Shown here: positions 1-64,000 of the stretch, piece by piece | How the letters are laid out: each line of letters opens with the position of its first letter | How positions within the stretch are numbered: the first letter of the stretch is position 1 | Source: a virus | Lineage: Duplodnaviria > Caudoviricetes | IMG/VR virus record: IMGVR_UViG_3300045594_000287 | Span: 1-64,000 of that record | DNA: 64,000 nucleotides | Strand: one strand, 5' to 3' | Notes under the pieces: generated by a model | The model's database searches: none | What the model saw: the letters and a program-made list of their open reading frames with translations, nothing else | Told to the model about the DNA's origin: nothing | Translations under genes and position numbers: made by a program

Positions 1-354
1 TTTTGAGGTAGTCGTGGGTAAGAGATTTGTTATAGGGCGCTCGGACGGACAACGCTCCTGGGGGTATTTCTAGTACCTGTGTTATGCTATACTATCCTCG
101 TACAGACTTTTGGACAAAACTGGTTGTTAAGCTTCACTACGACAGCATACGTACCCTCTATGAGGGTTTGAAGTATGTAGTTTGTAGGTATTAGCTTAAT
201 TGAGAAAAATGATGAGTTATATAGGTTCGTCATATGGATTGTATAGGGATAGCGAAGCTTCACTTAATATATTGTACTGTCTCTTAATTTATACAGGCTA
301 GAAAAGCTATTAAACTATATAAGTTAAGAAACACTAGAATATATTAACGAGAAA

Positions 355-407
355 AATAGAAGATGGTATAAACGGGGGAGGAATATCCGCCCATACCATC
401 TTCTATT
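355..407 (-). terminator. Intrinsic terminator ending the leftward operon (possibly bidirectional)
   Basis: Arms AATAGAAGATGGTAT / ATACCATCTTCTATT directly after the stop at 409; T-rich tail on the - strand. Confidence 0.7.
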
Positions 408-408
408 A

Positions 409-645
409 TTATTTAACCGTGACGATAGCGCCACGACTGCTCAGCCACTGTGCACTCTCAATCGTGAGGTTCATGAGTCTCTTCAGCCAGCTTTTCTTAA
501 CTCGGCCGGAATCCTTCGTCTGGCAGATGCCATTGACGGGAATCTCATAGACGACTCCATTAGAAGCTGTCACCTTGCAACCAGAAAAACCGGAGTGAGC
601 CATGACGCCCACGAAACTTGTATGACATGCATTACCTTTAAGCAT
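409..645 (-). CDS. Hypothetical protein (78 aa)
   Basis: ATG at 645 with AAGGAG RBS, overlapping the stop of the upstream gene; the ORF-track start at 675 is less likely. Confidence 0.65.
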   Translation of the reverse strand: MLKGNACHTSFVGVMAHSGFSGCKVTASNGVVYEIPVNGICQTKDSGRVKKSWLKRLMNLTIESAQWLSSRGAIVTVK

Positions 646-1033
646 TTTCTTTTTCTCCTTCATCATCTGTATCATCGGCCGGCATGTTCTTAATGCCGAA
701 ATCTTTCTTGAGTTTCTTGAAATCTTCTACCAGGTCGCCACATACGGCCATCATGGAGTTGATGAAGCTTGCCCCGCTCTGAATCAACATCTTCAGAGGC
801 GTAGCGTTCTTCACGATGATATCCATCAGAGCCGTCGTGAACTCTGCTTTATACTCCATCGTGACCCTAAACGGGTTGGCGAAGTTCAGCGGGGATACTT
901 CTACTCTGATAGCTGGAGTGTCCTGAACGAGACCTTTATCGTCTTCCTTGAATGAATCCTTGAGGCCCAGCTTTACCAGAACCTCATTCATCTTCAGCAT
1001 TTCTTTTGCGGTTAAATACATCTCGATTTTCAT
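638..1033 (-). CDS. Hypothetical protein (131 aa)
   Basis: Tightly packed in the operon, RBS-like GGAGAGG upstream, acidic C-terminal tail. Confidence 0.75.
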   Translation of the reverse strand: MKIEMYLTAKEMLKMNEVLVKLGLKDSFKEDDKGLVQDTPAIRVEVSPLNFANPFRVTMEYKAEFTTALMDIIVKNATPLKMLIQSGASFINSMMAVCGDLVEDFKKLKKDFGIKNMPADDTDDEGEKENA

Positions 1034-1034
1034 C

Positions 1035-1331
1035 TTACTCTGCCTCTCCTTCTACTACTGCTTCAGCCTCTACGGTCTCCACTTCCGGGGCATACTTCTC
1101 TGACTTCTTCTGGCATGCGTCTCCTGCGTCATAGCAGACACCGGACACTTTCTGCCCTGCCCCTTCGATGCCATCAGCACTGAGACGAAGTCCCTTTGCC
1201 GTATATTTTGTCGTGTTCTCCACGACAACTCCCGTGCCTTTGCATACACATGCAAGTCCACGGAATAATCCTGCGAGTACCGTTCCAGCGGCGGCGTTGG
1301 CTTTCATTTCTTCTTCTTTAGTAAGTTCCAT
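1035..1331 (-). CDS. Hypothetical protein (98 aa)
   Basis: AAGGAGAG RBS upstream of ATG; abuts the next gene. Confidence 0.75.
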   Translation of the reverse strand: MELTKEEEMKANAAAGTVLAGLFRGLACVCKGTGVVVENTTKYTAKGLRLSADGIEGAGQKVSGVCYDAGDACQKKSEKYAPEVETVEAEAVVEGEAE

Positions 1332-1435
1332 GATAATTCTCTCCTTTTAAATAACTCTTTTCGTTAACAGCTCTCCAGTCCGGAGCTTAATAAAAGAGAC
1401 AAGAACTGAATCTTGTCTCCTCTGTAAGCTTCGGG

Positions 1436-2251
1436 TCAGAAACCCTCTGCAACCTCAACCGTGTCGCTGTTGCGACGCTGAATGCTCGGAAGCATATCAC
1501 GGGTAGCACGCTCAACATCACGGACGTTCAGCAGATGAATCTGGAACGGGCTGAGATTGCTCTCGTCGTAGTTGCCATTCTCGTCAGCAACCGGAGTGCG
1601 GTCAATCTGATAGGAAATGGACTCTTCCTGAGTCTGCGGATTGGTCACCTTGTACTCATGTACAGTGAAGTCACCATCCTGGAACGGGTCACTGCAGACG
1701 ATGTTGCCATCTTCCGTAGCGCTGATACGATGACCAGTTTCCTCGTCCTTCGTGGATACGAGATGAATCTTCATCCCATCGGAAAGCTCTGTGCCTTCCT
1801 CGGCCGTTACGCCGTAGTAATACAGCTCACTGGCCTTGGTAAATACAACCTTGAGTTTGTCCTGCTCCTGAATGGATGCATGCATTTCGACGAAGTCGCC
1901 GATAGCGTCAAGCCATTCCTCGGACATCCAGTCCTTTACGAGCTTCTGAACAGTCTTATCGACATCACCATCGAAGTCCTTGAATACACGAGTGCATTCA
2001 AACGCACGGATAGCGGCGTCGTCCGGGAGGATGATGTTCAACTGGCCAGCCATCTGACCATCGAGTGCCTGCTGAATCGTCATTGCGGCGATACCCAGAG
2101 CGTTCGGGATGTTGCCACCCTCTGCGTCGGTGATGAACTCTGTTTCTTTGTTCTTGTACGTGTGCATAATGCGGCGTGCAACCTTATTGTTGCGTGCCTT
2201 GATAACTGCGACGTAGTTGGAAATACCTTTTTTCTTCGTGTTGTTAGCCAT
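1436..2251 (-). CDS. Hypothetical acidic protein (271 aa)
   Basis: ATG at 2251 (MANNTKKK) preceded by AGAAAGAGAGG; codon usage like the highly expressed genes. Confidence 0.8.
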   Translation of the reverse strand: MANNTKKKGISNYVAVIKARNNKVARRIMHTYKNKETEFITDAEGGNIPNALGIAAMTIQQALDGQMAGQLNIILPDDAAIRAFECTRVFKDFDGDVDKTVQKLVKDWMSEEWLDAIGDFVEMHASIQEQDKLKVVFTKASELYYYGVTAEEGTELSDGMKIHLVSTKDEETGHRISATEDGNIVCSDPFQDGDFTVHEYKVTNPQTQEESISYQIDRTPVADENGNYDESNLSPFQIHLLNVRDVERATRDMLPSIQRRNSDTVEVAEGF

Positions 2252-2337
2252 GATAATAGCCTCTCTTTCTACCGGTGTCACCGGCAATACAAAGTTGATT
2301 TGATTTTTTTGTTGTTTAGGATTTGTGGCTTGCACCA

Positions 2338-2371
2338 CTCCCCTCACCTATTTTGTATAGGGAGGGAGACC
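2338..2371 (-). repeat. GC-rich hairpin repeat, copy 1 (GGTCTCCCTCCCT...GGTGAGGGG)
   Basis: Near-identical to 2841-2875; both are followed on the - strand by an A/C-rich tract and then an RBS. Confidence 0.7.
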
Positions 2372-2520
2372 GAGCCTTGCTCAGTCTGAGTACTATTGAG
2401 GAATCCGTAGGAAGACCACGGGCTCCTGGAAACCAATTTCCGCGCACGGGCTAAACCCTGCCGGCGGACGTTGAACAGATAGAACTCCTTCCAGAATGAA
2501 CTGTACTTCTTTGCTTTCAT
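2344..2520 (-). CDS. Small basic hypothetical protein (58 aa, MKAKKYSSFWKEFYLF...), not in the ORF track
   Basis: Translated by hand; AGAAAGGA RBS about 10 nt upstream of ATG 2520. Confidence 0.5.
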   Translation of the reverse strand: MKAKKYSSFWKEFYLFNVRRQGLARARKLVSRSPWSSYGFLNSTQTEQGSVSLPIQNR

Positions 2521-2538
2521 GATGTACCATTCCTTTCT

Positions 2539-2778
2539 TTACTCTGTCATATCTTCGTCGAGCTCGAAGTTGTCGAATCGATGCCAGCTTTCACCGCATA
2601 CATTACATGCACAGACATCTCCGTCTCTCTCCTGGCACATATGAGTGCAATAAGCACATGCGTCGAGATTGGACAGTCTTTCCTCGAGCTTTGTGACATC
2701 CTGGCGATGCTGAGCTCTGCTCGTTGCTTCATCGACGAGCGCCTGGACTTTCCAGGCATTTTCTTTGTTTTCTTCCAT
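2539..2778 (-). CDS. Small Cys-rich, putative Zn-binding protein (79 aa)
   Basis: CAYCTHMC...CACNVC; AAGGGAGAG RBS. Confidence 0.7.
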   Translation of the reverse strand: MEENKENAWKVQALVDEATSRAQHRQDVTKLEERLSNLDACAYCTHMCQERDGDVCACNVCGESWHRFDNFELDEDMTE

Positions 2779-2840
2779 GTATATCTCTCCCTTATTTATG
2801 AGTAGTAGTAATTAGTTTTTGATTTATTTGAGGGTTCTGT

Positions 2841-2875
2841 GTCCCCCTCACCCATGTGTTAAAGGGAGGGAGACC
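2841..2875 (-). repeat. GC-rich hairpin repeat, copy 2
   Basis: Matches 2338-2371. Confidence 0.7.
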
Positions 2876-3031
2876 AAACCCATTAGGTCCTCGAATGACC
2901 AAAAGAAGTAGTAAGATAGGAGGTGGACGAAACAACAATGTAGATAGAAAGCAACGGACGAGTATCGAAAGCATTCGGGGTTAAGGGCGTCGTCCGTAGG
3001 ACGCCCAACCCCATCCCCCGTAGGGGGGGGG

Positions 3032-4723
3032 TCAGAATGCAGCAGAAACAGCATACTGGGAATAACGGGAAGAACGGCGAGTTGAGGTGGAAGCATTGGA
3101 GTTGCTAGAGAAGTTCCGGGCCGGCTGAGAAGTTACCGGGGCTTTACCATAGAATGCCAGGACATCACTGTTCGTCTTCGGTGCAGAAAGATTGTCGATA
3201 TAGACATTCTCTACCGTCTCAAAACGGGAAAGAGCGACGTACATCTGACCAGCCGCCCAGAGGTTCTGAGCATAGATGTTGCCAGATTTGTAAGTCTGAC
3301 CCTGAGACTTATGAATCGTAATGGCATAACCAAGAGCGAGGGGGATCTGCTTATAAGAACCAATGGTTACCCGGGAACCATTCTTATAGCCACAGATCTC
3401 CCACTCGTTGATGCCAATACCGCAACGACCAGCATCATCGAAGTCGACAGTAACCCCATCCCGGGAGAAACCGACAACCGTGCCGAACTGGCCATTCTTC
3501 AAACCAGCATCATTGATGTTGGTCATGAGGATAACACGAGCGCCCACCTTCAGCGTGAGCTCTTCTGGAACGACACGATCCGTCTCCTTCACGATGCCAT
3601 CAGAATTAGCGAAGAAGGTCTTCTCCTGCCCAGAGAGCTTGCTGAGCTCACGAGCATTGATTGCTGCAGCAGTCTTCTTGAAACCGCATAGCGTTACTGC
3701 ATCGGCAACAGGAACCTTGGCGCAATGTTCCTGAATATACTTGACACCATCGCTGCCACCAAAACGAATGTCATTGAGGGCAGCTGCATATTCCGGATTC
3801 TTCTGGCGAACAATCTCCGTTAGAAGATGCTTCTCGAAGCCCATCGTCTCCCAAGCCTTAGTCTTAAAAGCAAGACCTTCCGGATTACCAGGGAAGCGAC
3901 GATTAAACTCAGCCTGTTCGTTGCGGCTTACGACAGGAGCCAGCTGCGCGAAATCGCCGCACAGGATAACCTGGATGTGATGTTTCTTACTCTCCATCCA
4001 CACCGCCTTCATGACAGCAGTAAAGATGTCAGCACGCACCATGCTGATCTCGTCGATGATCAGCACTGACACCTTCTCCAGGTTAGAAGTGTCAGCTGTA
4101 CCCTCTGCGATGCCGATGCCAAGCTTGAAGAAGCTGTGCAGCGTCACGCCCTCAATATGCAGCGCTGCGATACCAGTCGGGGCGCAGATCGCTACGCTCT
4201 TACGGCCACGACGACTAACGACCTCCTTGATATACTTCTTAATCAAGAAACTCTTGCCAGCGCCTGCACCGCCAGACAGGAATACATTCTTACCAGAACG
4301 CATTGCCTCGAGAGCTTCAGACTGGCCAGCAGTCAGTCCATCGACCAACTTTGCTGCCGCTTCTTTCTTCACCTCCTCTTTGATGTTATTTACCTTTTCC
4401 ACGACAACCTCATCCTTGAGGATGCCGATGCATTTATATTTCATACCGGCCTTCTTGCTAACCGGTATGAATTTATCTACGAATTCCTGGAGGTCTTCCT
4501 TGACCCCGCCTCTCTTGTCGAATGTATATTCGACGTCACGGCGACCGAGAAGATGAGCGTAAGCAATCATACGTTCAGTCTCTAAAACATTCTCATTGCT
4601 AATAGCAACCCTAAGTGCTTCATTTGCTTTCATGTTCTTTACTACTACAAAACTGTTGTCCATCATTTTAATCTCCTCTTTCTTGTCTACAGCTGTATTG
4701 CTAGAAGTGTTAATATATCTCAT
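3032..4723 (-). CDS. Pif1/RecD-family (SF1B) DNA helicase
   Basis: Motifs GGAGAGKS (Walker A), APTGIAA, IIDEISM (Walker B), GDFAQL, EIVRQ, YAITIHKSQGQT, YVALSR. Start ATG 4723 with AAGGAGG; an alternative in-frame start at about 4666 also has an RBS. Confidence 0.92.
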   Translation of the reverse strand: MRYINTSSNTAVDKKEEIKMMDNSFVVVKNMKANEALRVAISNENVLETERMIAYAHLLGRRDVEYTFDKRGGVKEDLQEFVDKFIPVSKKAGMKYKCIGILKDEVVVEKVNNIKEEVKKEAAAKLVDGLTAGQSEALEAMRSGKNVFLSGGAGAGKSFLIKKYIKEVVSRRGRKSVAICAPTGIAALHIEGVTLHSFFKLGIGIAEGTADTSNLEKVSVLIIDEISMVRADIFTAVMKAVWMESKKHHIQVILCGDFAQLAPVVSRNEQAEFNRRFPGNPEGLAFKTKAWETMGFEKHLLTEIVRQKNPEYAAALNDIRFGGSDGVKYIQEHCAKVPVADAVTLCGFKKTAAAINARELSKLSGQEKTFFANSDGIVKETDRVVPEELTLKVGARVILMTNINDAGLKNGQFGTVVGFSRDGVTVDFDDAGRCGIGINEWEICGYKNGSRVTIGSYKQIPLALGYAITIHKSQGQTYKSGNIYAQNLWAAGQMYVALSRFETVENVYIDNLSAPKTNSDVLAFYGKAPVTSQPARNFSSNSNASTSTRRSSRYSQYAVSAAF

Positions 4724-4733
4724 AATGTCCTCC

Positions 4734-4934
4734 TTAAAATAAAGAAAGCTGCTCGACAGGAGCAGCAGCCATGGCAGCGCGTGGAACATAAGCATAGAGA
4801 TCGCGCAATCCTCTCCATCCCCATTTTTTACAGAAAAAATAGATTGCCTGTTTCTCACTGTAAGCAGCAATCTGTTCCGATGCTCTAGATCCTTTTACCA
4901 GAGCACTGACGTTGTAAATGTTTTTGATTTTCAT
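4734..4934 (-). CDS. Hypothetical protein (66 aa)
   Basis: AGGGGG RBS; fills the gap between the RNAP C-terminal gene and the helicase. Confidence 0.65.
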   Translation of the reverse strand: MKIKNIYNVSALVKGSRASEQIAAYSEKQAIYFFCKKWGWRGLRDLYAYVPRAAMAAAPVEQLSLF

Positions 4935-4981
4935 GATATATTCCCCCTATAGAATATATAGAATTAACTCATCAGAGTGCT

Positions 4982-6913
4982 TTAGCCTACGACGCTTTCG
5001 AAATAGGCCATGCCATCAACTGGCACGCCATTCTCATCTACATCGTATGAAGGAGCAACCTGTTCTTTGGCAGGCTTGCAATAACGACCACTGAGACGAC
5101 CGGTGCGGCGAACCTCATGTTTTGCACTGGACACTTTCATATCTAACGGCTCAACGAACTCGGTATCCTGGCTATCTTTCACGTCAGACATGAGTACGAG
5201 AGCAACCTTATGATTCTTCTTCACCTGCACCCCATGCTTACCGGAGACTTTCATCTCAAGTTCGCAGGAAATCATGCCGGTAATTTTGCCAGTCTTATTA
5301 CGGTACATTGCCTGAATCGATTCCGGATTATCAGAGCCCAAAGAAGTTCTGAATTTACCGATCATCTTTCCATCAACGACAATTGCATCGTGAAGATCTT
5401 TGCCGTCTTGCTGCTTACGATATGGAATCAATGTAACTTCCTTGTCTTCCATCTTTTTCATAACAGCTGTAAGATTTTCATCTCCCCAATCACTCCCCTT
5501 AGTGATAAAGCAGAGAACAGATCCATCCGGATCTTCAGGAGCGAGAACTTCTTTGATGAGCTTAGAAGCTACAAGATGTCCATTCTTGTTCTTGCGAATA
5601 GTGAATTCACCATCAAGCTCATCATCGGCAGCTTTTGCGAATTTGCCATCATCGCCATAAGCCTCGCCGAAAACGAACTCTGCCACATCGCCTTCCTTGA
5701 AGGTGCAGCTGATGAGTTTGTCCTCGGTATACTTTGCAACCTTGTCTTCATCCTTGAAGATCTGCAGCACGAATGCGAGGAACTCCTTATCCAAGACGCC
5801 ATGCGCATAACTGGAATACTGACTGTCTTCTTTGTTATCTCCAACCATGATGACAGATACCAGTACGGCAGCCCGCATGGATGCACTGAGATCGCGCATC
5901 TGGAATCTCAGAGTCTTGGCAAGGTAGGTATAGAAGGGTGCCATATCCTTTTTGAGATCCTTGATATGAGCCTCAGCCTTATAGCGATCAGGATACCGAT
6001 CACGAATATCTCTGATGCGAGTTGCCTGCACATTAGAAATAGAGCTATAAGCCTGTTTTAAGAACTCTGCCACTTGGCAAGCGCCGGTATGTTTTGGCAC
6101 GACAGATGTTTCCATCCATGCCAAAGTACGCTGGCTGAACTGCTGCTTCATCTTTGCAAACTCCTTTGCAAACGTGCAGCCTGCCTTCAATGACAGAATC
6201 CGGAGATCCTGCTGGAAGTCATGAATAACACGCACATCCTGTTTTGTGCCATCCTGAAGCTTCTTGACAGTCGTATATGACGGTCTCTCATCACATACGT
6301 ACTTAACACCGCAGAATCTCTTCCAGCCATGCTCCTTGCGGCCGATAAACTCATCGTGATCCGGTTCAAGGATGATTCTCTTCTTATCCTCATCCATGCA
6401 ATGACGCCAATCGACTTCGAAATTGAAATCGTTGTCGCTGCGTTTCCTTGACATCATTTTGACATTGCTCATGGCCTGGGCATAATCAAGGCAGAGTACC
6501 GGATCACTTGTCTTGAATGTATCAATCGACATCTCCTGCCCCATGCGGCCATTTGCATGAAGATCAGTTAATGCTGCCATGCAATTGTTCTTCGTAAGCT
6601 TCATCTCACGAGAATTCGCGACAATTACATCCGACTTCAAGATATCAATTCCCTGTGTGGGAATGTTATTATCTTGAACTTCCGGATTGCCAAGCGGAGA
6701 CACATATTCTGTTTCTCCACCGTTATTGCCAAAGCCAATATTGAAGATGGCTTTGACATCCTCCGGAACTTCATCTTTTGCAGCATTAAGCTGTACTAAT
6801 GCCTCTGAGAACGGAAGATGACGTACCGTTACTCTACCGACATCCAGGCTGTCATTAGCCAGGATATTTTTGAGGGCTTGGTTTCCAATATTGTAGTTCA
6901 TAACGTTTTCCAT
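4982..6913 (-). CDS. C-terminal part of a split YonO/RdRP-like RNA polymerase (643 aa)
   Basis: NDSLDVGRVT resembles the post-catalytic N..LG.I helix, and QEMSIDTFKT resembles the (A/V)(V/I)D(F/Y)AKT motif of cellular RdRPs and YonO. Own AGGAGG RBS; directly downstream of the DFDGD gene. Confidence 0.7.
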   Translation of the reverse strand: MENVMNYNIGNQALKNILANDSLDVGRVTVRHLPFSEALVQLNAAKDEVPEDVKAIFNIGFGNNGGETEYVSPLGNPEVQDNNIPTQGIDILKSDVIVANSREMKLTKNNCMAALTDLHANGRMGQEMSIDTFKTSDPVLCLDYAQAMSNVKMMSRKRSDNDFNFEVDWRHCMDEDKKRIILEPDHDEFIGRKEHGWKRFCGVKYVCDERPSYTTVKKLQDGTKQDVRVIHDFQQDLRILSLKAGCTFAKEFAKMKQQFSQRTLAWMETSVVPKHTGACQVAEFLKQAYSSISNVQATRIRDIRDRYPDRYKAEAHIKDLKKDMAPFYTYLAKTLRFQMRDLSASMRAAVLVSVIMVGDNKEDSQYSSYAHGVLDKEFLAFVLQIFKDEDKVAKYTEDKLISCTFKEGDVAEFVFGEAYGDDGKFAKAADDELDGEFTIRKNKNGHLVASKLIKEVLAPEDPDGSVLCFITKGSDWGDENLTAVMKKMEDKEVTLIPYRKQQDGKDLHDAIVVDGKMIGKFRTSLGSDNPESIQAMYRNKTGKITGMISCELEMKVSGKHGVQVKKNHKVALVLMSDVKDSQDTEFVEPLDMKVSSAKHEVRRTGRLSGRYCKPAKEQVAPSYDVDENGVPVDGMAYFESVVG

Positions 6914-6962
6914 GATATATTCCTCCTAATAAATAGAGCCGCCCATTGCTGAGCGGCCAACC

Positions 6963-9026
6963 TTATAATGCTGCCTCGAAAGCCTTGTCATCAGCTTTTC
7001 TCTTGACATCCGTATCAATCACGACAGCAAGAGGAGTTACATTCCAGAGAATATCGACAAAGCCGATCTCTCCGTCACTTTCCTCCCCATATCCAACACA
7101 TGCATCCCCATCGAAGTCCATGCCTGCCAGCATATTCTTCAACTCTTCCAGAGCTGGGATGGCAATGTTACCACCGGTCATTTTGCCAGCCTGCTCGATA
7201 ATCAACTTCTTCTGATAAGCAGTCAACTTCTCAGAAGCATTGACTCTGCGAGCATACTCAGCTAAAGAAACCGGTACAGCCTTTGCAAACTCTCTGAAAT
7301 GCATCTTTGGATATTTCACCAGAATCATGCGATTCCATTTAGCTGCATTGGCAACTGGGCTGATCACTTCACATTCTCCATCCTTGGAATACGTGAGAAT
7401 CCGTGCACCGAAGTCGGCGGCAGGATCTGTCGTCAATTTCATATATGCACCAGGCACAGTTACATTCAAGCGATTGAATGCAGTGACCAATCCTTTGCAA
7501 GCATTGTCAATATTACTACGGAAAATCGGTGCATAGTTTTCCAAAACGAATTTTGGAGCAATGCGTCCGATCAGTTGTGGAATATCGACATTTCCACTAC
7601 TGATCTCCGCATACGTCGGTGCGGATCCTTCATCTGCAAGCAGACGCTCACGAATGCTCTCAATCATGGCACGCATCTTACGCTCATACCAGACCTTCGT
7701 GGCTACCGGATCGATAACCATTGCAGACTGGATGCTCTGCGACGATGCGTTTGCGCCAGATTCTGGATGATGTTCAGTATGAGACATATCCAATGCATTC
7801 AGGCCCGACATCCTTGTCAAGTCAAACGGAGCCTTGAGCCCATTGAGATCAGTAGCATAATCCGCTGCTTCCTCGTCGCTCTTCCTTGAATCGACAATGC
7901 GCACCCACTTCCCTGCATATGCGCCTTCTTTGCCTTTAGAAAACACCGTCTTTGTGAACTTCGCCTGGATTTTATCATCTACCTCGTCACGATAGATAGT
8001 AACCATTTTAGTATGGTCAACAGAAATGCGATAATTGACAAACTCTTTCAAGTAAGCCCTCATCACGCACTGAGCCATGACTTTGCAGGTCCAAGGCCTG
8101 GTCTGCAGCGAAATGCCAGCTGGTGCATCAGGCATAACGAAATACCTCTTCGGATCTATCGCAGTAAGGCACTCTGCAACGAATTCCGATGCGACCATTG
8201 CGAATCCATCCTTGAACTCATTTCCAAGATCATCCTTGATCTTGCCCATGTATACAACGAAATTGCCTACATTAAGGAGTGGGGTGCTGCTGGCGCAGAA
8301 CGCTGATAAACGAACATTGCCCTGAGCTACTTCTTTTGGAGAAGCAACGCATGCCAACTGGCAGAGCTGATCACTTGCACCATATGTGACCTTGCTCCAG
8401 ATTGCCTTCCTATCAACTCCAGGAAGGTTGCATGCCGGCATAGTCAGTGTGCTCAACTTAAGCTGGCCTGCTGTACCGCGTGCACAGCTGTCTACATCAT
8501 TGTAGACAATAACGTCTTCTTTAACGTTACCATCGGCATTGAATACCTCAGACAATGGGGCTTCGTTATCCTTTTCTTCACCGAAGCGAAGAAGATCAAT
8601 AAGAACGCCATCATTCTCTGGATTAACCGTGTAGAATCTTTCGTTTACACCATCCTCACGATCCGGCACACGATAAATAACCTGATCGAGGATATATGCC
8701 ATGGCTTTATTCTGAATGGAAACATCCAGAATACCAACGGTATATCTTTGCACCATCTGTGGGCAATCTGCTTCAGTAGTTGCAGCTACTAAAACATTTT
8801 CCTGCATTGGCAACAAGGACGTCTCCAAACTTGGAGTAACGGTGATCAGCATACGCTGAACGCTGTCCTCATTGAAAACGAGCGACGTAGCCTTAAAGCT
8901 AGTCTCTGGCCGACTAAGTGCAAGACTGCGCATTGCCTCTACCTGGTGGGCAGAGAGCACGACTTTCTTTCCAAGAGCACGCTGCTCCCGGATCTTCTCG
9001 TTGCGATGGCTAATAAACTTACTCAT
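6963..9026 (-). CDS. YonO/QDE-1-like double-psi beta-barrel RNA polymerase, catalytic N-terminal part (687 aa)
   Basis: Ordered motifs FKDGFAM (cf. TDG), LQTRPWTCK (cf. Q.R...K), KYPKMH (cf. K/R-x-P-x-x-H) and AGMDFDGD (DFDGD at nt 7104-7118). Start ATG 9026 with AAGGAGG. Confidence 0.85.
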   Translation of the reverse strand: MSKFISHRNEKIREQRALGKKVVLSAHQVEAMRSLALSRPETSFKATSLVFNEDSVQRMLITVTPSLETSLLPMQENVLVAATTEADCPQMVQRYTVGILDVSIQNKAMAYILDQVIYRVPDREDGVNERFYTVNPENDGVLIDLLRFGEEKDNEAPLSEVFNADGNVKEDVIVYNDVDSCARGTAGQLKLSTLTMPACNLPGVDRKAIWSKVTYGASDQLCQLACVASPKEVAQGNVRLSAFCASSTPLLNVGNFVVYMGKIKDDLGNEFKDGFAMVASEFVAECLTAIDPKRYFVMPDAPAGISLQTRPWTCKVMAQCVMRAYLKEFVNYRISVDHTKMVTIYRDEVDDKIQAKFTKTVFSKGKEGAYAGKWVRIVDSRKSDEEAADYATDLNGLKAPFDLTRMSGLNALDMSHTEHHPESGANASSQSIQSAMVIDPVATKVWYERKMRAMIESIRERLLADEGSAPTYAEISSGNVDIPQLIGRIAPKFVLENYAPIFRSNIDNACKGLVTAFNRLNVTVPGAYMKLTTDPAADFGARILTYSKDGECEVISPVANAAKWNRMILVKYPKMHFREFAKAVPVSLAEYARRVNASEKLTAYQKKLIIEQAGKMTGGNIAIPALEELKNMLAGMDFDGDACVGYGEESDGEIGFVDILWNVTPLAVVIDTDVKRKADDKAFEAAL

Positions 9027-9039
9027 TATGGTTTCCTCC

Positions 9040-9068
9040 TTTAATGGATAGACCACCTATGCTATAAT
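9040..9068 (+). promoter_or_regulatory. sigmaA-type extended -10 promoter P1 (antisense to the early operon)
   Basis: TG-C-TATAAT at 9060-9068; weak -35 TTTAAT at 17-bp spacing. Confidence 0.65.
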
Positions 9069-9105
9069 GAGTAATGCATAGGCGGGGTTAAATGGATAGA
9101 CATAG

Positions 9106-9141
9106 TTAAATGGATGGGACATTGTGCGATGACTTACTCAT
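9106..9141 (-). CDS. Putative leader uORF MSKSSHNVPSI sharing the start context of the RNAP gene
   Basis: AGGAAACCATAATGAGTAAGT is identical to the RNAP start context; stop at 9106-9108. Confidence 0.35.
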   Translation of the reverse strand: MSKSSHNVPSI

Positions 9142-9199
9142 TATGGTTTCCTTCTACCTTGTTTATGTACGAGAATACGGTTGCAGCCATATTCTCACG

Positions 9200-9228
9200 A
9201 GCCGGTTGTTGTCGCAGCCGGCTTTTTT
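9200..9228 (+). terminator. Intrinsic terminator of sRNA 1
   Basis: AGCCGGTTG-loop-CAGCCGGCT plus T run; the stem mismatch is a G-U wobble only on the + strand. Confidence 0.8.
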
Positions 9229-9248
9229 GTGCAAAGAGAAGGATTCCC

Positions 9249-9277
9249 TTGTCTGTAAGGGGTATCAGTGCTATAAT
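9249..9277 (+). promoter_or_regulatory. sigmaA promoter P2
   Basis: TTGTCT-17 bp-TATAAT with extended TG. Confidence 0.8.
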
Positions 9278-9283
9278 GAGCAA

Positions 9284-9383
9284 TGCATAAGTGTCTCCTA
9301 TTGAGTGGGTATGATTAACTATGCAACTGAGAGCGGTATTGCTGTTCTCCACGAAGTCGACTGCTGAGCACAGTCGGCTTTTT
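9284..9383 (+). ncRNA. Putative sRNA 2 (about 100 nt), same 3' architecture as sRNA 1
   Basis: Promoter P2, GAGA..TTCTC hairpin, terminator AAGTCGACTG/CAGTCGGCTT plus T run (9354-9383). Confidence 0.6.
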
Positions 9384-9416
9384 GTGTTACAAGAAGTTAA
9401 TCTCGGCTGCTGTGGT

Positions 9417-9445
9417 TTGAATGTGCCCTTCCGGCATGGTAGTTT
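9417..9445 (+). promoter_or_regulatory. Possible sigmaA promoter P3 (antisense to 9467-9688)
   Basis: TTGAAT-17 bp-TAGTTT with extended TG. Confidence 0.45.
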
Positions 9446-9466
9446 AACGTCATTCCGGACGATAGC

Positions 9467-9688
9467 TTACTGGATCTCGGCAGTGATGGTGTATTCTCCA
9501 TCTTCATAACTCTGGGATACAATCTTCATAGGAGCACCGCTCGTCTGACGGTATACGTCAACAATTGCTGCGCGGCGGGCCATCATCCTCCCCTGAGCAC
9601 CACCCATATTGACCGGTGCCATACCATGACCGACTACGATCATAGCAACGAGAGTAACAACGACTTTGAAACCTTTGAAATTAAACAT
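9467..9688 (-). CDS. Small protein with N-terminal hydrophobic/signal segment (73 aa)
   Basis: ATG 9688 right after the leader repeat RBS; MFNFKGFKVVVTLVAMIVVG. Confidence 0.7.
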   Translation of the reverse strand: MFNFKGFKVVVTLVAMIVVGHGMAPVNMGGAQGRMMARRAAIVDVYRQTSGAPMKIVSQSYEDGEYTITAEIQ

Positions 9689-9693
9689 AACGT

Positions 9694-9730
9694 ACCTCTT
9701 TCTCCCCGTATACGCCGATAGGACAGCAAT
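9694..9730 (-). repeat. 37-bp leader/RBS repeat, copy 1 (ATTGCTGTCCTATCGGCGTATACGGGGAGAAAGAGGT)
   Basis: Identical to 9993-10029, similar to 10243-10276. Confidence 0.9.
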
Positions 9731-9733
9731 CAA

Positions 9734-9814
9734 TTAATGGAGACGCTCTCCATGATCATCAAGATCAAGAAAAGCCTTAATAAATTCCCAAACCTCTTTA
9801 ATAAACTTTTTCAT
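9734..9814 (-). CDS. 26-aa amphipathic peptide MKKFIKEVWEFIKAFLDLDDHGERLH (not in the ORF track)
   Basis: Strong GAGGAGGA RBS; fills the gap between neighbouring elements. Confidence 0.6.
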   Translation of the reverse strand: MKKFIKEVWEFIKAFLDLDDHGERLH

Positions 9815-9828
9815 AACAGTTCCTCCTC

Positions 9829-9987
9829 TTACTTGTTAAGTTTTGCAATGTTTGCTGCCTGCGGATCACCATTCTTCCAAGCATCAGAAGCATCTTCAAA
9901 AGATACATCTTCCTCTGCCTTCACCATGTAGCCAATGGAAGCAGAAATACCAACAGCAGCGATAGCGACAAAAATGTAGATAGCCAT
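9829..9987 (-). CDS. Small membrane protein (52 aa)
   Basis: ATG 9987 after the leader repeat; N-terminal hydrophobic helix MAIYIFVAIAAVGISASIGYMV. Confidence 0.7.
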   Translation of the reverse strand: MAIYIFVAIAAVGISASIGYMVKAEEDVSFEDASDAWKNGDPQAANIAKLNK

Positions 9988-9992
9988 GATAA

Positions 9993-10029
9993 ACCTCTTT
10001 CTCCCCGTATACGCCGATAGGACAGCAAT
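9993..10029 (-). repeat. 37-bp leader/RBS repeat, copy 2
   Basis: Identical to 9694-9730. Confidence 0.9.
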
Positions 10030-10036
10030 AAAAAGA

Positions 10037-10237
10037 TTAAGCGTTTTCGACAATGTAACCACGGAAGATGTAATCACGAATCGTATCCGCGGTTACCTTC
10101 CCAGAGAAGTAGTCGTCAATTACCTTTTCCGTCTCTTTTCTGAGGCGAACAGGGAACTGTCCCATACGACCATTCTCCATAGGCAGCTCATACTGAACTC
10201 TGTAGTTGGATCCCTCAAAATCAAACGAAGTAAACAT
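10037..10237 (-). CDS. Hypothetical protein (66 aa)
   Basis: ATG 10237 after leader repeat copy 3. Confidence 0.7.
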   Translation of the reverse strand: MFTSFDFEGSNYRVQYELPMENGRMGQFPVRLRKETEKVIDDYFSGKVTADTIRDYIFRGYIVENA

Positions 10238-10242
10238 GATGT

Positions 10243-10276
10243 ACCTCTTTCTCCCCGTAGTCAGATAGGACAACAT
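10243..10276 (-). repeat. Leader/RBS repeat, divergent copy 3
   Basis: TGTCCTATCTGACTACGGGGAGAAAGAGGT. Confidence 0.8.
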
Positions 10277-10396
10277 CAGAATAAATACTCTTAACCCCTG
10301 TCTCTCACAGGGACGCCCATTCAACTCCGGTTTTCACGAGGCGCTACCTTAGTAGTTGGGTCGTCGTCTTTTATTTATAGTGCGTGACGTCAGCAC

Positions 10397-10425
10397 TTGC
10401 GTTTACCATAAGTAGGTGATAGAAT
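10397..10425 (+). promoter_or_regulatory. sigmaA promoter P4 (antisense to peptide gene 10426-10578)
   Basis: TTGCGT-17 bp-TAGAAT with extended TG. Confidence 0.75.
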
Positions 10426-10578
10426 TTATCTGTATTGTTCCACCACGACAGTCTGGAAGTTATCACTTCCATCAATAGCTGCAGGCGCCATAAGCACCAT
10501 TGCACCTATCAGTGCCGCCATAACGGCAGCGCCAATTCTGTTGAGGGTACGAGTTTTACCAAATACTTTAATAGTCAT
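10426..10578 (-). CDS. 50-aa single-TM peptide MTIKVFGKTRTLNRIGAAVMAALIGAMVLMAPAAI... (type I toxin-like; not in the ORF track)
   Basis: Translated by hand; AAAGGAG RBS; N-terminus similar to 10714-10851. Confidence 0.7.
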   Translation of the reverse strand: MTIKVFGKTRTLNRIGAAVMAALIGAMVLMAPAAIDGSDNFQTVVVEQYR

Positions 10579-10638
10579 GATTGCATTCTCCTTTCATGAC
10601 GCACTGCCCTAACATATCGTAAGTATGCTAGGGCTTTT
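10432..10638 (+). ncRNA. Putative cis-antisense RNA 3 covering peptide gene 10426-10578 and its RBS
   Basis: P4 upstream; hairpin GCCCTA..TAGGGC plus TTTT at 10606-10638 (one A-C mismatch on this strand). Confidence 0.5.
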
Positions 10639-10665
10639 CCTTATAGAAGGCAGTTTTTATTACCC

Positions 10666-10694
10666 TGGACATGCTCAGGCCCAGCTGTTACAAT
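10666..10694 (+). promoter_or_regulatory. sigmaA promoter P5 (antisense to peptide gene 10714-10851)
   Basis: TGGACA-17 bp-TACAAT with extended TG. Confidence 0.75.
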
Positions 10695-10700
10695 AAGAGA

Positions 10701-10914
10701 TGCAAGATATTGTTTACTGTGCGATACGAGCTAACTGCATAATATGCCCATACCAATCAGCACCTACCAGTGCTGCTACAGTTGCTATAGTATATACAGC
10801 TGCAGTAGCACGGTCTAATGAACGGATCTTGCCTAAAAATTTGATAGTCATGATTGAATCATCCTTTCTTCATGACGCCTTGCCCTAGCGTCCCTATGTG
10901 CTAGGGCTTTTTTT
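10701..10914 (+). ncRNA. Putative cis-antisense RNA 4 covering peptide gene 10714-10851 and its RBS
   Basis: P5 upstream; terminator GCCCTAGC/GCTAGGGC plus T7 at 10882-10914. Confidence 0.6.
10714..10851 (-). CDS. 45-aa single-TM peptide MTIKFLGKIRSLDRATAAVYTIATVAALVGA... (type I toxin-like; not in the ORF track)
   Basis: Translated by hand; AGAAAGGA RBS; leader shared with 10426-10578. Confidence 0.7.
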   Translation of the reverse strand: MTIKFLGKIRSLDRATAAVYTIATVAALVGADWYGHIMQLARIAQ

Positions 10915-11191
10915 GTTCTTTCTTTTCGCTCAAAAGAACTTCATTGAGAACACTACCCGGGGGCTCAAAAGCCCCCATTGATGTTTCATAAAAAGTACCG
11001 GGTCCCTCGATAAATTTTTTATAATTTTCGAATCCCTATAGGCGTTTTCTGAAAATATTTCATAACATTTTTTCTTTTCCTATAAATTTTCAGTATATTC
11101 GGTAAATTTCGGGCGGAGGTAACTTTTTAGATCCCAGATGAAGTACAGAATCTACGAAGCGTAATATTCCTGTATGAGGAGGGAAAAGAAT

Positions 11192-11479
11192 ATGTCAAAA
11201 GTATGGGTTAATGGAAAAGGGCCTGTAGAAGGCTCATTCTCTTTCGAAGTTGCACTTGATGAAACGGCACAGCCGCCTGTATATATCATTGAGGGAGTCT
11301 TTTCGTGTGCTCATGGGTACTATGAAGAGATCGACAGTTTGGTTAACGAGAGGTATCGTCTGGACCGTGTACGCGTGTACAAGGAAGTGTACGGATCCGA
11401 TGAGGATACAATCTTGTATTATTTTCGGGCTGGAGACTACGGAATGAGAGACTTTAAGGAGGAAAAGAAAGATGGCTGA
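11192..11479 (+). CDS. Hypothetical protein (95 aa)
   Basis: ATG 11192 with GAGGAGGG RBS; overlaps the start of the next gene. Confidence 0.75.
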   Translation: MSKVWVNGKGPVEGSFSFEVALDETAQPPVYIIEGVFSCAHGYYEEIDSLVNERYRLDRVRVYKEVYGSDEDTILYYFRAGDYGMRDFKEEKKDG

Positions 11480-12158
11480 AGAAAATGACGATGAGCTTCA
11501 GCTCATCGATGACTCTGGAGAGGTTGAAGCTTCTTTGGCAAGAACGAATCGAGAGAACTTTGAACGTTCGTTGGTTACGCAGAACCTTTGGCAGCATTCG
11601 GCGAAGGGCCTGGAAGCGAAACGTGCTGCCATGACTATGTTGTCGACGAAGACAGGTATGTATGCTCGTATTCCTTTACTTTGCAAAGGAGATGATTGTC
11701 CATACACAGATACGTGTCAGCTTCTCCCCTATGACCTGGCTCCTGTAGGCGAGTATTGTCCTCAGGAAACTGCTCAGATCGAGTTGAGAGCCAACGCGTA
11801 TGCTCAGGACTTCGATGTCGACACAATGAGTTTTACAGATAAAACTCTACTAAATGAAATCATCGGTTTCGACATCATGCTTGAACGCTGCAGAGCACTG
11901 ATGGCTAAGGAAGGCACGCCAGTGGTCGAAGTAGTAGCTGGGATAGCGGATAACGGAGACGAGATTAAACAACCTGCTGTGTCTAAAGCATGGGAAGCTT
12001 ACGAGAAGATCTCGAAGAAGCGAGATGCTGCTTATCAGCTCATGATGATGACGCGTAGGGATAACAAGAACAACTCTGACGAAGAACAGTCAGCTCTTTC
12101 TGCTATGTTGGACAACGTGATAACGGAACAAGATGTAGAGGAAGAGAAAGATAAGTAG
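11472..12158 (+). CDS. Hypothetical protein with Cys4 cluster, possible terminase small subunit
   Basis: CKGDDCPYTDTC...YCP, helical C-terminal half with PAV..WE; near the start of the packaging block. The function is positional inference. Confidence 0.45.
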   Translation: MAEENDDELQLIDDSGEVEASLARTNRENFERSLVTQNLWQHSAKGLEAKRAAMTMLSTKTGMYARIPLLCKGDDCPYTDTCQLLPYDLAPVGEYCPQETAQIELRANAYAQDFDVDTMSFTDKTLLNEIIGFDIMLERCRALMAKEGTPVVEVVAGIADNGDEIKQPAVSKAWEAYEKISKKRDAAYQLMMMTRRDNKNNSDEEQSALSAMLDNVITEQDVEEEKDK

Positions 12159-12175
12159 ATGAAAGTAAAGTAGAT

Positions 12176-12397
12176 GCGACAATAAGTCGCGGGGCAATGG
12201 ATCGTATTCACTGGCTCCCCATGGTTAAGGTATTCATGGTCCTGTTACTGCTAATGGGTAATGCGTGTACTGTATCAATTCAGCGTAAGCTGAAAAGATT
12301 TGAGATGCGCTTCTCCCCTATCTGGCAGCTAAGAGGATCGTAAAGTACTGATACCATTGGGTTTCAGGTATATACGGGGCGAAAAATGCTCTCCGTA
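12176..12397 (+). ncRNA. Candidate structured RNA
   Basis: Intergenic, contiguous hairpins including a roughly 100-nt rod (12238-12339) capped by a GNRA loop (TTCAGC-GTAA-GCTGAA). Confidence 0.5.
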
Positions 12398-12420
12398 GAA
12401 TACAGAAAGGAGTTTACATT

Positions 12421-12813
12421 ATGGGCGCAGGATTTTCAAAATTCATGGAAGGCGTAGGCGACAAGCTTGGCAAAACAATTCTCGAATCAAACAAGCCGAT
12501 AAATTCCATCGGTATGATGGAACATGGAGCCATGGTTGGTTCCAGTATAAGAGAGCAAGCTATGGAGCGTATCACAAACGCCCCCGGACTGGCTAATAAA
12601 TTCAAGCCGCTTGAGGGTGGTGGATACAGCAATTCAGATATGGCAATGTCAATGCTTTACCATCAGGACGGTTCTCTCGCAAAAGGCAGAATCGCTGGCG
12701 GAATCGCTGGAGCCTACATGGGTGTATCATCGGCCGGCCGTATCGCTTCCGGTGGCGGACTTTATCGAGACTCCGATGGTAACTTTGACGTAATGGGCGT
12801 ACCACTGATTTAA
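12421..12813 (+). CDS. Gly-rich hypothetical, probable virion/ejection protein
   Basis: AGAAAGGAG RBS; Gly/Ala-rich hydrophobic C-terminus. Confidence 0.7.
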   Translation: MGAGFSKFMEGVGDKLGKTILESNKPINSIGMMEHGAMVGSSIREQAMERITNAPGLANKFKPLEGGGYSNSDMAMSMLYHQDGSLAKGRIAGGIAGAYMGVSSAGRIASGGGLYRDSDGNFDVMGVPLI

Positions 12814-12826
12814 GGAGGAAAGTGCT

Positions 12827-13432
12827 ATGGCAGCACCTCATCTTGAACATGTGAACGATGACGTTGGCTTGATTGGAAAAGCCATCGGAGGAATAGCTTC
12901 TGGTGGTATATGGGTTGGAGGAAAACTACTAAAGGGCGGAGCAAAACTTGCTTACGGTTCAGCAGCATTTTCCGGAAAAGCAATGATAGGAACTGCCGGT
13001 TTTGTTGGAAAGCATGCCGGCAGAGCTTCTATTTCCCTTGGAAAATCTTTTTGGAATTCTTTCCATGAGGAGTCCGGCCTTAAGAATCCTGTAGGAGCTC
13101 TTGCAAAAACGACCTACAAAGGGCTATCCAAGATGGCAAAATTTACACCATCGCACACAGTTTACAACGATACAAAGAAAGCTTTCGAGACTAAAGGCCC
13201 TTCTTTGAAACTGACAAAGTTAGGGTTAGGAACAATGGTAGGACTATCTGCCATTGGAGGAGTCTCAAAAGCGTATGACTCTTATATGACTAAAAGAGCA
13301 GGAACAATAGATACTCAAAAGACAACTGCCACACCAGATTACAATCCGGCACAATATACAGTGCAGCATCCTGACTATGCAGGAGCAACTGGAGATCTAG
13401 TTTTTGCTCTGAATGCAAATCGAAGAGGATGA
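12827..13432 (+). CDS. Gly-rich hypothetical, probable virion/ejection protein
   Basis: AAGGAGG RBS; amphipathic Gly/Ala/Lys segments. Confidence 0.7.
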   Translation: MAAPHLEHVNDDVGLIGKAIGGIASGGIWVGGKLLKGGAKLAYGSAAFSGKAMIGTAGFVGKHAGRASISLGKSFWNSFHEESGLKNPVGALAKTTYKGLSKMAKFTPSHTVYNDTKKAFETKGPSLKLTKLGLGTMVGLSAIGGVSKAYDSYMTKRAGTIDTQKTTATPDYNPAQYTVQHPDYAGATGDLVFALNANRRG

Positions 13433-13437
13433 TATAA

Positions 13438-13863
13438 ATGATTAAATCGATCGCAAAGGCATTATGGCAGAACAAAGGCAACGTCGCTATGGGTGGTATT
13501 GGCGTATATTCTGCAAGTGATACTTATCAAACTGCCAGAGAATCTGGTAGTGGCGTTGCAAGCGCTGGGCTACAGGGTGCTGCCGACTTTGCTCTCCCCT
13601 TTATGATGGGTGGCTGGGGATACGCAGCCTACGAAGCCGCTACTGAACTTCCTTCTTTAGCTGTAGAAGGTTATCAAGCCGCTGACAATTATCGGCGTAG
13701 ACTTGGTCGCGAAGGAATGAATCATGCGTTCCAAAACTCTACTTTTAACGACACGCAACAGGTACATACTATGCGACAGGCCGGAATGGCTATCGCACAA
13801 AGATCTAGATACAACATTCAGCAAGCGCAGCTTGGCAATGAAGCAAAATACATGATGAAATAA
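13438..13863 (+). CDS. Gly/Ala-rich hypothetical, probable virion protein
   Basis: Operon packing, RBS. Confidence 0.7.
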   Translation: MIKSIAKALWQNKGNVAMGGIGVYSASDTYQTARESGSGVASAGLQGAADFALPFMMGGWGYAAYEAATELPSLAVEGYQAADNYRRRLGREGMNHAFQNSTFNDTQQVHTMRQAGMAIAQRSRYNIQQAQLGNEAKYMMK

Positions 13864-13872
13864 AGGAATCGG

Positions 13873-15351
13873 GTGAGAATATTGGCAGGAATATCGGGAA
13901 TAATGAAGCTGAATAAACTCTACAAGGCTATAGGAGAAGCAAAAGAAGCGCCTGGCTTGGCGAAAAAAACTTTGATGGAAAATGCCTTCAAGGAGCATGG
14001 CGTAGTCGGAATAAACGTAGTAAATGCGCAGGAAAAAGTTTATAAGCCGAGTTTGGCAGCTGACTTTAGAAAAACTGAATCACCATCTGGAGCTTCAATG
14101 TGGGGAGTTCCTAATGGAAATGGCGGATACAATGTTGTGCCAAACTTAAATAGAGGATTCGAAGCGCAGGCATATAAATCTGGCGGAATTTCGGAACTCT
14201 ACGGCTCAAACTATAATGGTGGTAGCATTAAACCGGATGAAATCAGTATCGCAAAACCAGCCTCCATTAAATTCAATGGAGATAAGGGGCAAATCACTTC
14301 TACTGGTACGATGAGTTTAAGAAATGGCGGTAGCGAATTTAGAGAAGCAGGAGCAGATCTGGCAGAGGTCCAAAGAGCAGAAATCCCTTTGAAAGAACGA
14401 AATGAAGCGAAAATTACGGAACCAGTAGCTCGAGAGGCGCCTAATCCCGCTCCAGCCTCAACTGTTTCTGCTCCGGAAGAAGTTGCTACCACTCAACCAT
14501 CAAGAGGCGGAAACAGTCAGAATCATCCTGTCAAAAAGAAAAGAGTTCATGCCAAAGATGTACGTGAACAACAGCAAGCGCAAACACGAGCGGGACAGCA
14601 GGAAAAAGCTGAAGCTAAGGCTGCAGCTAACGAGACCAAAGAACAGCGGCAAGCCAGGGCTCAAGCTGATTTTGAACGAAAATCAGAAGAGCAATGGAAT
14701 AAGCAGCAGCAAGAACGCGAAGATTACGATAAACGTAATGAAAGAAAAATTGATCCGGCCGATGAAGTCAAGCTCCACAGCGACAACATTGATAGGCAAC
14801 TTGAAAAAGTTCAAGCTGGGATAGATGAATCTCAGGCGGAAACTAAACGGATAGAAAAAGAAATTGAAGAGAGTCACGCCGAAAAACCGGCAGACCAGTC
14901 ACCACCGGACATCGGGCTAAGGACTTCTGGAGAAGCTCCAAAAGCAGATGCAAGTTTTACATATGACGAAGAATTTGGGGCAAAACTCGATGAGATGGCC
15001 AATGATAAGTCAAGGAATCGTGCAGAAAGATACGCTTCGAAAAGTGCATCTCGATCGTATCGGGAATATACAGACCAATATGCCGATCTGGCGAAGGATG
15101 GAACCCCAGATCCAGAAAAATTATCGGCATTAAATAAAAAATATGGAGTATCCGGGGACGCATCTGAAATGCAGGATAGTTTTTTGAAAAAAGCTTCGAA
15201 TCCTGGCGTGATGGACTATGTCGGAGGGTACGACGTAGTACCAGTTGCAACTTCGTCAGTTGTTTTGGGTGGAGCTGTATCGAGCGTATTTGGAAATAAA
15301 GGACAAAGGAGCAATGCGGACCTTTATGGGGATCCGTTCGCAGGACAATAA
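13873..15351 (+). CDS. Hypothetical protein with coiled-coil/low-complexity middle (492 aa)
   Basis: Long ORF; stop overlaps the TerL start (TAATG). Confidence 0.75.
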   Translation: MRILAGISGIMKLNKLYKAIGEAKEAPGLAKKTLMENAFKEHGVVGINVVNAQEKVYKPSLAADFRKTESPSGASMWGVPNGNGGYNVVPNLNRGFEAQAYKSGGISELYGSNYNGGSIKPDEISIAKPASIKFNGDKGQITSTGTMSLRNGGSEFREAGADLAEVQRAEIPLKERNEAKITEPVAREAPNPAPASTVSAPEEVATTQPSRGGNSQNHPVKKKRVHAKDVREQQQAQTRAGQQEKAEAKAAANETKEQRQARAQADFERKSEEQWNKQQQEREDYDKRNERKIDPADEVKLHSDNIDRQLEKVQAGIDESQAETKRIEKEIEESHAEKPADQSPPDIGLRTSGEAPKADASFTYDEEFGAKLDEMANDKSRNRAERYASKSASRSYREYTDQYADLAKDGTPDPEKLSALNKKYGVSGDASEMQDSFLKKASNPGVMDYVGGYDVVPVATSSVVLGGAVSSVFGNKGQRSNADLYGDPFAGQ

Positions 15352-17120
15352 TGGCAAAATTATCACCAGTACAACAAGCAAAACTCAGAAAAATAATGGC
15401 TGACCCAGTTCTATGGGCTAAGGCATTCTTAGTTTCAAACGATGCGCAGACAAAAAAGATGGGCCCGTGGCAGGCTCGTGATTACCAGGAAGAGATGCTT
15501 CACGATAAATCACTTCGTAAGGTATACCGCTGCGGTCGTCGTACTGGTAAATCAGAGACGATGGTTGTTGAAGGTATGCATAAGGCATTCACGAACAAGA
15601 TGTTCCGCGTTCTGTACGTTACCCCGTATGAGAACCAGGTCAATCTGCTCTTCATGCGCATGCGTGAGCTGATTCACGACTCGCCTCTCATCAAACGAGA
15701 GGTAGTCAAAATGAAGAACTCTCCATATACGATCGAATTCAGCAATGGATCCGTAATCATGGGTTTCACGACCGGTGCATCATCGGGATCCGGCGCAGCA
15801 TCAATCCGTGGTCAACGAGCCGATTGGTTGATGCTTGACGAGTTGGACTACATGGGCGAGTCAGATTACTCTACGGTCGCAATGATCGCCGGCGAGCGTG
15901 CTGATATTGGTATCACTGCTTCCTCTACCCCAACTGGTAAACGAGGAACGTTCTATAAGATGTGCACGGATGCGAAGATGGGTTACCAGGAGCACTATCA
16001 TCCATCAATGCACAACCCGAACTGGTGTCAGGAAATGGAAGACCAGTTCAGATCAGAGCTTACACCGTCACAGTACGATCATGAGATCCTCGCCATATTC
16101 GGTACAGAGGAATCTGGTGTATTCGATAAAGACAAAGTCGACCTTGCATCAAGAACAGATTGGTATACCTATGATAAGTTGAGCGAAACGCAGCTCAGAC
16201 AGCTTGACGGCAAGAAAGAACCAGCATATCTCGATTATTCTTATGAAAACCCCGCCCCTCTCAACCCGTTTCGCTGTATAGGCGTTGATTGGGACCAATT
16301 TCAAGCGAGTAGTTCAATAATTGTTTTGGATTACGACATTAAAAGAAAAGTCTTCAGAGTAATAAAGAGAGTAGAAGTTCCGCGTGCGGAGTACACGATC
16401 GATAATGCGGTCAACTGGGTTATCCGGATGAATCACATCTATAACCCCTCCTGGATCTTCTGCGACCGTGGATACGGAGACTACCAGATTGAACGTCTTC
16501 ATATCTATGGGGATCAACATCCGTCGTCAGGTTTGAAGAACAAAGTAATTGGTTATCAGTTCAAGAACACTTTGGACATCATGGATCCGATTACTCAAGT
16601 CATCACGAAAGAGCCGATGAAGCCATTCATGGTAAATCAGCTCGTTATGGCATTCGACCGGCAGCGGCTTATCCTCTCCCCTTTCGACGAGACTCTTCAT
16701 AAACAGCTTATCGACTATTGTGTCGAAAGAATTTCCCAGAGCGGACAGCCGGTATATACATCCGTAAACGAGCATTTTGTGGATGCACTCGGTCTCGCCT
16801 ATCTGGCATTCGTTTTGAAGTTCCCAGATATCACGCGCGCAATTAAGCGTCCGCAGATTACTTCGAAAATGGAGCACTCCTCAGTACAGCTTGGAATGTC
16901 AAAAGCCAACGTTGCATTGAGGGAAATTTCATCACCCACGGCAAACCCTTGGAAAAAACGAGACAACTACGTACAGGCCGGCAAAGGTCCGAACGAACGT
17001 CGCGGAGATTACCAACAATGGGTTCACGTACCTCTTACTTCAGCAAGGCCATCGTCTAGTGGCGGTTCTAGCTGGGGTGCACGTTCCGGAATGGGAACTG
17101 GAGGCCGTTCAATGTGGTAG
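15351..17120 (+). CDS. terL: Terminase large subunit
   Basis: YQ adenine-binding motif, GRRTGKS Walker A, MLDE Walker B, STP motif III, RNase H-like nuclease GVDW...D...HFVDAL. Confidence 0.95.
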   Translation: MAKLSPVQQAKLRKIMADPVLWAKAFLVSNDAQTKKMGPWQARDYQEEMLHDKSLRKVYRCGRRTGKSETMVVEGMHKAFTNKMFRVLYVTPYENQVNLLFMRMRELIHDSPLIKREVVKMKNSPYTIEFSNGSVIMGFTTGASSGSGAASIRGQRADWLMLDELDYMGESDYSTVAMIAGERADIGITASSTPTGKRGTFYKMCTDAKMGYQEHYHPSMHNPNWCQEMEDQFRSELTPSQYDHEILAIFGTEESGVFDKDKVDLASRTDWYTYDKLSETQLRQLDGKKEPAYLDYSYENPAPLNPFRCIGVDWDQFQASSSIIVLDYDIKRKVFRVIKRVEVPRAEYTIDNAVNWVIRMNHIYNPSWIFCDRGYGDYQIERLHIYGDQHPSSGLKNKVIGYQFKNTLDIMDPITQVITKEPMKPFMVNQLVMAFDRQRLILSPFDETLHKQLIDYCVERISQSGQPVYTSVNEHFVDALGLAYLAFVLKFPDITRAIKRPQITSKMEHSSVQLGMSKANVALREISSPTANPWKKRDNYVQAGKGPNERRGDYQQWVHVPLTSARPSSSGGSSWGARSGMGTGGRSMW

Positions 17121-17161
17121 TATCGGGAACTCTCCCGCCCGATTCTATATATCCCCTTTCT

Positions 17162-17202
17162 AAAGGACGCTAAGTTTCTCCCCTCCGCTTAGCGTCCTTT
17201 TT
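17162..17202 (+). terminator. Intrinsic terminator after terL
   Basis: AAAGGACGCTAAG/CTTAGCGTCCTTT plus T run. Confidence 0.8.
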
Positions 17203-17234
17203 ATATCCTGATTTTTACAAGGAGTTGAATACCA

Positions 17235-19148
17235 ATGGAAGACAGTAAAAAAAATGACTTACTGTATGTGCCGGTGCTTAAACCTGATAGGACATATCGG
17301 TCCGATGCAGAGTTTATAGAAGAAGTCGAGGATGATATTCCACCAATCCCCGATGAACCAGCCAAAAATACACCGGCACAAATATATCATGATTTTGAAG
17401 AAGTGCAGGATCTTATCCCGGACTTCCCAGAAATAAAGAAGAGCATCGAACTGCTGAAAAAACGCCTTATGATAGCATTCCCAGATGGGAGTACACCAGA
17501 ACCTCATAAGCGGGACGTAATCGCTCCTAAAAGTACTAAAATACCAGAAATAAACTTTATATCCGATATTCCAAAGGAAACTAACCCCGGGGTGAATAAT
17601 CTTCCGAATATGTTCCCGTCAACAACAAATATTGCGTTAAAAGTTGTAAGCCCCAGAACTTTGGTCCAGATTATTCAAGATGGATATGACACTGACCAAG
17701 TTAACCTGCAAAACTACTATTTGCAGCAGCTGCAGCTTATCATTCAGAAATACTTCCAGGAAATGTTGATGGTTATGGCAGAATGCGGAGTAGAAAATAT
17801 TGATAATCTAACAAAAAAATTTGACGGAGACACTGTGGAAGTAAGTGATCCAAATCTTGGGCATCTTCGTGATCATATTGTAAGATCTCAAATCATTCGC
17901 GACCAAAAGAAACGTTACATGAAGAAAACCCATAATGTCGACCAAACAATGATGCATATGCGCGCCTGGCACATCGCTAAAGAAGAGCGCGTGAAATATT
18001 ATGGCGAGAAATATGGAGATTCTGGCTCTTACCTCGATTCTCACTCAAATGGATTATTGAGAGAAAATCGTTCTTCTCATGATCAAAAATACTCTGACGC
18101 ATTATATAACATGTACAAATACTTGAATTCATCAATCTCATTGATGGATGACATCTTGTCAATGACCGTAAAGGAAGCTCAGGCAAAAGGAAAGCTTCTT
18201 AATGCCGGAGTTAAGATATACGAATCGGCGGAAACCAAGGAGGCCGAGGAGGATGCAGCACGCGAGAAGGCCGAAGAAGCAAAAGAAGAAGAGAATGAAA
18301 AGACACTGAATTCTCAGAAGCAGCTTAGCATGACTGGAGAAGAGATCAAGAAAGGTAATCATATCGATCTTGACGGTAATCCAATCGATCAGCCTGATTC
18401 CGCAGCTGCTAACAAAACAACAGATGCCGGAACGACAGACGATAAAACTGACGATGCGAAGAGTACAGATAGTAGCAAAACTGGTAATACTGACAATGGA
18501 ACGGCTGCAAAAACAGACACTACTACAGCTGCGCAGTCACAACAATTAGCTAAAGATGCTTTAGACAAAGTAAAAAGCGGAAAAGCCAGTGATCTTATTG
18601 GTATGCTTAGTGGTGGCATAGATAGCAGCGGTGCAGGGTGCTTGGGTGGCCATGATTTTGGCGACCTAAGCAAAATTACATCTCCATCTTCTGCCGCGAT
18701 CAGCAGCTCGAATGATCCAAATAGACTGGAAAAAGCCGAAGAAAGCGATGCGAAAGCAAAAGCCGACAAAGAACAGCAAGATGCTGAGAACAAGAGGAAG
18801 CAGGAAGAAGCTGAAGAAAGCAAACGAGAGGCAGCGGCTTATCAAGAACGCCTTAAACAGAGAGACGAAGTCAGAAATACATGGAAAGCGTCGCCTGAAT
18901 ATCAGCAATACCAGCAGGTAAAAGCCGAAGCAGACTCAATGGCCGGCAGAATGGCCACGAATCTGAGGAATGCTACATCTAAGTATAAGGCCGAGCACGG
19001 ATGTGCGCCGAATGAATCATGGTTTAGCTCAGATGAAGCGGAAAGTAAATATGGGTTAGACAGATCATTGCAAGAAAGATATCAAGAGCTTCGTAGGAAG
19101 GAAGCAAGCCTGTATTCAAGCAGCATGGATAAATATCAAGCATGGTGA
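17235..19148 (+). CDS. Hypothetical protein (637 aa), helical N-domain and low-complexity C-terminal half
   Basis: AAGGAG RBS; long ORF between terL and portal. Confidence 0.8.
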   Translation: MEDSKKNDLLYVPVLKPDRTYRSDAEFIEEVEDDIPPIPDEPAKNTPAQIYHDFEEVQDLIPDFPEIKKSIELLKKRLMIAFPDGSTPEPHKRDVIAPKSTKIPEINFISDIPKETNPGVNNLPNMFPSTTNIALKVVSPRTLVQIIQDGYDTDQVNLQNYYLQQLQLIIQKYFQEMLMVMAECGVENIDNLTKKFDGDTVEVSDPNLGHLRDHIVRSQIIRDQKKRYMKKTHNVDQTMMHMRAWHIAKEERVKYYGEKYGDSGSYLDSHSNGLLRENRSSHDQKYSDALYNMYKYLNSSISLMDDILSMTVKEAQAKGKLLNAGVKIYESAETKEAEEDAAREKAEEAKEEENEKTLNSQKQLSMTGEEIKKGNHIDLDGNPIDQPDSAAANKTTDAGTTDDKTDDAKSTDSSKTGNTDNGTAAKTDTTTAAQSQQLAKDALDKVKSGKASDLIGMLSGGIDSSGAGCLGGHDFGDLSKITSPSSAAISSSNDPNRLEKAEESDAKAKADKEQQDAENKRKQEEAEESKREAAAYQERLKQRDEVRNTWKASPEYQQYQQVKAEADSMAGRMATNLRNATSKYKAEHGCAPNESWFSSDEAESKYGLDRSLQERYQELRRKEASLYSSSMDKYQAW

Positions 19149-19158
19149 GAGGCATAGT

Positions 19159-21267
19159 ATGAAACTTATAGAAAATATAAAAACTGCATTGGGGCTCAGT
19201 ATCCCCAACAACACGAAGCCAAAAAAAGTAATCACCGAAGCCACGGGAAGTACTTCGGGGCAGATCTCTCAAGCAAACATCAAGAATTTTGTAGTAAAGG
19301 CTGTCGGTAACGTCAGTGAAGGCTCAAATGGTGATTTTACCTCTTCTTCTTACGATCTGAGCGAGATTAAGGATGCAATCGCTGCAGATTCCTACATTAA
19401 GCTGGCCATAACGAAATATAGCCAGTTGGTTTTCAAGGCCGGCTACAATATCGTCAGCCAGAACGATGCTGCGGCTGAATACATCAGATCCCGCTTCAGA
19501 ATGATGGGATTCATGACAGGAACCCCTATGGATGTCGTCCTTCAGCAGGTTGCTGATGACCTTGTCTCCTACTCCAACGCCTTTCTTGTTAAAAGCCGTG
19601 TCGATATGACAAATATCGGCGGCTTACAGGCAAAAGGTATCCTAGACACGAAACCAGTAGGCGGATATTTCCGCGTAGACCCATCAACGGTACAGATCAA
19701 GACAGACAAGACCGGTACAATCAAACAGTACCAGCAGCAGTCCGGACAGAACACCACGAAGTTCAAGCCGACGGATGTCATTCATATCTATATGGATAAG
19801 CAGGGCGGCGAGCTCTTCGGAACCCCTCGTATCGTCGCTGCGATGGAAGACGTAAAACTCTTACGGAAAATCGAAGGTAATGTCCTGACACTGATCTATC
19901 GTTTCGCCATTCCTCTCTATCAGATGAAGATTGGCCTGCCTGAAGCCGGCTTTATGGCTACCGACCAGGAAATTACGGATGCAAAGAATGAAGTAGAGAA
20001 GCTGGCAAGCGATGGTATCCTCGTAACTAACGAAAGAACGGAATTCGATGCGATTGGTGCAGAAGGGACGGCTCTCGACGCTACAGGATACCTGAATTAC
20101 TTCGAAAAGCGCGTTTTTGCTGCTCTGAATATGTCTGAAGCTATGATGGGACGCGGCGGAGCTAAACAGGATGCTGATTCCATGGAACAGCAGATCCACG
20201 ACTCTGTTAAATACTTCCAGCGCACTCTTGAGATCTTCATTGAAGAGAAGCTGATAAATGAGCTGCTTCTTGAGGGCGGATATAACCCAATCATGAATGA
20301 GCAGGACATCGTACAGTTCCAGTTCGAGGAAATCGACCTCGATACTAAGGTGAAGATGGAAAGCCATGCAATGAATCAGTTCCAGGGCAATGCAATCCCG
20401 TTCGAAGAGATGCGTACACAGCTTGGCCAGCGTGCAGACAATGTCGACGAGTCGAGACTGTACGACAATATGATCAAGCAGCCTAATGCATTGGCGCTCG
20501 TCAACGCCAAACTCTCGCAGAGCGGAACAGGATCTGCCTCGGCCAATACCGGCACTTCCGGTCCATCGAAAACGAAAACGACAAATGGTACGATCAAGAA
20601 TACCATGCAGCCTAGGAATCAGCATGGAACGACTACGGCCAACATCAAGGAGTCGTTTTTAGACCTGAAAGAGTCTTCTACACAGTCAAACATCGATAAG
20701 TACAAGAAAAATTTCCCATCTGTGTTCAAAAAGTATACGACAACGCGTAATGATGTATGTGAACATGGCGTTAAAGCTTATGTAGCACTGCCTCTTGCAC
20801 GAGATAGCATTGTGAAAGAGCTTAAAAGTCAGGTTGCGTTTGAAGCCCAAGGCGGCATACAGAAAGCTCTGAAAGACAGCGGTAAAAAACCGGATGCTCT
20901 CAGGAAAGTATCACTAAAACTGATTAACGACAAAATAGAGACTGTTACTACAAACATGTTTAAGGATATCCGAAAACGTTTGAATACCGCAAAGACTTAT
21001 GAAGATCGCGAAGCGGCCTTTAACGCTGTCGAGTATCGAATGAGATTCTTATGCGAGGAAATCATTTCTAAGGCTCGTTGGTTTGGTTATGTGAAAGCTT
21101 GTAGCCAACTTGGCATTGACCAGGTTTATGTGAACTTTGGAAAGAGTGATGACAATGAGACTCACGATGCCATCGTTCATACAAATAAATTTAGCCTGGA
21201 CGACATTCCCGCTTTTCATGCGTACTGTACGTGTAAAATCGGACTCGAAAAGGCAGGTGATAAGTAA
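19159..21267 (+). CDS. Portal protein with C-terminal MuF/gp7-like extension
   Basis: Position before the protease; portal-like NAFL..., DVIHI...LFGTP, ALNMSEAMMG, FEEMR..LG; terminal PAFHAYCTC resembles the MuF PxHxxCRC motif. Confidence 0.85.
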   Translation: MKLIENIKTALGLSIPNNTKPKKVITEATGSTSGQISQANIKNFVVKAVGNVSEGSNGDFTSSSYDLSEIKDAIAADSYIKLAITKYSQLVFKAGYNIVSQNDAAAEYIRSRFRMMGFMTGTPMDVVLQQVADDLVSYSNAFLVKSRVDMTNIGGLQAKGILDTKPVGGYFRVDPSTVQIKTDKTGTIKQYQQQSGQNTTKFKPTDVIHIYMDKQGGELFGTPRIVAAMEDVKLLRKIEGNVLTLIYRFAIPLYQMKIGLPEAGFMATDQEITDAKNEVEKLASDGILVTNERTEFDAIGAEGTALDATGYLNYFEKRVFAALNMSEAMMGRGGAKQDADSMEQQIHDSVKYFQRTLEIFIEEKLINELLLEGGYNPIMNEQDIVQFQFEEIDLDTKVKMESHAMNQFQGNAIPFEEMRTQLGQRADNVDESRLYDNMIKQPNALALVNAKLSQSGTGSASANTGTSGPSKTKTTNGTIKNTMQPRNQHGTTTANIKESFLDLKESSTQSNIDKYKKNFPSVFKKYTTTRNDVCEHGVKAYVALPLARDSIVKELKSQVAFEAQGGIQKALKDSGKKPDALRKVSLKLINDKIETVTTNMFKDIRKRLNTAKTYEDREAAFNAVEYRMRFLCEEIISKARWFGYVKACSQLGIDQVYVNFGKSDDNETHDAIVHTNKFSLDDIPAFHAYCTCKIGLEKAGDK

Positions 21268-22575
21268 ATGGCTTTGATGATCAGAGAAACTATTGACCAT
21301 GAAGATGCGAACGGATTCTTCTCGGAAGCAGCAAGTGAAAGCGTTCATTCCCTCGATTTAACCGAAGGAAGAAACGTCGAAGCAGATGAACCGATTGATC
21401 CGAACTCATTAATGGTCGAAATCGAAGGCATTCATGGTTATCCTCACGCAACGAGGAACTACACGCGTTACATGCCTGAATGCTTAATCGACAGTACACC
21501 ATCTTGGACGAAACCTTATCGCCGTCCTCTCATTAAACACCATAATGATAAAGATGGTGACATCATCGGCAGAGTGTGTGCTGCCGAGTATGTAACGAAG
21601 TCCGGACGTTCCAAAACGCCGGCGGTGAAATTCACCGTTAATGTTTCTGAAGAAGAAGCAAAAAAGGGCGTGAAAGATGGACGTCTCGACACGGTATCAA
21701 TCGGCGTTATCGCCACTGATGTCCGCTGCTCTATCTGCGGTAAGCAATTATCGGATGGAGACATGTGCGAACACGAACGTGGCATAGCATATCAAGTTGG
21801 TAACAAACTGAAGACATGCTACTGGGATATCTACAGTATGGAAGCCAAAGAGCTCAGTTATGTTATTGTTCCGTCGGATATATACGCAAAGAACAACAAA
21901 GTGTATCCGGCAACACAGTCAGGAGCTAAGCCTCAAATAACTGAAAGTCTCGATAATACTTTAACCAAAAAGGAGAATAAGACTATGGCAGAACCAAATG
22001 CTAACGCAGAGAAAGAGTTGGCAGAAGCTAAAACAAAGATCTCCGAACTCGATGCGAAAGTAAAAGAGCTCGAAGAGGCGAAAACTGCTTCTGACACGAA
22101 AATAACAGAGCTTACGGAAGCTAAGGCCGGCCTTGAAGGTCAGGTAACTGAGCTGACAGAAGCAAAGAAAACCCTTGAAGAGGGTGCAGAAGAAGCAAAG
22201 CAGCTCCGTGAGGGTCTCGAAACCGAGATTGCCGACACGAAGGCTAAGCTGAAAGAAAGTATGGTACAGACGCTGCAGGCTGTTCGTCTTGCTACTGGTA
22301 AGAAAGAGCTCGAAGCAGAGTCCGTGAAGAGCCGGACCGAAGATTCTATTCGCGATTCCATTATGGACCTGAAAGAGGAATTCTCGATCAAATTCAAGAA
22401 AGCGGCTGATCCGGTTATCCCGAAGCCGAATTCCGTACAGGACCCGACGATCACTGAAGGCGCAAAAGGCAATGACCAGAAGCTGAATGTTAAAGAGTCG
22501 AATACGGATAGTAATATCAATTTGAAAGATGCACTAGGCAGTCTGCTTACTGATACTTTCAACACGCATAAATAA
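21268..22575 (+). CDS. Prohead protease fused to a coiled-coil scaffold
   Basis: HN...IIGRV, TVSIG, CSICG..CEH insert, ELSYVIVPSD; heptad-rich C-terminal half. Confidence 0.85.
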   Translation: MALMIRETIDHEDANGFFSEAASESVHSLDLTEGRNVEADEPIDPNSLMVEIEGIHGYPHATRNYTRYMPECLIDSTPSWTKPYRRPLIKHHNDKDGDIIGRVCAAEYVTKSGRSKTPAVKFTVNVSEEEAKKGVKDGRLDTVSIGVIATDVRCSICGKQLSDGDMCEHERGIAYQVGNKLKTCYWDIYSMEAKELSYVIVPSDIYAKNNKVYPATQSGAKPQITESLDNTLTKKENKTMAEPNANAEKELAEAKTKISELDAKVKELEEAKTASDTKITELTEAKAGLEGQVTELTEAKKTLEEGAEEAKQLREGLETEIADTKAKLKESMVQTLQAVRLATGKKELEAESVKSRTEDSIRDSIMDLKEEFSIKFKKAADPVIPKPNSVQDPTITEGAKGNDQKLNVKESNTDSNINLKDALGSLLTDTFNTHK

Positions 22576-22589
22576 GGAGCTGAATTTTA

Positions 22590-24260
22590 ATGGCATTACA
22601 ATCTAATGACTTGACAGTAAATGAACGTCTGCAGCCTGGTGCTCGCGGCGAACAGTTCCAGGTAGACATGCCTGGGCACAGAAATGAAGGCGACCGCCTT
22701 AACCGTACCAACACGAAAATGGATTCGTCAGAGCATGACGTCCTGAACACGAAGTATGAATTCGATTATCGTCTTCCTACGCTGTTCCGTTATGGTTTCG
22801 CTTATGGCTTCAATCAGATCGTTATCCCGAAAGGCCGTATCGTCGCAGTCGACCAGCATATGGACCTCGTGGACTTTGAGTCTCAGAAGCAGTTCAATAC
22901 GCTGACTCTTGCGAATGGCGGCGCTCCAGTTCGTCTGCGTAAGGCAGAAGATAAGTACCGCGATGATAAGAAGGATAAAGTATCCCTCGTATCTGATGGC
23001 AAACAGGGTACTGCAGTACTGAATGCTGGTAAAGACTGGATCCCAGTTGTTGGCATGCAGGATGCTTACACGAAGAATGCTTATCGTCCGTTCTCGAAAC
23101 GTGTCGAGGCAGCTGGCGATACAAAAGCATCCGTAACGTTTGCTTCTCCTTCTGACCAGATGGTTGCTGCCGGCATGACGCTGAGCGATACGACTGGTAA
23201 GGTAATCGTTGGTGGTCAGGAAGTCAACAACTATCGTACGGGTAATGTTCCTCTCGGTATGATCGAGCGCAACGAGTACACTCGTGACGACGATGCTTTC
23301 AACGGCATCATGCCTGGCCCAGTTCTTACGGATGCACTCGTGGTATTCCCATGGTTCGCATATAAGGATAAGGCAGAGCAGAATCCGTGGGGCAGCGCAT
23401 ACGGCAATATCTTCCCGGGCGCACTGGTTAAATCCGATGAGAACGGCCGCGTAACGGTCTCCCCTCTCTCCTTCCCGGATGAAGTTGCTACGATGGGCAT
23501 GGCTGAGTATGAGCTCGAGCGTCAGCAGGTTATCGGCCAGGTTTACAGCGTAAACCATGAGCTCGTTCCTGAGGGTGCTGCTAAGTGGGCTACTTGGGCA
23601 CTTGAAGATCGTCTGAATTCTGAAGAATTCAACCCGGCAATCTACGCTAAGACGAACCGTCACGGCGAAGATGCTGTCAATGGTTCTCCGTTTAACAGCG
23701 AGGGCAAGTATCCTGGCTATCCGTACGACAAGAACTACCTGAAGCATGATCTACATATGCTGGCTTCCGCTGGTCGCAAAGACGACTATGATCCGCGCAT
23801 GAATCCTGAGTATCAGTACAGCGATCTCGGTATCCCGGGTCTGACTGATGGTGCAAACGCAGTTGTACGCGAAATTCCGATGACGCGTGCAGGCATGATC
23901 CACTATGCTGGCGGCAAAGATTACGTGAAGATGTTCTTCCGCGCAATCGAGGTCAACATGGAGGAAGGCAGCCTTCAGATCCAAGTTGGCAACGAAGCTG
24001 CAACGAACTGCGTGAAGGGTGCCAAGATCGGTGCAACCGGCCTTACGGTAACCTACGCTAACCCGAAACAGGGTCTCGTAGTTCTCGAGGTTCTCAATGC
24101 TGACGACAAGAAAGCAGCGGATACGTTCCTCAACACGGATGCTTACAAGGGCGGCTGCGAAGTCAAACTTGGTGGTAAGAAACGCGGCCAGGCTGGCGTT
24201 CCTACATTTATGGATTGGGATGGCATTTGCGGTTCCATTCAGGTTCTGTTCCAGAAGTAA
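22590..24260 (+). CDS. Head structural protein (decoration/minor capsid candidate)
   Basis: Between protease and MCP; codon usage like the MCP; VIPKGRIVA motif reminiscent of decoration proteins. Confidence 0.6.
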   Translation: MALQSNDLTVNERLQPGARGEQFQVDMPGHRNEGDRLNRTNTKMDSSEHDVLNTKYEFDYRLPTLFRYGFAYGFNQIVIPKGRIVAVDQHMDLVDFESQKQFNTLTLANGGAPVRLRKAEDKYRDDKKDKVSLVSDGKQGTAVLNAGKDWIPVVGMQDAYTKNAYRPFSKRVEAAGDTKASVTFASPSDQMVAAGMTLSDTTGKVIVGGQEVNNYRTGNVPLGMIERNEYTRDDDAFNGIMPGPVLTDALVVFPWFAYKDKAEQNPWGSAYGNIFPGALVKSDENGRVTVSPLSFPDEVATMGMAEYELERQQVIGQVYSVNHELVPEGAAKWATWALEDRLNSEEFNPAIYAKTNRHGEDAVNGSPFNSEGKYPGYPYDKNYLKHDLHMLASAGRKDDYDPRMNPEYQYSDLGIPGLTDGANAVVREIPMTRAGMIHYAGGKDYVKMFFRAIEVNMEEGSLQIQVGNEAATNCVKGAKIGATGLTVTYANPKQGLVVLEVLNADDKKAADTFLNTDAYKGGCEVKLGGKKRGQAGVPTFMDWDGICGSIQVLFQK

Positions 24261-24266
24261 TGATGC

Positions 24267-24289
24267 GCGGGGGCGTGTCCCCCGCTTTT
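24267..24289 (+). terminator. Hairpin/weak terminator before the MCP
   Basis: GCGGGGG/CCCCCGC plus TTTT. Confidence 0.55.
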
Positions 24290-24334
24290 ACTCTAATTGT
24301 TATCTCAAACGAATAAATAAGGAGGCAATATGCT

Positions 24335-25615
24335 ATGCCAAAGTCCATTACGGAAACTTTAAATAACATCATCAAGCTGCGCAATGTAGCACAGAAACAG
24401 CTCCAGGAGGGCAAGAAGCCGGACGTTGCTCCGGGCGCTTTCGACCTTATGGAGAAAATGATCAGAAATATCAACGGTGACTATTCTCATGGCCGCACGA
24501 GCATTCAGGAAGGTCTTACTTCCACGGATGTTGTGCAGCTCATCCCGAAGGTTATCGAGGGTCAGCTGCGTGAGGCAGCAGAGCCGGAGTATCTGGCTAC
24601 GCGCTTCATGAACACGATCCATGTCGATGGCGGCAATTCCGCAGTATATGTTATCCCAGTCGTGGGCGAGCTCTTCGCACACGAAGTCGGTGAAGGCACG
24701 AGATATCGTGAAGAGTCTGTTGACTTCAACACGGTTGAGAACGGTCAGCTCGAGGTTCGGGTGAAGAAGATCGGTCTCAAAGTGAAGATCACCGAGGAAG
24801 CTATCACGGATTCCAGCTGGGACATCTACGGCATCAACGTTCGCAAGATGGGCCAGGCAATGGGTCGCTATAAAGAAGAGTGGTGCTTCAACAGCTTCTC
24901 CGATCACGGTACGGTTGTATTTGATAACAACCTCCGCGCTCAGATGCCGGAAGCAGGTACTCAGGGCCGTGCAGCAGACGGTTCGCTCAATGATACGATG
25001 ACGGTTGAGGATTTCCTGGACCTCGTGCTCGGCCTTATGGGCAACGACATGACTCCGACGGACATCATCATGCATCCGCTGACTTGGGTTATCTTTGCTC
25101 GTAACTCCATGATTGGTAACGGCCTGACGTACGGCGCTTTCGGTGCTTCTCAAGTACATCCATGGGGCGCTACTCAGGGTACTCCGGGCTTTGCAGGTTT
25201 GCAGGCTGACGAAGGCCCGCAGAAGCTGATCATGACGCCGGATCAGGTGCAGAATCGTCTGCCGATGCCGATGCAGATCAACTTCTCCCCGTTTGTCCAT
25301 TTCGACAAAGTCAACAAGAAATTCGATATGTACTGCATCGATCGCAGCAACGTCGGCGTTATTGTCGAAAAAGAAGGCCTGTCAACGGATAACTGGACTG
25401 ATCCAGAACGTGACATGCGCCTGCTGAAGTGCAAAGAGCGCTATGGCGTAGGTATCACGAATAATGGTCGCGGTATCACGGTTGCTCGCAACCTCGCAGT
25501 TGCTCCGACGTATCCGGTTGCTCCGACAGTCAATGTCAACCTTCCGATCGCTGGCGCTACGGCTACGGGTCAGGCTTCCATCACTGGTGGCTCGACGAAC
25601 ACTCCGAAAGCCTAA
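24335..25615 (+). CDS. Major capsid protein (HK97 fold)
   Basis: LIP.VI, EVGEG, KKIG..V.ITEEAI.DS, PTDIIMHP, KERYGVG; strong RBS. Confidence 0.9.
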   Translation: MPKSITETLNNIIKLRNVAQKQLQEGKKPDVAPGAFDLMEKMIRNINGDYSHGRTSIQEGLTSTDVVQLIPKVIEGQLREAAEPEYLATRFMNTIHVDGGNSAVYVIPVVGELFAHEVGEGTRYREESVDFNTVENGQLEVRVKKIGLKVKITEEAITDSSWDIYGINVRKMGQAMGRYKEEWCFNSFSDHGTVVFDNNLRAQMPEAGTQGRAADGSLNDTMTVEDFLDLVLGLMGNDMTPTDIIMHPLTWVIFARNSMIGNGLTYGAFGASQVHPWGATQGTPGFAGLQADEGPQKLIMTPDQVQNRLPMPMQINFSPFVHFDKVNKKFDMYCIDRSNVGVIVEKEGLSTDNWTDPERDMRLLKCKERYGVGITNNGRGITVARNLAVAPTYPVAPTVNVNLPIAGATATGQASITGGSTNTPKA

Positions 25616-25627
25616 GTTTTGATATTA

Positions 25628-25658
25628 GGGCGGCTAACATACAGCCGCCTTTTTATTT
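25628..25658 (+). terminator. Intrinsic terminator after the MCP
   Basis: GGCGGCT/AGCCGCC plus T run. Confidence 0.8.
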
Positions 25659-25698
25659 GACCTAAACTCTTCATTTTGTAGAAAGAAGGATATTTATC

Positions 25699-26274
25699 AT
25701 GTCTAAAGCAATTGCAACGATTAAATTGATGCCTGGCCAGGGAGGCTATTTTGATGAGCTCAGCAGAATCCATCTTACAGTTGGTGCCCCTACCGCTCAG
25801 ATCTTCGAAGGTACGAATACGTCTCATATTCGTAATTCGATCAAATCTGGCCGTATTCAGCTGCTGAACGGTACGCTTGGCCCGGATCCGGCTCCATTCA
25901 AGCTGGTTCGTCATGGTGATCAGTATGTACTGGCTCCGAATACGGTAAGCAGCATCAAAAAAGAAGTGAAGGCTGCCGTGAAAGAAAAGATGCCGAAAGA
26001 ATACAAGGATGCCGATGAGGCTTCCGAGCAGAAGGAAATTGCGAAGGAAGTCCATAAAGAAGTCATCGAAAAACTCAAAGAAGAGGTCGATGGCAACAAA
26101 GATGTACGAAAAGAAGTAAAGAAGGAAGTAGACAAGTTGGCCGGAGACGAAGTGAAGAAGGCCGCCGAGAAGCTTGCCGTCAAGGAAGAGAAAGCTGCTG
26201 AGAAAAAAGAAGAAGCTCACAAAGAGCAGCCGAAACAGGGCAAGAAAAAGGCAAACGGCAAATCTGCTAAATAA
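25699..26274 (+). CDS. Hypothetical protein with Lys/Glu-rich C-terminus
   Basis: RBS; position after the MCP. Confidence 0.75.
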   Translation: MSKAIATIKLMPGQGGYFDELSRIHLTVGAPTAQIFEGTNTSHIRNSIKSGRIQLLNGTLGPDPAPFKLVRHGDQYVLAPNTVSSIKKEVKAAVKEKMPKEYKDADEASEQKEIAKEVHKEVIEKLKEEVDGNKDVRKEVKKEVDKLAGDEVKKAAEKLAVKEEKAAEKKEEAHKEQPKQGKKKANGKSAK

Positions 26275-26291
26275 GGAAAGTAGGTGCGATT

Positions 26292-27098
26292 ATGGCGCAA
26301 CAAAAATTCTCCATAGTCAGCATCGACGCATCATTACAGAAGGGAGCAATCATAGTGAATTGCTCCCTTGTCGTCGATGAGGACTCTGTAACGCCGGACA
26401 GTATATTTGTCCTTAATCATAAAAACAGATCACTCCTCAACGTAGAAACCGTTGTTGATGGGCACGATATTTACATCAAATCGAAAGATTACGAGCCAAA
26501 TACAACATACGCCGTATATATACAGGCTTCTGTATCCGACATCGTAGGGACTCACCTGGAAGACGCCCTTATGCGTAATCTGGCATTCAATAGCGACGTG
26601 ACATCTACGGTTGCCTTCACTACCCCATCTAATTTTGAGCTTACTTCGCTGTTTCACTTCGTATGGAAAGAAACGCCGGCAAAGCCGACAGATCAGCTCG
26701 CAAACTCATATGAGTTACAAGTCAGTCGCGAAAATGCATTCTACAACATCACGAATGGCAACACCATATCCATTAATGGCAAAAATGAGTACACTATGGA
26801 ACCACCGGCCGACGAAGGACAATATTACGCAAGAATCCGTGCCGTAAAAGGCACAGAGGTAGGTATTTGGAGCGACATAGTTACTTTCACGTACAAAAAG
26901 TCGGCGACAGCTCCAAATACAGATACCGGTAGCGGAACGCAATCCCCTATCACAATAGAGGACCGGGTTGAGACTGGGGAACTCACGGTTAACTATGATG
27001 TATTATGCGAGACAATCCCCGATGATTTTCCGTTTTCTTTTAGCGAAGCGATATCGTCAGATGGCATCGAAATATCCGTTACGAGGAGTGATGTGTAA
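26292..27098 (+). CDS. Virion protein with Ig-like (Big) and FN3-like domains
   Basis: VD..SV...SI.V, PNTTY.V.I...VSDI.G pattern; YELQVS...YYARIRAV...WS pattern. Confidence 0.7.
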   Translation: MAQQKFSIVSIDASLQKGAIIVNCSLVVDEDSVTPDSIFVLNHKNRSLLNVETVVDGHDIYIKSKDYEPNTTYAVYIQASVSDIVGTHLEDALMRNLAFNSDVTSTVAFTTPSNFELTSLFHFVWKETPAKPTDQLANSYELQVSRENAFYNITNGNTISINGKNEYTMEPPADEGQYYARIRAVKGTEVGIWSDIVTFTYKKSATAPNTDTGSGTQSPITIEDRVETGELTVNYDVLCETIPDDFPFSFSEAISSDGIEISVTRSDV

Positions 27099-27766
27099 TG
27101 TCAATCGAAAAAATTGATTTCACACAGGAGATAAAAGATAACACGGTTATCCATATCAAACCGAAAGATCCGATCAAGGAAAATAGCGTATATACAATAC
27201 GGATAAAAGGAGTGAAGTCGAAAGACGGTAAAAAAGAGCTGCCGCCAATATCAGTTGATATCATGACTCCCCTCTCCCCTATGTACTGCACACTCAGCAG
27301 CGTCAGGGCACTGACTGATTCATTTGGCATTCCGAAAGAAGATATGCTGCTTTATATCCGTGATGCTTCTAAGTTCGCAGATTATGTAGCAAGTGCCTCG
27401 TCTTCAACGTCAAGCACGAATACGTTCGCAAGAGAACAGTTTGTCCGCACGAAAGCTGTCCTGGACTGTCTCACGCGTTCCTGCATGGAACGGACGTCGT
27501 CTGGAGGCGGAAGTACTTATACGCTTGACACCGCAACGATTGAGGATTCTATGAACTCCGGCAGCTATAAAAATATGATAGCGGATCTGCGCAAAGATCT
27601 GGATAAATGGCAGGATGCCATACGTGGATACTTCAACGAAGGGCGTGCGAAACCAAAAGCAACCCGTGTGGGCCTTAAATCTGACCAGAACTCGGATGTA
27701 TCGCATACAACAGTCGACAAGATCCTGGATAGTATTTCTCGTACGCCACCGGAAGGGAGTAATTGA
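27098..27766 (+). CDS. Head-tail connector (neck) protein with N-terminal Ig-like segment
   Basis: ENSVYTIRIKGVKS; PMYCTLSSVR resembles the start of adaptor proteins; position. Confidence 0.55.
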   Translation: MSIEKIDFTQEIKDNTVIHIKPKDPIKENSVYTIRIKGVKSKDGKKELPPISVDIMTPLSPMYCTLSSVRALTDSFGIPKEDMLLYIRDASKFADYVASASSSTSSTNTFAREQFVRTKAVLDCLTRSCMERTSSGGGSTYTLDTATIEDSMNSGSYKNMIADLRKDLDKWQDAIRGYFNEGRAKPKATRVGLKSDQNSDVSHTTVDKILDSISRTPPEGSN

Positions 27767-28233
27767 TAATGGAACCAATGGACACAAAAATCCGCAGCGT
27801 AATCAAGAAATTCTCTTATCCGGTTTGGTTTGTTTTACGAGACCAGAATACGAACTGCACATGTGTAGATTTTACAACGAAGCAGCCTGATCCCAAATGT
27901 AAAAGATGTTTGGGCACAGGAAAGAAAATAAAGCTCGTTAGAGTAAACGCAGCTCATCAAAATGAAGACATCTCTATGCGTGGAGATGGTCTTGGCTATG
28001 GTGAAAAAGTCGTAGCCGGCAACTACTACACTCTAACAGAGGTAGATGCATCGCCTGAGGATATCATCGTTGATGGGTCTGATGTAGACGTGTTACAGCA
28101 TATATACTCGGAACGTACGAATTCTACGAATCCGATATATTACAAGCACTCTACAGCTCCTATGAAATCAAACACTATGACATTCTTGAAAAATTTCAAG
28201 GAGGTGCTAAAAAATGCCGGATATTCCAATTAA
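27763..28233 (+). CDS. Head-closure/neck protein with Zn finger
   Basis: CTC...CKRCLGTG; position. Confidence 0.55.
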   Translation: MIMEPMDTKIRSVIKKFSYPVWFVLRDQNTNCTCVDFTTKQPDPKCKRCLGTGKKIKLVRVNAAHQNEDISMRGDGLGYGEKVVAGNYYTLTEVDASPEDIIVDGSDVDVLQHIYSERTNSTNPIYYKHSTAPMKSNTMTFLKNFKEVLKNAGYSN

Positions 28234-29266
28234 TCTCTCGAAAGATGAGCCTTTGGTTCAAGTAACGATAGACAAGCATTCAAATATGCTAATTATCGGC
28301 AAAGGAGATACTGATTTTTCCATTGCAAACCCAACATATGAAGAAGATCCAACTGAAGTTGCTAAAAGATATGGGCCGAACTCCGAATTAACTGCTTGCT
28401 TTCTAAAAGCACAGGCTCTTGGTGTCGAATACATTTTTCTCATGAATATCAGAAATCATTATGATTTCTTAAGCATCTCAGACACGATTGAGCAGAATGA
28501 CTTTGCTTACGTTGTCCCAATCAGTATATATCTTTCAGAGACATTTACGGATGTCTCCAACAGTAATCACGAAACGACATACTTCTCATATCTGATGAAC
28601 CATCTGAATATACATAATCGATCGGTCTTCATCACTACAGACAAGCATGCTTCACTCTATGAAGATATGGATGCATTCATAAAAGACATGAATGATGTAG
28701 AAAAAAAGTTCTGCACAAACTGCTATCCAGGAGTGAACAAAGAAAACATGATATTTGTTGCTAATAACCTGGAAGAAACAAAATATGCAAATATCTACTT
28801 GGCAGCGGCACTATGCACGACAGATATCAGCCTGTACCCCACCGCAAATTTTGGCACCGCAATATTTGATATTGATCAGTATGACGGCATTGGCAGCTGG
28901 GCTTACTTTAAAAACCATTATTTGTGCGATTGCACGGTAGAAAATTTGTTAAATGAAGCCCCTCTCGGATCTTCTCAAAAAATTGTAACCATCTCTAGGA
29001 TCTGTAAGCTTATTGAACGAGAGATAGACTTCACGGAGTTCAAAGGACGCCAATATACAGAGTATCAACGCTTAAGAATCGCAAAGAAACTAGAACTCTA
29101 TCTCAAGACCCTTACTGGTTACGCGATATATAAGTACAAAATTGAAAGCGTCCAAGCATATCGCGGTGACCCTGGAACCGTAACGGTCCTAAACAGATTC
29201 AAGATCTGGCCAGTCAATAGCATCGCTGAAATAACCATTGAAAAAGGAGTTGAGATTGGGTCATGA
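28214..29266 (+). CDS. Short tail-sheath-like protein
   Basis: LIIG...YG.NSEL N-terminus and sheath C-domain-like ending (ISRI...FKG...I.I.PV.SI.EITI). Confidence 0.55.
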   Translation: MPDIPINLSKDEPLVQVTIDKHSNMLIIGKGDTDFSIANPTYEEDPTEVAKRYGPNSELTACFLKAQALGVEYIFLMNIRNHYDFLSISDTIEQNDFAYVVPISIYLSETFTDVSNSNHETTYFSYLMNHLNIHNRSVFITTDKHASLYEDMDAFIKDMNDVEKKFCTNCYPGVNKENMIFVANNLEETKYANIYLAAALCTTDISLYPTANFGTAIFDIDQYDGIGSWAYFKNHYLCDCTVENLLNEAPLGSSQKIVTISRICKLIEREIDFTEFKGRQYTEYQRLRIAKKLELYLKTLTGYAIYKYKIESVQAYRGDPGTVTVLNRFKIWPVNSIAEITIEKGVEIGS

Positions 29267-29937
29267 GCACTGTAAAGCCAATGCAGCTTGATAATTTAGG
29301 GATACTTCTCCAAAAACAACAGGATGCGAGTAATAACATTAGTGAAAGTCCGGAAGAGATCGTAAAAGAAGATCGAGTTCCAGCTCCTATCACGAAAGCA
29401 AATAAAGGAGCCAGTCTTGACGACTTTGTCACGATGGTTAGCATGCTTGTAACAAAAGGCATGAAGAAGATGGAAGTAGAATTCCAACCCGATGAAGGCG
29501 CGCGAATAAGTGCAGATATGTCAAAGAAAATTGACCATCCTTACATTTATTATGAAGTAATCAAAAGAGAGCCTTCTAAAGAACTTAAACCTCGTGAAAG
29601 AGAAACTATTGACGAAATTACAGACGACAAAAACAGCCGTAGAAAAGGGCGTATTTACGGGCAAAGATTCGATTGCGTAGTGCAATTTAATTTCTTCGCT
29701 TGTGATTATAAGACGGTTAATAAAGTAATGAATGATTTTGAAGAACTTATCTTCAATTACTCCGCTTACCTTAAGGAAAACGGAGTAGCTGAAATTTTGT
29801 TCAAAAAGCATTTTACAGACAAGAATCTTGACGAATACCGGCAGAGCCTGTCGATACGGAGCCTTCAATACTCTGTAACGATCGAAAAACTCTTTGCTAC
29901 ATTCGATTCTGAGATTGAGAATGTTTCCATTGATTGA
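29263..29937 (+). CDS. Tail completion/terminator-like protein
   Basis: Position just upstream of the sheath; PYIYY...FDCVVQF..FA pattern. Confidence 0.5.
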   Translation: MSTVKPMQLDNLGILLQKQQDASNNISESPEEIVKEDRVPAPITKANKGASLDDFVTMVSMLVTKGMKKMEVEFQPDEGARISADMSKKIDHPYIYYEVIKREPSKELKPRERETIDEITDDKNSRRKGRIYGQRFDCVVQFNFFACDYKTVNKVMNDFEELIFNYSAYLKENGVAEILFKKHFTDKNLDEYRQSLSIRSLQYSVTIEKLFATFDSEIENVSID

Positions 29938-29967
29938 TGGATAAAACCTGTAAGGAGGAAAAAGTAA

Positions 29968-32900
29968 ATGAGTATTTTTGACAATGAAAACAACCTTCCT
30001 GGCGTTATCACAGAAGTCGAAGCTGACTATAGCTATGGTTATGACACCTCGCTGTTTGGCACGACTGATAGTGAACTGGTGATTGGTACTGCTTTCGATG
30101 GCCCTGTCGGTGTTCCTACCCCGGTATACTCTCCGGAACACGCAGCTTACGTATTTGGTGCGCCGTATGATTCCACTAAGAAACAGGAAGCTACCCTGAC
30201 CGCTGGTGTGCAGGATGCCTGGGATCGTGGCTGCCGTACGATTTACGCAGTTCGAGTAGGCGGTAAGGATCTCTACAAGGACTTCAATTTCTGCGTAGAT
30301 AACGGATTCAAGCTTCGTGTATCTTCCATGTTCCCATCCAACACTGGTAAGGAAGTATACATGTACTACGACAACAGCAAGGGTGCTGAGAAGGTAAGCT
30401 TCTATAAGCCGGCCTCCCGTGCAACGATTGCAGAGAAAAAGAGCGGCCTGGTAACGAGCTCGAACGCAGTCTTGGTAACGGAGCTGAAACTTGCCGAGGA
30501 TCGCTCGATCAACTACGATTCCAAACTCGTAGATATGATCAACCTCGTAAATTCCGATGCATACAATAATGTTATCAAGCTCTCCATCGTAAATGCTGAC
30601 GGCGTTGACGTCACGAATTCCATGGAAGCTTATGAGATTCCTCTTGGCGTTATGTATCCTGGTGCTTACTTCATCGGTCGCAATGCTAACGCAAAAGGCC
30701 TGACGGAGAAGACCGAGACTCAGTTCTGCCTGCTCGAGAATGGCGTAACGAAGCCGTACTCCGATTTCACTGATGCTTACTTCCGTAAGCTCATCATCAA
30801 CACGGATGTGACGCAGAACTTGCCGATCTATGCCGCCAAAGCTGATGATCTTCGTACGATTCTTCGCGATGTCAGCATCACGATGATCAAGCCGTATGAC
30901 TTTCTGAAACAGTCCGGCATTTCGGATCGCGCATGGATCCCGGATTTCGTTGACTATGAAGAGACCAACCTTTCTTCTTTCGAGCTCTATAAGCGTCTCG
31001 GCTGTGGCTATGCGGTAACAGCTCGCGCAGAGCGTCGCCTGGACAGCAACAACAACGAGCTGTCTCCGCGTATTCGTGAGACGCCGACCGAAGATACGGC
31101 AAATCGCATCCAGGCTATCGAGGATGGTATCTATTCCGTCCTGCAGGACGCAGAGATCCGTTATCGTGCCCTGACTTGTGCATATGCAGATCAGAAGATC
31201 TCCGGCAAGCTTCCGCGTGCTACTGACTTCCAGAAGGCAATCGCAAAAGAGGTCGAGGTTCTTTCGGTCGATGCCACGAGCCAGACAAAGGCGATCGTAC
31301 TTACTCCGAAAGTTGATGCCGCTGAGCGCGTAAACGCAAAGGCATACGAAGTAAGCTTCAAGGATATCTCAAAAGATACAAATAAAACGGTTGCTGTATC
31401 CGACATCTACACCAATGCAGTATTCGAGGTCATCGGTGCAGTTGCCAAGGCAGCTGATCTTGCAAAAGCAAATTTCGCAGCCGGTACGAAAGTACTCGTT
31501 GAAGACACGAACGAGTTCAAGCATTTTACGACTTCTGGCCTGGTGGATCTTGACGCGAAGACCCTGGCTGGTAAGTCTTTCATCGTCAAAGGCACGGATG
31601 GCAAGAATGCACTCTACACGGTAGATGCAGCTGGCATCGTATCCAAGCCGGCCGATGTAATGAGCACGAAAGTAGTAGACGTTGACGCTACGAAAGCAAA
31701 CCAGGACAAAGAAAATGCCGATGCCGCAGCTGCTACGCCGCCGCGTACGCCGAAGACGGTCGACAAAGTCATGAAGACCGTGAACGCTAAGTTTGTCCTT
31801 GGCAGCATCTTGGATAACGTATTCGTTTATGCTTCTGGTGCTGGCAATGAACTAACTCCGGTCGGTGATTTCGAGAACGTCACGAAAGATGACAACGAGA
31901 AGACGGTAGTATTCGCTGAGAACCTGCCGACTGGTGTCAATAAAGTGGTTATCGGCTCCACGGTGTTCGTGAATACGACCCTTGAAGAGCTGGTAGAGCT
32001 GCTCAATACGAACGTTATCACTTCGAAGCTGTTCACGGCTGCCATGTCAAATGACGGTGCGGTTGAGAAAGATGAGTTCGTCGAGAACACGAACGGCAAG
32101 TTCCCTCAGGTTTATACGGAGAAGTTCAGCCTGGCAGCAGATCGCTCGATCGGTTATGACTACAGCCTGTACATCCCGTATCGCACGACTGATAACTTCG
32201 CACGTCAGCTGGCACAGCACTGCACGTACACGGAGCTGAAAACGACTCCGACGTTCGGCTTCATTGGCTGCCAGCGTATGACCAACGTTGGTCTGAAGAG
32301 CGTTTCTGATAAGGTAACGGATCTGCTCGAGATGGACTTCGACCTTTATGCCAAGACGAACTCCGGCCGCGACATCCTGGACCGCCAGAATCGCCCGTAT
32401 CCGATCGGCAAAAACGTATCCATCGTATTCGCTCAGTATGCGGTTCCAATGACGGATTATAACTACACGTACAGCGCTACTGGTGCTGCTGGTTATGCCG
32501 GCATGGTATCCACTCTTCCACTCGACCAGAGCTCCACGGCTCAGGCCATTGCGATCGACTCCACGAACTTCTCGCTCACTCAGTATCAGCTGGGCAAGCT
32601 CACTTCGAAGGGCATCGTAACCATGCGTAAGAGCTTCTCGAAAGGTATCGTCGTAACTGATGGTATCACGATGGCTCCATCCGATTCCGTTTACCGTCGC
32701 CTGTCCTGCAGCCGTATCGTTGGTTCCATCGAGGAATTGATCCGTGCAGCAGCAGAGCCATTCATCGGTAAGCAGAACCATACGGCAAACCGTAACGCAC
32801 TGCATACGGCAATCAAGTCGAAGCTCGACAAGATCGTTGGTACTCTCGTCGAGAAGTACAACTTCACGATGAATACAGATACTCGCATCGAGAAGTTCAA

Positions 32901-32991
32901 TTACATCGATATCACGTATCAGATCGTTCCGATCTATGAGATCCGTGAGATTCGTAACACGATCCAGGTAAAGGATAACCTCACTGTATGA
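29968..32991 (+). CDS. Contractile tail sheath protein
   Basis: LPGV..E, IGTA.DGP...P, FG N-terminus; C-terminal R..AEPFIG..N...I.P.YEIREI. Confidence 0.9.
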   Translation: MSIFDNENNLPGVITEVEADYSYGYDTSLFGTTDSELVIGTAFDGPVGVPTPVYSPEHAAYVFGAPYDSTKKQEATLTAGVQDAWDRGCRTIYAVRVGGKDLYKDFNFCVDNGFKLRVSSMFPSNTGKEVYMYYDNSKGAEKVSFYKPASRATIAEKKSGLVTSSNAVLVTELKLAEDRSINYDSKLVDMINLVNSDAYNNVIKLSIVNADGVDVTNSMEAYEIPLGVMYPGAYFIGRNANAKGLTEKTETQFCLLENGVTKPYSDFTDAYFRKLIINTDVTQNLPIYAAKADDLRTILRDVSITMIKPYDFLKQSGISDRAWIPDFVDYEETNLSSFELYKRLGCGYAVTARAERRLDSNNNELSPRIRETPTEDTANRIQAIEDGIYSVLQDAEIRYRALTCAYADQKISGKLPRATDFQKAIAKEVEVLSVDATSQTKAIVLTPKVDAAERVNAKAYEVSFKDISKDTNKTVAVSDIYTNAVFEVIGAVAKAADLAKANFAAGTKVLVEDTNEFKHFTTSGLVDLDAKTLAGKSFIVKGTDGKNALYTVDAAGIVSKPADVMSTKVVDVDATKANQDKENADAAAATPPRTPKTVDKVMKTVNAKFVLGSILDNVFVYASGAGNELTPVGDFENVTKDDNEKTVVFAENLPTGVNKVVIGSTVFVNTTLEELVELLNTNVITSKLFTAAMSNDGAVEKDEFVENTNGKFPQVYTEKFSLAADRSIGYDYSLYIPYRTTDNFARQLAQHCTYTELKTTPTFGFIGCQRMTNVGLKSVSDKVTDLLEMDFDLYAKTNSGRDILDRQNRPYPIGKNVSIVFAQYAVPMTDYNYTYSATGAAGYAGMVSTLPLDQSSTAQAIAIDSTNFSLTQYQLGKLTSKGIVTMRKSFSKGIVVTDGITMAPSDSVYRRLSCSRIVGSIEELIRAAAEPFIGKQNHTANRNALHTAIKSKLDKIVGTLVEKYNFTMNTDTRIEKFNYIDITYQIVPIYEIREIRNTIQVKDNLTV

Positions 32992-33048
32992 TGTCCGGGG
33001 GCTCTACGCCCCCTTTCATTATAAATCTTATAAGGAGTTGACATAATA

Positions 33049-33687
33049 ATGGCAAATAACACAGTTGCTACTGAGTACACGAAGACTTATACCTCGTTTA
33101 GTGGTTGCGACATTGTATGCACATTCGGTAACACCGTTATCGGTGAGCTGCAGGCCATAACTTATCATGTACAGCGTGAGAAAGCACCTATCTATACGAT
33201 GGGTTCAGCTGAGCCGCGTTCGTTCTCTCGTGGTAAGCGTGGTATCGCAGGCACTCTGGTGTTTACGATCTTTGACCGTGATGCACTGATCGAAGGTTTA
33301 AAGGAGCATATCGCCAGCGAACAGTCCTTCCAGCGCATTGGTAAGGATCTTAATATGCAGGCAATCACGATTGATCAGTGGGATAGCCAGATGACCGACA
33401 TGGCATCTGCAGGTATCTCCGGTTCGAATTCGCAGAACGCGGAAGAGATCACGAAGAACGTTGCAGCAACGACTACTCCAGCATATGCGGATGAGATTCC
33501 TCCATTTGATATCACTGTATCGTTCGCGAATGAGTACGGCCAGAAGGCTACTCTGGTTCTGTACGGCGTTGAGATCCTGAACGAAGGCTCTGGCTTCTCA
33601 ATCGATAACGTAACATCTGAGAAGGCATGCACATTCGTTGCTCGTAAGGTTGAGTATATGAAGCCTGTCGACAAAGACTCGAACTAA
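33049..33687 (+). CDS. Tail tube protein
   Basis: Follows the sheath; SFSG.D, G.LQ.ITY...EK.P, RG.RGIAG.LVF, DEIPPFDI, YGV.I.NEG. Confidence 0.8.
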   Translation: MANNTVATEYTKTYTSFSGCDIVCTFGNTVIGELQAITYHVQREKAPIYTMGSAEPRSFSRGKRGIAGTLVFTIFDRDALIEGLKEHIASEQSFQRIGKDLNMQAITIDQWDSQMTDMASAGISGSNSQNAEEITKNVAATTTPAYADEIPPFDITVSFANEYGQKATLVLYGVEILNEGSGFSIDNVTSEKACTFVARKVEYMKPVDKDSN

Positions 33688-33707
33688 ATTACACCCCGTA
33701 AAAGGGT

Positions 33708-33750
33708 AATAGGAAGGTTGAGGATATAATCCTTGACCTTCCTATTTTTT
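33708..33750 (+). terminator. Intrinsic terminator after the tube gene
   Basis: AATAGGAAGGT...ACCTTCCTATT plus T run. Confidence 0.75.
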
Positions 33751-33760
33751 ATAAAAAAGA

Positions 33761-33781
33761 TTTAGTCGTTTGTCGACTAAT
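33761..33781. promoter_or_regulatory. 21-bp imperfect palindrome TTTAGTC-N7-GACTAAW, copy 1
   Basis: Also at 53751-53771 and 53787-53807. Confidence 0.7.
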
Positions 33782-33800
33782 TTCAGAAAAGAGGTTAAGC

Positions 33801-34709
33801 ATGATTGCTTCAGACTTAAAAAGCGGTCGAGTTGGAAACTCCATGAGCATATATGGCGATACATATACAACTTTTTCCGGCCATGATATGGTGTGCTCAT
33901 TTGAGCTCCCCCTACCGACTGGCGGAACTTTATTTAAAATCATAGGAGCGCTTCAGACTGTAACCTATTCAATCCATAATGAAAAAACTCCTGTGCGATG
34001 CGTAGGAGATATGAATCCAAAAGGCTATGTTTTTGGAACAAGAACTATTGCCGGCACGCTGATCTTCACTGTGTTCAATAAACATTGGGCAAAAGAAATG
34101 ATGGAAGAATATCTAAAAAATGCAGAAGTTGATGCACACATGCTTACAGATGAACTTCCACCATTCAATATAACTGTAAGCTGTGCAAATGAATATGGAG
34201 CCGAGGCCAGGTTGGCAATATATGGAGTAACTATTGTCAATGAGGGACAAGTTATGAGTATCAATGACGTGTATACGGAAAATACTTATCAGTTTTTCGC
34301 GACAGATGTTGACTACATGACGGACGTGACCAATATTGCTTCAGGAGGTTCGTCAGGAGGAAGAAATAACAGCCTCCCACCCATTGTCACTCCAAAAGGA
34401 AGAACGCCAGACAAACCAACTCCGGTAGAAAATCCATCATACGATGATGACAAGGGAAGCAAACCGAAAGTTCCTGACACAGACCCATTGAAACCATCAT
34501 CTTCAGCAAAAGACTGGCCAGCAACAGAAGAGGAAGCTATGAATGAAGCACAAAATAGCTACGACGAGAGATTGAAAAAGATTCAGGTTGATTTTACCCA
34601 GGGAAATATCAATGCGACTGAAGCACGAAGGCAGCAGTTGATGCTGCAACGAGCACTTAAAATCACCCAGACGGCCATTCGGCATCATTACGAAGGAGAG
34701 TTAGCATGA
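33801..34709 (+). CDS. Tail tube paralog with Pro-rich linker and helical C-terminus
   Basis: Aligns by eye with 33049-33687 (TFSG.D, GALQT.TY, RTIAGTLIF, DELPPFNI, ANEYG). Confidence 0.75.
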   Translation: MIASDLKSGRVGNSMSIYGDTYTTFSGHDMVCSFELPLPTGGTLFKIIGALQTVTYSIHNEKTPVRCVGDMNPKGYVFGTRTIAGTLIFTVFNKHWAKEMMEEYLKNAEVDAHMLTDELPPFNITVSCANEYGAEARLAIYGVTIVNEGQVMSINDVYTENTYQFFATDVDYMTDVTNIASGGSSGGRNNSLPPIVTPKGRTPDKPTPVENPSYDDDKGSKPKVPDTDPLKPSSSAKDWPATEEEAMNEAQNSYDERLKKIQVDFTQGNINATEARRQQLMLQRALKITQTAIRHHYEGELA

Positions 34710-36589
34710 TGGAATTATATCCATTCTGTTTTTTACGGCAGCATGGCGATTGTATAGAACTGAAGATAAATACTCGTAAATATGGTCATGACACGGTCTA
34801 TTGGTACAAGAGCAACGATCCGTCGAGAATCAATTCGGCACCGATTACGGATGACACGATGATCATTGGCGGTTTCAATGAATCCGGGAACTACTCATTC
34901 TATAGCGCTAAAGGTGCTGATAAGTCTCTGACGATGACATTATTCTTTCTATCGATAAGCAGTGAGAAATATGTGTCACAGCTGAAAAGCTACGTATCTT
35001 CCTTTATCGATGACGGGTATGCCGAATCAGTATTCAGTACAATACAAAAAGAAATGGAAAAAGGATACGAGAGCCTGAAGAAAGAAAAAGAAGACGCGAT
35101 CTCAGCAGTAAAGCGGAAAGTAGATGAAAAAAGCATACATGAAGACGATGCGAAAGCAGCAATAAAGAATTATGAATTACAGTACCTGCATGACATGCGC
35201 GTATCCCCTACCCCTCTTGAGATAGCATGTGACATGTATTCTAAGATAAAAGACCTGCAAGCATTTGAAATATCGACTTATAGCCAGATATTCCAGGTAT
35301 TCGAACGCTACGCTTATTTACAGGCAATATCAATGAATATGGATAACAGGTGCGACATAAGCATTACGTCGGATGCGGCCCCACTACTTACCGTGGGCGC
35401 AATGGTTACAAAAATCGTCCTGGAAAAAGTTACTTCTCGAGGGGTTATCCCCTATAAAACGATAGAAGTCCCATGCAGTGGAAGATATATTCTTAGGTTC
35501 GGGGTAGATAGATCATACCGCATCTTGCTGTATTCTGACAATGAAATGGTATGTACAATGAATCATTATCAGATGGATGAGGCTTGTCTGTCTTATCTAT
35601 GGACAGAAGAAAAGACTCTCTCAGACGAGATAGAACAGGCTATGAGCGATGACATGATGTACGACAATACCGGCATAGAAATGACACATGAAGAAAAGGA
35701 ATACGCAATCGCGGAAAAAAAGAAAGGCGCTTTTGATTGCATATGCTGCCGCCCACGCCTTGATCATATACATTGGAATAAGATGTATTTCTATATCGAT
35801 GAATATGAAATGCTTAACGCATTAGGGAAAAAATTTTACTTAGCTGGAAAAGAATCGGATCTGCTATTTACGGCGAATAATGAACGAAATTCAGAGATCA
35901 CGAACGAGTACGCGAGTATAGACTGCAAGGAAAACTATCTCGACGGCAACATTCTGTTCTATGTAATAGACGGAAGTCATCGTATCGTAAGCAAAGTAAC
36001 TAGGTATTCATACGATGAAGACCTTTCTGAATACAACTATAAGCTTAGAAACGTAGAAATTGATGCTTATAATCAGCGTATACAGAACATCTTAAAAGTA
36101 CAGGCACCATATGCTAAGAATACGGTGGAAAAGTTATTGGATAACGCCAGAGGTGATGAGACTATTTCAGTTGATGGCCTATGGAAATACCTTATATCAT
36201 CCATCAGCGGTGACAATTCTTTCACTGAAGACAAGATTAAGGTATACCATGCATTACTTGAAGATCTGTCCGTAAATTCTACGTGTGATGCTGACTTTTT
36301 TGATTCTGGAGTGCTATATTCACACGCTACAGATATCTATGCATTCCCCGGGAAGAAAAAACCATACGCATTGGCCGTATACGCATTCAATGATTCTGAT
36401 TCTACGATTCATTCTTGGTTTTATCCGTCATTCAACGCATCGATTGACATCCAGGCGCGTCAATATGATTGCTATATCATGTTTGCGATCGACTCAGAAA
36501 CATACAAACGTTCTGGTTTTATACTGGCAAAAACAAATAAGAAGGACCATAGAATATACAATTACAATATAGGAATCGAGATGAGTTAA
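34706..36589 (+). CDS. Hypothetical protein (627 aa)
   Basis: Long ORF, translationally coupled to neighbours. Confidence 0.8.
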   Translation: MMELYPFCFLRQHGDCIELKINTRKYGHDTVYWYKSNDPSRINSAPITDDTMIIGGFNESGNYSFYSAKGADKSLTMTLFFLSISSEKYVSQLKSYVSSFIDDGYAESVFSTIQKEMEKGYESLKKEKEDAISAVKRKVDEKSIHEDDAKAAIKNYELQYLHDMRVSPTPLEIACDMYSKIKDLQAFEISTYSQIFQVFERYAYLQAISMNMDNRCDISITSDAAPLLTVGAMVTKIVLEKVTSRGVIPYKTIEVPCSGRYILRFGVDRSYRILLYSDNEMVCTMNHYQMDEACLSYLWTEEKTLSDEIEQAMSDDMMYDNTGIEMTHEEKEYAIAEKKKGAFDCICCRPRLDHIHWNKMYFYIDEYEMLNALGKKFYLAGKESDLLFTANNERNSEITNEYASIDCKENYLDGNILFYVIDGSHRIVSKVTRYSYDEDLSEYNYKLRNVEIDAYNQRIQNILKVQAPYAKNTVEKLLDNARGDETISVDGLWKYLISSISGDNSFTEDKIKVYHALLEDLSVNSTCDADFFDSGVLYSHATDIYAFPGKKKPYALAVYAFNDSDSTIHSWFYPSFNASIDIQARQYDCYIMFAIDSETYKRSGFILAKTNKKDHRIYNYNIGIEMS

Positions 36590-37240
36590 ATGGGCACAGT
36601 ATCAAAGACATTGGATAAACGTCCTATCCATACTCCATATATAACCACATATGACCGTGTAAAAACCGCTAATGGCTTCAAGGAAAGTAGTGCATATCTG
36701 AAAAGATATTATTCTATGATCGATGCAGAAATCTACTTTGGAGATTTTTATGTGGAAGATGTCATAGACCTTGATTGGGCACTCGTTCAAAATACGCAAC
36801 CTCTGTATGGATATAACTCTTACATCTATGATGAAGTCGCTCAAGGGTCAAGACATGTAAGTGGCAAGTTCAGTATCGCTTTCTCCTCCCCTAATTATCT
36901 GAACAAAATCCTGGAGCAGGCAAAAGAAGATCCTATCACGACAATGAGTTCCTATGTTATCCCGGCACACGAACGAGTAACGGACCACATCGAAGGTGCA
37001 ATAAATAAGAATCTTGAAGGCGAAATAGACAATCCTAAACATAATTGTATATGGCCACAAACATTTGATATCGATATCATCTATGGACAGAAAACTGGCG
37101 TTGGCGATCCGGTACATGTAGTACTTCAAGGGGTCAAACTTGTCGGAGTACAAAGCAGCGTAAGCGGAGAATCAAGCAGGGCTCCGCAGATAGAAGAAAT
37201 ATATACTTTCGTAGCACAAGATATCAAAACGATTGCTTGA
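36590..37240 (+). CDS. Divergent tail tube-like protein
   Basis: P.YGY..., G.R.V.G.F.I.F, FDIDI.YG, L.GV.L, Y.FVA.DI mirror the tube motifs. Confidence 0.6.
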   Translation: MGTVSKTLDKRPIHTPYITTYDRVKTANGFKESSAYLKRYYSMIDAEIYFGDFYVEDVIDLDWALVQNTQPLYGYNSYIYDEVAQGSRHVSGKFSIAFSSPNYLNKILEQAKEDPITTMSSYVIPAHERVTDHIEGAINKNLEGEIDNPKHNCIWPQTFDIDIIYGQKTGVGDPVHVVLQGVKLVGVQSSVSGESSRAPQIEEIYTFVAQDIKTIA

Positions 37241-37292
37241 TAGGTAATATACATTTTGAAAACATTATTAAAAATAGTTGGAGGGTTTTAAC

Positions 37293-37694
37293 ATGAAAAT
37301 CAGTAAACACGAAAACAATACGGCCAAGCCAGAACGGAAAATGGAAGCACCAGTTATCGAAAAAGCAAAAAATGTCGGCGCAGTATCCCAGGAGCAGATT
37401 GATGCATGGAAACGCGAATATGGCAAGGTATTCCGGTCTGTTATCGGCAAGGATGTCGTTATCTGGAGACGTCTAAAGCGCAGCGAGTATATCACGGCAA
37501 TGACGGCTGAAGACCTCAGCGAAGACCCAGAAGTACGCATCTATCAACGCCAAGAGAGCGTCCTTAAGGCAGTATGCCTGTATCCGAGTAATATTGATGA
37601 GCTCATTGAATCGGAAGGCTGCCTGGCAACAAATCTCGGTGGCGAGATCATGGATTGTTCCGGCTTTGCAATGCCGAAGACGGACGAAATCTAA
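37293..37694 (+). CDS. Tail assembly chaperone-like protein 1
   Basis: ATG 37293 with GGAGG; QIDAWKREYGKV...RRLKRSEY pattern; upstream of the TMP. Confidence 0.65.
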   Translation: MKISKHENNTAKPERKMEAPVIEKAKNVGAVSQEQIDAWKREYGKVFRSVIGKDVVIWRRLKRSEYITAMTAEDLSEDPEVRIYQRQESVLKAVCLYPSNIDELIESEGCLATNLGGEIMDCSGFAMPKTDEI

Positions 37695-37708
37695 GGAAGT
37701 GTGGAATC

Positions 37709-38500
37709 GTGAAAATTACCAGCGACATGAAATCAGCTATAGACCAAGTTGATTACAACGCCCTATATCTGAAATTCTGCGAGAAGTATCGCAACGTTTT
37801 TACATTCCATATCGATGATGAGATTTTTATCTACCGTGCACTCGGCCGACAAGAATACCGTGAAATACTGGATGATGACCGCTTTGACCAGTATCGCAAG
37901 GAAGAGCTCATCTGCGATCAATGTTTACTCTATCCGGAAGATTATGACTGGGATAACTGTCCCGCAGGCGTGCCTACGGCTCTCAAGAAGAATATCCTGG
38001 AGAAGTCTTACCTGGACGATCTTGAACGAAGACATTCTCTACATAATTTTTATCGTTCCGAGATGTATGATCTCGATAACCAGATCACTTGCATCATCAA
38101 TGAGGCTTTTCCTCAATTTGATATTGAATCGATAGAACAGTGGGACGTCGAAAAAACGACGAAGTACCTGAGCCGTGCAGAATGGAAACTCCATAACCTG
38201 CGTGGCCTCGAGTACAGAGAACCTGAAGGAGAATTCAATGGCGATAATAGACAAGAAGATACTGAAGAGGCAGCCCCTGCTGCCGCCGAAGAGCAAACGC
38301 AAAGCAAAAAAGACAAAGACAAAACCATTCGGGGTGGTTCGAGAAAGGAAAAGCTCACCCCTGATAAGATGAAGGAGCGGGCGGAATTCCTTAAGAAGTT
38401 CCCTGAGTTCGCGAATGATGATGCTATGAATGCTGGTGTCGAAGGACTGGCGCAGGAAACCGTTGATGTTGTTGCCCCTGCCCTCAGACCTGGATTCTAA
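37709..38500 (+). CDS. Tail assembly chaperone-like protein 2 (paralog)
   Basis: Y.NVF...I......YR.L.R.EY...C.LYP matches the previous gene; start (GTG 37709 or ATG 37727) uncertain. Confidence 0.6.
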   Translation: MKITSDMKSAIDQVDYNALYLKFCEKYRNVFTFHIDDEIFIYRALGRQEYREILDDDRFDQYRKEELICDQCLLYPEDYDWDNCPAGVPTALKKNILEKSYLDDLERRHSLHNFYRSEMYDLDNQITCIINEAFPQFDIESIEQWDVEKTTKYLSRAEWKLHNLRGLEYREPEGEFNGDNRQEDTEEAAPAAAEEQTQSKKDKDKTIRGGSRKEKLTPDKMKERAEFLKKFPEFANDDAMNAGVEGLAQETVDVVAPALRPGF

Positions 38501-38516
38501 AAAAGGATGATGGCTT

Positions 38517-41500
38517 TTGACTAGAGAAGAACGCTTAAGAAGACAACAGGATATGACGAATAGAGACACTTCTTTGCGAAGCACTCTGACAATGGCTGGA
38601 GAGGCTGCTGCGGCATTTGGTGCTACAGCAGCCTTTATTCGTCGTACGGGCAATATGCCTAAAATAGCCAAAGGCATGGACATGGCGAAAGATTTCGTCT
38701 CTGCATCTGGCAATTACCTACCCAAAAAAGCCTGGAACGACGTAACATTTACAGATACCAAAAAGATGTTCAGGGATGCAAAAAGTGAACTTGCAAAAAT
38801 CAGAGAAGATTACAGGCTCCATCCTGTTCGTATAGATCCATATAGCAACACTAGTCTCGTCGGTACTATCCACGAGATGAATAGCGTACTTGCAGTTCCT
38901 GGTCGTACATCAGAAGCCGTCTGGAGGCAAAATACAGTAACCGCAGCTGGCCGTGACTTTATGGCTCAGAACTTCGCTAACCTGCCAAGAACATCGCAGG
39001 AGAAGTTCAATAACTTTATTTCTGCAGTTTCTGCGAGCCTTGACGATAGAAGAAAAATAGCGGCTGTCCGCAAGATGGCTAAATTTGATCCGGGCGAAGG
39101 TGCAATTTCCGACCTACTGCTTACTCATATGAAGCAAGCTGCAGCAAGTGACAAGGCTCATGAGGCGACTAAAGACATCACCCTCCAGAATATGAGATCT
39201 GCCAATAAGCAGTTCATGAAGGTAGATAACCTCAAAAAGGTATTTGGGTATAGAAAAGGCCCGAATGAAAAGTCGCTTGATTTTGTAAGAAAACTCACCA
39301 AGGAAGACGATGCTACCGTAGGTGATCTCCTCGATCCAAAGAATCGAGATAAAGTTGCACATATCCCTGGCTATAGAGCCAAAAAGGACCAGCAGGTAGG
39401 CGAATCTGCAATTGAGATCCTTAAAAACATGTATAAGAACTTGAAGGACAAGGATGCTGCCAATCACACGAACGAGGCAGCTGAATTCCTTAAGGTGTAC
39501 GTGGATAAAGGAAGACTCAAGAAAACGGATGGCGGAGAACTTTATAGCTTCAACTCCCCCGCCCATATTCGTGATAAATTCCTTGATTTCGGAGCAGGAA
39601 CACTCCCCGGTCAGATATTAAAACTTCGTTATTTCGAGTATAACCACAAAGCCCCTGTATTCCAATACATTGGATTAGGCAGCAGTGACCCATTACTCGC
39701 AGCAGCGGTAGGCAATAACGGCAAAGCTCGCAGCAGCGAGGTCGGCGGAAACTACCTTCGTATCAAGAACAATATCTATCACATGAACGAGAATGGCGAA
39801 GCGAATGAGGTAAAAGGCCTCGAAGACTTCCGCTATAGTTCTGGTAAGTTTGGTCCTGGAGCTAGAGTGCTCCGCCAGATAATTGGCGATACGAGATACG
39901 CTGATGGAGGGAACTTCATCACAAGGAAGCTGGACCTGTTCAGAGATCGTGAAGAGAATAATGGCAAGGCTCCAGGCAATGGCCTGTTAAGCGTCATCAC
40001 GAAAAGGGATGATGAAGACTGGCGCGGCAATGTCTTCAAGAGATTCCTCTCCCCTACTTTTGAGCAAAAAAAAGCTTTCCAACAAGGATTGATCGGGTCC
40101 GATATCTCATACTCACTGGACTACCTCAACAAAGCCGAGCATATGCAAAACATTATTGCCAGTAATGTATTTGCATTATCTAGAGAGGTAGCTTCTCAGT
40201 TGTCGAAAAATACGACAGGCCGAGCGCAGCAGCTTTTTGAAGCCCTCGGTGAGAGCGACGATGCCAAGATGCTTGACAAGATTATGCACCTCAGCAGCGG
40301 TTCATTGAGCACTCGAGGAGACTATATCAATGCCGATCTGACAAACTGGGTTGAGCAGTTCAATGCAAATCCTCAGGAAACATTGAACATGATCCGGCTT
40401 AAAGATGATAAGGAACATTTGAACATAAGCACGAGTATTTTTGATCTTCCTTCTACTAAGGGGAATAACCAGACTAAAGATGCTTATGAGATCCTGAGAA
40501 CAGAAGTCGCAAAAGAAGCGATGCTTCAGTATGCCAGCCAAGCATCATCTGATGTATCAAAGAAAAATTATAAAGCGCTCATTGACTTAGTAGGCAGCCT
40601 GGATACTGATATGAGTAAAAAGGTTGAAGCAAGGCATATGGCGGCCCTTGCTATATTCCAAGACAAGACATGGATAAACGAGAGAATAAAGGGCGGTCTT
40701 ACGGATGACGGTTACCGTTCTCTTATGAATAATGTAGAGATGGTAATGAACGGATCCAATGATGAAGAGGATAAGTTTGTCAGAAAATCTTTTAAAGAAG
40801 TTGGGAATGCGATAATCTCACCGCTAGAACAGCGAGGCGAAGAACTCACACTTGAAGGACCAGCTCAATATAACTCCTGGATAGCCATGAGAAAGATGAC
40901 TACCCCACTCGACTTTATCCGCAGCCTTAATGACTCAACTAAGGCAAAAGCTGTCGGTAAGAGAATGTTTACGCAGTTCTGGGCCGGCAGGGATAATCCG
41001 GAAGATATAACTGAAGCTACGTTAGTACCATACTTCATGCTGAGCCGTTTATCAGATGCAATGAATACCGTTGGCCTCGGATTCTCAAAAGAATCCATGG
41101 GCAGTGTTGGACAACTGACTAAAAATATCATGCTGAAGCGTGTACTTCCGGCTGCTGTAGCATCTACCTATCTTGAATGGGGCGATGATACTTCCCAGGA
41201 GCTTACCGGCACATCTGTAAGTGGAGCAATGGCCAATGGCATTGCCAATATAGACCTTGCATCCCGCAAGGTAATGGATACTTTTGGCCTCACTGACTGG
41301 TTGAAAGGCGAGAAGTCAATCAACCCGATCATGCAGTACTGGGGCGGCCATGGTGAATTCCAAAGCTGGGCAGAACGCAAGAAGTATTACGAATCCGGAT
41401 ATGATCCGGTACGTAAGGGTGCATGGTGGACATTCGGTGGTGTAAATGAGGCTCGTGGCGGAGAGATCCAATACTGGCAGCCTTCATATGCACGTCGTAT

Positions 41501-44500
41501 TAACAGCGACTATGAAGACAAAGCTTTGTATGATGGTTATTTCGACAAATGGTCTCACAGCTGGTTGCCTACCCCATCGAATCCACTCTCCCCTATTCGA
41601 GCACTATTAAATCCATATTGGCTAGAAGAAAAACATGCAGACGATAGGCCGTATGCAATATCCGGCCCTTTGTTCCAGCAAGGAACGCCCTGGGGCGCGA
41701 TCCTTAATCCAACACTTGGACAAATTATAAAACCTCAGAAGGAACTGCATCCATGGAGATTGAATAACGGCATCGATGCAAAAAACCTTATTCATGAGGT
41801 TAATGAATATATTCACGCTAAGGCGAGAGACCTCGGCGGGCAGAATATGATCGCCTTGAAAGGCAACACGGCTACCCCTGTCAGATTTACTTCGTATGAT
41901 GCACCTACGGAAGATACGACATCTACATCTGTTCAGACAAAGAACGGGATGTTCTCTGACCCAAGAAGAGGAGTTTATGGAGTATATGATGGCGACGGTG
42001 GTCCAAATCCCGCAACTGGATTCACGAAATTCGGTAAAGGGAGCGCAGCCGCTGCATTCGTAGGAGCTCAATCCGGCTTGCCTGGATTACGAGATATGAT
42101 ACGGGCGAAGCTTTCTGGCGGATCCGGGCAGATGCCGGTACAAAATGGTGACATCATGCAGGACAGTAGAGGCAATCTCGGTGTATATCTACAACAGGAC
42201 AAGCCGGCTCCTATTGACAGCAGCTTGAACCTTGAAGACGAAATCGCAATGGATCGCATGATCCGTGGTGACATGGGTGGTATTAAGCGCACGGTCGGTG
42301 AAATCGTTCATGCTTTGAATCCAACCACGATTATCCAAAGATTGAACGACGGTACAAAGAAGAAAGCCGGTCAATCTGTATCACTTCATACGGCAACCAC
42401 TGATGAATTTGATACGGAGCAAGGCTTTATCAGTCCTGATAAGCTTAAAAATTATCGTCCTTCTCAGGGGATGCAACTCTTGGATAACCCAGATGATATG
42501 GCCGAACTTGTCCATGCCGGTAAAGGCTATGACTACGTCCATGATGCAGCCGTATCATGGCGCTTGATTTCTGGTATCTACGGCTATATGGCCGGAGCAG
42601 CTACTGGATTTGGAGTAGATAATAGGAAAAAGGTTGCAGACTCATCAGACATGACATCGTTCAGCAGAACCTTCTGGGATTCAAATCTCGGAGGCGCCGG
42701 CGGAGATATCATGGAGATTGCACGTCGTTTCATTCCTGACTTCCGTCGTTCAAATCGTGTGAGTCCTTTAATGAATGAGATGCCAGATTGGTTGCCTGAG
42801 CGATTCAAGTATGGTGATCCATATACCCTTCTTCCAAAAGGTGAAATGCGATTACCAGGTAAAGGTTATCTAGCGCTAAATAAGCTACATCCTGATCAGT
42901 TTGGTACATATGGTGCATATGATCGATTCAAAATTTTGGCTGATATCGCACCGATGACCCCAGAATACAAGATGTGGAGAACGATTGCCCAGAAGACTGT
43001 GACGGATCCAGACCTCAAAGAGGATATGGATGATATTCGTCAACGTGTTTCTCAACAGGGTAAGAAACATGATTTCTACGAATATAAATCCGTAGGACAT
43101 GGTTTGGACTACGAGACCGTAACGGTATCCAGCGTTTTGGGATATGGTAAATTTCGTTCGGGATCCAGTATCTATAAAGTCGCCGGAGTAAAAGTTCGCG
43201 GCAATGATAACGAGACTATGGACCAAGTGCTTGGGCGGTATCTCCATGTGGGACAAACCGTAACAGTAGCCGTAGATTCAAACCAGGCATATCGGACAAA
43301 TAGAGATACAGACCATACGATAGACGCTGCTGTGTTTGTCGGTGGAGATAATATCTCTAAACAGATGCTTAAGAACGGTGATGCCACGGTTCGCAAAGGA
43401 GACACGTCTTCTGCTGCTATTCTGGCTAACTATGGGCCGATCCAAAGAACAATCGGCTGGGTATCAGAATTGGTTGCTCACACGGATATTCCATGGCTGA
43501 GCGATCAGTTCTTGCGGGTCCGCTCCCCTCTCGAATCGTACAGAGCAGAACAAGTATATGGCACTCCATATCAATCATGGGATCACCCAATTGACTCTTA
43601 TCTAATGCCGGCATGGAATCGTTCCATTCATGGACGTTCCATTATGGGCACTATTGGTACTTATGCATACCAAGCATTACGCGGTGTACCTATGAGTGCC
43701 TGGGATAAGAAAGCACTATCTGCTGCTTATCTCTTCGGAAATCGCGGTGCCTTCATGGGCGCAGCGGTAACTAAAATGTTCTTTGCCAATGATGCGGAAA
43801 AAGTCATGAAGGGCGCGGATATAGGATCGAATCTGGTATCACTAGGGCATGTATTGACTGGTGGCAATAGCTACTTGGACGAAATGTCAAGCGCAGCTTC
43901 AATCGGAATGTCTGTTGCCAAGTACTTTGAAAAAGACAGTGGTAAGGGTGCCATTGCCGGAGCTCTCGTTGGAGCTGCGTATCGCACAGCAAAAGGACAA
44001 GCCGGCAAAGAATGGATACCAGAAAGAACACAGAAAAAATGGGAAATGCAGGATTACTTTGATCGTCTTACCTATATCAAATACACTGCTCTTTATAAGG
44101 CTGCAGCTAAAAAGGCTAAGTCTGAAGAAGGCGTAGACGTAGACAATCTCGTATCGTCAAGAGATTATAGGGAAGAAAAGCGTCAGAGTGCCCTCGAACG
44201 TTTCAAGGGTATAAAAGATGCTCTGCGCGGAACCAAGAGCAGTTACGAGCACAAGCAGATGATGAAGCTCTTGACAGGAAAAATCAATGCGCTCGACAAT
44301 GACACTACGATCATTGAAGGTGGAAAATATACCCATTCCGCTCTTATATACAAGCAAGCAGCTGAAGCTACGATGTATGCTCTGAAGAAAGGGTCTTCAT
44401 GGTCGCAGATCATCACAGCGTTGCCTACCAACGACAGAGAGTATTTTACAGAGTTCGTAAAAGAACGAGACCCTGGCAAGCGCTCTGATATATTGAAAAC

Positions 44501-44957
44501 AGCCTCCCCTGCTCTGAAAAAGGCCCTCAACCTGGCCTGGGGCAAGGATGTCAAGAAAGATGAAGATAACGAGACTTATTTTGCGAAGCATAACCTGCCG
44601 CAACTCAACTGGGCTGGTTGGCGCCCGGATACGGATCTCAAAAACGTAGAAGTGAAAACTATTGCCAATGAAGGTATGAGCTTATCTGATTTTGGTTATT
44701 ACGAATCGCAGCTTAGGGATCCGGACGTTATAAACGCCCCGTCTATTGTCAAACCAAAGCACAAGAACTCCCAAATGAATGGGGTGCGACGTAACCTGCA
44801 GAAGATCCTTGAAGGTCAAGGGTTAAAGAATGTGAGCGTCAACGTAACTGACAATGCTTTTGACGGACACCAAATAAAAGCAGATATAGGACTATTTACT
44901 GGCAAAAGACAAATTAACGGAATGGTAAAAGACCAGATGGACGAGAAAACAAGATAA
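38517..44957 (+). CDS. Tape-measure-like virion protein (2146 aa) with a degenerate thermonuclease (SNase) domain
   Basis: Follows the chaperones; largely helical, Gly/Ala-rich segments near the C-terminus; SNase-like segment at about 43110-43385. Confidence 0.65.
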   Translation: MTREERLRRQQDMTNRDTSLRSTLTMAGEAAAAFGATAAFIRRTGNMPKIAKGMDMAKDFVSASGNYLPKKAWNDVTFTDTKKMFRDAKSELAKIREDYRLHPVRIDPYSNTSLVGTIHEMNSVLAVPGRTSEAVWRQNTVTAAGRDFMAQNFANLPRTSQEKFNNFISAVSASLDDRRKIAAVRKMAKFDPGEGAISDLLLTHMKQAAASDKAHEATKDITLQNMRSANKQFMKVDNLKKVFGYRKGPNEKSLDFVRKLTKEDDATVGDLLDPKNRDKVAHIPGYRAKKDQQVGESAIEILKNMYKNLKDKDAANHTNEAAEFLKVYVDKGRLKKTDGGELYSFNSPAHIRDKFLDFGAGTLPGQILKLRYFEYNHKAPVFQYIGLGSSDPLLAAAVGNNGKARSSEVGGNYLRIKNNIYHMNENGEANEVKGLEDFRYSSGKFGPGARVLRQIIGDTRYADGGNFITRKLDLFRDREENNGKAPGNGLLSVITKRDDEDWRGNVFKRFLSPTFEQKKAFQQGLIGSDISYSLDYLNKAEHMQNIIASNVFALSREVASQLSKNTTGRAQQLFEALGESDDAKMLDKIMHLSSGSLSTRGDYINADLTNWVEQFNANPQETLNMIRLKDDKEHLNISTSIFDLPSTKGNNQTKDAYEILRTEVAKEAMLQYASQASSDVSKKNYKALIDLVGSLDTDMSKKVEARHMAALAIFQDKTWINERIKGGLTDDGYRSLMNNVEMVMNGSNDEEDKFVRKSFKEVGNAIISPLEQRGEELTLEGPAQYNSWIAMRKMTTPLDFIRSLNDSTKAKAVGKRMFTQFWAGRDNPEDITEATLVPYFMLSRLSDAMNTVGLGFSKESMGSVGQLTKNIMLKRVLPAAVASTYLEWGDDTSQELTGTSVSGAMANGIANIDLASRKVMDTFGLTDWLKGEKSINPIMQYWGGHGEFQSWAERKKYYESGYDPVRKGAWWTFGGVNEARGGEIQYWQPSYARRINSDYEDKALYDGYFDKWSHSWLPTPSNPLSPIRALLNPYWLEEKHADDRPYAISGPLFQQGTPWGAILNPTLGQIIKPQKELHPWRLNNGIDAKNLIHEVNEYIHAKARDLGGQNMIALKGNTATPVRFTSYDAPTEDTTSTSVQTKNGMFSDPRRGVYGVYDGDGGPNPATGFTKFGKGSAAAAFVGAQSGLPGLRDMIRAKLSGGSGQMPVQNGDIMQDSRGNLGVYLQQDKPAPIDSSLNLEDEIAMDRMIRGDMGGIKRTVGEIVHALNPTTIIQRLNDGTKKKAGQSVSLHTATTDEFDTEQGFISPDKLKNYRPSQGMQLLDNPDDMAELVHAGKGYDYVHDAAVSWRLISGIYGYMAGAATGFGVDNRKKVADSSDMTSFSRTFWDSNLGGAGGDIMEIARRFIPDFRRSNRVSPLMNEMPDWLPERFKYGDPYTLLPKGEMRLPGKGYLALNKLHPDQFGTYGAYDRFKILADIAPMTPEYKMWRTIAQKTVTDPDLKEDMDDIRQRVSQQGKKHDFYEYKSVGHGLDYETVTVSSVLGYGKFRSGSSIYKVAGVKVRGNDNETMDQVLGRYLHVGQTVTVAVDSNQAYRTNRDTDHTIDAAVFVGGDNISKQMLKNGDATVRKGDTSSAAILANYGPIQRTIGWVSELVAHTDIPWLSDQFLRVRSPLESYRAEQVYGTPYQSWDHPIDSYLMPAWNRSIHGRSIMGTIGTYAYQALRGVPMSAWDKKALSAAYLFGNRGAFMGAAVTKMFFANDAEKVMKGADIGSNLVSLGHVLTGGNSYLDEMSSAASIGMSVAKYFEKDSGKGAIAGALVGAAYRTAKGQAGKEWIPERTQKKWEMQDYFDRLTYIKYTALYKAAAKKAKSEEGVDVDNLVSSRDYREEKRQSALERFKGIKDALRGTKSSYEHKQMMKLLTGKINALDNDTTIIEGGKYTHSALIYKQAAEATMYALKKGSSWSQIITALPTNDREYFTEFVKERDPGKRSDILKTASPALKKALNLAWGKDVKKDEDNETYFAKHNLPQLNWAGWRPDTDLKNVEVKTIANEGMSLSDFGYYESQLRDPDVINAPSIVKPKHKNSQMNGVRRNLQKILEGQGLKNVSVNVTDNAFDGHQIKADIGLFTGKRQINGMVKDQMDEKTR

Positions 44958-44960
44958 ATG

Positions 44961-44987
44961 AGCAGCTCCAATATGGAGCTGCTTTTT
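44961..44987 (+). terminator. Intrinsic terminator
   Basis: AGCAGCTCCA/TGGAGCTGCT plus T run. Confidence 0.8.
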
Positions 44988-45062
44988 GTCCATATACAGA
45001 TCGCAAAAGGGTAATGAAATAGTTAGTGAATACGTTAATGCAGGTAGACTGCTGATATAGAG

Positions 45063-48000
45063 GTGCGAACATTGAGACAGAATTTTATAAATGACGATTC
45101 AAAGAAAATCGTTGAAAGCAAAGTAAATGATCATATCGGGAAAATCACCAGAAACTCCGTCGAAGAGCAGATCCTTGAAAAAAGCGATAAGACAGATAAA
45201 AATCTGTATAATAAAAATATTGACCAGTGGAGAGAGATTCATGGCGCCGAAATAGCTAATGGACTTCTGAAGTCAACTGACGCGGTTGCGGGAATAAATG
45301 TCAGAGCGATAAAAAATACGCTGACAAACGCTCACAGTTCTCAGATCATAATGAATCCTTCTGAACTTTACGGGGAAACTCGTAAAAGTCGTTACCTCGA
45401 AGCAGACGTAAAAGAAGTCTACGAAAAAATGGGAATGGATGCCTTCGAGCACGTCCTTGACCTGAATGAAACTGGAAGCAAATACTTTGTAGGAAAAACT
45501 GCAACCAGTATTGCATTCCAGCATACTAACCGTGGTGTAAAACAGAACTATGACAGAATGATGGCCGGAATCAAAAACTCCGAAGAAAAAGGCCTGTTCG
45601 TAGACTGGGATACAGAAACCATGAGCGGAACTAATAAATTTGGAAAACAAATAGTCGACCAAATGACAGAGTTTACGTTCAAAGTTGCAAATTACGATGA
45701 CGGATCTATTGTAAAAGGACGTTCCTACGGCTCGATCATCGGTGCCACGGAAGCACAATACAATGACTACTTGAAAAAAATTGAACGCTATGAAAATGGT
45801 GGATCGCTTTCAAATTTAGATAGAGTTGAACTTAACCGCTTAGCTTTGATGGGTAAAAGCAAGGTCAAGGAAACCGAAAGCGGCATCCATAATTACTCCT
45901 ATTTCGCTGGTGCGGAAGAAGTAGCTGAAAACCGTTCAGAGGATATGCGTGCCGGCCTCGAGCAGTTATTTGGTATAGGTAAAGCTCAGCAAGCAAAAGG
46001 CGCCGTAGAAGAATATGGCGGGCAGAAAATGTTTGCCTGGGAGAAAAAACTATTCCAGGGCTTAGATGAAATCATTCAAAATGATCTCACTGCAGTCGGA
46101 CACAATACACTCACATTCGATAACGGCGTTATGCTTCATCAGTTGCAGCATGGAATGTGGTCTGCAGGCGGCAAGGCATATGCTGACCAAATGCTTAAAG
46201 CTACCAATGGATTGCATTTTGAGCATGAGAATGATACTATCGCGATGATTCGTCAATCCGTTCCAGATCGTCTTCAGATTTATCGCAATGCCGACGGTAC
46301 GTTAAACCAAGCAGCAATGCAGTACAACAAAGAACATGGTCTTACACTATTCCAGCAGGAAGCGATTCAGAATGCAATGAATAGTGACTTCTATGCTTCT
46401 ATTGGTGCTGCTCATACGTCAGATGTCGACGTACAGGCAAATGCTATGATGTACGCTTCAAATAAATTGAAGCTCAATACGGAAGAATCGTTCTTCAAAG
46501 GAATGCCGGAGTCTGCTCCATCGATCCAGCTGACTGGAGGAAGTAAGCAGCTACTGTATGCAATGGAAGGCGGCGGCATAGAATATAAGGGACTGCTGGG
46601 TTTTGTAACAGATCCATTGACTGGAGATATTCGCACATCTGATAAGTATCGGATGAGTAAAGTACCTACGGGCGGAGAAATGGCTTCAGAAGTAAACAAA
46701 GACTTCTTTGCCACTGGCAACATTCACAAAGGTGTATCATACACCATAAGCAATGCAACAAAAGTGGAGACGTCAGACGAGTTCCGCGACCTTATCGGGA
46801 AATATAGGCCGGGGATGGATGTCCGCAGTCTGGTAGCCGTACAACTTATGCCGGTATCCAATTCAAAAACAATGCGGGCAAAAACACCTTACACTTTGAT
46901 TGGATCCATGACCGATGTGCAAGACTATATCAATCATACTTTTTTGCATACTGGACATGCCGTTGAAGACTCCCAGGGACATAGAACCTGGACTGCCAAT
47001 GGCATTCCGGAAGAATCGAGACGACTTCTTCAGGTAAGAGAATTTGCCAACGACGGTGTCCATGCCGGATTTAAGGATTATTCTCTCGAAGACCAGCTTG
47101 CTGAAAGCTCCTATCGTCTTACGAATGAATCTGCTGCCAGAGTAGTCCGTGCGCATGAACTGAAAAAAGACGTTGGCGTATTACGATACGTTCAGGATAT
47201 GGATAAGTATGCCCGGGAAAACGCTATCGATCCGACTGATGAATATCAGATGGAAAATATGCGGCAAAAATTCCGCGACAGCGTATTCAGCCGTTCAAAA
47301 AGCATCGAATCCAAAATTCGCAGTGGAAAAGGGTACGAAGCAGAAGAAATGGTTGGAACGTTCCACGACTATTTCGGGTATATAGATCGTGATACGAAAA
47401 ATCCAATGGTATGGTCAGATACGGTCATGTCAGCTCTGGATCGCGAGGGATATGTTCGTAAAAACCAGCAAGTGATTTCCGGCGCTATTAAACATGCCTA
47501 TGCAAGAGCAGGCGAGTCTGTTACTGATCAAGACATTTCTCATATGACTGCCCTTCAGAAAAAGAACAAAGAAGCTTCCGCCTACTATAGAATGTACATG
47601 GAGTCTGCTACAGATGCAGCTATCCGTAAATTTGGATCAGGCCGGCCCGTAGGGGAGCATCGGATGGGTATCCATACATACGAACTCAACCAGTTTGAGT
47701 TTGACATGAATGGTTACAAAGGGAATTTCAATCCAGACAATGATATATTTAGTGTCCATCTCGGTGAAAATGGCAATACGATGGTCAATCGTTTGCTGCG
47801 TCATCAAGGCTTGCGCACAGACATATCTGATGAAGCAAAGATTGCCGAGCTGCGTAGATTTCAAAAATTTATTGGTGGATCCGAAACTCTCAGTGAGCTG
47901 AATTCAACCAGAAGAGAACTTCTGGAAAAAAACAACTTAATCAACATTGGTGAAGATACAATAGACTCTGCTGCAACGAAGATTATAACCCCGCTGCAGA

Positions 48001-51000
48001 ACTCTCGTCAGTACCAGCCGGCAGGCGGTCGTATTACTCCTACGCTGAAATACGAGCTTGCCGCTTCCATGGAGAACATGGGACTTGATAACCCTGAGGA
48101 GGTGTTGTCAAAAGCAGATAAAACGATCCCCAAGATTTCTATATATAGTTCTAAAACTGGCGCAGACAGCTATGCACACGATATCGTTAACAGCGTATTG
48201 TTCAACGATCTTGATGGGAAAACACTCGATGAAGTAAGAGACGACCTCCAGGAGTATGGATATACTCGTGAGCAGGCAGAAAAAATCATCGCTATGAGAG
48301 AGCAGCGCAAGGCTGATGCGCAGCCGTTCATGAAACGACTGATCGAAAGTGTTCAAAAAAATGGAGGCTCAATCGGATATAACGCAGAAGATCGTGAGGT
48401 GTTCGTAAGCCATAAAGGGAAGACAACAAAATTAAATAATCTTCCCATGGATGAATACTCCAATGGAATGTTCTATACCAGGGTGAATAATTCAAAAGTC
48501 CATGCATCGTCAGGATTCTACGCTACTGGAAAGTATAAAGATGGAAAAGGAACTTTGAAGTTCGGTTCATCGTTATTGAAAGCTGGAGACAGCGTAGGCT
48601 GGATGGATACAGCTATCGCCAGAGGTGCTGAAAACGGAGACCTTGGAGATGAGGTAAACAGCGTCCTTAGTGGGTATGCGAAGGTTATTCGTGAAAATTC
48701 TTCTATCATGGAAGAAGATCTTCAGGACATGCGTGGGCAGTTTGACATTAACTATCGCGAAGTAGCCCCGTTTATCGAAGATAACTGGGATCAGATATCC
48801 CAAAATATGGTATTTGATGATTCGCCTCAGGGGCAGATAAACCAGATTCTAAGAGATGCTGCGATGGACGGTAAACTTAGTGGTGACCGGCTTAACTTTG
48901 AGTTGAATTCTGCCATCATCCAGAATGCAGACAACATCTTGCCAGTAATGGCACAAAAATATGGTGGAAGCTATGCACAGACCATTATGTCTGGTTTTTC
49001 TCTCAATATGAAACATGCTGGAGAACTTAAGGCCAGCGCAACAGAAATAACGAATTTTGGCGACGACTTAGATAGTGGTAAGCGTGACGTAGCAAGCTTC
49101 ACAGGACGTGCTTACAAATTCCGCGCGGATGGAAAAGTTGATGGTGTTCGTATAGGACAATCTGTAACATCTGAGATAGCAGGTAATTATGCAGAAGACG
49201 CCGGCGAAGGAATCTCATACGGTGTAGATACAACACTTCGTACTGGCCGTGTACGAATGACAACCAGCGGGCTGCGTAATCTCGTAAATAGTGCAGACAT
49301 CGACAATGACTATGTACGAGACGTGTTGACTGGAATACATTTGGACGAAGGATCTGCTGCTGCCGATCCTAGACTTATAGATCAGTATTTCACTAGACGT
49401 AAGTCTATGCAGAGAATCGCAATGCATCGAATCTTTGACATGGACAAAGATACAATCGATAACCTTAGCACGAAGCAGCATACTGCTCCAATTCTAAACA
49501 TTGACCCTAAAACGGGTAATATCAGTTTCACGTATTCGAACGGCCTATTCGTAGAAAGCACAGACTTGTCGGGAGAAAGCCCGATTAGCGTCAAAGGATT
49601 CCAGGGTGCAAAAGAAGAAGTTGCAATCAAAGAAGCTGGTTTGTTCAACGTTGGCTTCTTCTCGAAGAAGGGTAATCTTTTTGCTGACCAGCAGAGCGTA
49701 ACAGATCTTTTAAATAGCAAGAAATACCATGGCCGCATCGTGAATGCAGAAGATTCGCGTCTAGAGGCTCTTAACGTCCTGAATGAAGTATACAACGCTT
49801 CGTTCTACAATCTGTCACTGGATGCCAACGGAAATACAAAACTCGGAGAACAAGCAGAAAAAGGCATGTATAATGCCCTATTTGCTACGCCTGGAGCAAT
49901 AGATAAACGTGTAGGAAGCACATTAGACCGACTAGGCCTTAGCAGCATGAAGGATCTTGTGCCGAGGTTGGATTTCATCGAATCCCTAAACGCGAAAGAT
50001 ATATCAAAAACTCCATTGGGAGCAATGATCAGTGCAAAAGCTGGACGTAACGTATCTCATGATGAGATTCTAAAAGTAATCGGCAGTGAATTTAACAGTG
50101 CGAAAAGCATGTACGATGCAATGATGGAAGAGCGCTATAAGCCATGGGATACGCTCGAAAGTATTGCTCGTAATGCTAATGTTATAAAAAATGGAGAAAC
50201 GGTCCATGCTTTCAGCAACACGATTGCTGCAGAGAATAAGCATTTAAACGCACGATCCGTCTTGAGAGTTACAGATAACCTCCTCGAAAAATATAATGGG
50301 GATGCCCAAAAAGTCGCATCATTGCTGCAAGAAGCAATGCCAGGGATTCACGTTGGTGGCAGCGGGCGGCTGTATCACAGTGGAGATATTGATATTGATG
50401 CTGTGATGGAAATAGCGAATAAGGAACTTGACGGCAACGTAAGAACCTTCTACACAAATGGAAACAAAACCATTTCAGCAGAACAATTCAGCATGCTTCC
50501 TGAAGGCGAAAAAGGAAAATGGAAAAAGAACGAATCCAGTTATGCATACACTGAATTAATGCAGCTCCCAGACCAGGACCGTGAGCGCTTAAGTGACGAG
50601 AATGGAGTTGGCAAGACCCTAAAGATGGATCATCGTACCAAGGCAATGCTTGATACCCAGGTCTACAGCAAAGAAGGTCTTAAGAATGTTCGTAATGGCT
50701 TTGTTGATTCAATGGGCAAAGAAGCTGGCGAAGCTCAGTATCGTAAGTATTTTATGGATGCCCAAAACGGAAAACTTGTGGCTGAAGGACTTAGCGACAA
50801 GATAAACGATTCAAGGTATTATGATCCAGGAGATAAACGCGTTGCTATCGATGGAGGACAAGATTTAACTAAAAAAGACAAAGAAGAAATAAGCAAGGCA
50901 AAGGAAGAGCTTAGAAAATCTGGAATAAACAAAAAGATTGCTGACCAGATAATCGAAGAAGCTCGAACCGCCGGAGTTAAAGACGTTGGCGTAGGGGCTA

Positions 51001-53714
51001 TTAAGAAGCAATACTCTTACAATATGTATAGCGTTGCAGATGACTTCAACAGAAAAGGCGGACTAACTAAAGATGACATGATCAAAAAATGGGGGTACAA
51101 AGAACCTATTTCCTTGACCAGCTTAATCACCGGCGCAAGCGATACTGTCGGACTCGAAAAATCTATGTATGGATCGAATACGCTTATAGATTTACATATA
51201 CCTGAACTGGGTGACCATCAGATATATGATGATGAAGCCCATCGTTATATGGCATTGCCTTGGGCTGATCCTAAAACAATGGGATCTTCAGATGAACTTG
51301 CTAGAACAGCATATCAGAAAAAAATTGCGGGCATGCAAAATGTTGTAAATCGAATGCGTCGAACAGCAGATGAAAACAATGGCCAAATCACAGATAAGGA
51401 AAAAATTGAAATCCAAGCAGATCTAAAAAATCGAGTAACCCAAACACATGAAGCGATTGCCGCTCAACTTGTACAGAAGAAAGGCTTAATGGCTCAAGCT
51501 TCAGAAGCTCACTTCGGAGATGCTGGTTTCAACAAAGCTTATGGTATACAGCTCGAAGGCAACGAAAAAGGATTCTGGGGAAACATAAACTTTGATGGGC
51601 TAAATATCTCAAAAGAAGCTGGGAAGGGAGAAGCCGGATTAGAGATTGATTACCAAGTGGCTGGAATGAAAGCGAGGAATCGTTTCTATAACGATAAATA
51701 CTTCAAGTCATTAGGCCTGGATGAAGAAACGACAAAAGCTATCCAGGAAAATACATTTGATCGCTTGAACAACGGCGGAACATTATCATTGAATATCCGT
51801 AACCCACAGGGTTACGATAAATCGACCAGCGCCGCAGCAATGTATTTTGACAAATCAATAAAAGGTAACACACTTGCTACATCTGCAGTGATGTGGGAAT
51901 CCAAAAAAGGCGATTATGACTCAGATGAAGCTGACTTCAAAATCCTTAAAGGCCGTGCCACTATCGTTGGGAATAATGGCAAGCAAACGGTAACTGATAT
52001 TGACTATGCTACTTATCAGACGCTGCAGCAGGCCAAAGAAAAAGGCATAATCAAAGATATATCGATGTCCGAAGAAGGACTTAAACTCTTCGCAGACACT
52101 AAGAAATCAATCATGTATAACGCCGCAGACCGGAATAAAGCTTCAAGGTCTGAACTCGGGAATACTGAATTGGGGCAGGGAGAGTACAACTACAGTAAGT
52201 TATACAATGAGTCTCTTGAAGGCAATGGCAACGTTGATAAGGTTGGCCACCATCATTTAACAACGGGGCTTAGAGAGCTTGCTCCTGAACGAAAAATGCA
52301 GCTGGCAAATATCTATAAAGATACTGAGCAAGCAGTCATTAATAAGGTTGGCCAGGAAGCATACGACAAACTGGATAACGCATCTAAGCGATCTGAATAC
52401 TTCAATTATGTCTCTGAAAATATGACTGGAGAAGCTTCAAACGAAGCGCGTAAAGCTGCAAGCTTTAATTTCAGAGTAGAGCGAAGCGCTCAGGATGCCG
52501 AAGCACGAGCGCGTAAAGTTGCTGCCGGCGAAATGAATGACGCAGTGTTCAAGTATTTCCGGGTAGCTGAGCAGGCTAAATTCTCTGACGGGTCAAAAGT
52601 CTATAGCGGTGAAGATCTGAAGGCAATGGCTCAGGTTCATACTGCATTGAACGAGGCGTTCTTATCTCCTAAGAACGAAAAAGGTGTTGGCAACATCTCA
52701 ATTGCTTCACAGTTGAGAGATGCTTTCCAGGACGTGTATCATGCAGCCAGGAGCAATAGCTTAAATACAGAAGCCAGAGAGAAAGCAAGAAACAAACTCA
52801 TTGACATCATTGACCCGATCATTCAAGGCAGGCGCGGGAAAGAAGTTGCAAAGATCCCGGGGATGGAACTTGATGCTGAGGGCAAGGCTACTGAGGCTGG
52901 AGCAAGGCATGCAGCAGAAATATTCGCATCCGTAGCCGACAGAGTAAGTTTAGCCGGGGTAAATATGAACACCTTGAATATGGGTGTTACTAGCGGGGCT
53001 ACCTCAGACGGAATCATGCACGCCGCATACCAACGTGCCAGTGACAATATGATCATGGATATGGCTGAACATCAGGCAAACATCCAGAGAAAGATAAATG
53101 GTAATGGATACAGCTCAATAGAGGAATCTACTGGCATTCACGCCTTCAGAGGATACGAAAAAGAAAATGCCGAACTCATGAGAGAAAATGCAGCTGAGGC
53201 AGCACGCAAATTAAAAGACTATGAAAATGGGAAGGCTCCAAACTTATCCGATGCCGTACCTGTCAGTAGAGGATTGGGGAAAGAAATCGGAGAAGCCTTA
53301 TCACACATGAAGATTACTGGTAAAGGCTTTGCAAAAGGCATGCTGGGAATTGCAGGTTCTCTTCTTGTTTCTGGGTATGCCAACAATCCGAGTGCCCCAG
53401 CAAGCAGCCAGCCTGCTCCGGCTGAGACTCAAGCTCAAGGAGCAACCGACTCAGCCAATGGGATGTCTGAAACTCAAGTGCCAAATCTATCTGACGGAAA
53501 TGTGAATGTATTGAGGGGCGGTCCGAAGTCAGGATACGTAATCAATATCAATGCCACATCGCCAAGAGGACAATCAGCAGCACAAAACGCCATTAGCCAA
53601 GCGATTGGAGGAGCTGTTCCAATGAACTCTTCTATAAATGTTGCCACCAATACATCGTACAAAGATAAAATAGACCAATTCCAAATTGGCAAAATCATAG
53701 AAGGAATGTTTTAA
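45063..53714 (+). CDS. Giant putative virion RNA polymerase (fused beta/beta'-like DPBB domains) with N-terminal DEDDh 3'-5' exonuclease
   Basis: Exonuclease: DTE (183-185), GHN..TFD (346-353), H451-x4-D456. RNAP: HLDEG (about 1428), K1593-x6-KG, QKKG (about 2139), R2246-NP, GDYDSD (2283-2288). The start may be TTG 45072 (GAGGTG RBS). Confidence 0.75.
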   Translation: MRTLRQNFINDDSKKIVESKVNDHIGKITRNSVEEQILEKSDKTDKNLYNKNIDQWREIHGAEIANGLLKSTDAVAGINVRAIKNTLTNAHSSQIIMNPSELYGETRKSRYLEADVKEVYEKMGMDAFEHVLDLNETGSKYFVGKTATSIAFQHTNRGVKQNYDRMMAGIKNSEEKGLFVDWDTETMSGTNKFGKQIVDQMTEFTFKVANYDDGSIVKGRSYGSIIGATEAQYNDYLKKIERYENGGSLSNLDRVELNRLALMGKSKVKETESGIHNYSYFAGAEEVAENRSEDMRAGLEQLFGIGKAQQAKGAVEEYGGQKMFAWEKKLFQGLDEIIQNDLTAVGHNTLTFDNGVMLHQLQHGMWSAGGKAYADQMLKATNGLHFEHENDTIAMIRQSVPDRLQIYRNADGTLNQAAMQYNKEHGLTLFQQEAIQNAMNSDFYASIGAAHTSDVDVQANAMMYASNKLKLNTEESFFKGMPESAPSIQLTGGSKQLLYAMEGGGIEYKGLLGFVTDPLTGDIRTSDKYRMSKVPTGGEMASEVNKDFFATGNIHKGVSYTISNATKVETSDEFRDLIGKYRPGMDVRSLVAVQLMPVSNSKTMRAKTPYTLIGSMTDVQDYINHTFLHTGHAVEDSQGHRTWTANGIPEESRRLLQVREFANDGVHAGFKDYSLEDQLAESSYRLTNESAARVVRAHELKKDVGVLRYVQDMDKYARENAIDPTDEYQMENMRQKFRDSVFSRSKSIESKIRSGKGYEAEEMVGTFHDYFGYIDRDTKNPMVWSDTVMSALDREGYVRKNQQVISGAIKHAYARAGESVTDQDISHMTALQKKNKEASAYYRMYMESATDAAIRKFGSGRPVGEHRMGIHTYELNQFEFDMNGYKGNFNPDNDIFSVHLGENGNTMVNRLLRHQGLRTDISDEAKIAELRRFQKFIGGSETLSELNSTRRELLEKNNLINIGEDTIDSAATKIITPLQNSRQYQPAGGRITPTLKYELAASMENMGLDNPEEVLSKADKTIPKISIYSSKTGADSYAHDIVNSVLFNDLDGKTLDEVRDDLQEYGYTREQAEKIIAMREQRKADAQPFMKRLIESVQKNGGSIGYNAEDREVFVSHKGKTTKLNNLPMDEYSNGMFYTRVNNSKVHASSGFYATGKYKDGKGTLKFGSSLLKAGDSVGWMDTAIARGAENGDLGDEVNSVLSGYAKVIRENSSIMEEDLQDMRGQFDINYREVAPFIEDNWDQISQNMVFDDSPQGQINQILRDAAMDGKLSGDRLNFELNSAIIQNADNILPVMAQKYGGSYAQTIMSGFSLNMKHAGELKASATEITNFGDDLDSGKRDVASFTGRAYKFRADGKVDGVRIGQSVTSEIAGNYAEDAGEGISYGVDTTLRTGRVRMTTSGLRNLVNSADIDNDYVRDVLTGIHLDEGSAAADPRLIDQYFTRRKSMQRIAMHRIFDMDKDTIDNLSTKQHTAPILNIDPKTGNISFTYSNGLFVESTDLSGESPISVKGFQGAKEEVAIKEAGLFNVGFFSKKGNLFADQQSVTDLLNSKKYHGRIVNAEDSRLEALNVLNEVYNASFYNLSLDANGNTKLGEQAEKGMYNALFATPGAIDKRVGSTLDRLGLSSMKDLVPRLDFIESLNAKDISKTPLGAMISAKAGRNVSHDEILKVIGSEFNSAKSMYDAMMEERYKPWDTLESIARNANVIKNGETVHAFSNTIAAENKHLNARSVLRVTDNLLEKYNGDAQKVASLLQEAMPGIHVGGSGRLYHSGDIDIDAVMEIANKELDGNVRTFYTNGNKTISAEQFSMLPEGEKGKWKKNESSYAYTELMQLPDQDRERLSDENGVGKTLKMDHRTKAMLDTQVYSKEGLKNVRNGFVDSMGKEAGEAQYRKYFMDAQNGKLVAEGLSDKINDSRYYDPGDKRVAIDGGQDLTKKDKEEISKAKEELRKSGINKKIADQIIEEARTAGVKDVGVGAIKKQYSYNMYSVADDFNRKGGLTKDDMIKKWGYKEPISLTSLITGASDTVGLEKSMYGSNTLIDLHIPELGDHQIYDDEAHRYMALPWADPKTMGSSDELARTAYQKKIAGMQNVVNRMRRTADENNGQITDKEKIEIQADLKNRVTQTHEAIAAQLVQKKGLMAQASEAHFGDAGFNKAYGIQLEGNEKGFWGNINFDGLNISKEAGKGEAGLEIDYQVAGMKARNRFYNDKYFKSLGLDEETTKAIQENTFDRLNNGGTLSLNIRNPQGYDKSTSAAAMYFDKSIKGNTLATSAVMWESKKGDYDSDEADFKILKGRATIVGNNGKQTVTDIDYATYQTLQQAKEKGIIKDISMSEEGLKLFADTKKSIMYNAADRNKASRSELGNTELGQGEYNYSKLYNESLEGNGNVDKVGHHHLTTGLRELAPERKMQLANIYKDTEQAVINKVGQEAYDKLDNASKRSEYFNYVSENMTGEASNEARKAASFNFRVERSAQDAEARARKVAAGEMNDAVFKYFRVAEQAKFSDGSKVYSGEDLKAMAQVHTALNEAFLSPKNEKGVGNISIASQLRDAFQDVYHAARSNSLNTEAREKARNKLIDIIDPIIQGRRGKEVAKIPGMELDAEGKATEAGARHAAEIFASVADRVSLAGVNMNTLNMGVTSGATSDGIMHAAYQRASDNMIMDMAEHQANIQRKINGNGYSSIEESTGIHAFRGYEKENAELMRENAAEAARKLKDYENGKAPNLSDAVPVSRGLGKEIGEALSHMKITGKGFAKGMLGIAGSLLVSGYANNPSAPASSQPAPAETQAQGATDSANGMSETQVPNLSDGNVNVLRGGPKSGYVININATSPRGQSAAQNAISQAIGGAVPMNSSINVATNTSYKDKIDQFQIGKIIEGMF

Positions 53715-53718
53715 CTTA

Positions 53719-53744
53719 GCCGCCTACGGGCGGCTTTTTATTTT
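53719..53744 (+). terminator. Intrinsic terminator with UNCG tetraloop
   Basis: AGCCGCC-TACG-GGCGGCT plus T run. Confidence 0.85.
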
Positions 53745-53750
53745 CCTCAA

Positions 53751-53810
53751 TTTAGTCAACTGTCGACTAAATCATGAAAAAGTAAATTTAGTCGGTAGTC
53801 GACTAAATTT
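53751..53810. promoter_or_regulatory. Two tandem copies of the TTTAGTC-N7-GACTAAA palindrome
   Basis: 53751-53771 and 53787-53807; match 33761-33781. Confidence 0.75.
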
Positions 53811-53862
53811 AATAGCCTTCTACAAAGAGTAATAATACAGGTAGTAAAAGGAGGATATATTC

Positions 53863-56800
53863 ATGGCTAACGAAAATACGACTGAAACAGTAAACAAAGA
53901 CGTTGCGGCTGCTGCCGATCATGTCAACAACATGGATTACCGTGTCTCTGATAAGAATTTCAAGACCCCTGAAATGGGAGATTTTTATATTGGTGCTGTA
54001 GATAGCACATATCTTAAAAGACTGGATGAAATAGTAAATGGAAAGGGAGAAGGTGAAGGAGACGATAAGAATGCCGCCTTCTACACTGAAGCCCCTCCGG
54101 TAAAAGAGCTTGGAGAAACACCTACGTCTCTGTTCGTGAAAGCTCATGTTAACATTTCCCAGGATGATATCGATAACGGATTGTGCAACGGAAACACTTT
54201 GAATGTAAGTCTTGATGGCATTGTCGGCGATTCCGAAGGAAAAGCAGTAAGCAATATTCAAGCATCTATGTTTAACAATACATTCAATACACCAATGGTT
54301 GGAACGGAAAGTAAAAATATTTCTGTTCGTCTGGTAGGAATGAAATGCCCAGCTAATCCGAAATGGGCTCAAGAAAAAGGAGTTAAAAAGGACTCTATAA
54401 AAATGAAGACAGTAGCTATAGGGGATGCCGCAAAATCCTCTGACTATGTTTTTGCTAACGGCATCCACGATAAGTCCGAAACGATTACGGTTGCTTATAT
54501 CGGAAATAAATGGAGAGAGATAACCATTTACAACCAAGACGACAATGTAATGGATTTTCGTTGGTGTGTTGATAGCGGCGACTCTGATGGAGGAAGCAAG
54601 GATTCCGGAGGCGTTACTGCAGCGAATAACTTAAAGAAACTGATTGATAGTGCTAATGGAGAAGTGTATTTTCTATTAGATAAGAATTCTTGTCCAACTC
54701 AGTTTGCATCAACATCGAGTGATATTTTATCTGATAGCAGCGCGATCCAACAACTGGCATCATGGAATAAGACTAACGACAATTCGAGCAACGGCTTAAA
54801 CCAAGTTACTCAAGATGCAGCAGCCAGATTCATAGGAGCTGCCTATGTAAAACGTGATGGAAAATGGATAAATCTTACGAAAGCAGCCCTTACGGACGAT
54901 TCTAACCAAACGCTGTCTGCTGATACCTCATACGATGGTAAATGTAGAGACGTTTTTAAGCCCGCACGCTATGATAAAGATTCGGTCAACTACGCCGATG
55001 CGTTTATGAAACTTACCGATGAAATTGACGATCGTAAGAAAATCCAACATGATATTTTCAACTCAACTCCAGAAGATCTTCGCAAATGGACAGTCACTAT
55101 AGGCGACGTAACATTATTCGTCCCCCCGACAAGCATTACGTGCACCTCTGAAATTGAAAACGAGCGGTTACCAATGCTGAGATCTAAAGGCAGCATGGCA
55201 AAAACAGGCCGAAGAAGTGTGCGTCATATCCAGATGCACATATACTTTAACGAGGAGCGGGGGATTAACGGGTTCAAATATGAAGCAAAGACTCCGAATG
55301 GATCTGCTATAAAATACTCTATCAATGGACTACGATCTTTAGTCGCTCAGTTTAAGTTCGTTCCGTATGTACCGATTGATAATGAATACATCAATGAAAC
55401 GCTTGGAATAAGTGCTGTAACTGTAAATAATCTCAGCGTAAAAAACGTAAATGGTTACCCCCGTTTATTGGATGCTACGCTGACAGTTACTGAATTCGAC
55501 TATACCGTATACATGCCAGAAGCTACGCTTACAGGTATAGACAATGGCGGATTCGTTAATTTTTTTGCAGCTGCTATAAATTGGCCAACTATGCGCTATT
55601 ACTACCAGCGGGCACTTTCGTATGGAGATTCATTCAAAGAGAATGGATTAACTTACAATTCTTCCGACTATAACAAGGCAATCATTAAGAATCGTACATC
55701 GCTGATCCCAATGTCGTTTACCGACCCAAATGTCAAATTTTATGTTGCGAGTGCAGATTACCTCGATAAAATGTTACAAGCCAAGCTTAATGCAAAACGC
55801 GGCAAGGGCGATAATAATATTAGCTTTACGCCTGATGAAAAGAATGCAGCAAAAGATCTTGGAACAATATACGATGCAATAGACGCTTGTAAGAACGACG
55901 GAGAATTTCAGAATGCACTTGCTAAATTGAATTCCAGAGATTTAGCCTGGAGTCCGAAGTACTCTGAAAACGGCAACTACATAAACCTTACGGGTGATAC
56001 AGCGTTCTCAGGAAAGGAACAATATAGCCAGGGCATGGTTAGCGGTACAAATCTCTGTATGGTCGCAAGTGGATACACTGGGGATCGTGAAGGAGTAGAA
56101 AAAGACCTGAATGGCGCCCTGTCTCTTTTAAAAGCCCATATGGATGAGGTCAATGAGAAGGCGGGAAAGACTATTCTCTCTGATCCAAAATTCTATATAA
56201 AATGTAGCGGAGGCAATGACGAACGTAAATTCTCTGCTGGTGTATCTTACGCAGTAAACCTTGAGTATCTTTCTACGGATGCGAATTACAATGACATAAG
56301 AAAAGACGTGTCGAATTATATCGATGCGAACTCAGAAGACTTCTTCAATGATCGTCGCATAAACGTTCCATTGTCGCTTCCATTGAGCAACCCAAGTGAA
56401 AATTACAAAACAACAGTGATGCCTAAAAATGGAGAGCTCTCGATCGACATGGACAATAAAGATGTTGCTTTTCTGAAGTATTGCCAAACTCTTGGCAAAG
56501 AAGCTCCGGATCCGAATGACACGAAACGTATCAGCTTTGTCAACCTTAATCAGCTCGATAATCTTTATTATGAAGAGTATACGATGCCTGAAACACGGGT
56601 ATCGAACTGGAGCGTGGCGTTGACTAACCACATCTCAAATCTCAATGTATGCGAGATATCCGGCTCTTCTCCTCAGTATCTTGGTGGTGAAGATTTGGCC
56701 ATTACCATGGAGGTTACCACCACAAGCGATGAAGTCGTAAAGAAATTATCCTGCCTGCCACAGATCTGTGCAGCATATGGCCGTAAATATCATAGCATTC

Positions 56801-59800
56801 TCCCTGCGAGTGTGATCAAAGTTCAGTCAGAATTTGCCCAATTCTTTGGTGTGAATGAAGTGCTAGTCCAAAATGTACAAGTAGACACTACTCCAAATCT
56901 CCCTTCTGTAAAAACGATAACAATAGAGCTTATATCCAACGATAGAAGCTTACGCAATCGAGAAGCTTTGAATAAAATTGAAGCGGATAACGCAGGAAAG
57001 ATTGGAGGAAACGAGCAAGCTGACCGCTCGATAAAGAGTTACTTCGACATCGAAAAGACGATTGCGCAAGCAGAACTGTATCCAGATCTTGAACTTCCTA
57101 CGATAGATGAAATGCAATCTGCTGGCTGGGATTATGTAAGATATAAGTTCCAAGATGACAGAAAATATGTTGATCCAGATTTCTACTTCCTATACTTGAA
57201 TACATTGAGTTCTCAGATCATCAGAGAATCAATTATCACGTCAAAAGATTCGGGGGCAGGGGCAACAACAACGTGGAAGGATTCAACTGGCGCAAATATC
57301 AAAACGGAAATGTCTGCTCGTAAAGGCTTCAATGTAATCGCAAGAGATGCTAAAGCGCAAAAGCAGAAAGATAAAGTTATTGCTATACAGAACTCAACGA
57401 ATAAGCTGAACTCAAAAGATCTAACTGAAAATCTTAGGGATTCTAATCTGTCAAATGCAGAAGCAGCTGACGGCACGGAAACATGGGATATCTGTGAAGA
57501 CATAAAAGCGGTGTTCCTTGAAAAGGGGTATAAGCAAGAGTATGATTCCTATCAAGCTCGCGTTCATGCTCAGCAAGTAAGCGGTACAACTGGAAATGCT
57601 GGTGCTATTGACATCAGCGGGACTGACAAGACAGCAACGCAAACTGCTGCCACTTCATCAACCACGGCAGCTACGAATACCACAGATACATCTTCGAAAG
57701 CAGCAGATACCACGAGCGATTCCTCAGATACCGAAAAAACAGATGATGCAACAAAATCCGACAGTTCATCTGGAGATATCCAAACAGAGGGGAAATGGGT
57801 AGCTACCCAGCTTGCAGATGCACAGAAAGCGTCAAAAGCTATTGAAGAGTATCTAAACGGAACTGGCATAACAGAAACCGTAACCGACAATAATGTAGTA
57901 AAAGAAGCTGCTTCTAAGCAGTCTGCTTCAAACGTCTTGTCCACAAGTGTTGGAAAAAGCGACACTCCGACGACTGCAGGAACGAGCGAGGCATCGACGT
58001 CAGATAAAACAACCACAACATCAACAGAAAAAACATGCCAGGACAATTCGATGGAAAGCAAGATATCCGAAGCAGTAAATAAATTCTTTCAGGATGCATC
58101 CGTCCAAGCAATTCTTGGGTTCTTAAATGTTGAATACACGAATGAAACATTCCTGGCTACAGTTAGAGATATCGTTTATGCTGCTGCTTGTGCAGCCACT
58201 GGCGAAAAAGAATACTCAAATAAAGACCAAGCTACCGGATGGAGGCCGTCACCTGACTTCATTGGTGTCGTAACAGGTAATGGTCAGGATGATAGCAACA
58301 CCACACTAGCAAAAACAGTTGATGAAGCAATGGATAGGGCCATAGAATTTGGTTGCTTTAAAATAAAGCAATACGACAGTTCTACATTTCTTAAGATGAC
58401 CGGGGAAAGCCCAAAAGACGTGTGGGGAGGCAGCGAGGATACCAATGCAACTCACTTTTTAATTGATCCATACTACAGAAGCAAATCGATTGAGGAAATT
58501 AAGCAGTACAAAAAAGGATGTATCAACAATGCAAGATTCTGCACAATGGCGTACCTTCGCATCATGCTGTATTGGTTGAAAAAGTTGATTGACATCCAAG
58601 CTTTCCCAGCAATGACTGCTGACGTATTAAGGTCGGCAGCCAAAAACGAAATGTCCATTATTCAAAAGAACAAAGAAAAAAATGTAGATGGCGACATGGA
58701 TAAATCTATGGAACAGCATTTGAACTTTTTCAGCAAACGGTCGTATGCAGTAGATGCCGGAAAGTTTTGGACAGCATGTACCCTAGCATCAGGTGATGGG
58801 AATACAACTATTTTTGATCGAATTAAAAAGCGTGATTATCGCGGTTTGAATGGTTACATCTCTGGGTGTTCTAAGCCGGCAAGCTTTATCGATCCTTCCG
58901 ATAATGGAAGTTTAGCTGTACGTAAAATGACCCTCGCTTTGGTTGGCAAAAAACGAATTAAAGATTCGGATGCTATAGGTGTTCCACAAAATACGCCTGC
59001 CACTACCTACATGAGAGACCTGTCAGAAAAAAAATATATTGAAGCAGCAGAAGATCCAGCAACTTACTGCATGCATGCTTGTCACGATATGATAGTAAAC
59101 GATGCAAGAGGGCGCATGCTTAGAGCTTTTCCTACGTACTACATGATGTTCATAGATGAAGGCAGAGAAATCGGCATGTGGAAGCTCCATGACAACTTCT
59201 ATAACAATATGTGCATTTCCAGTATCCAGGTCGTGAAATCCAGAAAACTTCCGGCGGATACGGCTATTGTATGTATGAGTAACTTCTACCAGTCATTCAC
59301 AACTGAAAATGAAGATTATCAAAAAGTAGAAGAAGAAACCTGGGGCAATACATTCAAATCTATTATGAGTCCATTCTTCTCGGATGATTATGGTAAGGAG
59401 CAAGAAGCCAAACGCAAATCGGCACCGCCTGAAGATAAGATACGACTCCGCCCGGGTGCACGCATTCATATCCGTATGGGGTACGGATCAAACGCAGCCA
59501 TGCTGCCGGTTGTCTTTAACGGTAACATTGCGGAAGTAACCGCTACAGACACCGTTGAGTTCCAGGCCCAGGGTGATGGCGTGGAGTTGATGAATCCAAT
59601 CGTAGATGATACGGAAGGACATCAAATTATAAATCAAGATAGCCTGGTGAAAGGTTGGTTTACCAACGGAGGAACTCCGAAAGATATCATGAACGCCATC
59701 CTGACTTCTTGTGGCGGAATCATAAAAGCCGCTATGAAAGATCTCGGACGTCAAGATCTTCTCGGTAGAAACCCATACGGAATTTATCATTTTGGTAATC

Positions 59801-62130
59801 CTGATTTTACACGGATTTTTAAATCAGGAGAGCCAACTCAAAACATATTTGAAGCTTGTGCTAAACCGGCCTGGGGTGATGACAACTCCGTAACATCAAA
59901 GTATGCAATGGATGAAGCCCCACATATCACATTCGATGCATTTCAGAAAACGATATGGGATATTGCAAACATCTGCAAGTCCGTTTCGCCAGACTACGTA
60001 TGCTCAGTAGCTCCATTCGATTTTCGTTCCACTCTGTTTATCGGCCATCCGCGTTACTATTATGCATACAGTTACGGAAATGAAGGCGGCGCGGTAACGG
60101 AGCGACGCAAGCCATTCCAGCAATTTCATTTTTATTCCAGTGCGTCTGATATCATTTCAAATGGCATCATTGCATCAAAATCGAAAATGAAAACGGCAGC
60201 ACTTGGTTTGTACCAAGTAGCAGAAGCGTTGAACATCAAACGGCAAGAAAAAGTTGGACCGTTATTTGCTGATATTGATATCTACCCAGAAAATCAAAAA
60301 ACCATGATTGTCGACACGCAGCTTTACGGAAAAGGCATTCCAATTATTGGATATTTTGGCGGCAATCTGCTGGCAGACCTATTTGATTATGCAGCTGATG
60401 ATAAAGGGAGCGTTGTAAGTCATGAAAAAATTGCATGGCGTATGACAGCATCTGCTCTTAAAGACTCTGTAAAAGATATGTACATGGGAGATCTTGTGGT
60501 CCTGGGTGATCCGAGTATTAAACCTCATGATCGTGTATTTATCATGGATGGATATTCAGGCATAACTGGACAATGTACGGTAAAAGAAGTTGTTATGGAC
60601 ATGTCTGTGGATCAAGGCTTTGTCACAACCATATCTCCAGACTGTATCAATACCGTTGATGACAGGTTTGAGAATTCCGTGTTCTCATGGGTAAACTCTA
60701 TGGGGGCTACCGGTTGCGCAGCAATTGGTGGAATCGCCATGGCAGCAACATGTTATCTTGCCGGCACGGTGCCTACAATCAACAAGATCAAAGACATTGC
60801 TAAAAGTACTAAAATTGCCAAAGGAGCCAAAAAAGCTGCTGATATCGCTAAAGATTCTAAAACCATAGCTAATGCTGCTAAGGCCGCAAAAACTGCTGCT
60901 GCTGCTATAAAAGGAGTAAAGGCAGTAGGAGCAGTTGTTGGAGTCGCCGGTGCTGCCGTAGGTGGAATAGCAGCAGCAACCGCTGCGGCACCTGCCATAG
61001 CTATGACACTGGCAGCGTGCGCAACTACGTATGCTATCGGATCTTTTGTTAATACGTTTATTGAACGAACAACAAAGAATTGGCAGGTGCTGCAGATCTG
61101 GCCGCTCAAACGATATGGTTTATGCTGGACTGCCGGCGTCGAAGGGAGCAAAGGCCTTGTCGTTGGATCGCCATCGCATGATAAGCAGGGTGCTTTAACA
61201 AAAGCATTTTCTTATTTAGCCAATTCCAATAGTAAGACCTTTATAGGTGGATTATTAACCGGACTCCTACTCGATGAAGATGTTCAAAAAATTGCAGATA
61301 AATACGACACCTCTCAAAACGTTATCGACGAGTCGGGAGAACCATCGACGCCTGAAGCATCTTACGATAATGTACTTAGATCATCAGCCGGGCAGAGCGG
61401 AGGAAACCTTCCGGGAGATTATCGCAACATGCAAATTGTCCCCCGTGCTGACTACAACTCTGGTGATGATGTGCAGAAGTCGTACGATCACTTTGCGGTG
61501 ATGGATACGGAACAGTATCAGAACGATCCAAAGATCCAATACTATCGCCTGGTAAGTGGAGATACTCGCCTCAAGCCATATATTGATGAGCAGTTCTTTA
61601 AAATTATCCACGAGACACCGGCTCTTAATAAAGGGGAGCAGGTAGATTCTCAAATCATCACAACCAATGGTGTAAATCATTATGTGAAAGTCATACATTA
61701 TACGATGAATAATGGTAAAGAACTTTGCGATATGCCGCTGCTTCACCCTGATGCTCTGAATATTCTCTACGAAATTGTTCGCAGGGCAAAAAACAACATG
61801 CCGGCAGCCAATGCTTCGGACAAATACGAAGCGTACGAAGACACAAAAAGTAGTTTCATTGCACTGGAATCGGCGCTCCGAGTCGGAGATACCGAATCCC
61901 AGGGGGCGGCAGGTTTTACCTTCATTCTTCAAGCGATGGAGAATGCAGTAAAGCCTATGACTTCAGCGATAAAAGAACTACATGATGAAATCGCAGCAGA
62001 CGCAAAAGATGATCCCCTTAAGAACGCTGAGCTTTTTAACTCAAAAGATCTGGGAGAGAATAAAGTAGCCGTAGTGGTAAGAATGCCACGAGTCACATCT
62101 AAAAACATAACAGATGGAGGCAATGTTTAA
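53863..62130 (+). CDS. Giant multidomain baseplate hub-like protein (2755 aa)
   Basis: N-terminal degenerate SNase; tube-initiator-like segment (TIGDVTLFVPPTSI); hub-like motifs PGARIHIRMGYG..VVFNG.I.EV and G.LVVLGDP.IKP.D; hydrophobic helices at about 60700-61050. Confidence 0.65.
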   Translation: MANENTTETVNKDVAAAADHVNNMDYRVSDKNFKTPEMGDFYIGAVDSTYLKRLDEIVNGKGEGEGDDKNAAFYTEAPPVKELGETPTSLFVKAHVNISQDDIDNGLCNGNTLNVSLDGIVGDSEGKAVSNIQASMFNNTFNTPMVGTESKNISVRLVGMKCPANPKWAQEKGVKKDSIKMKTVAIGDAAKSSDYVFANGIHDKSETITVAYIGNKWREITIYNQDDNVMDFRWCVDSGDSDGGSKDSGGVTAANNLKKLIDSANGEVYFLLDKNSCPTQFASTSSDILSDSSAIQQLASWNKTNDNSSNGLNQVTQDAAARFIGAAYVKRDGKWINLTKAALTDDSNQTLSADTSYDGKCRDVFKPARYDKDSVNYADAFMKLTDEIDDRKKIQHDIFNSTPEDLRKWTVTIGDVTLFVPPTSITCTSEIENERLPMLRSKGSMAKTGRRSVRHIQMHIYFNEERGINGFKYEAKTPNGSAIKYSINGLRSLVAQFKFVPYVPIDNEYINETLGISAVTVNNLSVKNVNGYPRLLDATLTVTEFDYTVYMPEATLTGIDNGGFVNFFAAAINWPTMRYYYQRALSYGDSFKENGLTYNSSDYNKAIIKNRTSLIPMSFTDPNVKFYVASADYLDKMLQAKLNAKRGKGDNNISFTPDEKNAAKDLGTIYDAIDACKNDGEFQNALAKLNSRDLAWSPKYSENGNYINLTGDTAFSGKEQYSQGMVSGTNLCMVASGYTGDREGVEKDLNGALSLLKAHMDEVNEKAGKTILSDPKFYIKCSGGNDERKFSAGVSYAVNLEYLSTDANYNDIRKDVSNYIDANSEDFFNDRRINVPLSLPLSNPSENYKTTVMPKNGELSIDMDNKDVAFLKYCQTLGKEAPDPNDTKRISFVNLNQLDNLYYEEYTMPETRVSNWSVALTNHISNLNVCEISGSSPQYLGGEDLAITMEVTTTSDEVVKKLSCLPQICAAYGRKYHSILPASVIKVQSEFAQFFGVNEVLVQNVQVDTTPNLPSVKTITIELISNDRSLRNREALNKIEADNAGKIGGNEQADRSIKSYFDIEKTIAQAELYPDLELPTIDEMQSAGWDYVRYKFQDDRKYVDPDFYFLYLNTLSSQIIRESIITSKDSGAGATTTWKDSTGANIKTEMSARKGFNVIARDAKAQKQKDKVIAIQNSTNKLNSKDLTENLRDSNLSNAEAADGTETWDICEDIKAVFLEKGYKQEYDSYQARVHAQQVSGTTGNAGAIDISGTDKTATQTAATSSTTAATNTTDTSSKAADTTSDSSDTEKTDDATKSDSSSGDIQTEGKWVATQLADAQKASKAIEEYLNGTGITETVTDNNVVKEAASKQSASNVLSTSVGKSDTPTTAGTSEASTSDKTTTTSTEKTCQDNSMESKISEAVNKFFQDASVQAILGFLNVEYTNETFLATVRDIVYAAACAATGEKEYSNKDQATGWRPSPDFIGVVTGNGQDDSNTTLAKTVDEAMDRAIEFGCFKIKQYDSSTFLKMTGESPKDVWGGSEDTNATHFLIDPYYRSKSIEEIKQYKKGCINNARFCTMAYLRIMLYWLKKLIDIQAFPAMTADVLRSAAKNEMSIIQKNKEKNVDGDMDKSMEQHLNFFSKRSYAVDAGKFWTACTLASGDGNTTIFDRIKKRDYRGLNGYISGCSKPASFIDPSDNGSLAVRKMTLALVGKKRIKDSDAIGVPQNTPATTYMRDLSEKKYIEAAEDPATYCMHACHDMIVNDARGRMLRAFPTYYMMFIDEGREIGMWKLHDNFYNNMCISSIQVVKSRKLPADTAIVCMSNFYQSFTTENEDYQKVEEETWGNTFKSIMSPFFSDDYGKEQEAKRKSAPPEDKIRLRPGARIHIRMGYGSNAAMLPVVFNGNIAEVTATDTVEFQAQGDGVELMNPIVDDTEGHQIINQDSLVKGWFTNGGTPKDIMNAILTSCGGIIKAAMKDLGRQDLLGRNPYGIYHFGNPDFTRIFKSGEPTQNIFEACAKPAWGDDNSVTSKYAMDEAPHITFDAFQKTIWDIANICKSVSPDYVCSVAPFDFRSTLFIGHPRYYYAYSYGNEGGAVTERRKPFQQFHFYSSASDIISNGIIASKSKMKTAALGLYQVAEALNIKRQEKVGPLFADIDIYPENQKTMIVDTQLYGKGIPIIGYFGGNLLADLFDYAADDKGSVVSHEKIAWRMTASALKDSVKDMYMGDLVVLGDPSIKPHDRVFIMDGYSGITGQCTVKEVVMDMSVDQGFVTTISPDCINTVDDRFENSVFSWVNSMGATGCAAIGGIAMAATCYLAGTVPTINKIKDIAKSTKIAKGAKKAADIAKDSKTIANAAKAAKTAAAAIKGVKAVGAVVGVAGAAVGGIAAATAAAPAIAMTLAACATTYAIGSFVNTFIERTTKNWQVLQIWPLKRYGLCWTAGVEGSKGLVVGSPSHDKQGALTKAFSYLANSNSKTFIGGLLTGLLLDEDVQKIADKYDTSQNVIDESGEPSTPEASYDNVLRSSAGQSGGNLPGDYRNMQIVPRADYNSGDDVQKSYDHFAVMDTEQYQNDPKIQYYRLVSGDTRLKPYIDEQFFKIIHETPALNKGEQVDSQIITTNGVNHYVKVIHYTMNNGKELCDMPLLHPDALNILYEIVRRAKNNMPAANASDKYEAYEDTKSSFIALESALRVGDTESQGAAGFTFILQAMENAVKPMTSAIKELHDEIAADAKDDPLKNAELFNSKDLGENKVAVVVRMPRVTSKNITDGGNV

Positions 62131-62498
62131 TGAGTGGATTAAAAGGAATCCTGCAGAGCCGCGTAAGTAACGCGGCTCAGCATATAAACAACAGTATAAC
62201 CACTGTCGGAGTCGTTACTGATTCAGACGAAATGAATAATACTTGCTCTGTACGATATGTAGACAAAGACGGGCAAAAGCGTAATAGAGATAATGTAGTA
62301 GTTCGACTGTACGGGAGTGGCACAGACTACTTCCCGGCAAAGGACGACACGGTTGTTATCGAAGAGACGGGCGACACTTGTGTAGTGATCGCACGTCATG
62401 TCGGTAACTATGCGATGGATGTTCGTTCGAAAATGAAACTCGTCAAAGACATCTTTTCAGATAGTGGCGGGTCAGAACCGGGCGGATCAATCATATAA
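62130..62498 (+). CDS. Small baseplate/spike OB-fold-like protein
   Basis: GVV...D...TC.V.Y...P..DD.V.I pattern as in gp5/VgrG OB domains; follows the hub. Confidence 0.5.
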   Translation: MSGLKGILQSRVSNAAQHINNSITTVGVVTDSDEMNNTCSVRYVDKDGQKRNRDNVVVRLYGSGTDYFPAKDDTVVIEETGDTCVVIARHVGNYAMDVRSKMKLVKDIFSDSGGSEPGGSII

Positions 62499-62510
62499 GG
62501 GGAGATTATA

Positions 62511-63689
62511 ATGGCAGCAAGCAACAAGTCCATTAATGTAACGATCGAGCAGGACGAACCGAAAACGTTCAATCCTAAACTCTCTGACGCACAGAAACGA
62601 GCTGATAATCTCAGTCGTATGTCGGAGAAGGGGTTGATCAATGAGAAATCCGGATCATCACTTGCTCTGCGGGAGAATGGACAAACCAATTTATCGGCGG
62701 GAAAATACGCCCAATATAAAATGAATCCTAACGGTAAGGTGATGGAGAACTCTTTACAGAGCGTAACTATCACCAACCGAAAGGAATTCAAGATAGATGA
62801 AATTACTGTAAATGAACACAAGCTGAATCCGCGTTTGTACGAACTTGCAGATTTTCGCAAGATCACACTCGACACGAATAAGAACGCTATCGTTGGCAAC
62901 TTCTGTTTAAACGGCAGCGTATTGGTAAAGGCATGGGAACCGAATCTGAAGCGGTATATGCTTATTCGCCGGCCGGCTCGGCTGCCGATGTTTGGACCGC
63001 TGCTCAATGTTCCAGAAATTCCTACGGCATTAAAAGTAAACGATCCACTGAAGGTTGATGAATCGATGCTTGGTATTTCTGCCGATGGGTATCAAGTCAA
63101 TGCAGCTATATCCGATAAGAACACTCTCGTCGGTAAAAAAGGTGTCGACCGTAAGGGCATTGACCGTACACCAGAAAAATCTGGTGGCATTATCGGCGCC
63201 AGCAATGACAATAGTTCCGGACCGGGAGCAAACCACAGTTGTAATCCAGGACCAGCAAAAGGTATCGGTAAGGACAATATTCCATCAGATGCAGAACAAT
63301 GGACAGTCAATATGGCAGTACGTAGTTCTGGAATATGCGGTCTACCAGCCGATTGGCTATGGGCTCAATGGAAACATGAATCTAATTTTGATGCAAGTGA
63401 TGGAAATTATAATTTCGGTGGAATCCGTCCTAGTTCCGGGATGGAATCAAACGCTTATAACTTTGCCGTGTTCCATTCTGCTGAAGAATGGGCGGATTAT
63501 TTTGGTAAATATATTTTATTGTGGAATGACCCTCCAGTAACTCAAGCAAAAACAATGAAGGAATATGTACATTGCTTACAAAATGCCGACGGAGGAAAAA
63601 CAAAATATTGTTCCGACCCTGCCGATGAAGACTTATATTACAACACAATGGCAGAATGCTTAGGCAATCAAGGAACTGTAATTAAATAA
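62511..63689 (+). CDS. Tail-associated peptidoglycan hydrolase (C-terminal GH73/FlgJ-like domain)
   Basis: AQW.HES, YNFGGI, F.S.EE...Y, YCSDP...YY. Confidence 0.75.
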   Translation: MAASNKSINVTIEQDEPKTFNPKLSDAQKRADNLSRMSEKGLINEKSGSSLALRENGQTNLSAGKYAQYKMNPNGKVMENSLQSVTITNRKEFKIDEITVNEHKLNPRLYELADFRKITLDTNKNAIVGNFCLNGSVLVKAWEPNLKRYMLIRRPARLPMFGPLLNVPEIPTALKVNDPLKVDESMLGISADGYQVNAAISDKNTLVGKKGVDRKGIDRTPEKSGGIIGASNDNSSGPGANHSCNPGPAKGIGKDNIPSDAEQWTVNMAVRSSGICGLPADWLWAQWKHESNFDASDGNYNFGGIRPSSGMESNAYNFAVFHSAEEWADYFGKYILLWNDPPVTQAKTMKEYVHCLQNADGGKTKYCSDPADEDLYYNTMAECLGNQGTVIK

Positions 63690-63722
63690 TCGAGTTGAAG
63701 AGCTTGTTAAAGGACTGATATT

Positions 63723-64000
63723 TTGGCAAACAAGTTAATAACCAAACTCGTAGATAAAACTGTTGAGAAAGCGAATTCAGAGGCATCCGAAAAATATACT
63801 TACTGCAAAAATAAATGGATCAAAGAAAAAGGTATCGATACGTCGAAGGGGGCATTCGACGTATCTCAGCAGTACGACAAAGCCTGTAAGGCCGGCGGTG
63901 ACGAGTTTATAAACAATGAATACTATGTTGGTAAAGATGATAAACTCCGCACCGACATTACTGCTGCTATTAAAAGTGGAACGGGCAAGGAGATTACTCT
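63723..64000 (+). CDS. Hypothetical protein, truncated by the window end
   Basis: TTG start with AAAGGA RBS; frame open to the end (MANKLITKLVDK...). Confidence 0.6.
   Translation, partial: MANKLITKLVDKTVEKANSEASEKYTYCKNKWIKEKGIDTSKGAFDVSQQYDKACKAGGDEFINNEYYVGKDDKLRTDITAAIKSGTGKEIT

Follow-up and report, generated by a model that had tools for sequence, protein, structure and literature searches.

The leftward and rightward modules of the analysed window, a stretch of 64,000 nucleotides of phage DNA, are separated by a divergent, AT-rich intergenic region (10852..11191; sequence inspection and promoter scan). The leftward cluster on the minus strand consists of an array of six small SD-preceded genes (9467..10851), the genes of a putative two-subunit RNA polymerase (RNAP), ORF687 (6963..9026) and ORF643 (4982..6913), and, downstream of the RNAP genes, a gene encoding a Dda/Pif1-like SF1 helicase (3032..4870; PHROG 325, E 2e-78; Pfam PIF1, E 2e-25). 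On the plus strand, the gene of a giant protein of 2883 amino acids (45063..53714) is located between the genes of two further very large proteins of 2146 (38517..44957) and 2755 amino acids (53863..62130). The contig of ~107 kb stems from a wastewater or sludge phage, probably a jumbo myovirus with a much larger genome, of which it probably covers only ~45%, so that further transcription genes may lie outside it. CheckV estimated a completeness of 46-54% for relatives of 118-125 kb, and homologues of the giant protein are located on 260-kb contigs. The holders of these genes come from bioreactor sludge and wastewater; the gut or rumen habitat guessed in a preliminary description of this DNA was wrong. 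Searches of GenBank phages by tblastn with ORF687 and with the polymerase-like module of the giant yielded no match, and neither did Pfam, PHROG and NCBIfam scans and phmmer searches of the PDB with ORF687, ORF643 and the giant.

ORF687 encodes the putative large N-terminal subunit of a non-virion RNAP (nvRNAP). It had been listed as ORF697; the true protein consists of 687 amino acids and starts with the ATG at 9026, which has an AGGAGG ribosome binding site (RBS), and the database protein P0001 has the same length. Its translation-initiation region AGGAGGAAACCATAATGAGTAAGT (9017..9040, minus strand) was defined from the sequence and the repeat D5. The protein contains the stretch KYPKMHFRE...AGMDFDGDA, that is, the DxDGD loop and the upstream (R/K)-x-P motif of the two-barrel RNAP superfamily. 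In an alignment of 46 sequences of the split-RNAP family, for which 332 cluster representatives were found, G635, D637, D639 and D641 are nearly invariant, and K-Y-P-K precedes D-F-D-G-D. The AlphaFold2 (AF2) model of ORF687 (pLDDT 91.6) comprises the two DPBB barrels as well as the DFDGD loop, which would bind the metal (D637/D639/D641, 687-aa numbering). Foldseek matched this model to QDE-1 and RDR2, with an E-value of 1e-9 for QDE-1. Structural alignment with VIA to residues 487-1041 of QDE-1 gave a Z-score of 20.3 and an rmsd of 3.6 A over 431 residues, thereby covering both barrels, and the alignment to RDR2 reached a Z-score of 19.1; the two alignments span 420-431 residues. Z-scores were lower for P23-45 gp96 (10.5), crAss gp66 (8.9) and the DPBB of E. 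coli beta-prime (residues 345-489; Z 8.3, rmsd 2.4 A). According to its model, ORF687 is a protein with a two-barrel (DPBB) RNAP fold and is structurally closest to QDE-1/RDR2. Its end corresponds to residue ~1041 of QDE-1, its best structural match, from which the C-terminal remainder of the latter extends. The identity to QDE-1 and RDR2 is 10-14%, and both of these are eukaryotic, single-chain enzymes that use RNA templates. Ten of the 46 family members match the Pfam RdRP family (PF05183) below the gathering threshold (best E 6e-4), and ORF687 of the window itself has no match to it. An hhalign comparison of the split-RNAP alignment (A3) with YonO aligned 209 columns with three motifs in order, at an E-value of 0.033 and a probability of 1.5%.

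The gene of ORF643 lies 49 nt from that of ORF687, and this split pair is kept in the relatives L001, L002 and L005. ORF643 aligns by BLASTP to the C-terminal halves of fused, single-chain relatives, namely to residues 696-1217 of P0025 (E 8e-31) and residues 675-1183 of P0031 (E 1e-19), which indicates that the enzyme is genuinely split. From these alignments, ORF643 appears to be the equivalent of the post-catalytic half of the fused forms. The latter have 1200-1500 amino acids and are confined to more distant relatives; Pfam detected a single faint RdRP match among them, and an ESM-Atlas feature search with the C-terminal half of P0025 gave no usable match. The preliminary description had proposed a YonO/RdRP-like RNAP split in two in the leftward operon and had suggested structure prediction and Foldseek as a check. 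Both agree with it: a DPBB fold was predicted for ORF687 with confidence, with QDE-1/RDR2 as top matches, and ORF643 corresponds to the C-terminal halves of the fused enzymes. Together, ORF687 and ORF643 would be expected to carry out template-dependent RNA synthesis.

The 2883-aa protein is a candidate virion RNAP (vRNAP), which was characterised through its ORF, homologues, synteny and co-occurrence. Its homologues have 2740-3323 amino acids. A beta-prime-type catalytic signature, R2246-N-P ... G-D2284-Y-D-S-D2288 (51798..51926), is conserved in 14 homologues with 19-38% identity, in which R2246, P2248, S2254, D2284, D2286 and D2288 are invariant, and the spacing of 38 residues between R-x-P and DxDxD is beta-prime-like. 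A profile of the giant family had a sole match in the PDB, phiKZ gp55 (beta-prime-N subunit of the nvRNAP), at HRNPTLQRGS...NADFDGD (E 0.1). The polymerase-like module comprises residues 1400-2590 (49260..52832). Its AF2 model is mediocre (pLDDT 65, pTM 0.41), and the catalytic loop itself has a low pLDDT. In a Foldseek search of the PDB with this model, the best 50 matches were all bacterial beta-prime subunits (E 3e-4 to 6e-3, TM-score ~0.1). VIA aligned 23 RNAP largest subunits at Z 6.1-6.5, collinear with model residues 599-1191, and the AR9 nvRNAP at Z 6.5. A wide VIA-align search with the same model was uninformative, since the helical bundles of model residues 1016-1191 dominated its output, and an ESM-Atlas shape search gave TM-scores of at most 0.16 throughout. 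The matches of the giant in BFVD include entries named 'minor tail protein' and tape-measure entries.

A candidate beta-type lysine pair, K1593...K1600 (GNTKLGEQAEKG; 49839..49862), is invariant in the alignment A4 and lies in a stretch of low pLDDT. Foldseek, VIA and the PDB profile search found no beta-subunit match for the giant, and the beta-like half is thus a motif-level assignment. We consider residues ~1400-2590 a candidate polymerase of the beta/beta-prime-like type in a single chain, whose catalytic loop would be DYDSD. The single-chain beta/beta'-like RNAP that had been proposed among the tail genes was confirmed in its place; its signature and structural matches point to beta-prime, and the beta half is seen in motifs. 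The structural check placed beta-prime on top in Foldseek, but at a pLDDT of 65 and TM-scores of ~0.1.

Further conserved regions flank this module. The N-terminus contains motifs resembling those of DEDDh exonucleases, D183-x-E185, N348..D353 and H451..D456 (45609..46430; invariant columns in the alignment A2). All three Exo motifs (DxE, Nx2-3(F/Y)D and Hx4D) are present, and their residues are invariant in nine homologues; the region has no match in Pfam, NCBIfam or the PDB, and no similarity to E. coli DnaQ emerged when the giant family was compared with it by hhalign. The C-terminus is conserved and Gly-rich. The gene is located in the structural (tail) module between sheath/tube genes and baseplate/fibre genes. 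Upstream of it, the 2146-aa protein, for which no family was matched, is a candidate tape-measure protein by its position. The 2755-aa protein downstream contains a lysin-type domain (residues 1986-2442; PHROG 20474 'endolysin', E 1.8e-177). The relative G002 has the same gene order, and its proteins of 2195, 2960 and ~2830 amino acids mirror the 2146, 2883 and 2755 amino acids in the window. A synteny search had been suggested previously, and the order of the giant neighbourhood is indeed conserved in G002, the one relative examined. From its position, the giant would be part of the virion, and its conserved signature suggests that it may be catalytically active.

That one phage encodes two different two-barrel (DPBB) RNAP candidates, one in the leftward operon and one among the tail genes, had been stated in the preliminary description and was borne out. 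All three of the closer relatives that carry the split RNAP (G001-G003) also encode a giant of ~3000 amino acids. A comparison of the split-RNAP family with the giant family by hhalign revealed no detectable similarity; the two polymerases are evolutionarily unrelated. The evidence supports the presence of two distinct two-barrel RNAPs, one of which belongs to the RdRP/YonO clade and is split, while the other is beta/beta-prime-like, and the conservation of this pair in relatives.

Many viruses encode two RNAPs (PMC10770324). The closest parallel is the Thermus phage P23-45, which possesses the tape-measure-fused vRNAP gp96 and the nvRNAP gp64 (PMC10770324). As in P23-45, there are two two-barrel RNAPs, one in a giant tail-module protein and a smaller, early-encoded one, and the proposed cascade logic is the same, leading from the vRNAP via the nvRNAP gene to the later genes. 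P23-45 is a conceptual precedent (PMC10770324); the preliminary description had named no characterised phage with this combination. However, the P23-45 enzymes are paralogues of the same clade, whereas the enzymes described here share no detectable similarity and have QDE-1/RDR2 and beta-prime, respectively, as nearest structures. Moreover, the DNA described here belongs to a myovirus; its giant has a gene of its own beside the 2146-aa neighbour and is not fused to a tape-measure protein, and its small enzyme is split. YonO of SPbeta, which transcribes the late genes of this phage (PMC5467207), is likewise a small two-barrel phage RNAP that belongs to the RdRP-related clade and has a loop of the DxDGD type; a late role has been shown for YonO and is proposed here for the split enzyme. 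Unlike YonO, a single chain of 839 amino acids, the latter has two subunits totalling 1330 amino acids, and the sequence similarity between them is not significant. Phages phiKZ and AR9 are large myoviruses with a host-independent two-RNAP programme, as proposed here; however, both of their RNAPs are multisubunit beta/beta-prime enzymes of four to five polypeptides with split beta and beta-prime genes (PMC7598289, PMC7824862), whereas here the beta/beta-prime-like module is found in one chain of 2883 amino acids, and the second enzyme stems from another clade. In gp66 of the crAss-like phage phi14:2 and in the N4 vRNAP, the polymerase module also resides inside a protein of more than 2000 amino acids with structural genes and other giants adjacent to it. 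Unlike the giant described here, which comes from a myovirus and has beta-prime as nearest structure, gp66 belongs to the QDE-1-like clade and the N4 vRNAP is T7-like, and both are found in podoviruses.

The six small genes of the leftward cluster, which were identified by an SD-filtered ORF scan, repeats and strain variants, encode proteins of 73, 26, 52, 66, 50 and 45 amino acids, several of which have a hydrophobic helix. Their upstream cassettes are repeated (D1-D4), and strain variants skip or duplicate cassettes. A sigma-70 consensus scan of 10915-11160 detected no site on the minus strand, in line with the missing sigmaA promoter reported earlier; as the scan relied on the sigma-70 consensus and not on that of the actual host, the argument that the leftward cluster has no host promoter is a weak one. 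A k-mer enrichment analysis revealed no shared phage-promoter motif for either module; it recovered only the repeats of the local cassettes and the weak word GGGTAAT. The four to five sigmaA-type promoters said to oppose the leftward operon could not be substantiated: four sigma-70-like sites were seen in 8800-11600, compared to 5.5 +/- 1.7 expected, and inside 9.07-10.91 kb the scan found only two on the plus strand, to which two more with weak -35 boxes were added by eye. Terminator-like hairpins, however, are more frequent than expected in 8800-11600 (8 versus 1.9 +/- 1.6), and seven of the eight are located on the plus strand.

Within the RNAP leader, two units on the plus strand (9060-9390) have the appearance of genuine, structured sRNAs; each has an extended -10 box, TGcTATAAT, at 9060 and 9269, respectively. 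The candidate sRNA1 (9060..9232) has its -10 box at 9063-9068, which was picked by eye, a structured body and an intrinsic terminator at 9199-9230; its plus strand folds with a minimum free energy of -56.1 kcal/mol (z -4.3 versus shuffles), the minus strand with z -0.8. A 24-nt segment of sRNA1 (9132-9155) is complementary to the RBS and start codon of the RNAP gene, with 23 Watson-Crick pairs and one G-U pair. The candidate sRNA2 (9249..9390) starts with TTGTCT-17-TGcTATAAT and has a terminator at 9353-9388 (z -3.4 on the plus and -1.4 on the minus strand). Two further plus-strand pairs of promoter-like and terminator-like elements, 10399-10635 and 10666-10915 (10399..10915), each overlie one paralogous small membrane-protein gene. 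The site at 10666 and the terminator at 10882 were found by the scan, the site at 10399-10427 and the hairpin near 10598-10630 by eye. Promoter, terminator and strand-specific structure come together in 9060-9232 and 9249-9390, but not in these two units, which fold equally strongly on both strands. Windows with z <= -4 are present elsewhere in the genome, too. A 151-nt metatranscriptome contig covers 9073-9223, near the predicted start of sRNA1; it is strandless and may stem from DNA carry-over. The RNA-labelled runs consist of contigs only, which provide neither strand nor level nor transcript ends; three of the four are probably DNA, and uncovered stretches carry no meaning. Strain variants skip 9040-9338 and do not have the sRNA1 segment, and the layout is not kept in L001, L002 and L005, whose leaders differ. 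In relatives, antisense promoters precede divergent small ORFs, and structure on the sense strand is also seen instead. Rfam returned chance-level snoRNA matches only for 8800-11600. A 'two-state leader switch' on the minus strand over 9005-9165 was considered and dropped, as this region folds no better than shuffles (z -0.8). A parallel is offered by the lambda OOP, P22 sar and P1 c4 RNAs, short RNAs made by the host RNAP that end at an intrinsic terminator and have the translation-initiation region of a regulatory gene as their pairing target. Unlike in these systems, the candidate target here is a subunit of a phage RNAP, and the element varies between strains and is not kept in relatives.

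Taken together, we favour, with a probability of roughly 0.6, a model in which the phage uses two unrelated two-barrel RNAPs, a two-subunit nvRNAP and a giant in the tail module, in a cascade with an accessory sRNA layer. The analogy to P23-45, N4, phiKZ/AR9 and the crAss-like phages makes a cascade from vRNAP to nvRNAP plausible. In it, the giant would be produced late, be packaged together with the tail and enter the cell by ejection, where it would transcribe the leftward early cluster, for which no host-type promoter was found. This would lead to the production of the small proteins, the split RNAP and the helicase. The split enzyme would then transcribe the middle and late rightward genes, like YonO in SPbeta. 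By analogy with these phages, the giant would thus act early and the split enzyme late. One or two short plus-strand RNAs of the host type, located in the 410-nt leader, might pair with the RBS and start codon of the split RNAP in this strain and thereby dampen its translation. Such an sRNA layer would be accessory and strain-variable rather than the core of the system.

Several other explanations have to be considered. It is conceivable, if unlikely, that only the split enzyme of the QDE-1/YonO clade works as an RNAP, that the host RNAP drives the early leftward cluster from promoters missed by a sigma-70 consensus scan, that the split enzyme serves the late genes just like YonO in SPbeta, and that the giant is a structural or ejection protein whose module is inactive or has a non-transcriptional role. 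The variant loop of the giant (DYDSD instead of DxDGD), its poor model, the absence of family matches and the BFVD entries named 'minor tail protein' and tape measure would fit this explanation; YonO sets a precedent that requires no virion enzyme (PMC5467207), and a promoter scan made with the sigma-70 consensus is not decisive. However, R-x-P...D-x-D-x-D and the lysine pair show no exception in homologues, even at identities as low as 19%, which speaks for the retention of an active site, the structural and profile matches of the giant to beta-prime are consistent, and the giant co-occurs with the split enzyme. Both enzymes could also be active with another division of labour, e.g., with the split enzyme made first by the host RNAP for the middle genes and the giant acting late or in the capsid or tail; this seems very unlikely to us, as does the related idea that the giant serves in priming, in coupling to DNA ejection or in RNA synthesis together with its exonuclease-like N-terminus. 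In favour of such readings, the division of labour proposed above is itself deduced, the giant has extra conserved regions, i.e., the DEDDh-like motifs (residues 183-456) and the Gly-rich C-terminus, and DNA polymerases, e.g., PolD, are also found among the two-barrel enzymes (PMC10770324 supplement). Nevertheless, the top structural matches of the giant are RNAP beta-prime subunits and not PolD, and the characterised giant polymerase-bearing virion proteins (N4, crAss phi14:2, P23-45) all act first after ejection (PMC10770324).

In its full form, the preliminary description envisaged that the host RNAP produces four to five antisense RNAs, which silence the cascade and thereby lead to latency or superinfection immunity. 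The enrichment of plus-strand hairpins, the two extended -10 boxes, the better folding of sRNA1 and sRNA2 on the plus strand, the complementarity of the 24-nt segment to RBS and AUG and the metatranscriptome contig at 9073-9223, given without strand and ends, are compatible with it. On the other hand, the number of promoters does not exceed chance, the 'array' consists mostly of coding sequence of the minus strand, the units over the small membrane-protein genes lack strand asymmetry, equally low z-scores occur elsewhere in the genome, the strain variants and relatives differ as described above, and no Rfam family was matched. What survives of the array at 9.07-10.91 kb are the two leader units, which fold strand-specifically; the remainder overlies the six small minus-strand genes, and the case for an antisense-RNA gate is weak. 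No support was found for latency or superinfection immunity: the RNAP family was detected in one MAG only among ~185,000 species genomes, in a search with degenerate patterns of limited sensitivity, and its near absence from bacterial genomes argues against a temperate lifestyle. We therefore regard the complete antisense scenario as highly improbable. A more elaborate version of the cascade, in which the tail-borne, ejected giant combines a DEDDh exonuclease with a single-chain beta/beta-prime RNAP, initiates transcription independently of the host and is followed by an RNAP of the other clade, which is permanently split behind its catalytic loop and whose translation is throttled by host-made antisense sRNAs with a decoy RBS, also appears improbable; if true, this would be the first phage to employ both major two-barrel RNAP clades one after the other, separated by an RNA checkpoint.

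The two RNAPs in each of the programmes known from N4, phiKZ/AR9 and P23-45 either share the same type or are paralogues. Under the two-enzyme cascade favoured here, a single-chain module of the cellular (beta/beta-prime-like) type, located in a giant tail protein, appears to be combined in one phage lineage with an enzyme of the RdRP/YonO clade, which exists naturally in both fused and split form. Both polymerase families are unannotated in current pipelines, being outside Pfam, PHROG and NCBIfam and without members among GenBank phages. If confirmed, the giant would provide a new, compact single-chain RNAP of the beta/beta-prime type for structural and evolutionary work and a further example of polymerase delivery via the tail, and the split and fused relatives would form a natural series, which could reveal how a two-barrel polymerase tolerates fission right after its catalytic loop.

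The virus contig is 106,938 bp long, and the window is its first 64 kb, in which a leftward gene block (409-10,851) is followed by genes that are transcribed almost wholly rightward. A PHROG scan identified the large terminase (15351-17120), the portal (19159-21267), the major head protein (24335-25615) and the tail sheath (29968-32991), and the phage is therefore of the myovirus type rather than a crAss-like podovirus. The sheath and tube region is followed by three giant ORFs of 2146, 2883 and 2755 amino acids. Near-identical DNA comes from bioreactor-sludge and wastewater metagenomes and not from gut or rumen, where the preliminary description had proposed to look for synteny. Since relatives of 118-125 kb have a CheckV completeness of 46-54%, and homologues of the 2883-aa protein (the giant) are found on contigs of about 260 kb, the contig probably represents part of a jumbo phage genome. 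The 2755-aa protein encoded 3' of the giant (53863-62130) matches PHROG 20474 'endolysin' with residues 1986-2442 (E 1.8e-177), and is probably a tail-associated cell-wall hydrolase.

The leftward cluster includes a Dda/Pif1-like helicase gene and the two genes of a split RNA polymerase. The true start of the upstream gene, ORF697, is the ATG at 9026, 3' of an AGGAGG ribosome-binding site (RBS), which results in a protein of 687 amino acids (6963-9026, minus strand), the same length as its database copy P0001. The subunit carries the motifs KYPKMHFRE...AGMDFDGDA; it had no match in family libraries or by phmmer against the PDB, and a word-indexed protein search returned three proteins only. 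An exhaustive profile search recovered 332 cluster representatives with one of two architectures: some are about 650-750 aa long and end just past DxDGD, whereas the others, about 1200-1500 aa long, are matched over their first half. ORF643 (4982-6913, minus strand) aligns to residues 696-1217 of P0025 (E 8e-31) and 675-1183 of P0031 (E 1e-19), two fused single-chain relatives; it is thus the second half of the enzyme, and the split suspected beforehand is real. It is kept in every same-lineage relative examined, i.e., on the contigs L001 (687+651 aa), L002 (719+658 aa) and L005 (680+728 aa).

An AlphaFold2 model of the 687-aa subunit, built from a 46-sequence alignment, is confident (pLDDT 91.6, pTM 0.89). 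Foldseek placed QDE-1 and RDR2 at the top (E ~1e-9), followed by the crAss phi14:2 virion RNAP. VIA-align superimposed 431 residues of the model on QDE-1 residues 487-1041 (Z 20.3, 3.6 A), with lower scores for RDR2 (Z 19.1), P23-45 gp96 (Z 10.5), crAss gp66 (Z 8.9) and the cellular beta-prime catalytic barrel (Z ~8.3; E. coli residues 345-489, 2.4 A). Based on these alignments of the model, both barrels reside in the N-terminal subunit, as expected for the double-psi beta-barrel (DPBB) fold that had been proposed, and ORF643 corresponds to the QDE-1 region beyond residue ~1041. The label 'YonO/RdRP-like' holds for the likeness to the QDE-1 and RDR2 folds; however, similarity to SPbeta YonO is not significant in hhalign (E 0.033), although the order of the three signature motifs is preserved in the alignment. 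Pfam RdRP gave sub-threshold matches in 10 of the 46 family members. We assign the split enzyme to a clade related to QDE-1 and YonO, and not to the YonO family itself.

The giant (45063-53714, plus strand) has homologues of 2740-3323 aa. In alignments of 9 and 14 sequences, with identity down to 19%, R2246, P2248, S2254, D2284, D2286 and D2288 (RNPQGY...GDYDSDE) are invariant, as are K1593 and K1600 (GNTKLGEQAEKG) upstream of this catalytic motif. The family profile has a single PDB match, a weak one (E 0.1), to gp55, the beta-prime-N subunit of the non-virion RNAP from phiKZ, and the alignment falls exactly on HRNPTLQRGS...NADFDGD. Residues 1400-2590 gave a mediocre model (pLDDT 65, pTM 0.41), whose best 50 Foldseek matches in the PDB, at E 3e-4 to 6e-3, are without exception bacterial beta-prime subunits. 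A second look with VIA, which left out unrelated C-terminal helical-bundle matches, gave 23 consecutive rows of RNAP largest subunits (Z 6.1-6.5), including AR9 nvRNAP, Pol I/II/III and archaeal and bacterial subunits, collinear with model residues 599-1191. We read these matches as good evidence for a beta-prime-like module; of the single-chain beta/beta'-like enzyme originally envisaged, the preceding beta-like barrel is suggested at the level of motifs only. Profile-profile similarity between the giant and split families is absent; therefore, neither enzyme is a recent paralogue of the other, and they are indeed different candidates, as had been claimed.

The N-terminal region of the giant (45609-46430) possesses a full, invariant DEDDh motif set (D183-x-E185, N348..D353, H451..D456), for which no exonuclease profile or structural match was found. 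The last ~100 residues of the giant (53500-53714; G-Y-V-I-N-I..., a Gly-rich hydrophobic stretch) are the best-conserved part of the family and may be a packaging or membrane-insertion signal. The polymerase-region model also matched parts of giant proteins that are uncharacterised, one from Acinetobacter phage vB_AbaM_ME3, which has been cultured (BFVD A0A172Q021_2, E 1.3e-4), and one from Microcystis phage MaMV-DC (BFVD A0A075BUT7_2, E 0.02); these proteins may harbour related unrecognised modules.

The three closest homologues of the split RNAP (25-35% identity) lie on IMG/VR contigs that each also encode a giant of ~3000 aa matching the polymerase module (E 2e-40, 6e-38 and 7e-16). By sequence, the pair is a lineage trait, and the gene order on one of these contigs, G002 (2195-2960-~2830 aa...1661-719 aa), parallels that of the window (2146-2883-2755...1665-716). 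Neither protein was detected in 50,697 GenBank phage records. A scan of ~185,000 species genomes found relatives of the split enzyme in one MAG only, UMGS1894, labelled Gemella, which carries two different relatives on contigs of 208 kb and 23 kb with equal coverage (L018, L019); both contigs probably stem from a jumbo phage and were binned with the bacterial MAG. This rarity argues against a prophage lifestyle, and the latency previously considered is not supported.

The preliminary description had further proposed that host-made antisense RNAs gate the leftward operon. A scan of the divergent region found no sigma-70-like promoter driving this cluster, as had been noted; as to the proposed sigmaA promoters, sigma-70-like sites do not exceed chance (4 observed vs 5.5 +/- 1.7 expected). 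Terminator-like hairpins are enriched (8 vs 1.9 +/- 1.6), seven of the eight on the plus strand. All ORFs with a credible Shine-Dalgarno in 9060-10,900 are on the minus strand, where six small genes of 26-73 aa (9467-10851), several with a hydrophobic helix, replace the plain antisense array assumed for 9.07-10.91 kb; L001 likewise has small genes 5' of the RNAP gene and on its strand. They are preceded by repeated upstream cassettes, D1/D3 (TGTCCTATC...ACGGGGAGAAAGAGG) and D2/D4. Because contigs from other wastewater samples omit or duplicate cassettes (junctions 10032 to 10561, skipping 528 nt; 10697 back to 10540; 9039 to 9339), this early region is hypervariable, likely through recombination between the repeats. 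Two of the minus-strand genes, at 10426-10578 and 10714-10851, encode membrane-type peptides of 45-50 aa that are paralogues; each gene lies between a promoter-like site and a terminator-like hairpin of the other strand, a layout resembling type I toxin-antitoxin loci.

The 410-nt leader that separates the RNAP gene from the small genes has no credible ORF and contains two plus-strand units of TGcTATAAT followed 85-140 nt on by a strong hairpin and T-run. Unit 1 (9073-9232) has an MFE of -56.1 kcal/mol, matched by none of 200 shuffles, and a z of -4.3; the minus strand over the overlapping 9005-9165 gives z -0.8, and unit 2 gives z -3.4 on the plus strand vs -1.4 on the minus strand. Within unit 1, 24 nt (9132-9155) repeat the RNAP initiation region; as plus-strand RNA they are complementary to the RBS and AUG, with 23 Watson-Crick pairs and one G-U. 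The sole true metatranscriptome covering the region includes two read-length pieces, one of which (9073-9223) has its start 5 nt past the -10 box and its end within the stem of the terminator; since such contigs carry no strand and DNA carry-over is possible, it is only a hint of the predicted short plus-strand transcripts. Several observations speak against a general gate: in the two units that overlie the small membrane-protein genes, one strand is as structured as the other; control windows occasionally reach z <= -4; 9040-9338 is missing from some strains; and the leaders of L001, L002 and L005 differ, with antisense promoters upstream of divergent small ORFs or with more structure on the sense strand. 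The antisense gate is the weakest part of the earlier model.

Unusually strong RNA structure was also predicted in 160-nt windows on the plus strand at 12000 (12000-12420 region, z -5.5) and on the minus strand at 6600 (~6600-6760, z -6.4); a hairpin-containing stretch of 262 nt without a called ORF (12159-12420) directly follows the gene at 11472-12158. A palindromic element, ATTTAGTC-N4-GTCGACTAA, occurs at 33760-33782, 53750-53772 and 53786-53808, always in late intergenic regions just past terminators, once before the gene at 33801 and twice before the 2755-aa gene. Its 9-mer GTCGACTAA has no further occurrence across the 107-kb contig, and the element is a candidate for either a late promoter or a site for a regulator. 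On the plus strand, TATAAWTTTTC-type words recur in the AT-rich divergent region (10980-11110); they are candidate non-host promoters since P23-45 vRNAP promoters are AT-rich (PMC10770324). A search for module-specific promoter motifs found none.

In the P23-45 cascade, a tape-measure-fused vRNAP is followed by the nvRNAP gene and then by later genes (PMC10770324). The gene of the giant sits among the tail genes, and from the precedents of P23-45, N4, phiKZ/AR9 and YonO we infer a cascade in which the ejected giant would transcribe the early leftward cluster and the split enzyme would then transcribe the rightward genes, with the putative leader sRNAs as an optional damping layer in this strain. 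A published survey lists phiKZ-like and crAss-like phages, a few metagenomic siphoviruses and giant eukaryotic viruses as having two two-barrel RNAPs (PMC10770324); the word DYDSD does not occur in the supplementary files searched. An overview of jumbo phages assigns YonO-like and multisubunit-type enzymes to separate phage groups. Thus, the pair represents a known strategy in a new form, with two unannotated polymerase families, rather than a categorically new system.

Follow-up and report, generated by a model that had tools for sequence, protein, structure and literature searches.

A probable two-subunit RNA polymerase of the QDE-1/RDR/YonO-like branch encoded by adjacent genes of a wastewater phage

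Two adjacent genes on the minus strand of a wastewater phage, ORF1 and ORF2, very probably encode the two subunits of a single phage RNA polymerase (RNAP) from the QDE-1/RDR/YonO-like branch of two-barrel polymerases. They lie in a 64,000-nucleotide stretch of the record IMGVR_UViG_3300045594_000287, hereafter the window. As judged from sequence, the gene pair is a genuine two-subunit form of a polymerase described as a single chain, since the cut is common to many uncultured relatives and others carry one fused protein; association of the two products is predicted. ORF1 would provide the N-terminal domain, both double-psi beta-barrels (DPBBs) and eight conserved active-site residues, including those of the DFDGD magnesium loop. 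ORF2 would provide the NxSVGxVT motif, a long IDxxKT helix that is a candidate bridge helix, and beta-rich C-terminal domains, with its helical region probably completing the clamp. Each gene would be translated from its own AGGAGG, and the products would come together, presumably as a heterodimer, to form the active enzyme. If it resembles YonO, crAss gp66 and P23-45 gp64, this enzyme would most likely use DNA as template for transcription of one temporal class of phage genes, without the host polymerase; both the DNA template and the target genes are read across from characterised relatives only.

The gene pair and the catalytic core in ORF1

The features of the locus are as follows, where gp99 is the protein of Bacillus phage 0305phi8-36 discussed below.

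9035..9040, minus strand: ribosome-binding site of ORF1, AGGAGG, 8 nt ahead of the ATG at 9026
6963..9026, minus strand: ORF1, predicted RNAP N-subunit, 687 aa (coordinates include the stop codon; start ATG at 9026, stop codon 6963-6965), with an N-terminal domain, first barrel (DPBB-B), connector helices, second barrel (DPBB-A) and DFDGD loop
8082..8210, minus strand: first-barrel active-site residues D273-G274, Q308, R310 and K315
7827..7853, minus strand: TDLNGLKAP motif, ORF1 residues 392-400, of which D393, N395 and K398 are nearly invariant
7299..7316, minus strand: KYPKMH motif of the second barrel, ORF1 residues 571-576, equivalent to QDE-1 R962-x-P964 with Lys for Arg
7104..7118, minus strand: DFDGD metal-binding loop (D637, D639, D641), nearly invariant in 48 relatives
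6914..6962, minus strand: ORF1/ORF2 spacer, 49 nt, across which the two frames differ
6937..6958, minus strand: terminator-like hairpin with a 9-bp stem (6 pairs G-C) and a 4-nt loop, then CTATTTATTA
6922..6927, minus strand: ribosome-binding site of ORF2, AGGAGG, 8 nt ahead of the ATG at 6913
4982..6913, minus strand: ORF2, predicted RNAP C-subunit, 643 aa (coordinates include the stop codon), starting with helices, among them one long helix that may be the bridge helix, and continuing with a helical part that may be clamp or funnel, C-terminal domains rich in beta structure and a tail predicted as disordered
6827..6856, minus strand: NDSLDVGRVT motif, ORF2 residues 20-29 (family consensus NxNxSVGxVT; LSIGEIT in gp99)
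6509..6592, minus strand: helix of 28 residues predicted at ORF2 108-135, with GRMGQEMSIDTFKT at its end, the bridge-helix candidate
3032..4870, minus strand: Pif1/Dda-like helicase gene, next gene, just downstream of ORF2

The database entry for the ORF1 protein is the 687-aa form; starting instead at a GTG 10 codons upstream, the protein would have 697 aa. ORF2 is offset in frame from ORF1 (49 mod 3 = 1) and its frame is closed by a TAG 5 codons upstream of its ATG, so that joining of the two by readthrough or simple frameshift is impossible. Given also the short spacer and the variation in frame among relatives, joining by readthrough, frameshift, intein or intron was rejected. A deletion between 21-nt repeats, suspected from two loose ends at position 9037, was likewise rejected: the loose ends come from alignment of the second repeat copy to the first. 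An earlier note on this DNA had described a 687-aa ORF with DG, Q-x-R..K, K-x-P and DFDGD motifs that stops 46 residues past the last Asp, then a 49-nt gap with a small hairpin and an AGGAGG, then an ORF opening with NDSLDVG..T and SIDTFKT. All of these elements were located on the minus strand, and the last two motifs (SIDTFKT at ORF2 residues 129-135) are both conserved in relatives.

With two DPBBs, a DxDxD loop and eight active-site residues, ORF1 belongs to the two-barrel (double-psi beta-barrel) RNAP superfamily, and both barrels that form the one active site lie within it (predicted model, pLDDT 91.6). The eight invariant active-site residues of QDE-1, D709, R738, K743, R962, P964, D1007, D1009 and D1011 (PMC2919709), all have counterparts in ORF1 in the same order, namely D273, R310, K315, K571 (Lys for Arg), P573, D637, D639 and D641. 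This mapping was made by order and spacing, which correspond for D273, R310 and K315 to those of D709, R738 and K743, rather than by residue-level superposition, and its offsets fit the structural alignment range. The motif columns of ORF1, which include Q308-x-R310...K315 and K398-A-P400, show either no variation or conservation of 90% or more in an alignment of 48 sequences whose members are 18-41% identical to ORF1; the motifs are thus not due to chance. In fold, ORF1 resembles QDE-1/RDR more closely than it does the multisubunit or the P23-45-type enzymes. Its C-terminal end (residue 687), 46 residues past D641, aligns at QDE-1 residue 1036-1042, and the QDE-1 residues after approximately 1040 are without an ORF1 counterpart.

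ORF2, its fused relatives and gp99

The proposal that ORF2 is the missing C-terminal part of the ORF1 polymerase is supported by collinearity and by one profile-profile alignment. ORF2 is collinear with the C-terminal half of approximately 60 fused relatives (1100-1500 aa), and in approximately 20 fused proteins a match to the ORF1 profile is followed by a match to the ORF2 profile. The nearest named sequence relative of the window enzyme is gp99, a 1218-aa 'YonO-like' single-subunit RNAP (Iyer et al., 2021). Alignment of the family with gp99 by hhalign (96.2%, E 2.6e-9, 451 columns) runs from KYPKMH and DFDGD through both ORF2 motifs and hence across the ORF1/ORF2 junction, covering the second barrel, DxDGD, SIGEIT, SIDFAKTG and the C-terminal region. 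The similarity to the C-terminal part of RdRP/YonO enzymes that the earlier note expected of the second ORF is borne out by these two results. The candidate bridge helix (pLDDT 86-93) ends in the conserved IDxxKT, for which the family consensus is RMxQExTIDAAKT, and aligns with SIDFAKTG of gp99, where the counterpart reads RFMQGWSIDFAKTG. Both of the best-conserved ORF2 motifs, NxSVGxVT and IDxxKT, fall within the Pfam RdRP core of gp99. The AF2 model of ORF2 as a whole has a pLDDT of 77; compared with solved structures it gave no significant match and no match to a polymerase, and it weakly matches the 1218-aa BFVD entry A7KVB1, which is probably gp99.

Direct searches recovered little of this relationship. 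Neither ORF had a direct match in Pfam and PHROGs scans, and neither matched the Pfam RdRP model (PF05183) at E up to 1, a model that two of 23 family members reach at E 1.8e-4 and that gp99 matches above the cut-off (69 bits, E 1.1e-20). The link of ORF1 and ORF2 to Pfam RdRP is therefore indirect, going through gp99, which differs from the window enzyme both in this Pfam score and in being one polypeptide rather than two. When 50,697 records of isolated phages were searched by tblastn, neither the two ORFs nor two fused relatives matched anything. A word-indexed protein search recovered two relatives for ORF1 but no relative for ORF2, for which an alignment was also tried as query, and a search of PDB sequences with profiles returned only QDE-1, at E 1.3. 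The BFVD matches were a Myoviridae protein that is uncharacterised (E 3e-8) and what is probably gp99 (E 1e-3), and a locus search with a 3-sequence alignment identified one related locus. No match to YonO at E up to 10 was obtained in a six-frame search of the SPbeta genome (NC_001884) with the 48-sequence profile; in B. subtilis, the Pfam RdRP scores fall below the model cut-off.

Conservation of the break and alternative explanations

The family comprises 331 cluster representatives at 50% identity. Among the matches listed for the fused profile, 60 relatives are fused and 65 are N-halves that end at approximately position 637. A C-half adjoins the N-half at five sequenced loci (the window, L001, L002, L012 and L013), with spacers of 40-73 nt, all three frame relations and an AGGAGG at all but L013 (4/5). 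Homologs thus split at the same place, a check that the earlier note had proposed, and relatives at only 27-34% identity keep the same break. Adjacency of the two halves is not universal, since two close relatives (L003 and L004) have no C-half near the N-half. Two further break points occur in the family, split or fused status changes at least 11 times on the family tree, and some natural split/fused pairs are sister taxa. The earlier note took YonO/QDE-1-type enzymes to be single polypeptides; this is so in the literature searched, whereas in sequence databases split and fused members of this family are present in roughly equal numbers.

The suggestion that the break is an artefact of sequencing or assembly, or a recent pseudogenisation or nonsense mutation of a single 1300-aa gene, draws on the existence of fused relatives of 1100-1500 aa and on the errors that metagenome assemblies may contain, and is barely credible. 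Independent wastewater assemblies from separate studies retain the ORF1 stop without indels in either gene, in agreement with the view of the earlier note that the stop is not an assembly error. One independent contig from 2024 covers 4982-9056 with 27 substitutions, 19 synonymous and 8 nonsynonymous, and no gaps. Variants are mostly synonymous in both genes, indicating purifying selection on ORF1 and ORF2 alike. Further, ORF2 has an AGGAGG and an ATG of its own in and after the spacer and lies in another frame than ORF1, and the shared stop of approximately 65 cluster representatives among the matches listed, together with the variable spacers and frame relations of distant relatives, is difficult to reconcile with an error or a recent mutation. 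No RNA dataset is listed as containing the stretch, and two sequencing runs that match it and are labelled RNA-Seq are probably DNA.

It is improbable that ORF1 is a self-sufficient minimal polymerase and that ORF2, rather than being part of the obligatory core, is an accessory that serves promoter recognition, processivity or regulation. Such an arrangement would accord with ORF1 having both barrels and the full set of eight invariant catalytic residues, with the loci lacking a nearby C-half, where the N-half may conceivably work by itself or pair with some other protein, and with P23-45 gp96, a two-barrel RNAP that works without a clamp or C-terminal region. However, ORF1 ends approximately 35 residues past the catalytic loop, at the QDE-1 position given above, and has no bridge-type helix, and NxSVGxVT and IDxxKT of ORF2 sit in what is the Pfam RdRP core of gp99. 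Quite improbable, too, is that the pair is not a transcriptase but an RNA-dependent RNA polymerase, like QDE-1/RDR, or a maker of replication primers working with the neighboring Pif1/Dda-like helicase. The closest solved folds to ORF1 are those of RNA-dependent enzymes, and QDE-1 is active on both DNA and RNA templates (PMC9508822). Yet all phage members characterised so far (YonO, crAss gp66, and P23-45 gp64 and gp96) are DNA-dependent transcriptases, and gene neighborhood alone is weak evidence. The giant ORF at 45063-53714 of the window contains HSGDIDID; as a candidate virion polymerase it was rejected (hhalign against the family profile, probability 0.1%).

Comparison with known polymerases and significance

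Members of the QDE-1/RDR/YonO-like clade carry the barrels, bridge helix and C-terminal region on a single polypeptide, a layout from which the two-gene window pair departs. QDE-1 of Neurospora and plant RDR2 are eukaryotic RNA-silencing polymerases (PF05183) with single chains of approximately 1100-1400 aa. In contrast, the window enzyme is phage-borne, its first chain stops at the position equivalent to QDE-1 1036-1042 and the remainder resumes in a second gene; sequence identity is approximately 10-14%, and its template, by analogy with phage relatives, is probably DNA. YonO of the Bacillus prophage SPbeta, placed by the literature in the same two-barrel branch, is a single chain of approximately 100 kDa. 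It is a phage DNA-dependent RNAP for late genes and offers a functional model for the window enzyme; it has no detectable trigger-loop homology (Forrest et al.). The crAss-like phi14:2 gp66, a 2180-aa virion protein, and P23-45 gp64 and gp96, the latter fused to the tape measure, are also single chains, and QDE-1 resembles ORF1 more than they do. For zeta-group crAss phages, published reports describe RNAP ORFs interrupted by stops and frameshifts whose expression is unclear, and not, unlike the window family, a clean and conserved two-gene form.

A natural break directly past the barrel with the catalytic aspartates is known from beta-prime of the jumbo phages phiKZ and AR9 and from cyanobacterial gamma/beta-prime (PMC7598289). 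By domain order the window cut is at the same position, and ORF1 segment 521-665 superposes on beta-prime 345-489. However, phiKZ/AR9 and cyanobacteria have the barrels on separate subunits (beta and beta-prime), whereas in the window both are in ORF1 and the post-barrel part is separate, and these enzymes and the window enzyme belong to different superfamily clades.

Among two-barrel RNA polymerases, the literature regards the QDE-1/YonO/crAss branch as the one with single-subunit enzymes, and a proposal exists that YonO is similar to a single-chain enzyme from which the cellular polymerases descend. What is new here is a large polymerase family, without a Pfam or PHROGs match or an informative name, in which one-chain and two-subunit enzymes are roughly equally frequent, with a subunit boundary unlike that of beta/beta-prime: barrels together, post-barrel part apart. 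In a broad and doubtful reading, repeated fission or fusion at three fixed points, one of them matching by domain order the break of cyanobacterial and jumbo-phage beta-prime, would make the family a living model of the passage from single-chain to multisubunit two-barrel polymerases. The split/fused natural pairs could show what catalysis requires of the fold, and the family could serve to test assembly of a two-barrel polymerase without an alpha-like platform and whether fission is neutral or regulatory. Family profiles would additionally permit annotation of a polymerase that current phage pipelines miss.

It is a doubtful suggestion that the post-barrel break is a regulated assembly point rather than neutral fission, with the spacer hairpin limiting readthrough by the host RNAP into the C-subunit gene. 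If true, active phage polymerase would form only after timed readthrough or antitermination, providing a temporal switch within the split enzyme. Similar elements, a hairpin with a U-run, are present in the spacers of L001, L002 and L012, so that four of the five sequenced spacers, the window included, carry a terminator-like hairpin. One natural variant is without 15 nt of the hairpin at 6937-6958.

The gene pair and the fold of its first product

The two polymerase genes are co-directional:

ORF1: ATG at 9026 to stop at 6963-6965, minus strand, N-half gene, 687 aa
ORF2: ATG at 6913 to 4982, minus strand, C-half gene, 643 aa

The database copy of the ORF1 protein is the 687-aa form, and the ORF1 ATG is preceded by an AGGAGG at a distance of 8 nt. 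Across the 49-nt spacer, the coding strand reads TAA, GGTT, the hairpin GGCCGCTCAGCAATGGGCGGCT, CTATTTATT, AGGAGG, 8 nt, and the ATG of ORF2. The hairpin was scored as terminator-like by the scanner (9 pairs, 6 of them G-C, with a 4-nt loop and a T-rich tail), and folding of this stretch as RNA gave -18.2 kcal/mol (z = -2.0). The gap, its ribosome-binding site, and its hairpin are as the earlier note had described them, and the motifs that it had listed are all present: ORF1 carries D273-G274, Q308-x-R310...K315, K398-A-P400, and D637-F-D-G-D641 and ends 46 residues past the last catalytic Asp, D641, while ORF2 carries NDSLDVGRVT (residues 20-29) and SIDTFKT (129-135). The two genes are in different frames and a TAG stands in the ORF2 frame five codons before its ATG, so that joining of the two products by readthrough or a simple frameshift is ruled out.

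An AlphaFold2 model of ORF1, built on a 48-sequence alignment, reached a pLDDT of 91.6 and a pTM of 0.89. In a Foldseek search of the PDB with this model, QDE-1 ranked highest (E 4e-10), ahead of plant RDR2 and then crAss phi14:2 gp66 (3e-4).

Structural comparison of the ORF1 model (match; score; details)
QDE-1 2j7n_A; 20.9; rmsd 3.8 A, 424 aligned, model 40-674 versus QDE-1 487-1036
Maize RDR2; 19.5
P23-45-type gp62/gp64; 11.5-11.8
P23-45 gp96; 10.4
crAss gp66; 10.3
E. coli beta-prime 345-489 (barrel with NADFDGD); 8.2; model 521-665, rmsd 2.4 A

Judged from these matches of the predicted fold, ORF1 makes up the N-terminal two thirds of a polymerase of the QDE-1 type; QDE-1 itself runs approximately 360 residues beyond the point where ORF1 ends. 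The eight invariant active-site residues of QDE-1 have counterparts in ORF1 in the same order (D273, R310, K315, K571, P573, D637, D639, and D641), with the R-to-K spacing of 5 residues retained and a single substitution, of one Lys for Arg. In an alignment of 48 family proteins that are 18-41% identical to ORF1, the columns that are invariant or at least 90% conserved are R239, D273, G274, G304, Q308, R310, K315, D393, N395, K398, S428, Q430, P573, G635, D637, D639, and D641. From 1.84 billion representatives, a profile made of ORF1 and its two nearest relatives recovered a family of 331 proteins at E up to 0.001, 84 of them at or below 1e-30. Ten family representatives were looked up; neither they nor their listed cluster members carried an informative name, and neither of the window's two proteins had a match in Pfam or PHROG.

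ORF2 and the single-chain relatives

The earlier note had proposed comparing each half with known polymerases, and the two halves fared differently: the ORF1 model matched QDE-1, while the ORF2 model alone (pLDDT 77) had no match among solved polymerase structures. This is unsurprising, as its extended helices would normally pack against the barrels. Homologs of ORF2 sit downstream of the two nearest ORF1 relatives (27% identity, E 1e-33), and the motifs NxxxDVGxxT and GRxxQExxIDxxKT are common to ORF2 and those downstream genes. Further, when HMMs of both halves were applied to 150 listed relatives, the ORF1 profile was followed by the ORF2 profile in approximately 20 proteins of 1100-1430 aa. 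The alignment of such fused proteins runs ...LAGxDFDxD...PxxVxI, approximately 30 residues, and then NxNxSVGxVT...RMxQExTIDAAKT, with the linker flanked by the end of ORF1 and the start of ORF2; the claim that ORF2 begins with the motifs that normally follow the catalytic loop is borne out by this order. The fused alignment was matched by hhalign to gp99, a 1218-aa single-chain protein of Bacillus phage 0305phi8-36 (96.2% probability, E 2.6e-9, 451 columns); the aligned stretch starts in the second barrel, takes in GADTDGD, LSIGEIT, and SIDFAKTG, and extends into the C-terminal region. This protein is annotated as a hypothetical DNA-directed RNA polymerase similar to Pfam RdRP and scores 69 bits (E 1.1e-20) on that profile (PF05183). 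ABS83659.1 of the same phage, which we infer to be gp99, was described as YonO-like with both barrels in one subunit (Iyer et al.). Collinearity with the fused proteins and the gp99 alignment indicate, at the level of sequence, that what is one Pfam RdRP core in a single-chain relative is here divided between two genes.

Reality, conservation, and mobility of the break

An N-half followed by a C-half was found in the window and in four sequenced loci of relatives (L001, L002, L012, and L013), with spacers of 49, 73, 71, 67, and 40 nt, respectively; the two genes therefore stand in different frame relations among the five loci. An AGGAGG site is present in four of the five spacers, L013 being the exception, and in a sixth contig the N-half is followed, after 69 nt, by a 746-aa gene. 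Relatives break at the same place: a profile of the fused proteins scored 65 listed relatives as N-halves ending at profile position ~637 and 60 as fused, with approximately 20 reaching partway into the C-half and two starting between the barrels and running to the end. The phage itself is present in bioreactor-sludge and wastewater metagenomes of several studies. An independent study of 2024 yielded a 9.7-kb contig that spans 4982-9056 with 27 substitutions and no gap, and a second independent contig crosses the junction; all listed variants leave the stop, the ribosome-binding site, and the ATG unchanged. The substitutions are synonymous in 19 cases and not in 8, the pattern expected of purifying selection on two expressed genes. 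The conserved break, the independent contigs, the intact signals, and the mostly synonymous variants exclude a pseudogene or an assembly error, in line with the earlier note's argument against a pseudogene or a sequencing error.

The break is not confined to one position. In L011 (IMGVR_UViG_3300037400_004093, match 6001-8130), the cut lies approximately 170 residues further on than in the window, giving a 1069-aa product that includes the IDAAKT helix and a next ORF of 512 aa with the remainder; the ORF2 model is disordered where this cut falls (residues 172-201). Representatives P0105 and P0112 start between the barrels. On a FastTree tree of the N-half region (128 representatives; unrooted, with some long branches), the labels split at 637 and fused require at least 11-13 changes, although a few of the metagenomic gene calls behind them may be wrong, and well-supported sister pairs have opposite states (P0018/P0027 and P0031/P0052). 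Because the tree is unrooted, fission and fusion are indistinguishable. Within the window's own small clade, neither a C-half nor an IDxxKT motif was found in the sequence around the N-half in L003 (6001-8430; P0006, 809 aa with an unrelated 136-aa tail) or L004 (10001-12043; P0154, 680 aa), both among the closest ORF1 relatives and followed only by small genes. Since no C-half lies nearby, the halves may be unlinked or replaced in these loci, or another partner may be used.

The jumbo-phage RNA polymerase review (PMC7598289) reports beta-prime-like subunits, virion and non-virion, that are split directly after the catalytic barrel, coinciding with the cyanobacterial gamma/beta-prime split. 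By domain order, the window's enzyme is cut at the same point, but it is a member of the other major two-barrel RNA polymerase clade and carries both barrels on one subunit. The post-barrel cut suggests that a structurally permissive site has been used repeatedly, rather than that the split was inherited from a common ancestor. The open literature that we searched contained no account of a QDE-1/YonO-type polymerase in a clean and conserved two-gene form; the nearest statements are that RNA polymerase ORFs of zeta-group crAss-like phages are disrupted by stops and frameshifts, their expression not being understood, and that multisubunit phage RNA polymerases are split (PMC7598289).

Proposed working and genome setting

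Translation of each half would start at a strong ribosome-binding site of its own, after which the C-subunit would dock on the barrel subunit with its long helix (108-135) laid across the active-site cleft, and a clamp would be formed by the ORF2 helical region, the ORF1 connector helices (429-518), and the ORF1 C-terminal helices (656-687); the clamp elements described by Chaban et al. occupy the same relative positions. YonO carries out DNA-dependent transcription of late genes and P23-45 gp64 that of early and middle genes, and by analogy the enzyme here most likely transcribes one class of phage genes from DNA.

The record (107 kb) is a fragment estimated to be 45% complete, in which terminase, portal, capsid, and sheath belong to a structural module of the contractile-tail type. 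The polymerase pair is first in a leftward gene block, with a Pif1/Dda-like helicase next. The spacer hairpin and U-run also occur in L001, L002, and L012 and are absent from L013. A wastewater contig (run X7) lacks 15 nt at 6936-6950, by which one hairpin arm is gone while both genes, the stop, the ribosome-binding site, and the ATG are intact. The hairpin's role may be to attenuate transcription entering the C-subunit gene or to stabilize the upstream message; it is evidently not essential.

Several further features were observed. Between 2800 and 11600, 19 terminator-like hairpins were found versus 6.3 expected from shuffles (approximately three times as many), and strong plus-strand hairpins lie in the 9.1-11 kb divergent region at 9199-9224, 9353-9381, and 10882-10907. 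An element of approximately 45 nt occurs in three copies (9660-9740, 9960-10040, and 10210-10290) that share an exact 17-nt core, ACCTCTTTCTCCCCGTA (at 9694, 9993, and 10243). Read on the minus strand, every copy gives a conserved leader, GGGGAGAAAGAGG, and an ATG, suggesting one promoter/leader/RBS cassette common to three small genes that run leftward upstream of the polymerase. The ORF1 start region (9017-9037; GGAAACCATAATGAGTAAGT...) has a 21-nt copy 115 nt upstream (9132-9152) that opens a short frame, MSKSSHNVPSI; both copies are collinear in an independent wastewater contig. In L013, an IS-type transposase pair (HTH_Tnp_1 and rve; 3454-4709) lies directly upstream of the split polymerase genes. 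Three consecutive giant ORFs follow the tail genes:

38517-44957: 2146 aa, no PHROG match
45063-53714: 2883 aa, no PHROG match
53863-62130: 2755 aa, PHROG match

The second contains HSGDIDID but showed no polymerase similarity by hhalign, and was rejected as a polymerase candidate. The third matches phrog_20474, labelled endolysin, over residues ~1986-2442 (E 1.8e-177).

What the first reader, a model, noticed from the sequence alone, without database searches (positions are those of the whole stretch)
9002..9228. Antisense sRNA carrying a duplicated copy of the RNAP translation-initiation site
Seen: 9132-9152 is a perfect 21-nt direct repeat of 9017-9037, extending to 24 nt with one G-U. TGCGATG (9125-9131) matches 9002-9008 across an 8-nt bulge, and AATGGATAGAC (9091-9101) matches 9043-9053 just upstream of the RBS. 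All lie inside a + strand unit bounded by TGcTATAAT (9060-9068) and a terminator (9200-9228). This RNA does not overlap the RNAP gene yet would pair with its RBS and AUG. Known analogues: P1 c4 and P4 CI immunity RNAs. Inference: a translational repressor of the phage RNAP.
Basis: partly seen in the sequence, partly recalled or inferred. Interest (0 to 1): 0.9.

Follow-up and report, generated by a model that had tools for sequence, protein, structure and literature searches.

The report
Candidate phage sRNA mirroring RNAP start site
An uncultured 107-kb gut-type phage carries, next to its own RNA polymerase gene, a probable 155-base non-coding RNA gene holding a copy of that gene's ribosome-binding site and start codon, so the RNA could pair with the message and block its translation; no transcript or related phage confirms this yet.

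Summary
9017-9037 and 9132-9152 are an exact 21-nt direct repeat. Read as RNA pairing it extends to 24-25 bp with one or two G-U pairs. It is the second-longest exact repeat in the 106,938-bp genome.

Copy 1 is the Shine-Dalgarno site, the ATG and codons 2-3 of a 687-aa minus-strand gene. By fold, that gene is the catalytic part of a split QDE-1/YonO-type two-barrel RNA polymerase.

Copy 2 lies in an ORF-less + strand unit with four supporting features:
- an extended -10 promoter;
- a + strand-specific terminator;
- folding that is much better on + than on -;
- a paralogous second unit 209 nt downstream.

Predicted sRNA-mRNA pairing is favourable: ddG -20.8 kcal/mol, against -1.8 for the paralogue. 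It is the sRNA's only outlier target in the genome.

Three weaknesses remain:
- no expression data could be obtained;
- three independent assemblies are identical, so covariation cannot be tested;
- 18 distant relatives (24-42% protein identity) lack both the duplication and the sRNA.

Best reading (about 0.45): a host-RNAP-made antisense sRNA represses translation of the phage RNAP. The closest known designs are par RNA II/RNA I direct repeats and the divergent IstR-1/OhsC/OrzO antitoxins, rather than P1 c4 or P4 CI. The scan has noted analogous, non-homologous anti-start-site sRNA candidates in other phages.

The parts
6963..9026 (-). Target gene: 687-aa N-terminal catalytic part of a split two-barrel (QDE-1/YonO-like) RNA polymerase. 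DFDGD lies at residues 637-641.
   Evidence: ORF. 193 representative homologues, both split and fused. Invariant motifs. AF2 model with pLDDT 84. Foldseek to QDE-1/RDR2 at E about 1e-9, phi14:2 gp66 at 2.5e-3, P23-45-type gp64/gp62 at 1e-2.
4982..6913 (-). Second RNAP gene (643 aa), equivalent to the C-terminal half of fused homologues.
   Evidence: BLASTP to residues 675-1183 of the 1219-aa homologue P0016, E 1e-19. The 687-aa protein matches residues 31-660 of the same protein.
9016..9040 (-). Translation initiation region of the RNAP gene (repeat copy 1). The SD AGGAGG is the complement of 9035-9040 and the ATG is the complement of 9024-9026.
   Evidence: Sequence, repeat family D1, 25-bp helix.
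9040..9068 (+). sRNA1 promoter: TTTAAT, 17-nt spacer, TGc-TATAAT (extended -10). Its -35 region overlaps the SD DNA of the RNAP gene.
   Evidence: It is one of only 10 sites in the genome that score 11 or more.
9053..9085 (.). 10-bp palindrome flanking the -10 box. On minus-strand RNA its 13-nt loop is complementary to both start sites over 11 nt (ATAATGAGTAA).
   Evidence: Inverted repeats I1, I5 and I9; folds.
9075..9228 (+). Predicted sRNA1, about 154 nt. It has a 5' domain closed by a 14-bp stem with 5 G-U pairs, hairpin A and a terminator.
   Evidence: Fold -56 kcal/mol, z -4.15. The 5' domain gives z -2.71 on + and +0.73 on -. Pair lists. No Rfam family.
9131..9155 (+). Anti-start-site segment (repeat copy 2), complementary to the SD, the AUG and codons 2-3 of the RNAP mRNA.
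9125..9131 (+). TGCGATG, a copy of codons 7-9 of the RNAP gene (9002-9008). It is colinear with the main helix across an 8-nt mRNA bulge.
   Evidence: D11.
9088..9120 (+). Two copies of TTAAATGGAT(A/G)G(A/G)AC; a third copy lies at 9040-9053. In sRNA1 they form the arm that pairs imperfectly with the anti-start segment. They may also be protein-binding or promoter elements.
9106..9141 (-). 11-codon frame opened by the duplicated start site on the minus strand (decoy start or uORF).
   Evidence: Read from the sequence; frame checked by hand.
9171..9196 (+). Hairpin A of sRNA1, shared in architecture with sRNA2 (9329-9349).
9199..9228 (+). Intrinsic terminator of sRNA1: 11-bp stem with 3 G-U pairs, then six U.
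   Evidence: On the minus strand no T-run follows the stem.
9249..9277 (+). sRNA2 promoter: TTGTCT, 17-nt spacer, TGc-TATAAT. The TGCTATAAT-to-GCATA segment (9269-9289) is 20/21 identical to sRNA1's (9060-9080).
   Evidence: (D2).
9284..9383 (+). Predicted sRNA2, about 100 nt. It has the same 3' scaffold and a different 5' domain, with no outlier target in the phage genome.
   Evidence: Fold z -4.03 on + and -0.95 on -. Helix scan maximum 17 bp with 5 G-U. Cofold control ddG -1.8.

Best explanation
A small non-coding RNA (sRNA1, about 154 nt, + strand, roughly 9075-9228) is transcribed by the host sigma-A/sigma-70-type RNA polymerase. Its promoter is an extended -10 element that sits back-to-back with the start of the phage's own RNA polymerase gene. 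The RNA's 5' domain contains a captured copy of that gene's first 40 or so nucleotides (SD, AUG, codons 2-3, then codons 7-9). Because it is read from the opposite strand, it is complementary to the RNAP mRNA over 24-25 contiguous base pairs covering the SD and the start codon.

Pairing would block 30S binding and possibly create an RNase III substrate. That would limit or time synthesis of the catalytic subunit of the split two-barrel RNAP.

Shown:
- the repeat and its uniqueness;
- the identity of the target as an RNAP;
- the promoter and terminator signals;
- the strand-asymmetric structure;
- the paralogous sRNA2;
- the favourable and specific predicted duplex.

Inferred:
- that the RNA is made;
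- that the mRNA's 5' end lies downstream of it, or that the sRNA is in excess;
- that pairing represses translation;
- the biological purpose.
For: 1. The repeat is exact over 21 nt and 23/24 overall. It is the second-longest exact repeat in the genome. It gives the only outlier helix between sRNA1 and any other place in the genome: 25 bp, against 18 or fewer elsewhere.

2. The copy sits in a unit with a TGcTATAAT promoter and a strong terminator that has a T-run only on the + strand. Only 10 sites in 107 kb score as well for sigma-70 signals, and 3 of them are + strand sites in 9040-10694.

3. The + strand folds far better than shuffles and far better than the minus strand. Values are z -4.15, -4.03, -3.37 and -2.71 on + against -1.78, -0.95 and +0.73 on -. 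The cause is many G-U pairs, 9 of them in the 5' domain.

4. A paralogue 209 nt downstream shares the promoter (20/21) and the hairpin-CACGA-terminator scaffold. The terminator stems differ by one compensatory change (G-C to A-U) and by one-sided changes that keep wobble pairs.

5. No plausible ORF, no Rfam family, and gene callers left the 440-nt gap empty.

6. Cofolding with the mRNA 5' region gives ddG -20.8 kcal/mol with the 25-bp helix over the SD and AUG. sRNA2 used as a control gives -1.8.

7. Two further + strand promoter-terminator units lie antisense to small leftward genes at 10397-10640 and 10666-10914. Antisense RNA control therefore appears to be a theme of this early region.

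8. The target is a polymerase.
Against:
- There is only one lineage. Three assemblies are 99.99-100% identical, so selection on the two copies cannot be tested.
- All 18 relatives examined (24-42% protein identity) have no start-site duplication (longest match 6-12 nt). None has a homologue of the sRNA units.
- In the free sRNA the anti-start segment is mostly base-paired. Unpaired probability is high only at positions 58, 63, 72-74 and 78-81, so pairing kinetics are uncertain.
- No good minus-strand sigma-70 promoter lies between the sRNA and the gene (best 8/12). If the RNAP mRNA starts upstream, it contains the perfect 154-nt complement of sRNA1, which would out-compete the 25-bp site.
- TIR-containing repeats are common in this region (37-nt repeats), so duplication alone is not evidence of function.
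Confidence: 0.45

Rival explanations
1. Relic of a local duplication. The 5' end of the RNAP gene (about 40-50 nt) was duplicated during cassette shuffling in this recombination-prone early region. The second copy is a recent, neutral remnant that happens to lie inside, or was overprinted by, a + strand unit. It has no regulatory role.
For: - Every exact repeat of 18 nt or more in the genome lies in 9.0-10.3 kb and contains an RBS, so start-region duplication is frequent here.
- The copy has an 8-nt deletion and a rearranged flanking motif, which looks like decay.
- The duplication is absent from all 18 relatives.
- The close copies are identical, so recency cannot be excluded.
Against: - The copy sits exactly inside a structured domain. 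A 14-bp closing stem begins 1 nt after its 3' end.
- Its orientation relative to a strong promoter and terminator is the one that yields a complementary RNA.
- 21 nt remain exact while the flanks have diverged.
Confidence: 0.2
2. The + strand RNAs act in cis. sRNA1 and sRNA2 are antisense to the long intergenic leader of a leftward polycistronic transcript that runs from the small early genes into the RNAP gene. They would work through a full-length duplex cut by RNase III, through transcriptional collision, or through promoter occlusion. The start-site copy would be incidental or secondary.
For: - No minus-strand terminator and no good minus-strand promoter lies in 9027-9466, so read-through from upstream is plausible.
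- sRNA2 has the same build but no trans target.
- Two other + strand units are plain cis-antisense RNAs over small genes.
- RNAP bound at the sRNA1 promoter would cover the RNAP gene's SD and leader DNA (-35 at 9040-9045).
Against: It does not explain why a 25-bp complement to the downstream start site is embedded in sRNA1 only. It is compatible with the main hypothesis rather than exclusive of it.
Confidence: 0.2
3. The feature works at the level of the leftward mRNA. The duplicated start is a decoy ribosome-binding site opening an 11-codon uORF (9141-9106). The hairpin at 9085-9053 has a loop complementary to both starts and toggles between them, which would set RNAP translation without any + strand RNA.
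For: - The 11-nt loop-to-start complementarity is exact for the true start. For the decoy it extends to 16 nt at 88% (I5, I1).
- The decoy keeps an SD-like AGAAGGA and an ATG.
Against: - The minus-strand RNA of this region folds no better than shuffles (z +0.73 for 9169-9075; -1.78 for 9228-9080).
- The stems rely on G-U pairs that become C-A mismatches on the minus strand.
- The + strand terminators and promoters are left unexplained.
- The loop complementarity also follows trivially from the promoter's -10/discriminator sequence.
Confidence: 0.1

Closest known systems
par locus of Enterococcus plasmid pAD1 (RNA I / RNA II, direct repeats DRa and DRb)
   Same: Direct DNA repeats read from opposite strands make two otherwise non-antisense RNAs complementary. 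The pairing blocks ribosome binding to the target message (PMC4147584).
   Different: In par the two RNAs converge and share a terminator, there are two repeat blocks, and the target is a small toxin (Fst). Here the genes are divergent or back-to-back, there is one main 24-25-nt block, and the target is a polymerase gene of a phage.
Divergent type I antitoxin sRNAs: IstR-1/tisB, OhsC/shoB, OrzO/zorO, AgrB/dinQ
   Same: The sRNA gene lies next to its target and is transcribed divergently. Complementarity is limited to a short stretch rather than being a full overlap (PMC4147584; PMC3919570 listed).
   Different: [quoted passage not shown] Here the complement covers the SD and the AUG. Their targets are toxins and they are chromosomal in E. 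coli.
   Same: Phage-encoded small RNAs that silence a key phage regulator by pairing with short blocks that include a ribosome-binding site (my own knowledge; not tested here).
   Different: c4 and CI are cut out of the same transcript that holds their targets, so the DNA shows inverted repeats. They also belong to temperate immunity circuits. Here the repeats are direct and the RNA has its own promoter on the other strand. No integrase or repressor appeared among the 48 proteins scanned against Pfam. No Rfam C4 match was found.
Virion/non-virion RNAP cascade of Thermus phage P23-45
   Same: A phage with a giant virion protein and a separate non-virion two-barrel RNAP encoded among the first genes expressed (bioRxiv 10.1101/2022.12.01.518664). 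gp64/gp62 structures appear among the fold matches.
   Different: No sRNA control of gp64 is described there. The virion RNAP of the present phage is only suspected (a DYDSD motif in the 2883-aa ORF).

Membership tests
Any described RNA family (Rfam 15, including the C4 antisense RNA) | Match to a covariance model at or near the gathering score | tested here: not met
   No hit at gathering score in the whole window. Over 8900-11200 at E<=1 only two chance snoRNA hits appear, both elsewhere.
par-type (RNA I/RNA II) direct-repeat antisense control | Direct DNA repeats lie in two transcription units of opposite polarity | tested here: inconclusive
   The repeats are direct and the + strand unit is predicted from its promoter and terminator. 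Transcription of neither strand was observed.
par-type (RNA I/RNA II) direct-repeat antisense control | The complementary block covers the target's translation initiation region | tested here: met
   The 25-bp helix spans the SD AGGAGG, the AUG and codons 2-3.
par-type (RNA I/RNA II) direct-repeat antisense control | Convergent genes sharing a bidirectional terminator; the target is a small membrane toxin | tested here: not met
   The sRNA1 gene points away from the target gene. The terminator has a T-run on one strand only. The target is a 687-aa polymerase subunit.
Divergent type I antitoxin sRNAs (IstR-1 class) | sRNA and target mRNA are divergent and non-overlapping | tested here: inconclusive
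   The gene bodies do not overlap. Whether the mRNA 5' end lies downstream of 9075 is unknown. The best internal minus-strand promoter is weak: TTAACC-16-CATTAT at 9091-9064, 8/12.
Divergent type I antitoxin sRNAs (IstR-1 class) | Pairing site lies in the 5' UTR away from the start site; the target is a toxin | tested here: not met
   Pairing is on the SD and AUG and the target is an RNAP.
P1 c4 / P4 CI immunity RNAs | The RNA is processed from the same transcript as its target sites (same strand, so inverted DNA repeats) | tested here: not met
   The repeats are direct. The RNA has its own promoter on the opposite strand.
P1 c4 / P4 CI immunity RNAs | Part of the lysogenic immunity circuit of a temperate element | tested here: inconclusive
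   No integrase or repressor domain was found among the 48 proteins scanned against Pfam. Most proteins have no family at all.
Two-barrel RNA polymerases (QDE-1/RDR, YonO, crAss gp66, P23-45 gp64), for the target gene | Metal-binding DxDGD loop | tested here: met
   DFDGD at residues 637-641. D637, D639, G640 and D641 are invariant in 16 homologues.
Two-barrel RNA polymerases (QDE-1/RDR, YonO, crAss gp66, P23-45 gp64), for the target gene | Overall fold with two double-psi beta-barrels | tested here: met
   The AF2 model (pLDDT 84.1, pTM 0.80) matches QDE-1 and RDR2 at E 1.8e-9 and prob 1.00 over about 700 columns. It matches phi14:2 gp66 at 2.5e-3. The barrels themselves were not inspected individually.
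Two-barrel RNA polymerases (QDE-1/RDR, YonO, crAss gp66, P23-45 gp64), for the target gene | Template-dependent RNA synthesis | not testable with these tools
   Needs purified protein.

The most novel reading that the evidence does not exclude
The phage has a modular, 'programmable' sRNA cassette: a fixed host-type promoter, a fixed hairpin-plus-terminator scaffold and an exchangeable 5' domain. One cassette was re-targeted by capturing the start region of the phage's own non-virion RNA polymerase gene.

Together with two further antisense units, these host-RNAP-made RNAs would oppose a leftward early operon that has no host-type promoter and may be read by an injected virion polymerase. The host polymerase would thus be used as a clock or brake on the phage polymerase cascade.
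Probability: 0.25. Interest if true: 0.75.

Novelty: new variant of a known kind. Interest (0 to 1): 0.5.

Why it matters
Control of phage-encoded RNA polymerases is known mainly at the protein level (for example inhibitor proteins) or through promoter cascades. I know of no described case where a dedicated antisense RNA shuts off translation of a phage's own polymerase, and the paper searches here turned up none.

If real, this would add an RNA layer to the virion/non-virion RNAP cascades now being found in crAss-like and Thermus phages. It would also show a simple evolutionary route to a trans-acting sRNA: copy the target's start site into an existing sRNA scaffold on the other strand.

It is directly testable with a reporter fusion and compensatory mutations. 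The family of split and fused two-barrel RNAPs it belongs to (193 representative clusters, no Pfam, PHROG or GenBank phage match) is itself essentially undescribed.

Tried and rejected
- Nucleotide and protein searches of GenBank phages: no match.
- Pfam, PHROGs and PDB sequence searches of the 687-aa and 643-aa proteins: nothing. Only the fold search identified the polymerase.
- Search for the duplication in relatives: 18 loci from Logan, ENA, IMG/VR and JGI were tested and none has it. The most syntenic relative (the P0004 contig, with a 393-nt gap upstream) had no DNA available.
- Exact-pattern scans of IMG/VR. The promoter motif gave one hit (L069). It is a coding-region coincidence with no similarity to this genome. 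The start-site 20-mer gave none.
- GTDB genomes: only two distant hits in a Gemella-labelled MAG.
- blastn and nhmmer of both sRNA units against all fetched loci: no homologue.
- RNAduplex scan over 291 start regions: poorly discriminating because of unconstrained loops. It was replaced by the uninterrupted-helix scan.
- The second-best helix for sRNA1 (18 bp at 96758-96775): rejected as a target. It lies inside a + strand coding region, so the mRNA there is sense, not antisense.
- + strand ORFs 9110-9304 and 9114-9290 and the minus-strand ORF 9134-9352: rejected as genes. They have no SD, they run through the terminators and promoters, and they were not called in any assembly.
- Tiny minus-strand frames as type I toxins: rejected, at 11 and 5 codons.
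- A covariance model of the shared scaffold: not built. Two sequences aligned out of register in hairpin A.
Full report
**Context**

The window is the first 64 kb of a single 106,938-bp virus record with 44.5% G+C. About 11 kb at the left end is read leftward. It holds small genes, two large genes of unknown family and a Pif1/Dda-like helicase. Everything else is read rightward, including terminase, portal, capsid and three giant ORFs of 2146, 2883 and 2755 aa. Start sites carry strong AGGAGG Shine-Dalgarno sequences, here and in relatives. I take this to suggest a Gram-positive-type host, which is inference.

**The observation**

- 9017-9040 and 9132-9155 are 23/24 identical, with 21 exact.
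- TGCGATG recurs at 9002-9008 and 9125-9131. Its offset is 8 nt larger than that of the main repeat.
- AATGGATAGAC recurs at 9043-9053 and 9091-9101, with a diverged third copy at 9109-9120.

Copy 1 is the SD (complement of 9035-9040), the ATG (complement of 9024-9026) and codons 2-3 of the minus-strand ORF 6963-9026. So about 40 nt of the gene's 5' end was duplicated, with an 8-nt indel.

The 21-mer is the second-longest exact direct repeat in the whole genome. Shuffled genomes give 16-36 identical 14-mer pairs against 98 observed, and nothing near 21 nt is expected by chance. Two other assemblies (JGI and Logan) are 99.99-100% identical. The repeat is therefore not an assembly artefact. For the same reason there is no variation to analyse.

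**What the target is**

The 687-aa protein has no Pfam, PHROG, PDB-sequence or GenBank-phage match. An exhaustive HMMER search found 193 representative clusters, some of about 650-750 aa and some of about 1200-1500 aa. In 16 aligned homologues QxR, KYPK and DFDGD are invariant.

An AlphaFold2 model (pLDDT 84.1, pTM 0.80) matches several solved polymerases:

| Match | Foldseek E-value |
|---|---|
| QDE-1 and plant RDR2, over about 700 columns | about 1e-9 (prob 1.00) |
| Virion RNAP of crAss-like phage phi14:2 | 2.5e-3 |
| Non-virion RNAPs of P23-45-type phages | about 1e-2 |

The neighbouring 643-aa gene aligns with residues 675-1183 of a 1219-aa fused homologue, whose first 660 residues match the 687-aa protein. 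The target is therefore the catalytic N-terminal part of a split two-barrel RNA polymerase.

**The + strand unit**

Copy 2 lies between TTTAAT-17-TGcTATAAT (9040-9068) and an 11-bp hairpin followed by six T (9199-9228).

A second unit follows. Its promoter is TTGTCT-17-TGcTATAAT (9249-9277), and the TGCTATAAT-to-GCATA segment (9269-9289) is 20/21 identical to 9060-9080. It has the same order of hairpin, CACGA linker and terminator. The motif TGCTATAATGAG(T/C)AATGCATA occurs nowhere else in the genome.

Four points argue that the + strand RNA is the functional product.
- The T-runs follow the stems only on the + strand.
- Stability and z-scores are strongly asymmetric:

| Region | z on + | z on - |
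|---|---|---|
| Unit 1 5' domain | -2.71 (-26.5 kcal/mol) | +0.73 (-8.4 kcal/mol) |
| Unit 2 | -4.03 | -0.95 |
| Unit 1, 9080-9228 | -3.37 | -1.78 |

- The stems contain many G-U pairs, which would be C-A mismatches on the other strand. There are 9 in the unit 1 5' domain and 3 in each of three other stems.
- Between the two terminators there is one compensatory change (G9205-C9218 against A9360-U9374), plus one-sided changes that keep wobble pairs.

No credible ORF exists on either strand, gene callers left the 440-nt gap empty, and no Rfam family matches. I rate the existence of the two sRNAs at roughly 0.7.

**Pairing**

A genome-wide scan for uninterrupted helices (G-U allowed) gave, apart from sRNA1's own antisense locus, one outlier. 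This is 25 bp with 2 G-U between sRNA1 positions 57-81 and the complement of 9016-9040. The next best were 18, 17 and seven of 16 bp. The 18-bp site lies in a + strand coding region and is not a target. sRNA2 has no outlier; its maximum is 17 bp with 5 G-U.

Cofolding sRNA1 with an mRNA starting at 9057 gives ddG -20.8 kcal/mol, with the 25-bp helix over the SD and AUG. sRNA2 gives -1.8.

In free sRNA1 the anti-start segment is the 3' arm of a long, imperfect, G-U-rich hairpin. Its 5' arm is made of the AATGGAT repeats, and only positions 58, 63, 72-74 and 78-81 are open. This bulged-stem design is common in antisense RNAs (my own knowledge), but it leaves the kinetics uncertain.

The AATGGATAGAC match is not colinear with the main helix. 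I read it as the internal partner arm and/or a protein-binding or -35-proximal element, not as an extension of the duplex.

**Relatives**

I examined upstream regions in 18 loci encoding homologues at 24-42% identity, drawn from Logan, ENA, IMG/VR and JGI. The longest direct repeat of the start region there is 6-12 nt, against 21 nt here. None contains anything similar to either sRNA unit.

Three relatives (L001, L002, L009) do carry an antisense-oriented TGnTATAAT 85-91 nt upstream of the polymerase ATG. In L001 and L002 it is followed by a hairpin plus TTTTCTC. An antisense promoter next to this gene may therefore be an older theme, but the captured start site is lineage-specific. The most syntenic relative could not be read.

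**Who makes the mRNA?**

No minus-strand terminator and no good minus-strand sigma-70-type promoter lies between the small early genes and the polymerase gene. The best internal candidates score 8/12.
- TTAACC-16-CATTAT (9091-9064) shares its -10 with the sRNA1 promoter and would start near 9057. That is 18 bp from the sRNA1 start, a bidirectional-promoter geometry.
- TACATA-18-CATAAT (9169-9140).

In the whole 9.0-11.2 kb region every strong host-type promoter is on the + strand and drives a short terminated unit: 9040, 9249, 10397 and 10666. Two of these units cover small hydrophobic-peptide genes completely. The head of the leftward operon has no such promoter.

In P23-45 an injected virion RNAP reads the pre-early genes, including the non-virion RNAP gene. 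A similar cascade here is possible. The 2883-aa ORF has a DYDSD motif but no Pfam match, and I did not test it further.

**Mechanism and rivals**

My best explanation (0.45) is translational repression of the RNAP catalytic subunit by sRNA1 pairing at the SD and AUG.

It works most simply if the mRNA starts downstream of 9075. If the mRNA starts upstream, it contains a perfect 154-nt complement of sRNA1. The cis effects (duplex cleavage, collision, promoter occlusion) would then dominate. That is rival 2 (0.2), which is compatible with the main idea rather than opposed to it.

Rival 1 (0.2) is a recent neutral duplication. TIR-containing repeats are the only long repeats in this genome and all lie in this region. 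Against it, the copy is framed exactly by a + strand-specific stem and has the one orientation that yields a complement.

Rival 3 (0.1) is a decoy start and uORF (9141-9106) with a hairpin loop complementary to both starts (I1, I5). The minus-strand RNA shows no excess structure, and this rival leaves the + strand signals unexplained.

**Comparison with known systems**

The logic of direct repeats read from opposite strands, producing a block that hides the ribosome-binding site, is that of par RNA I/RNA II of pAD1. The adjacent-divergent layout is that of IstR-1/tisB, OhsC/shoB and OrzO/zorO. Those sRNAs, however, avoid the start site and target toxins (PMC4147584).

P1 c4 and P4 CI are functional analogues only. 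They lie on the same strand as their targets, are processed from the same transcript and serve lysogenic immunity (my own knowledge). No Rfam C4 match and no lysogeny gene was found here.

I therefore call this a new variant of a known kind, with an unusual target.

The scan's earlier notes list analogous, non-homologous 'anti-start-site' sRNA candidates in other phages. I did not test those and give them no weight as evidence.

**Verdict**

Interest 0.5.

Noticed in passing
window 9694-9730, 9993-10029, 10241-10276: A 37-nt exact repeat (with a 17-19-nt third copy) ends just before the ATG of three unrelated small leftward genes and includes their SD. It is the longest repeat in the genome. 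All exact repeats of 18 nt or more lie in 9.0-10.3 kb.
   Followed up: partly
window 10397-10640 and 10666-10914 (+): Two more + strand units, each an extended -10 promoter plus a hairpin/T-run terminator. Each is fully antisense to a small leftward gene for a 50-aa or 45-aa hydrophobic peptide beginning MTIK. The layout is type I toxin-antitoxin-like.
   Followed up: partly
window 9000-11200: Every strong sigma-70-type promoter in the early region is on the + strand and drives a short terminated unit. The leftward operon, including its head at 10900-11170, has none. The leftward genes may be read by a phage polymerase.
   Followed up: partly
window 4982-9026 (-): The two-barrel RNAP is split into two genes (687 + 643 aa) about 50 nt apart. 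Homologues exist both split and fused at 1200-1500 aa. The family has no Pfam, PHROG or GenBank-phage representative.
   Followed up: yes
window 45063-53714 (+): The 2883-aa ORF has a single DxDxD-type motif (DYDSD at residue 2284) and no Pfam match. It is a possible virion RNA polymerase.
   Followed up: no
window 9064-9074 (+) against 9019-9029 and 9134-9144: The -10/discriminator sequence of both sRNA promoters (ATAATGAG(T/C)AA) is the reverse complement of the start-site core. The promoters may themselves derive from inverted copies of the start region (I1, I2, I5, I7).
   Followed up: no
window 9046-9053, 9094-9101, 9113-9120, 9717-9725, 10016-10024, 10264-10272 (-): A loosely shared minus-strand motif TGTC(C)YATC sits 10-30 nt upstream of several leftward SDs. 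It could be a phage promoter or operator element.
   Followed up: no
G000 105617-105646 (-), beyond the window: A perfect consensus TTGACA-18-TATAAT on the minus strand near the right end of the genome, between + strand ORFs.
   Followed up: no
L001 1846-1900; L002 3898-3950: In two distant relatives a strong sense-strand terminator-like hairpin (z -4.1) directly upstream of the polymerase gene overlaps an antisense TGCTATAAT. Transcripts starting inside it would escape termination. The same loci have repeated hairpin plus anti-SD modules before small genes (D4).
   Followed up: partly
L014 5648-6628 and 11726-12655 (G000 89648-90628, 95726-96655): Two radical-SAM domain proteins in the rightward block.
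   Followed up: no
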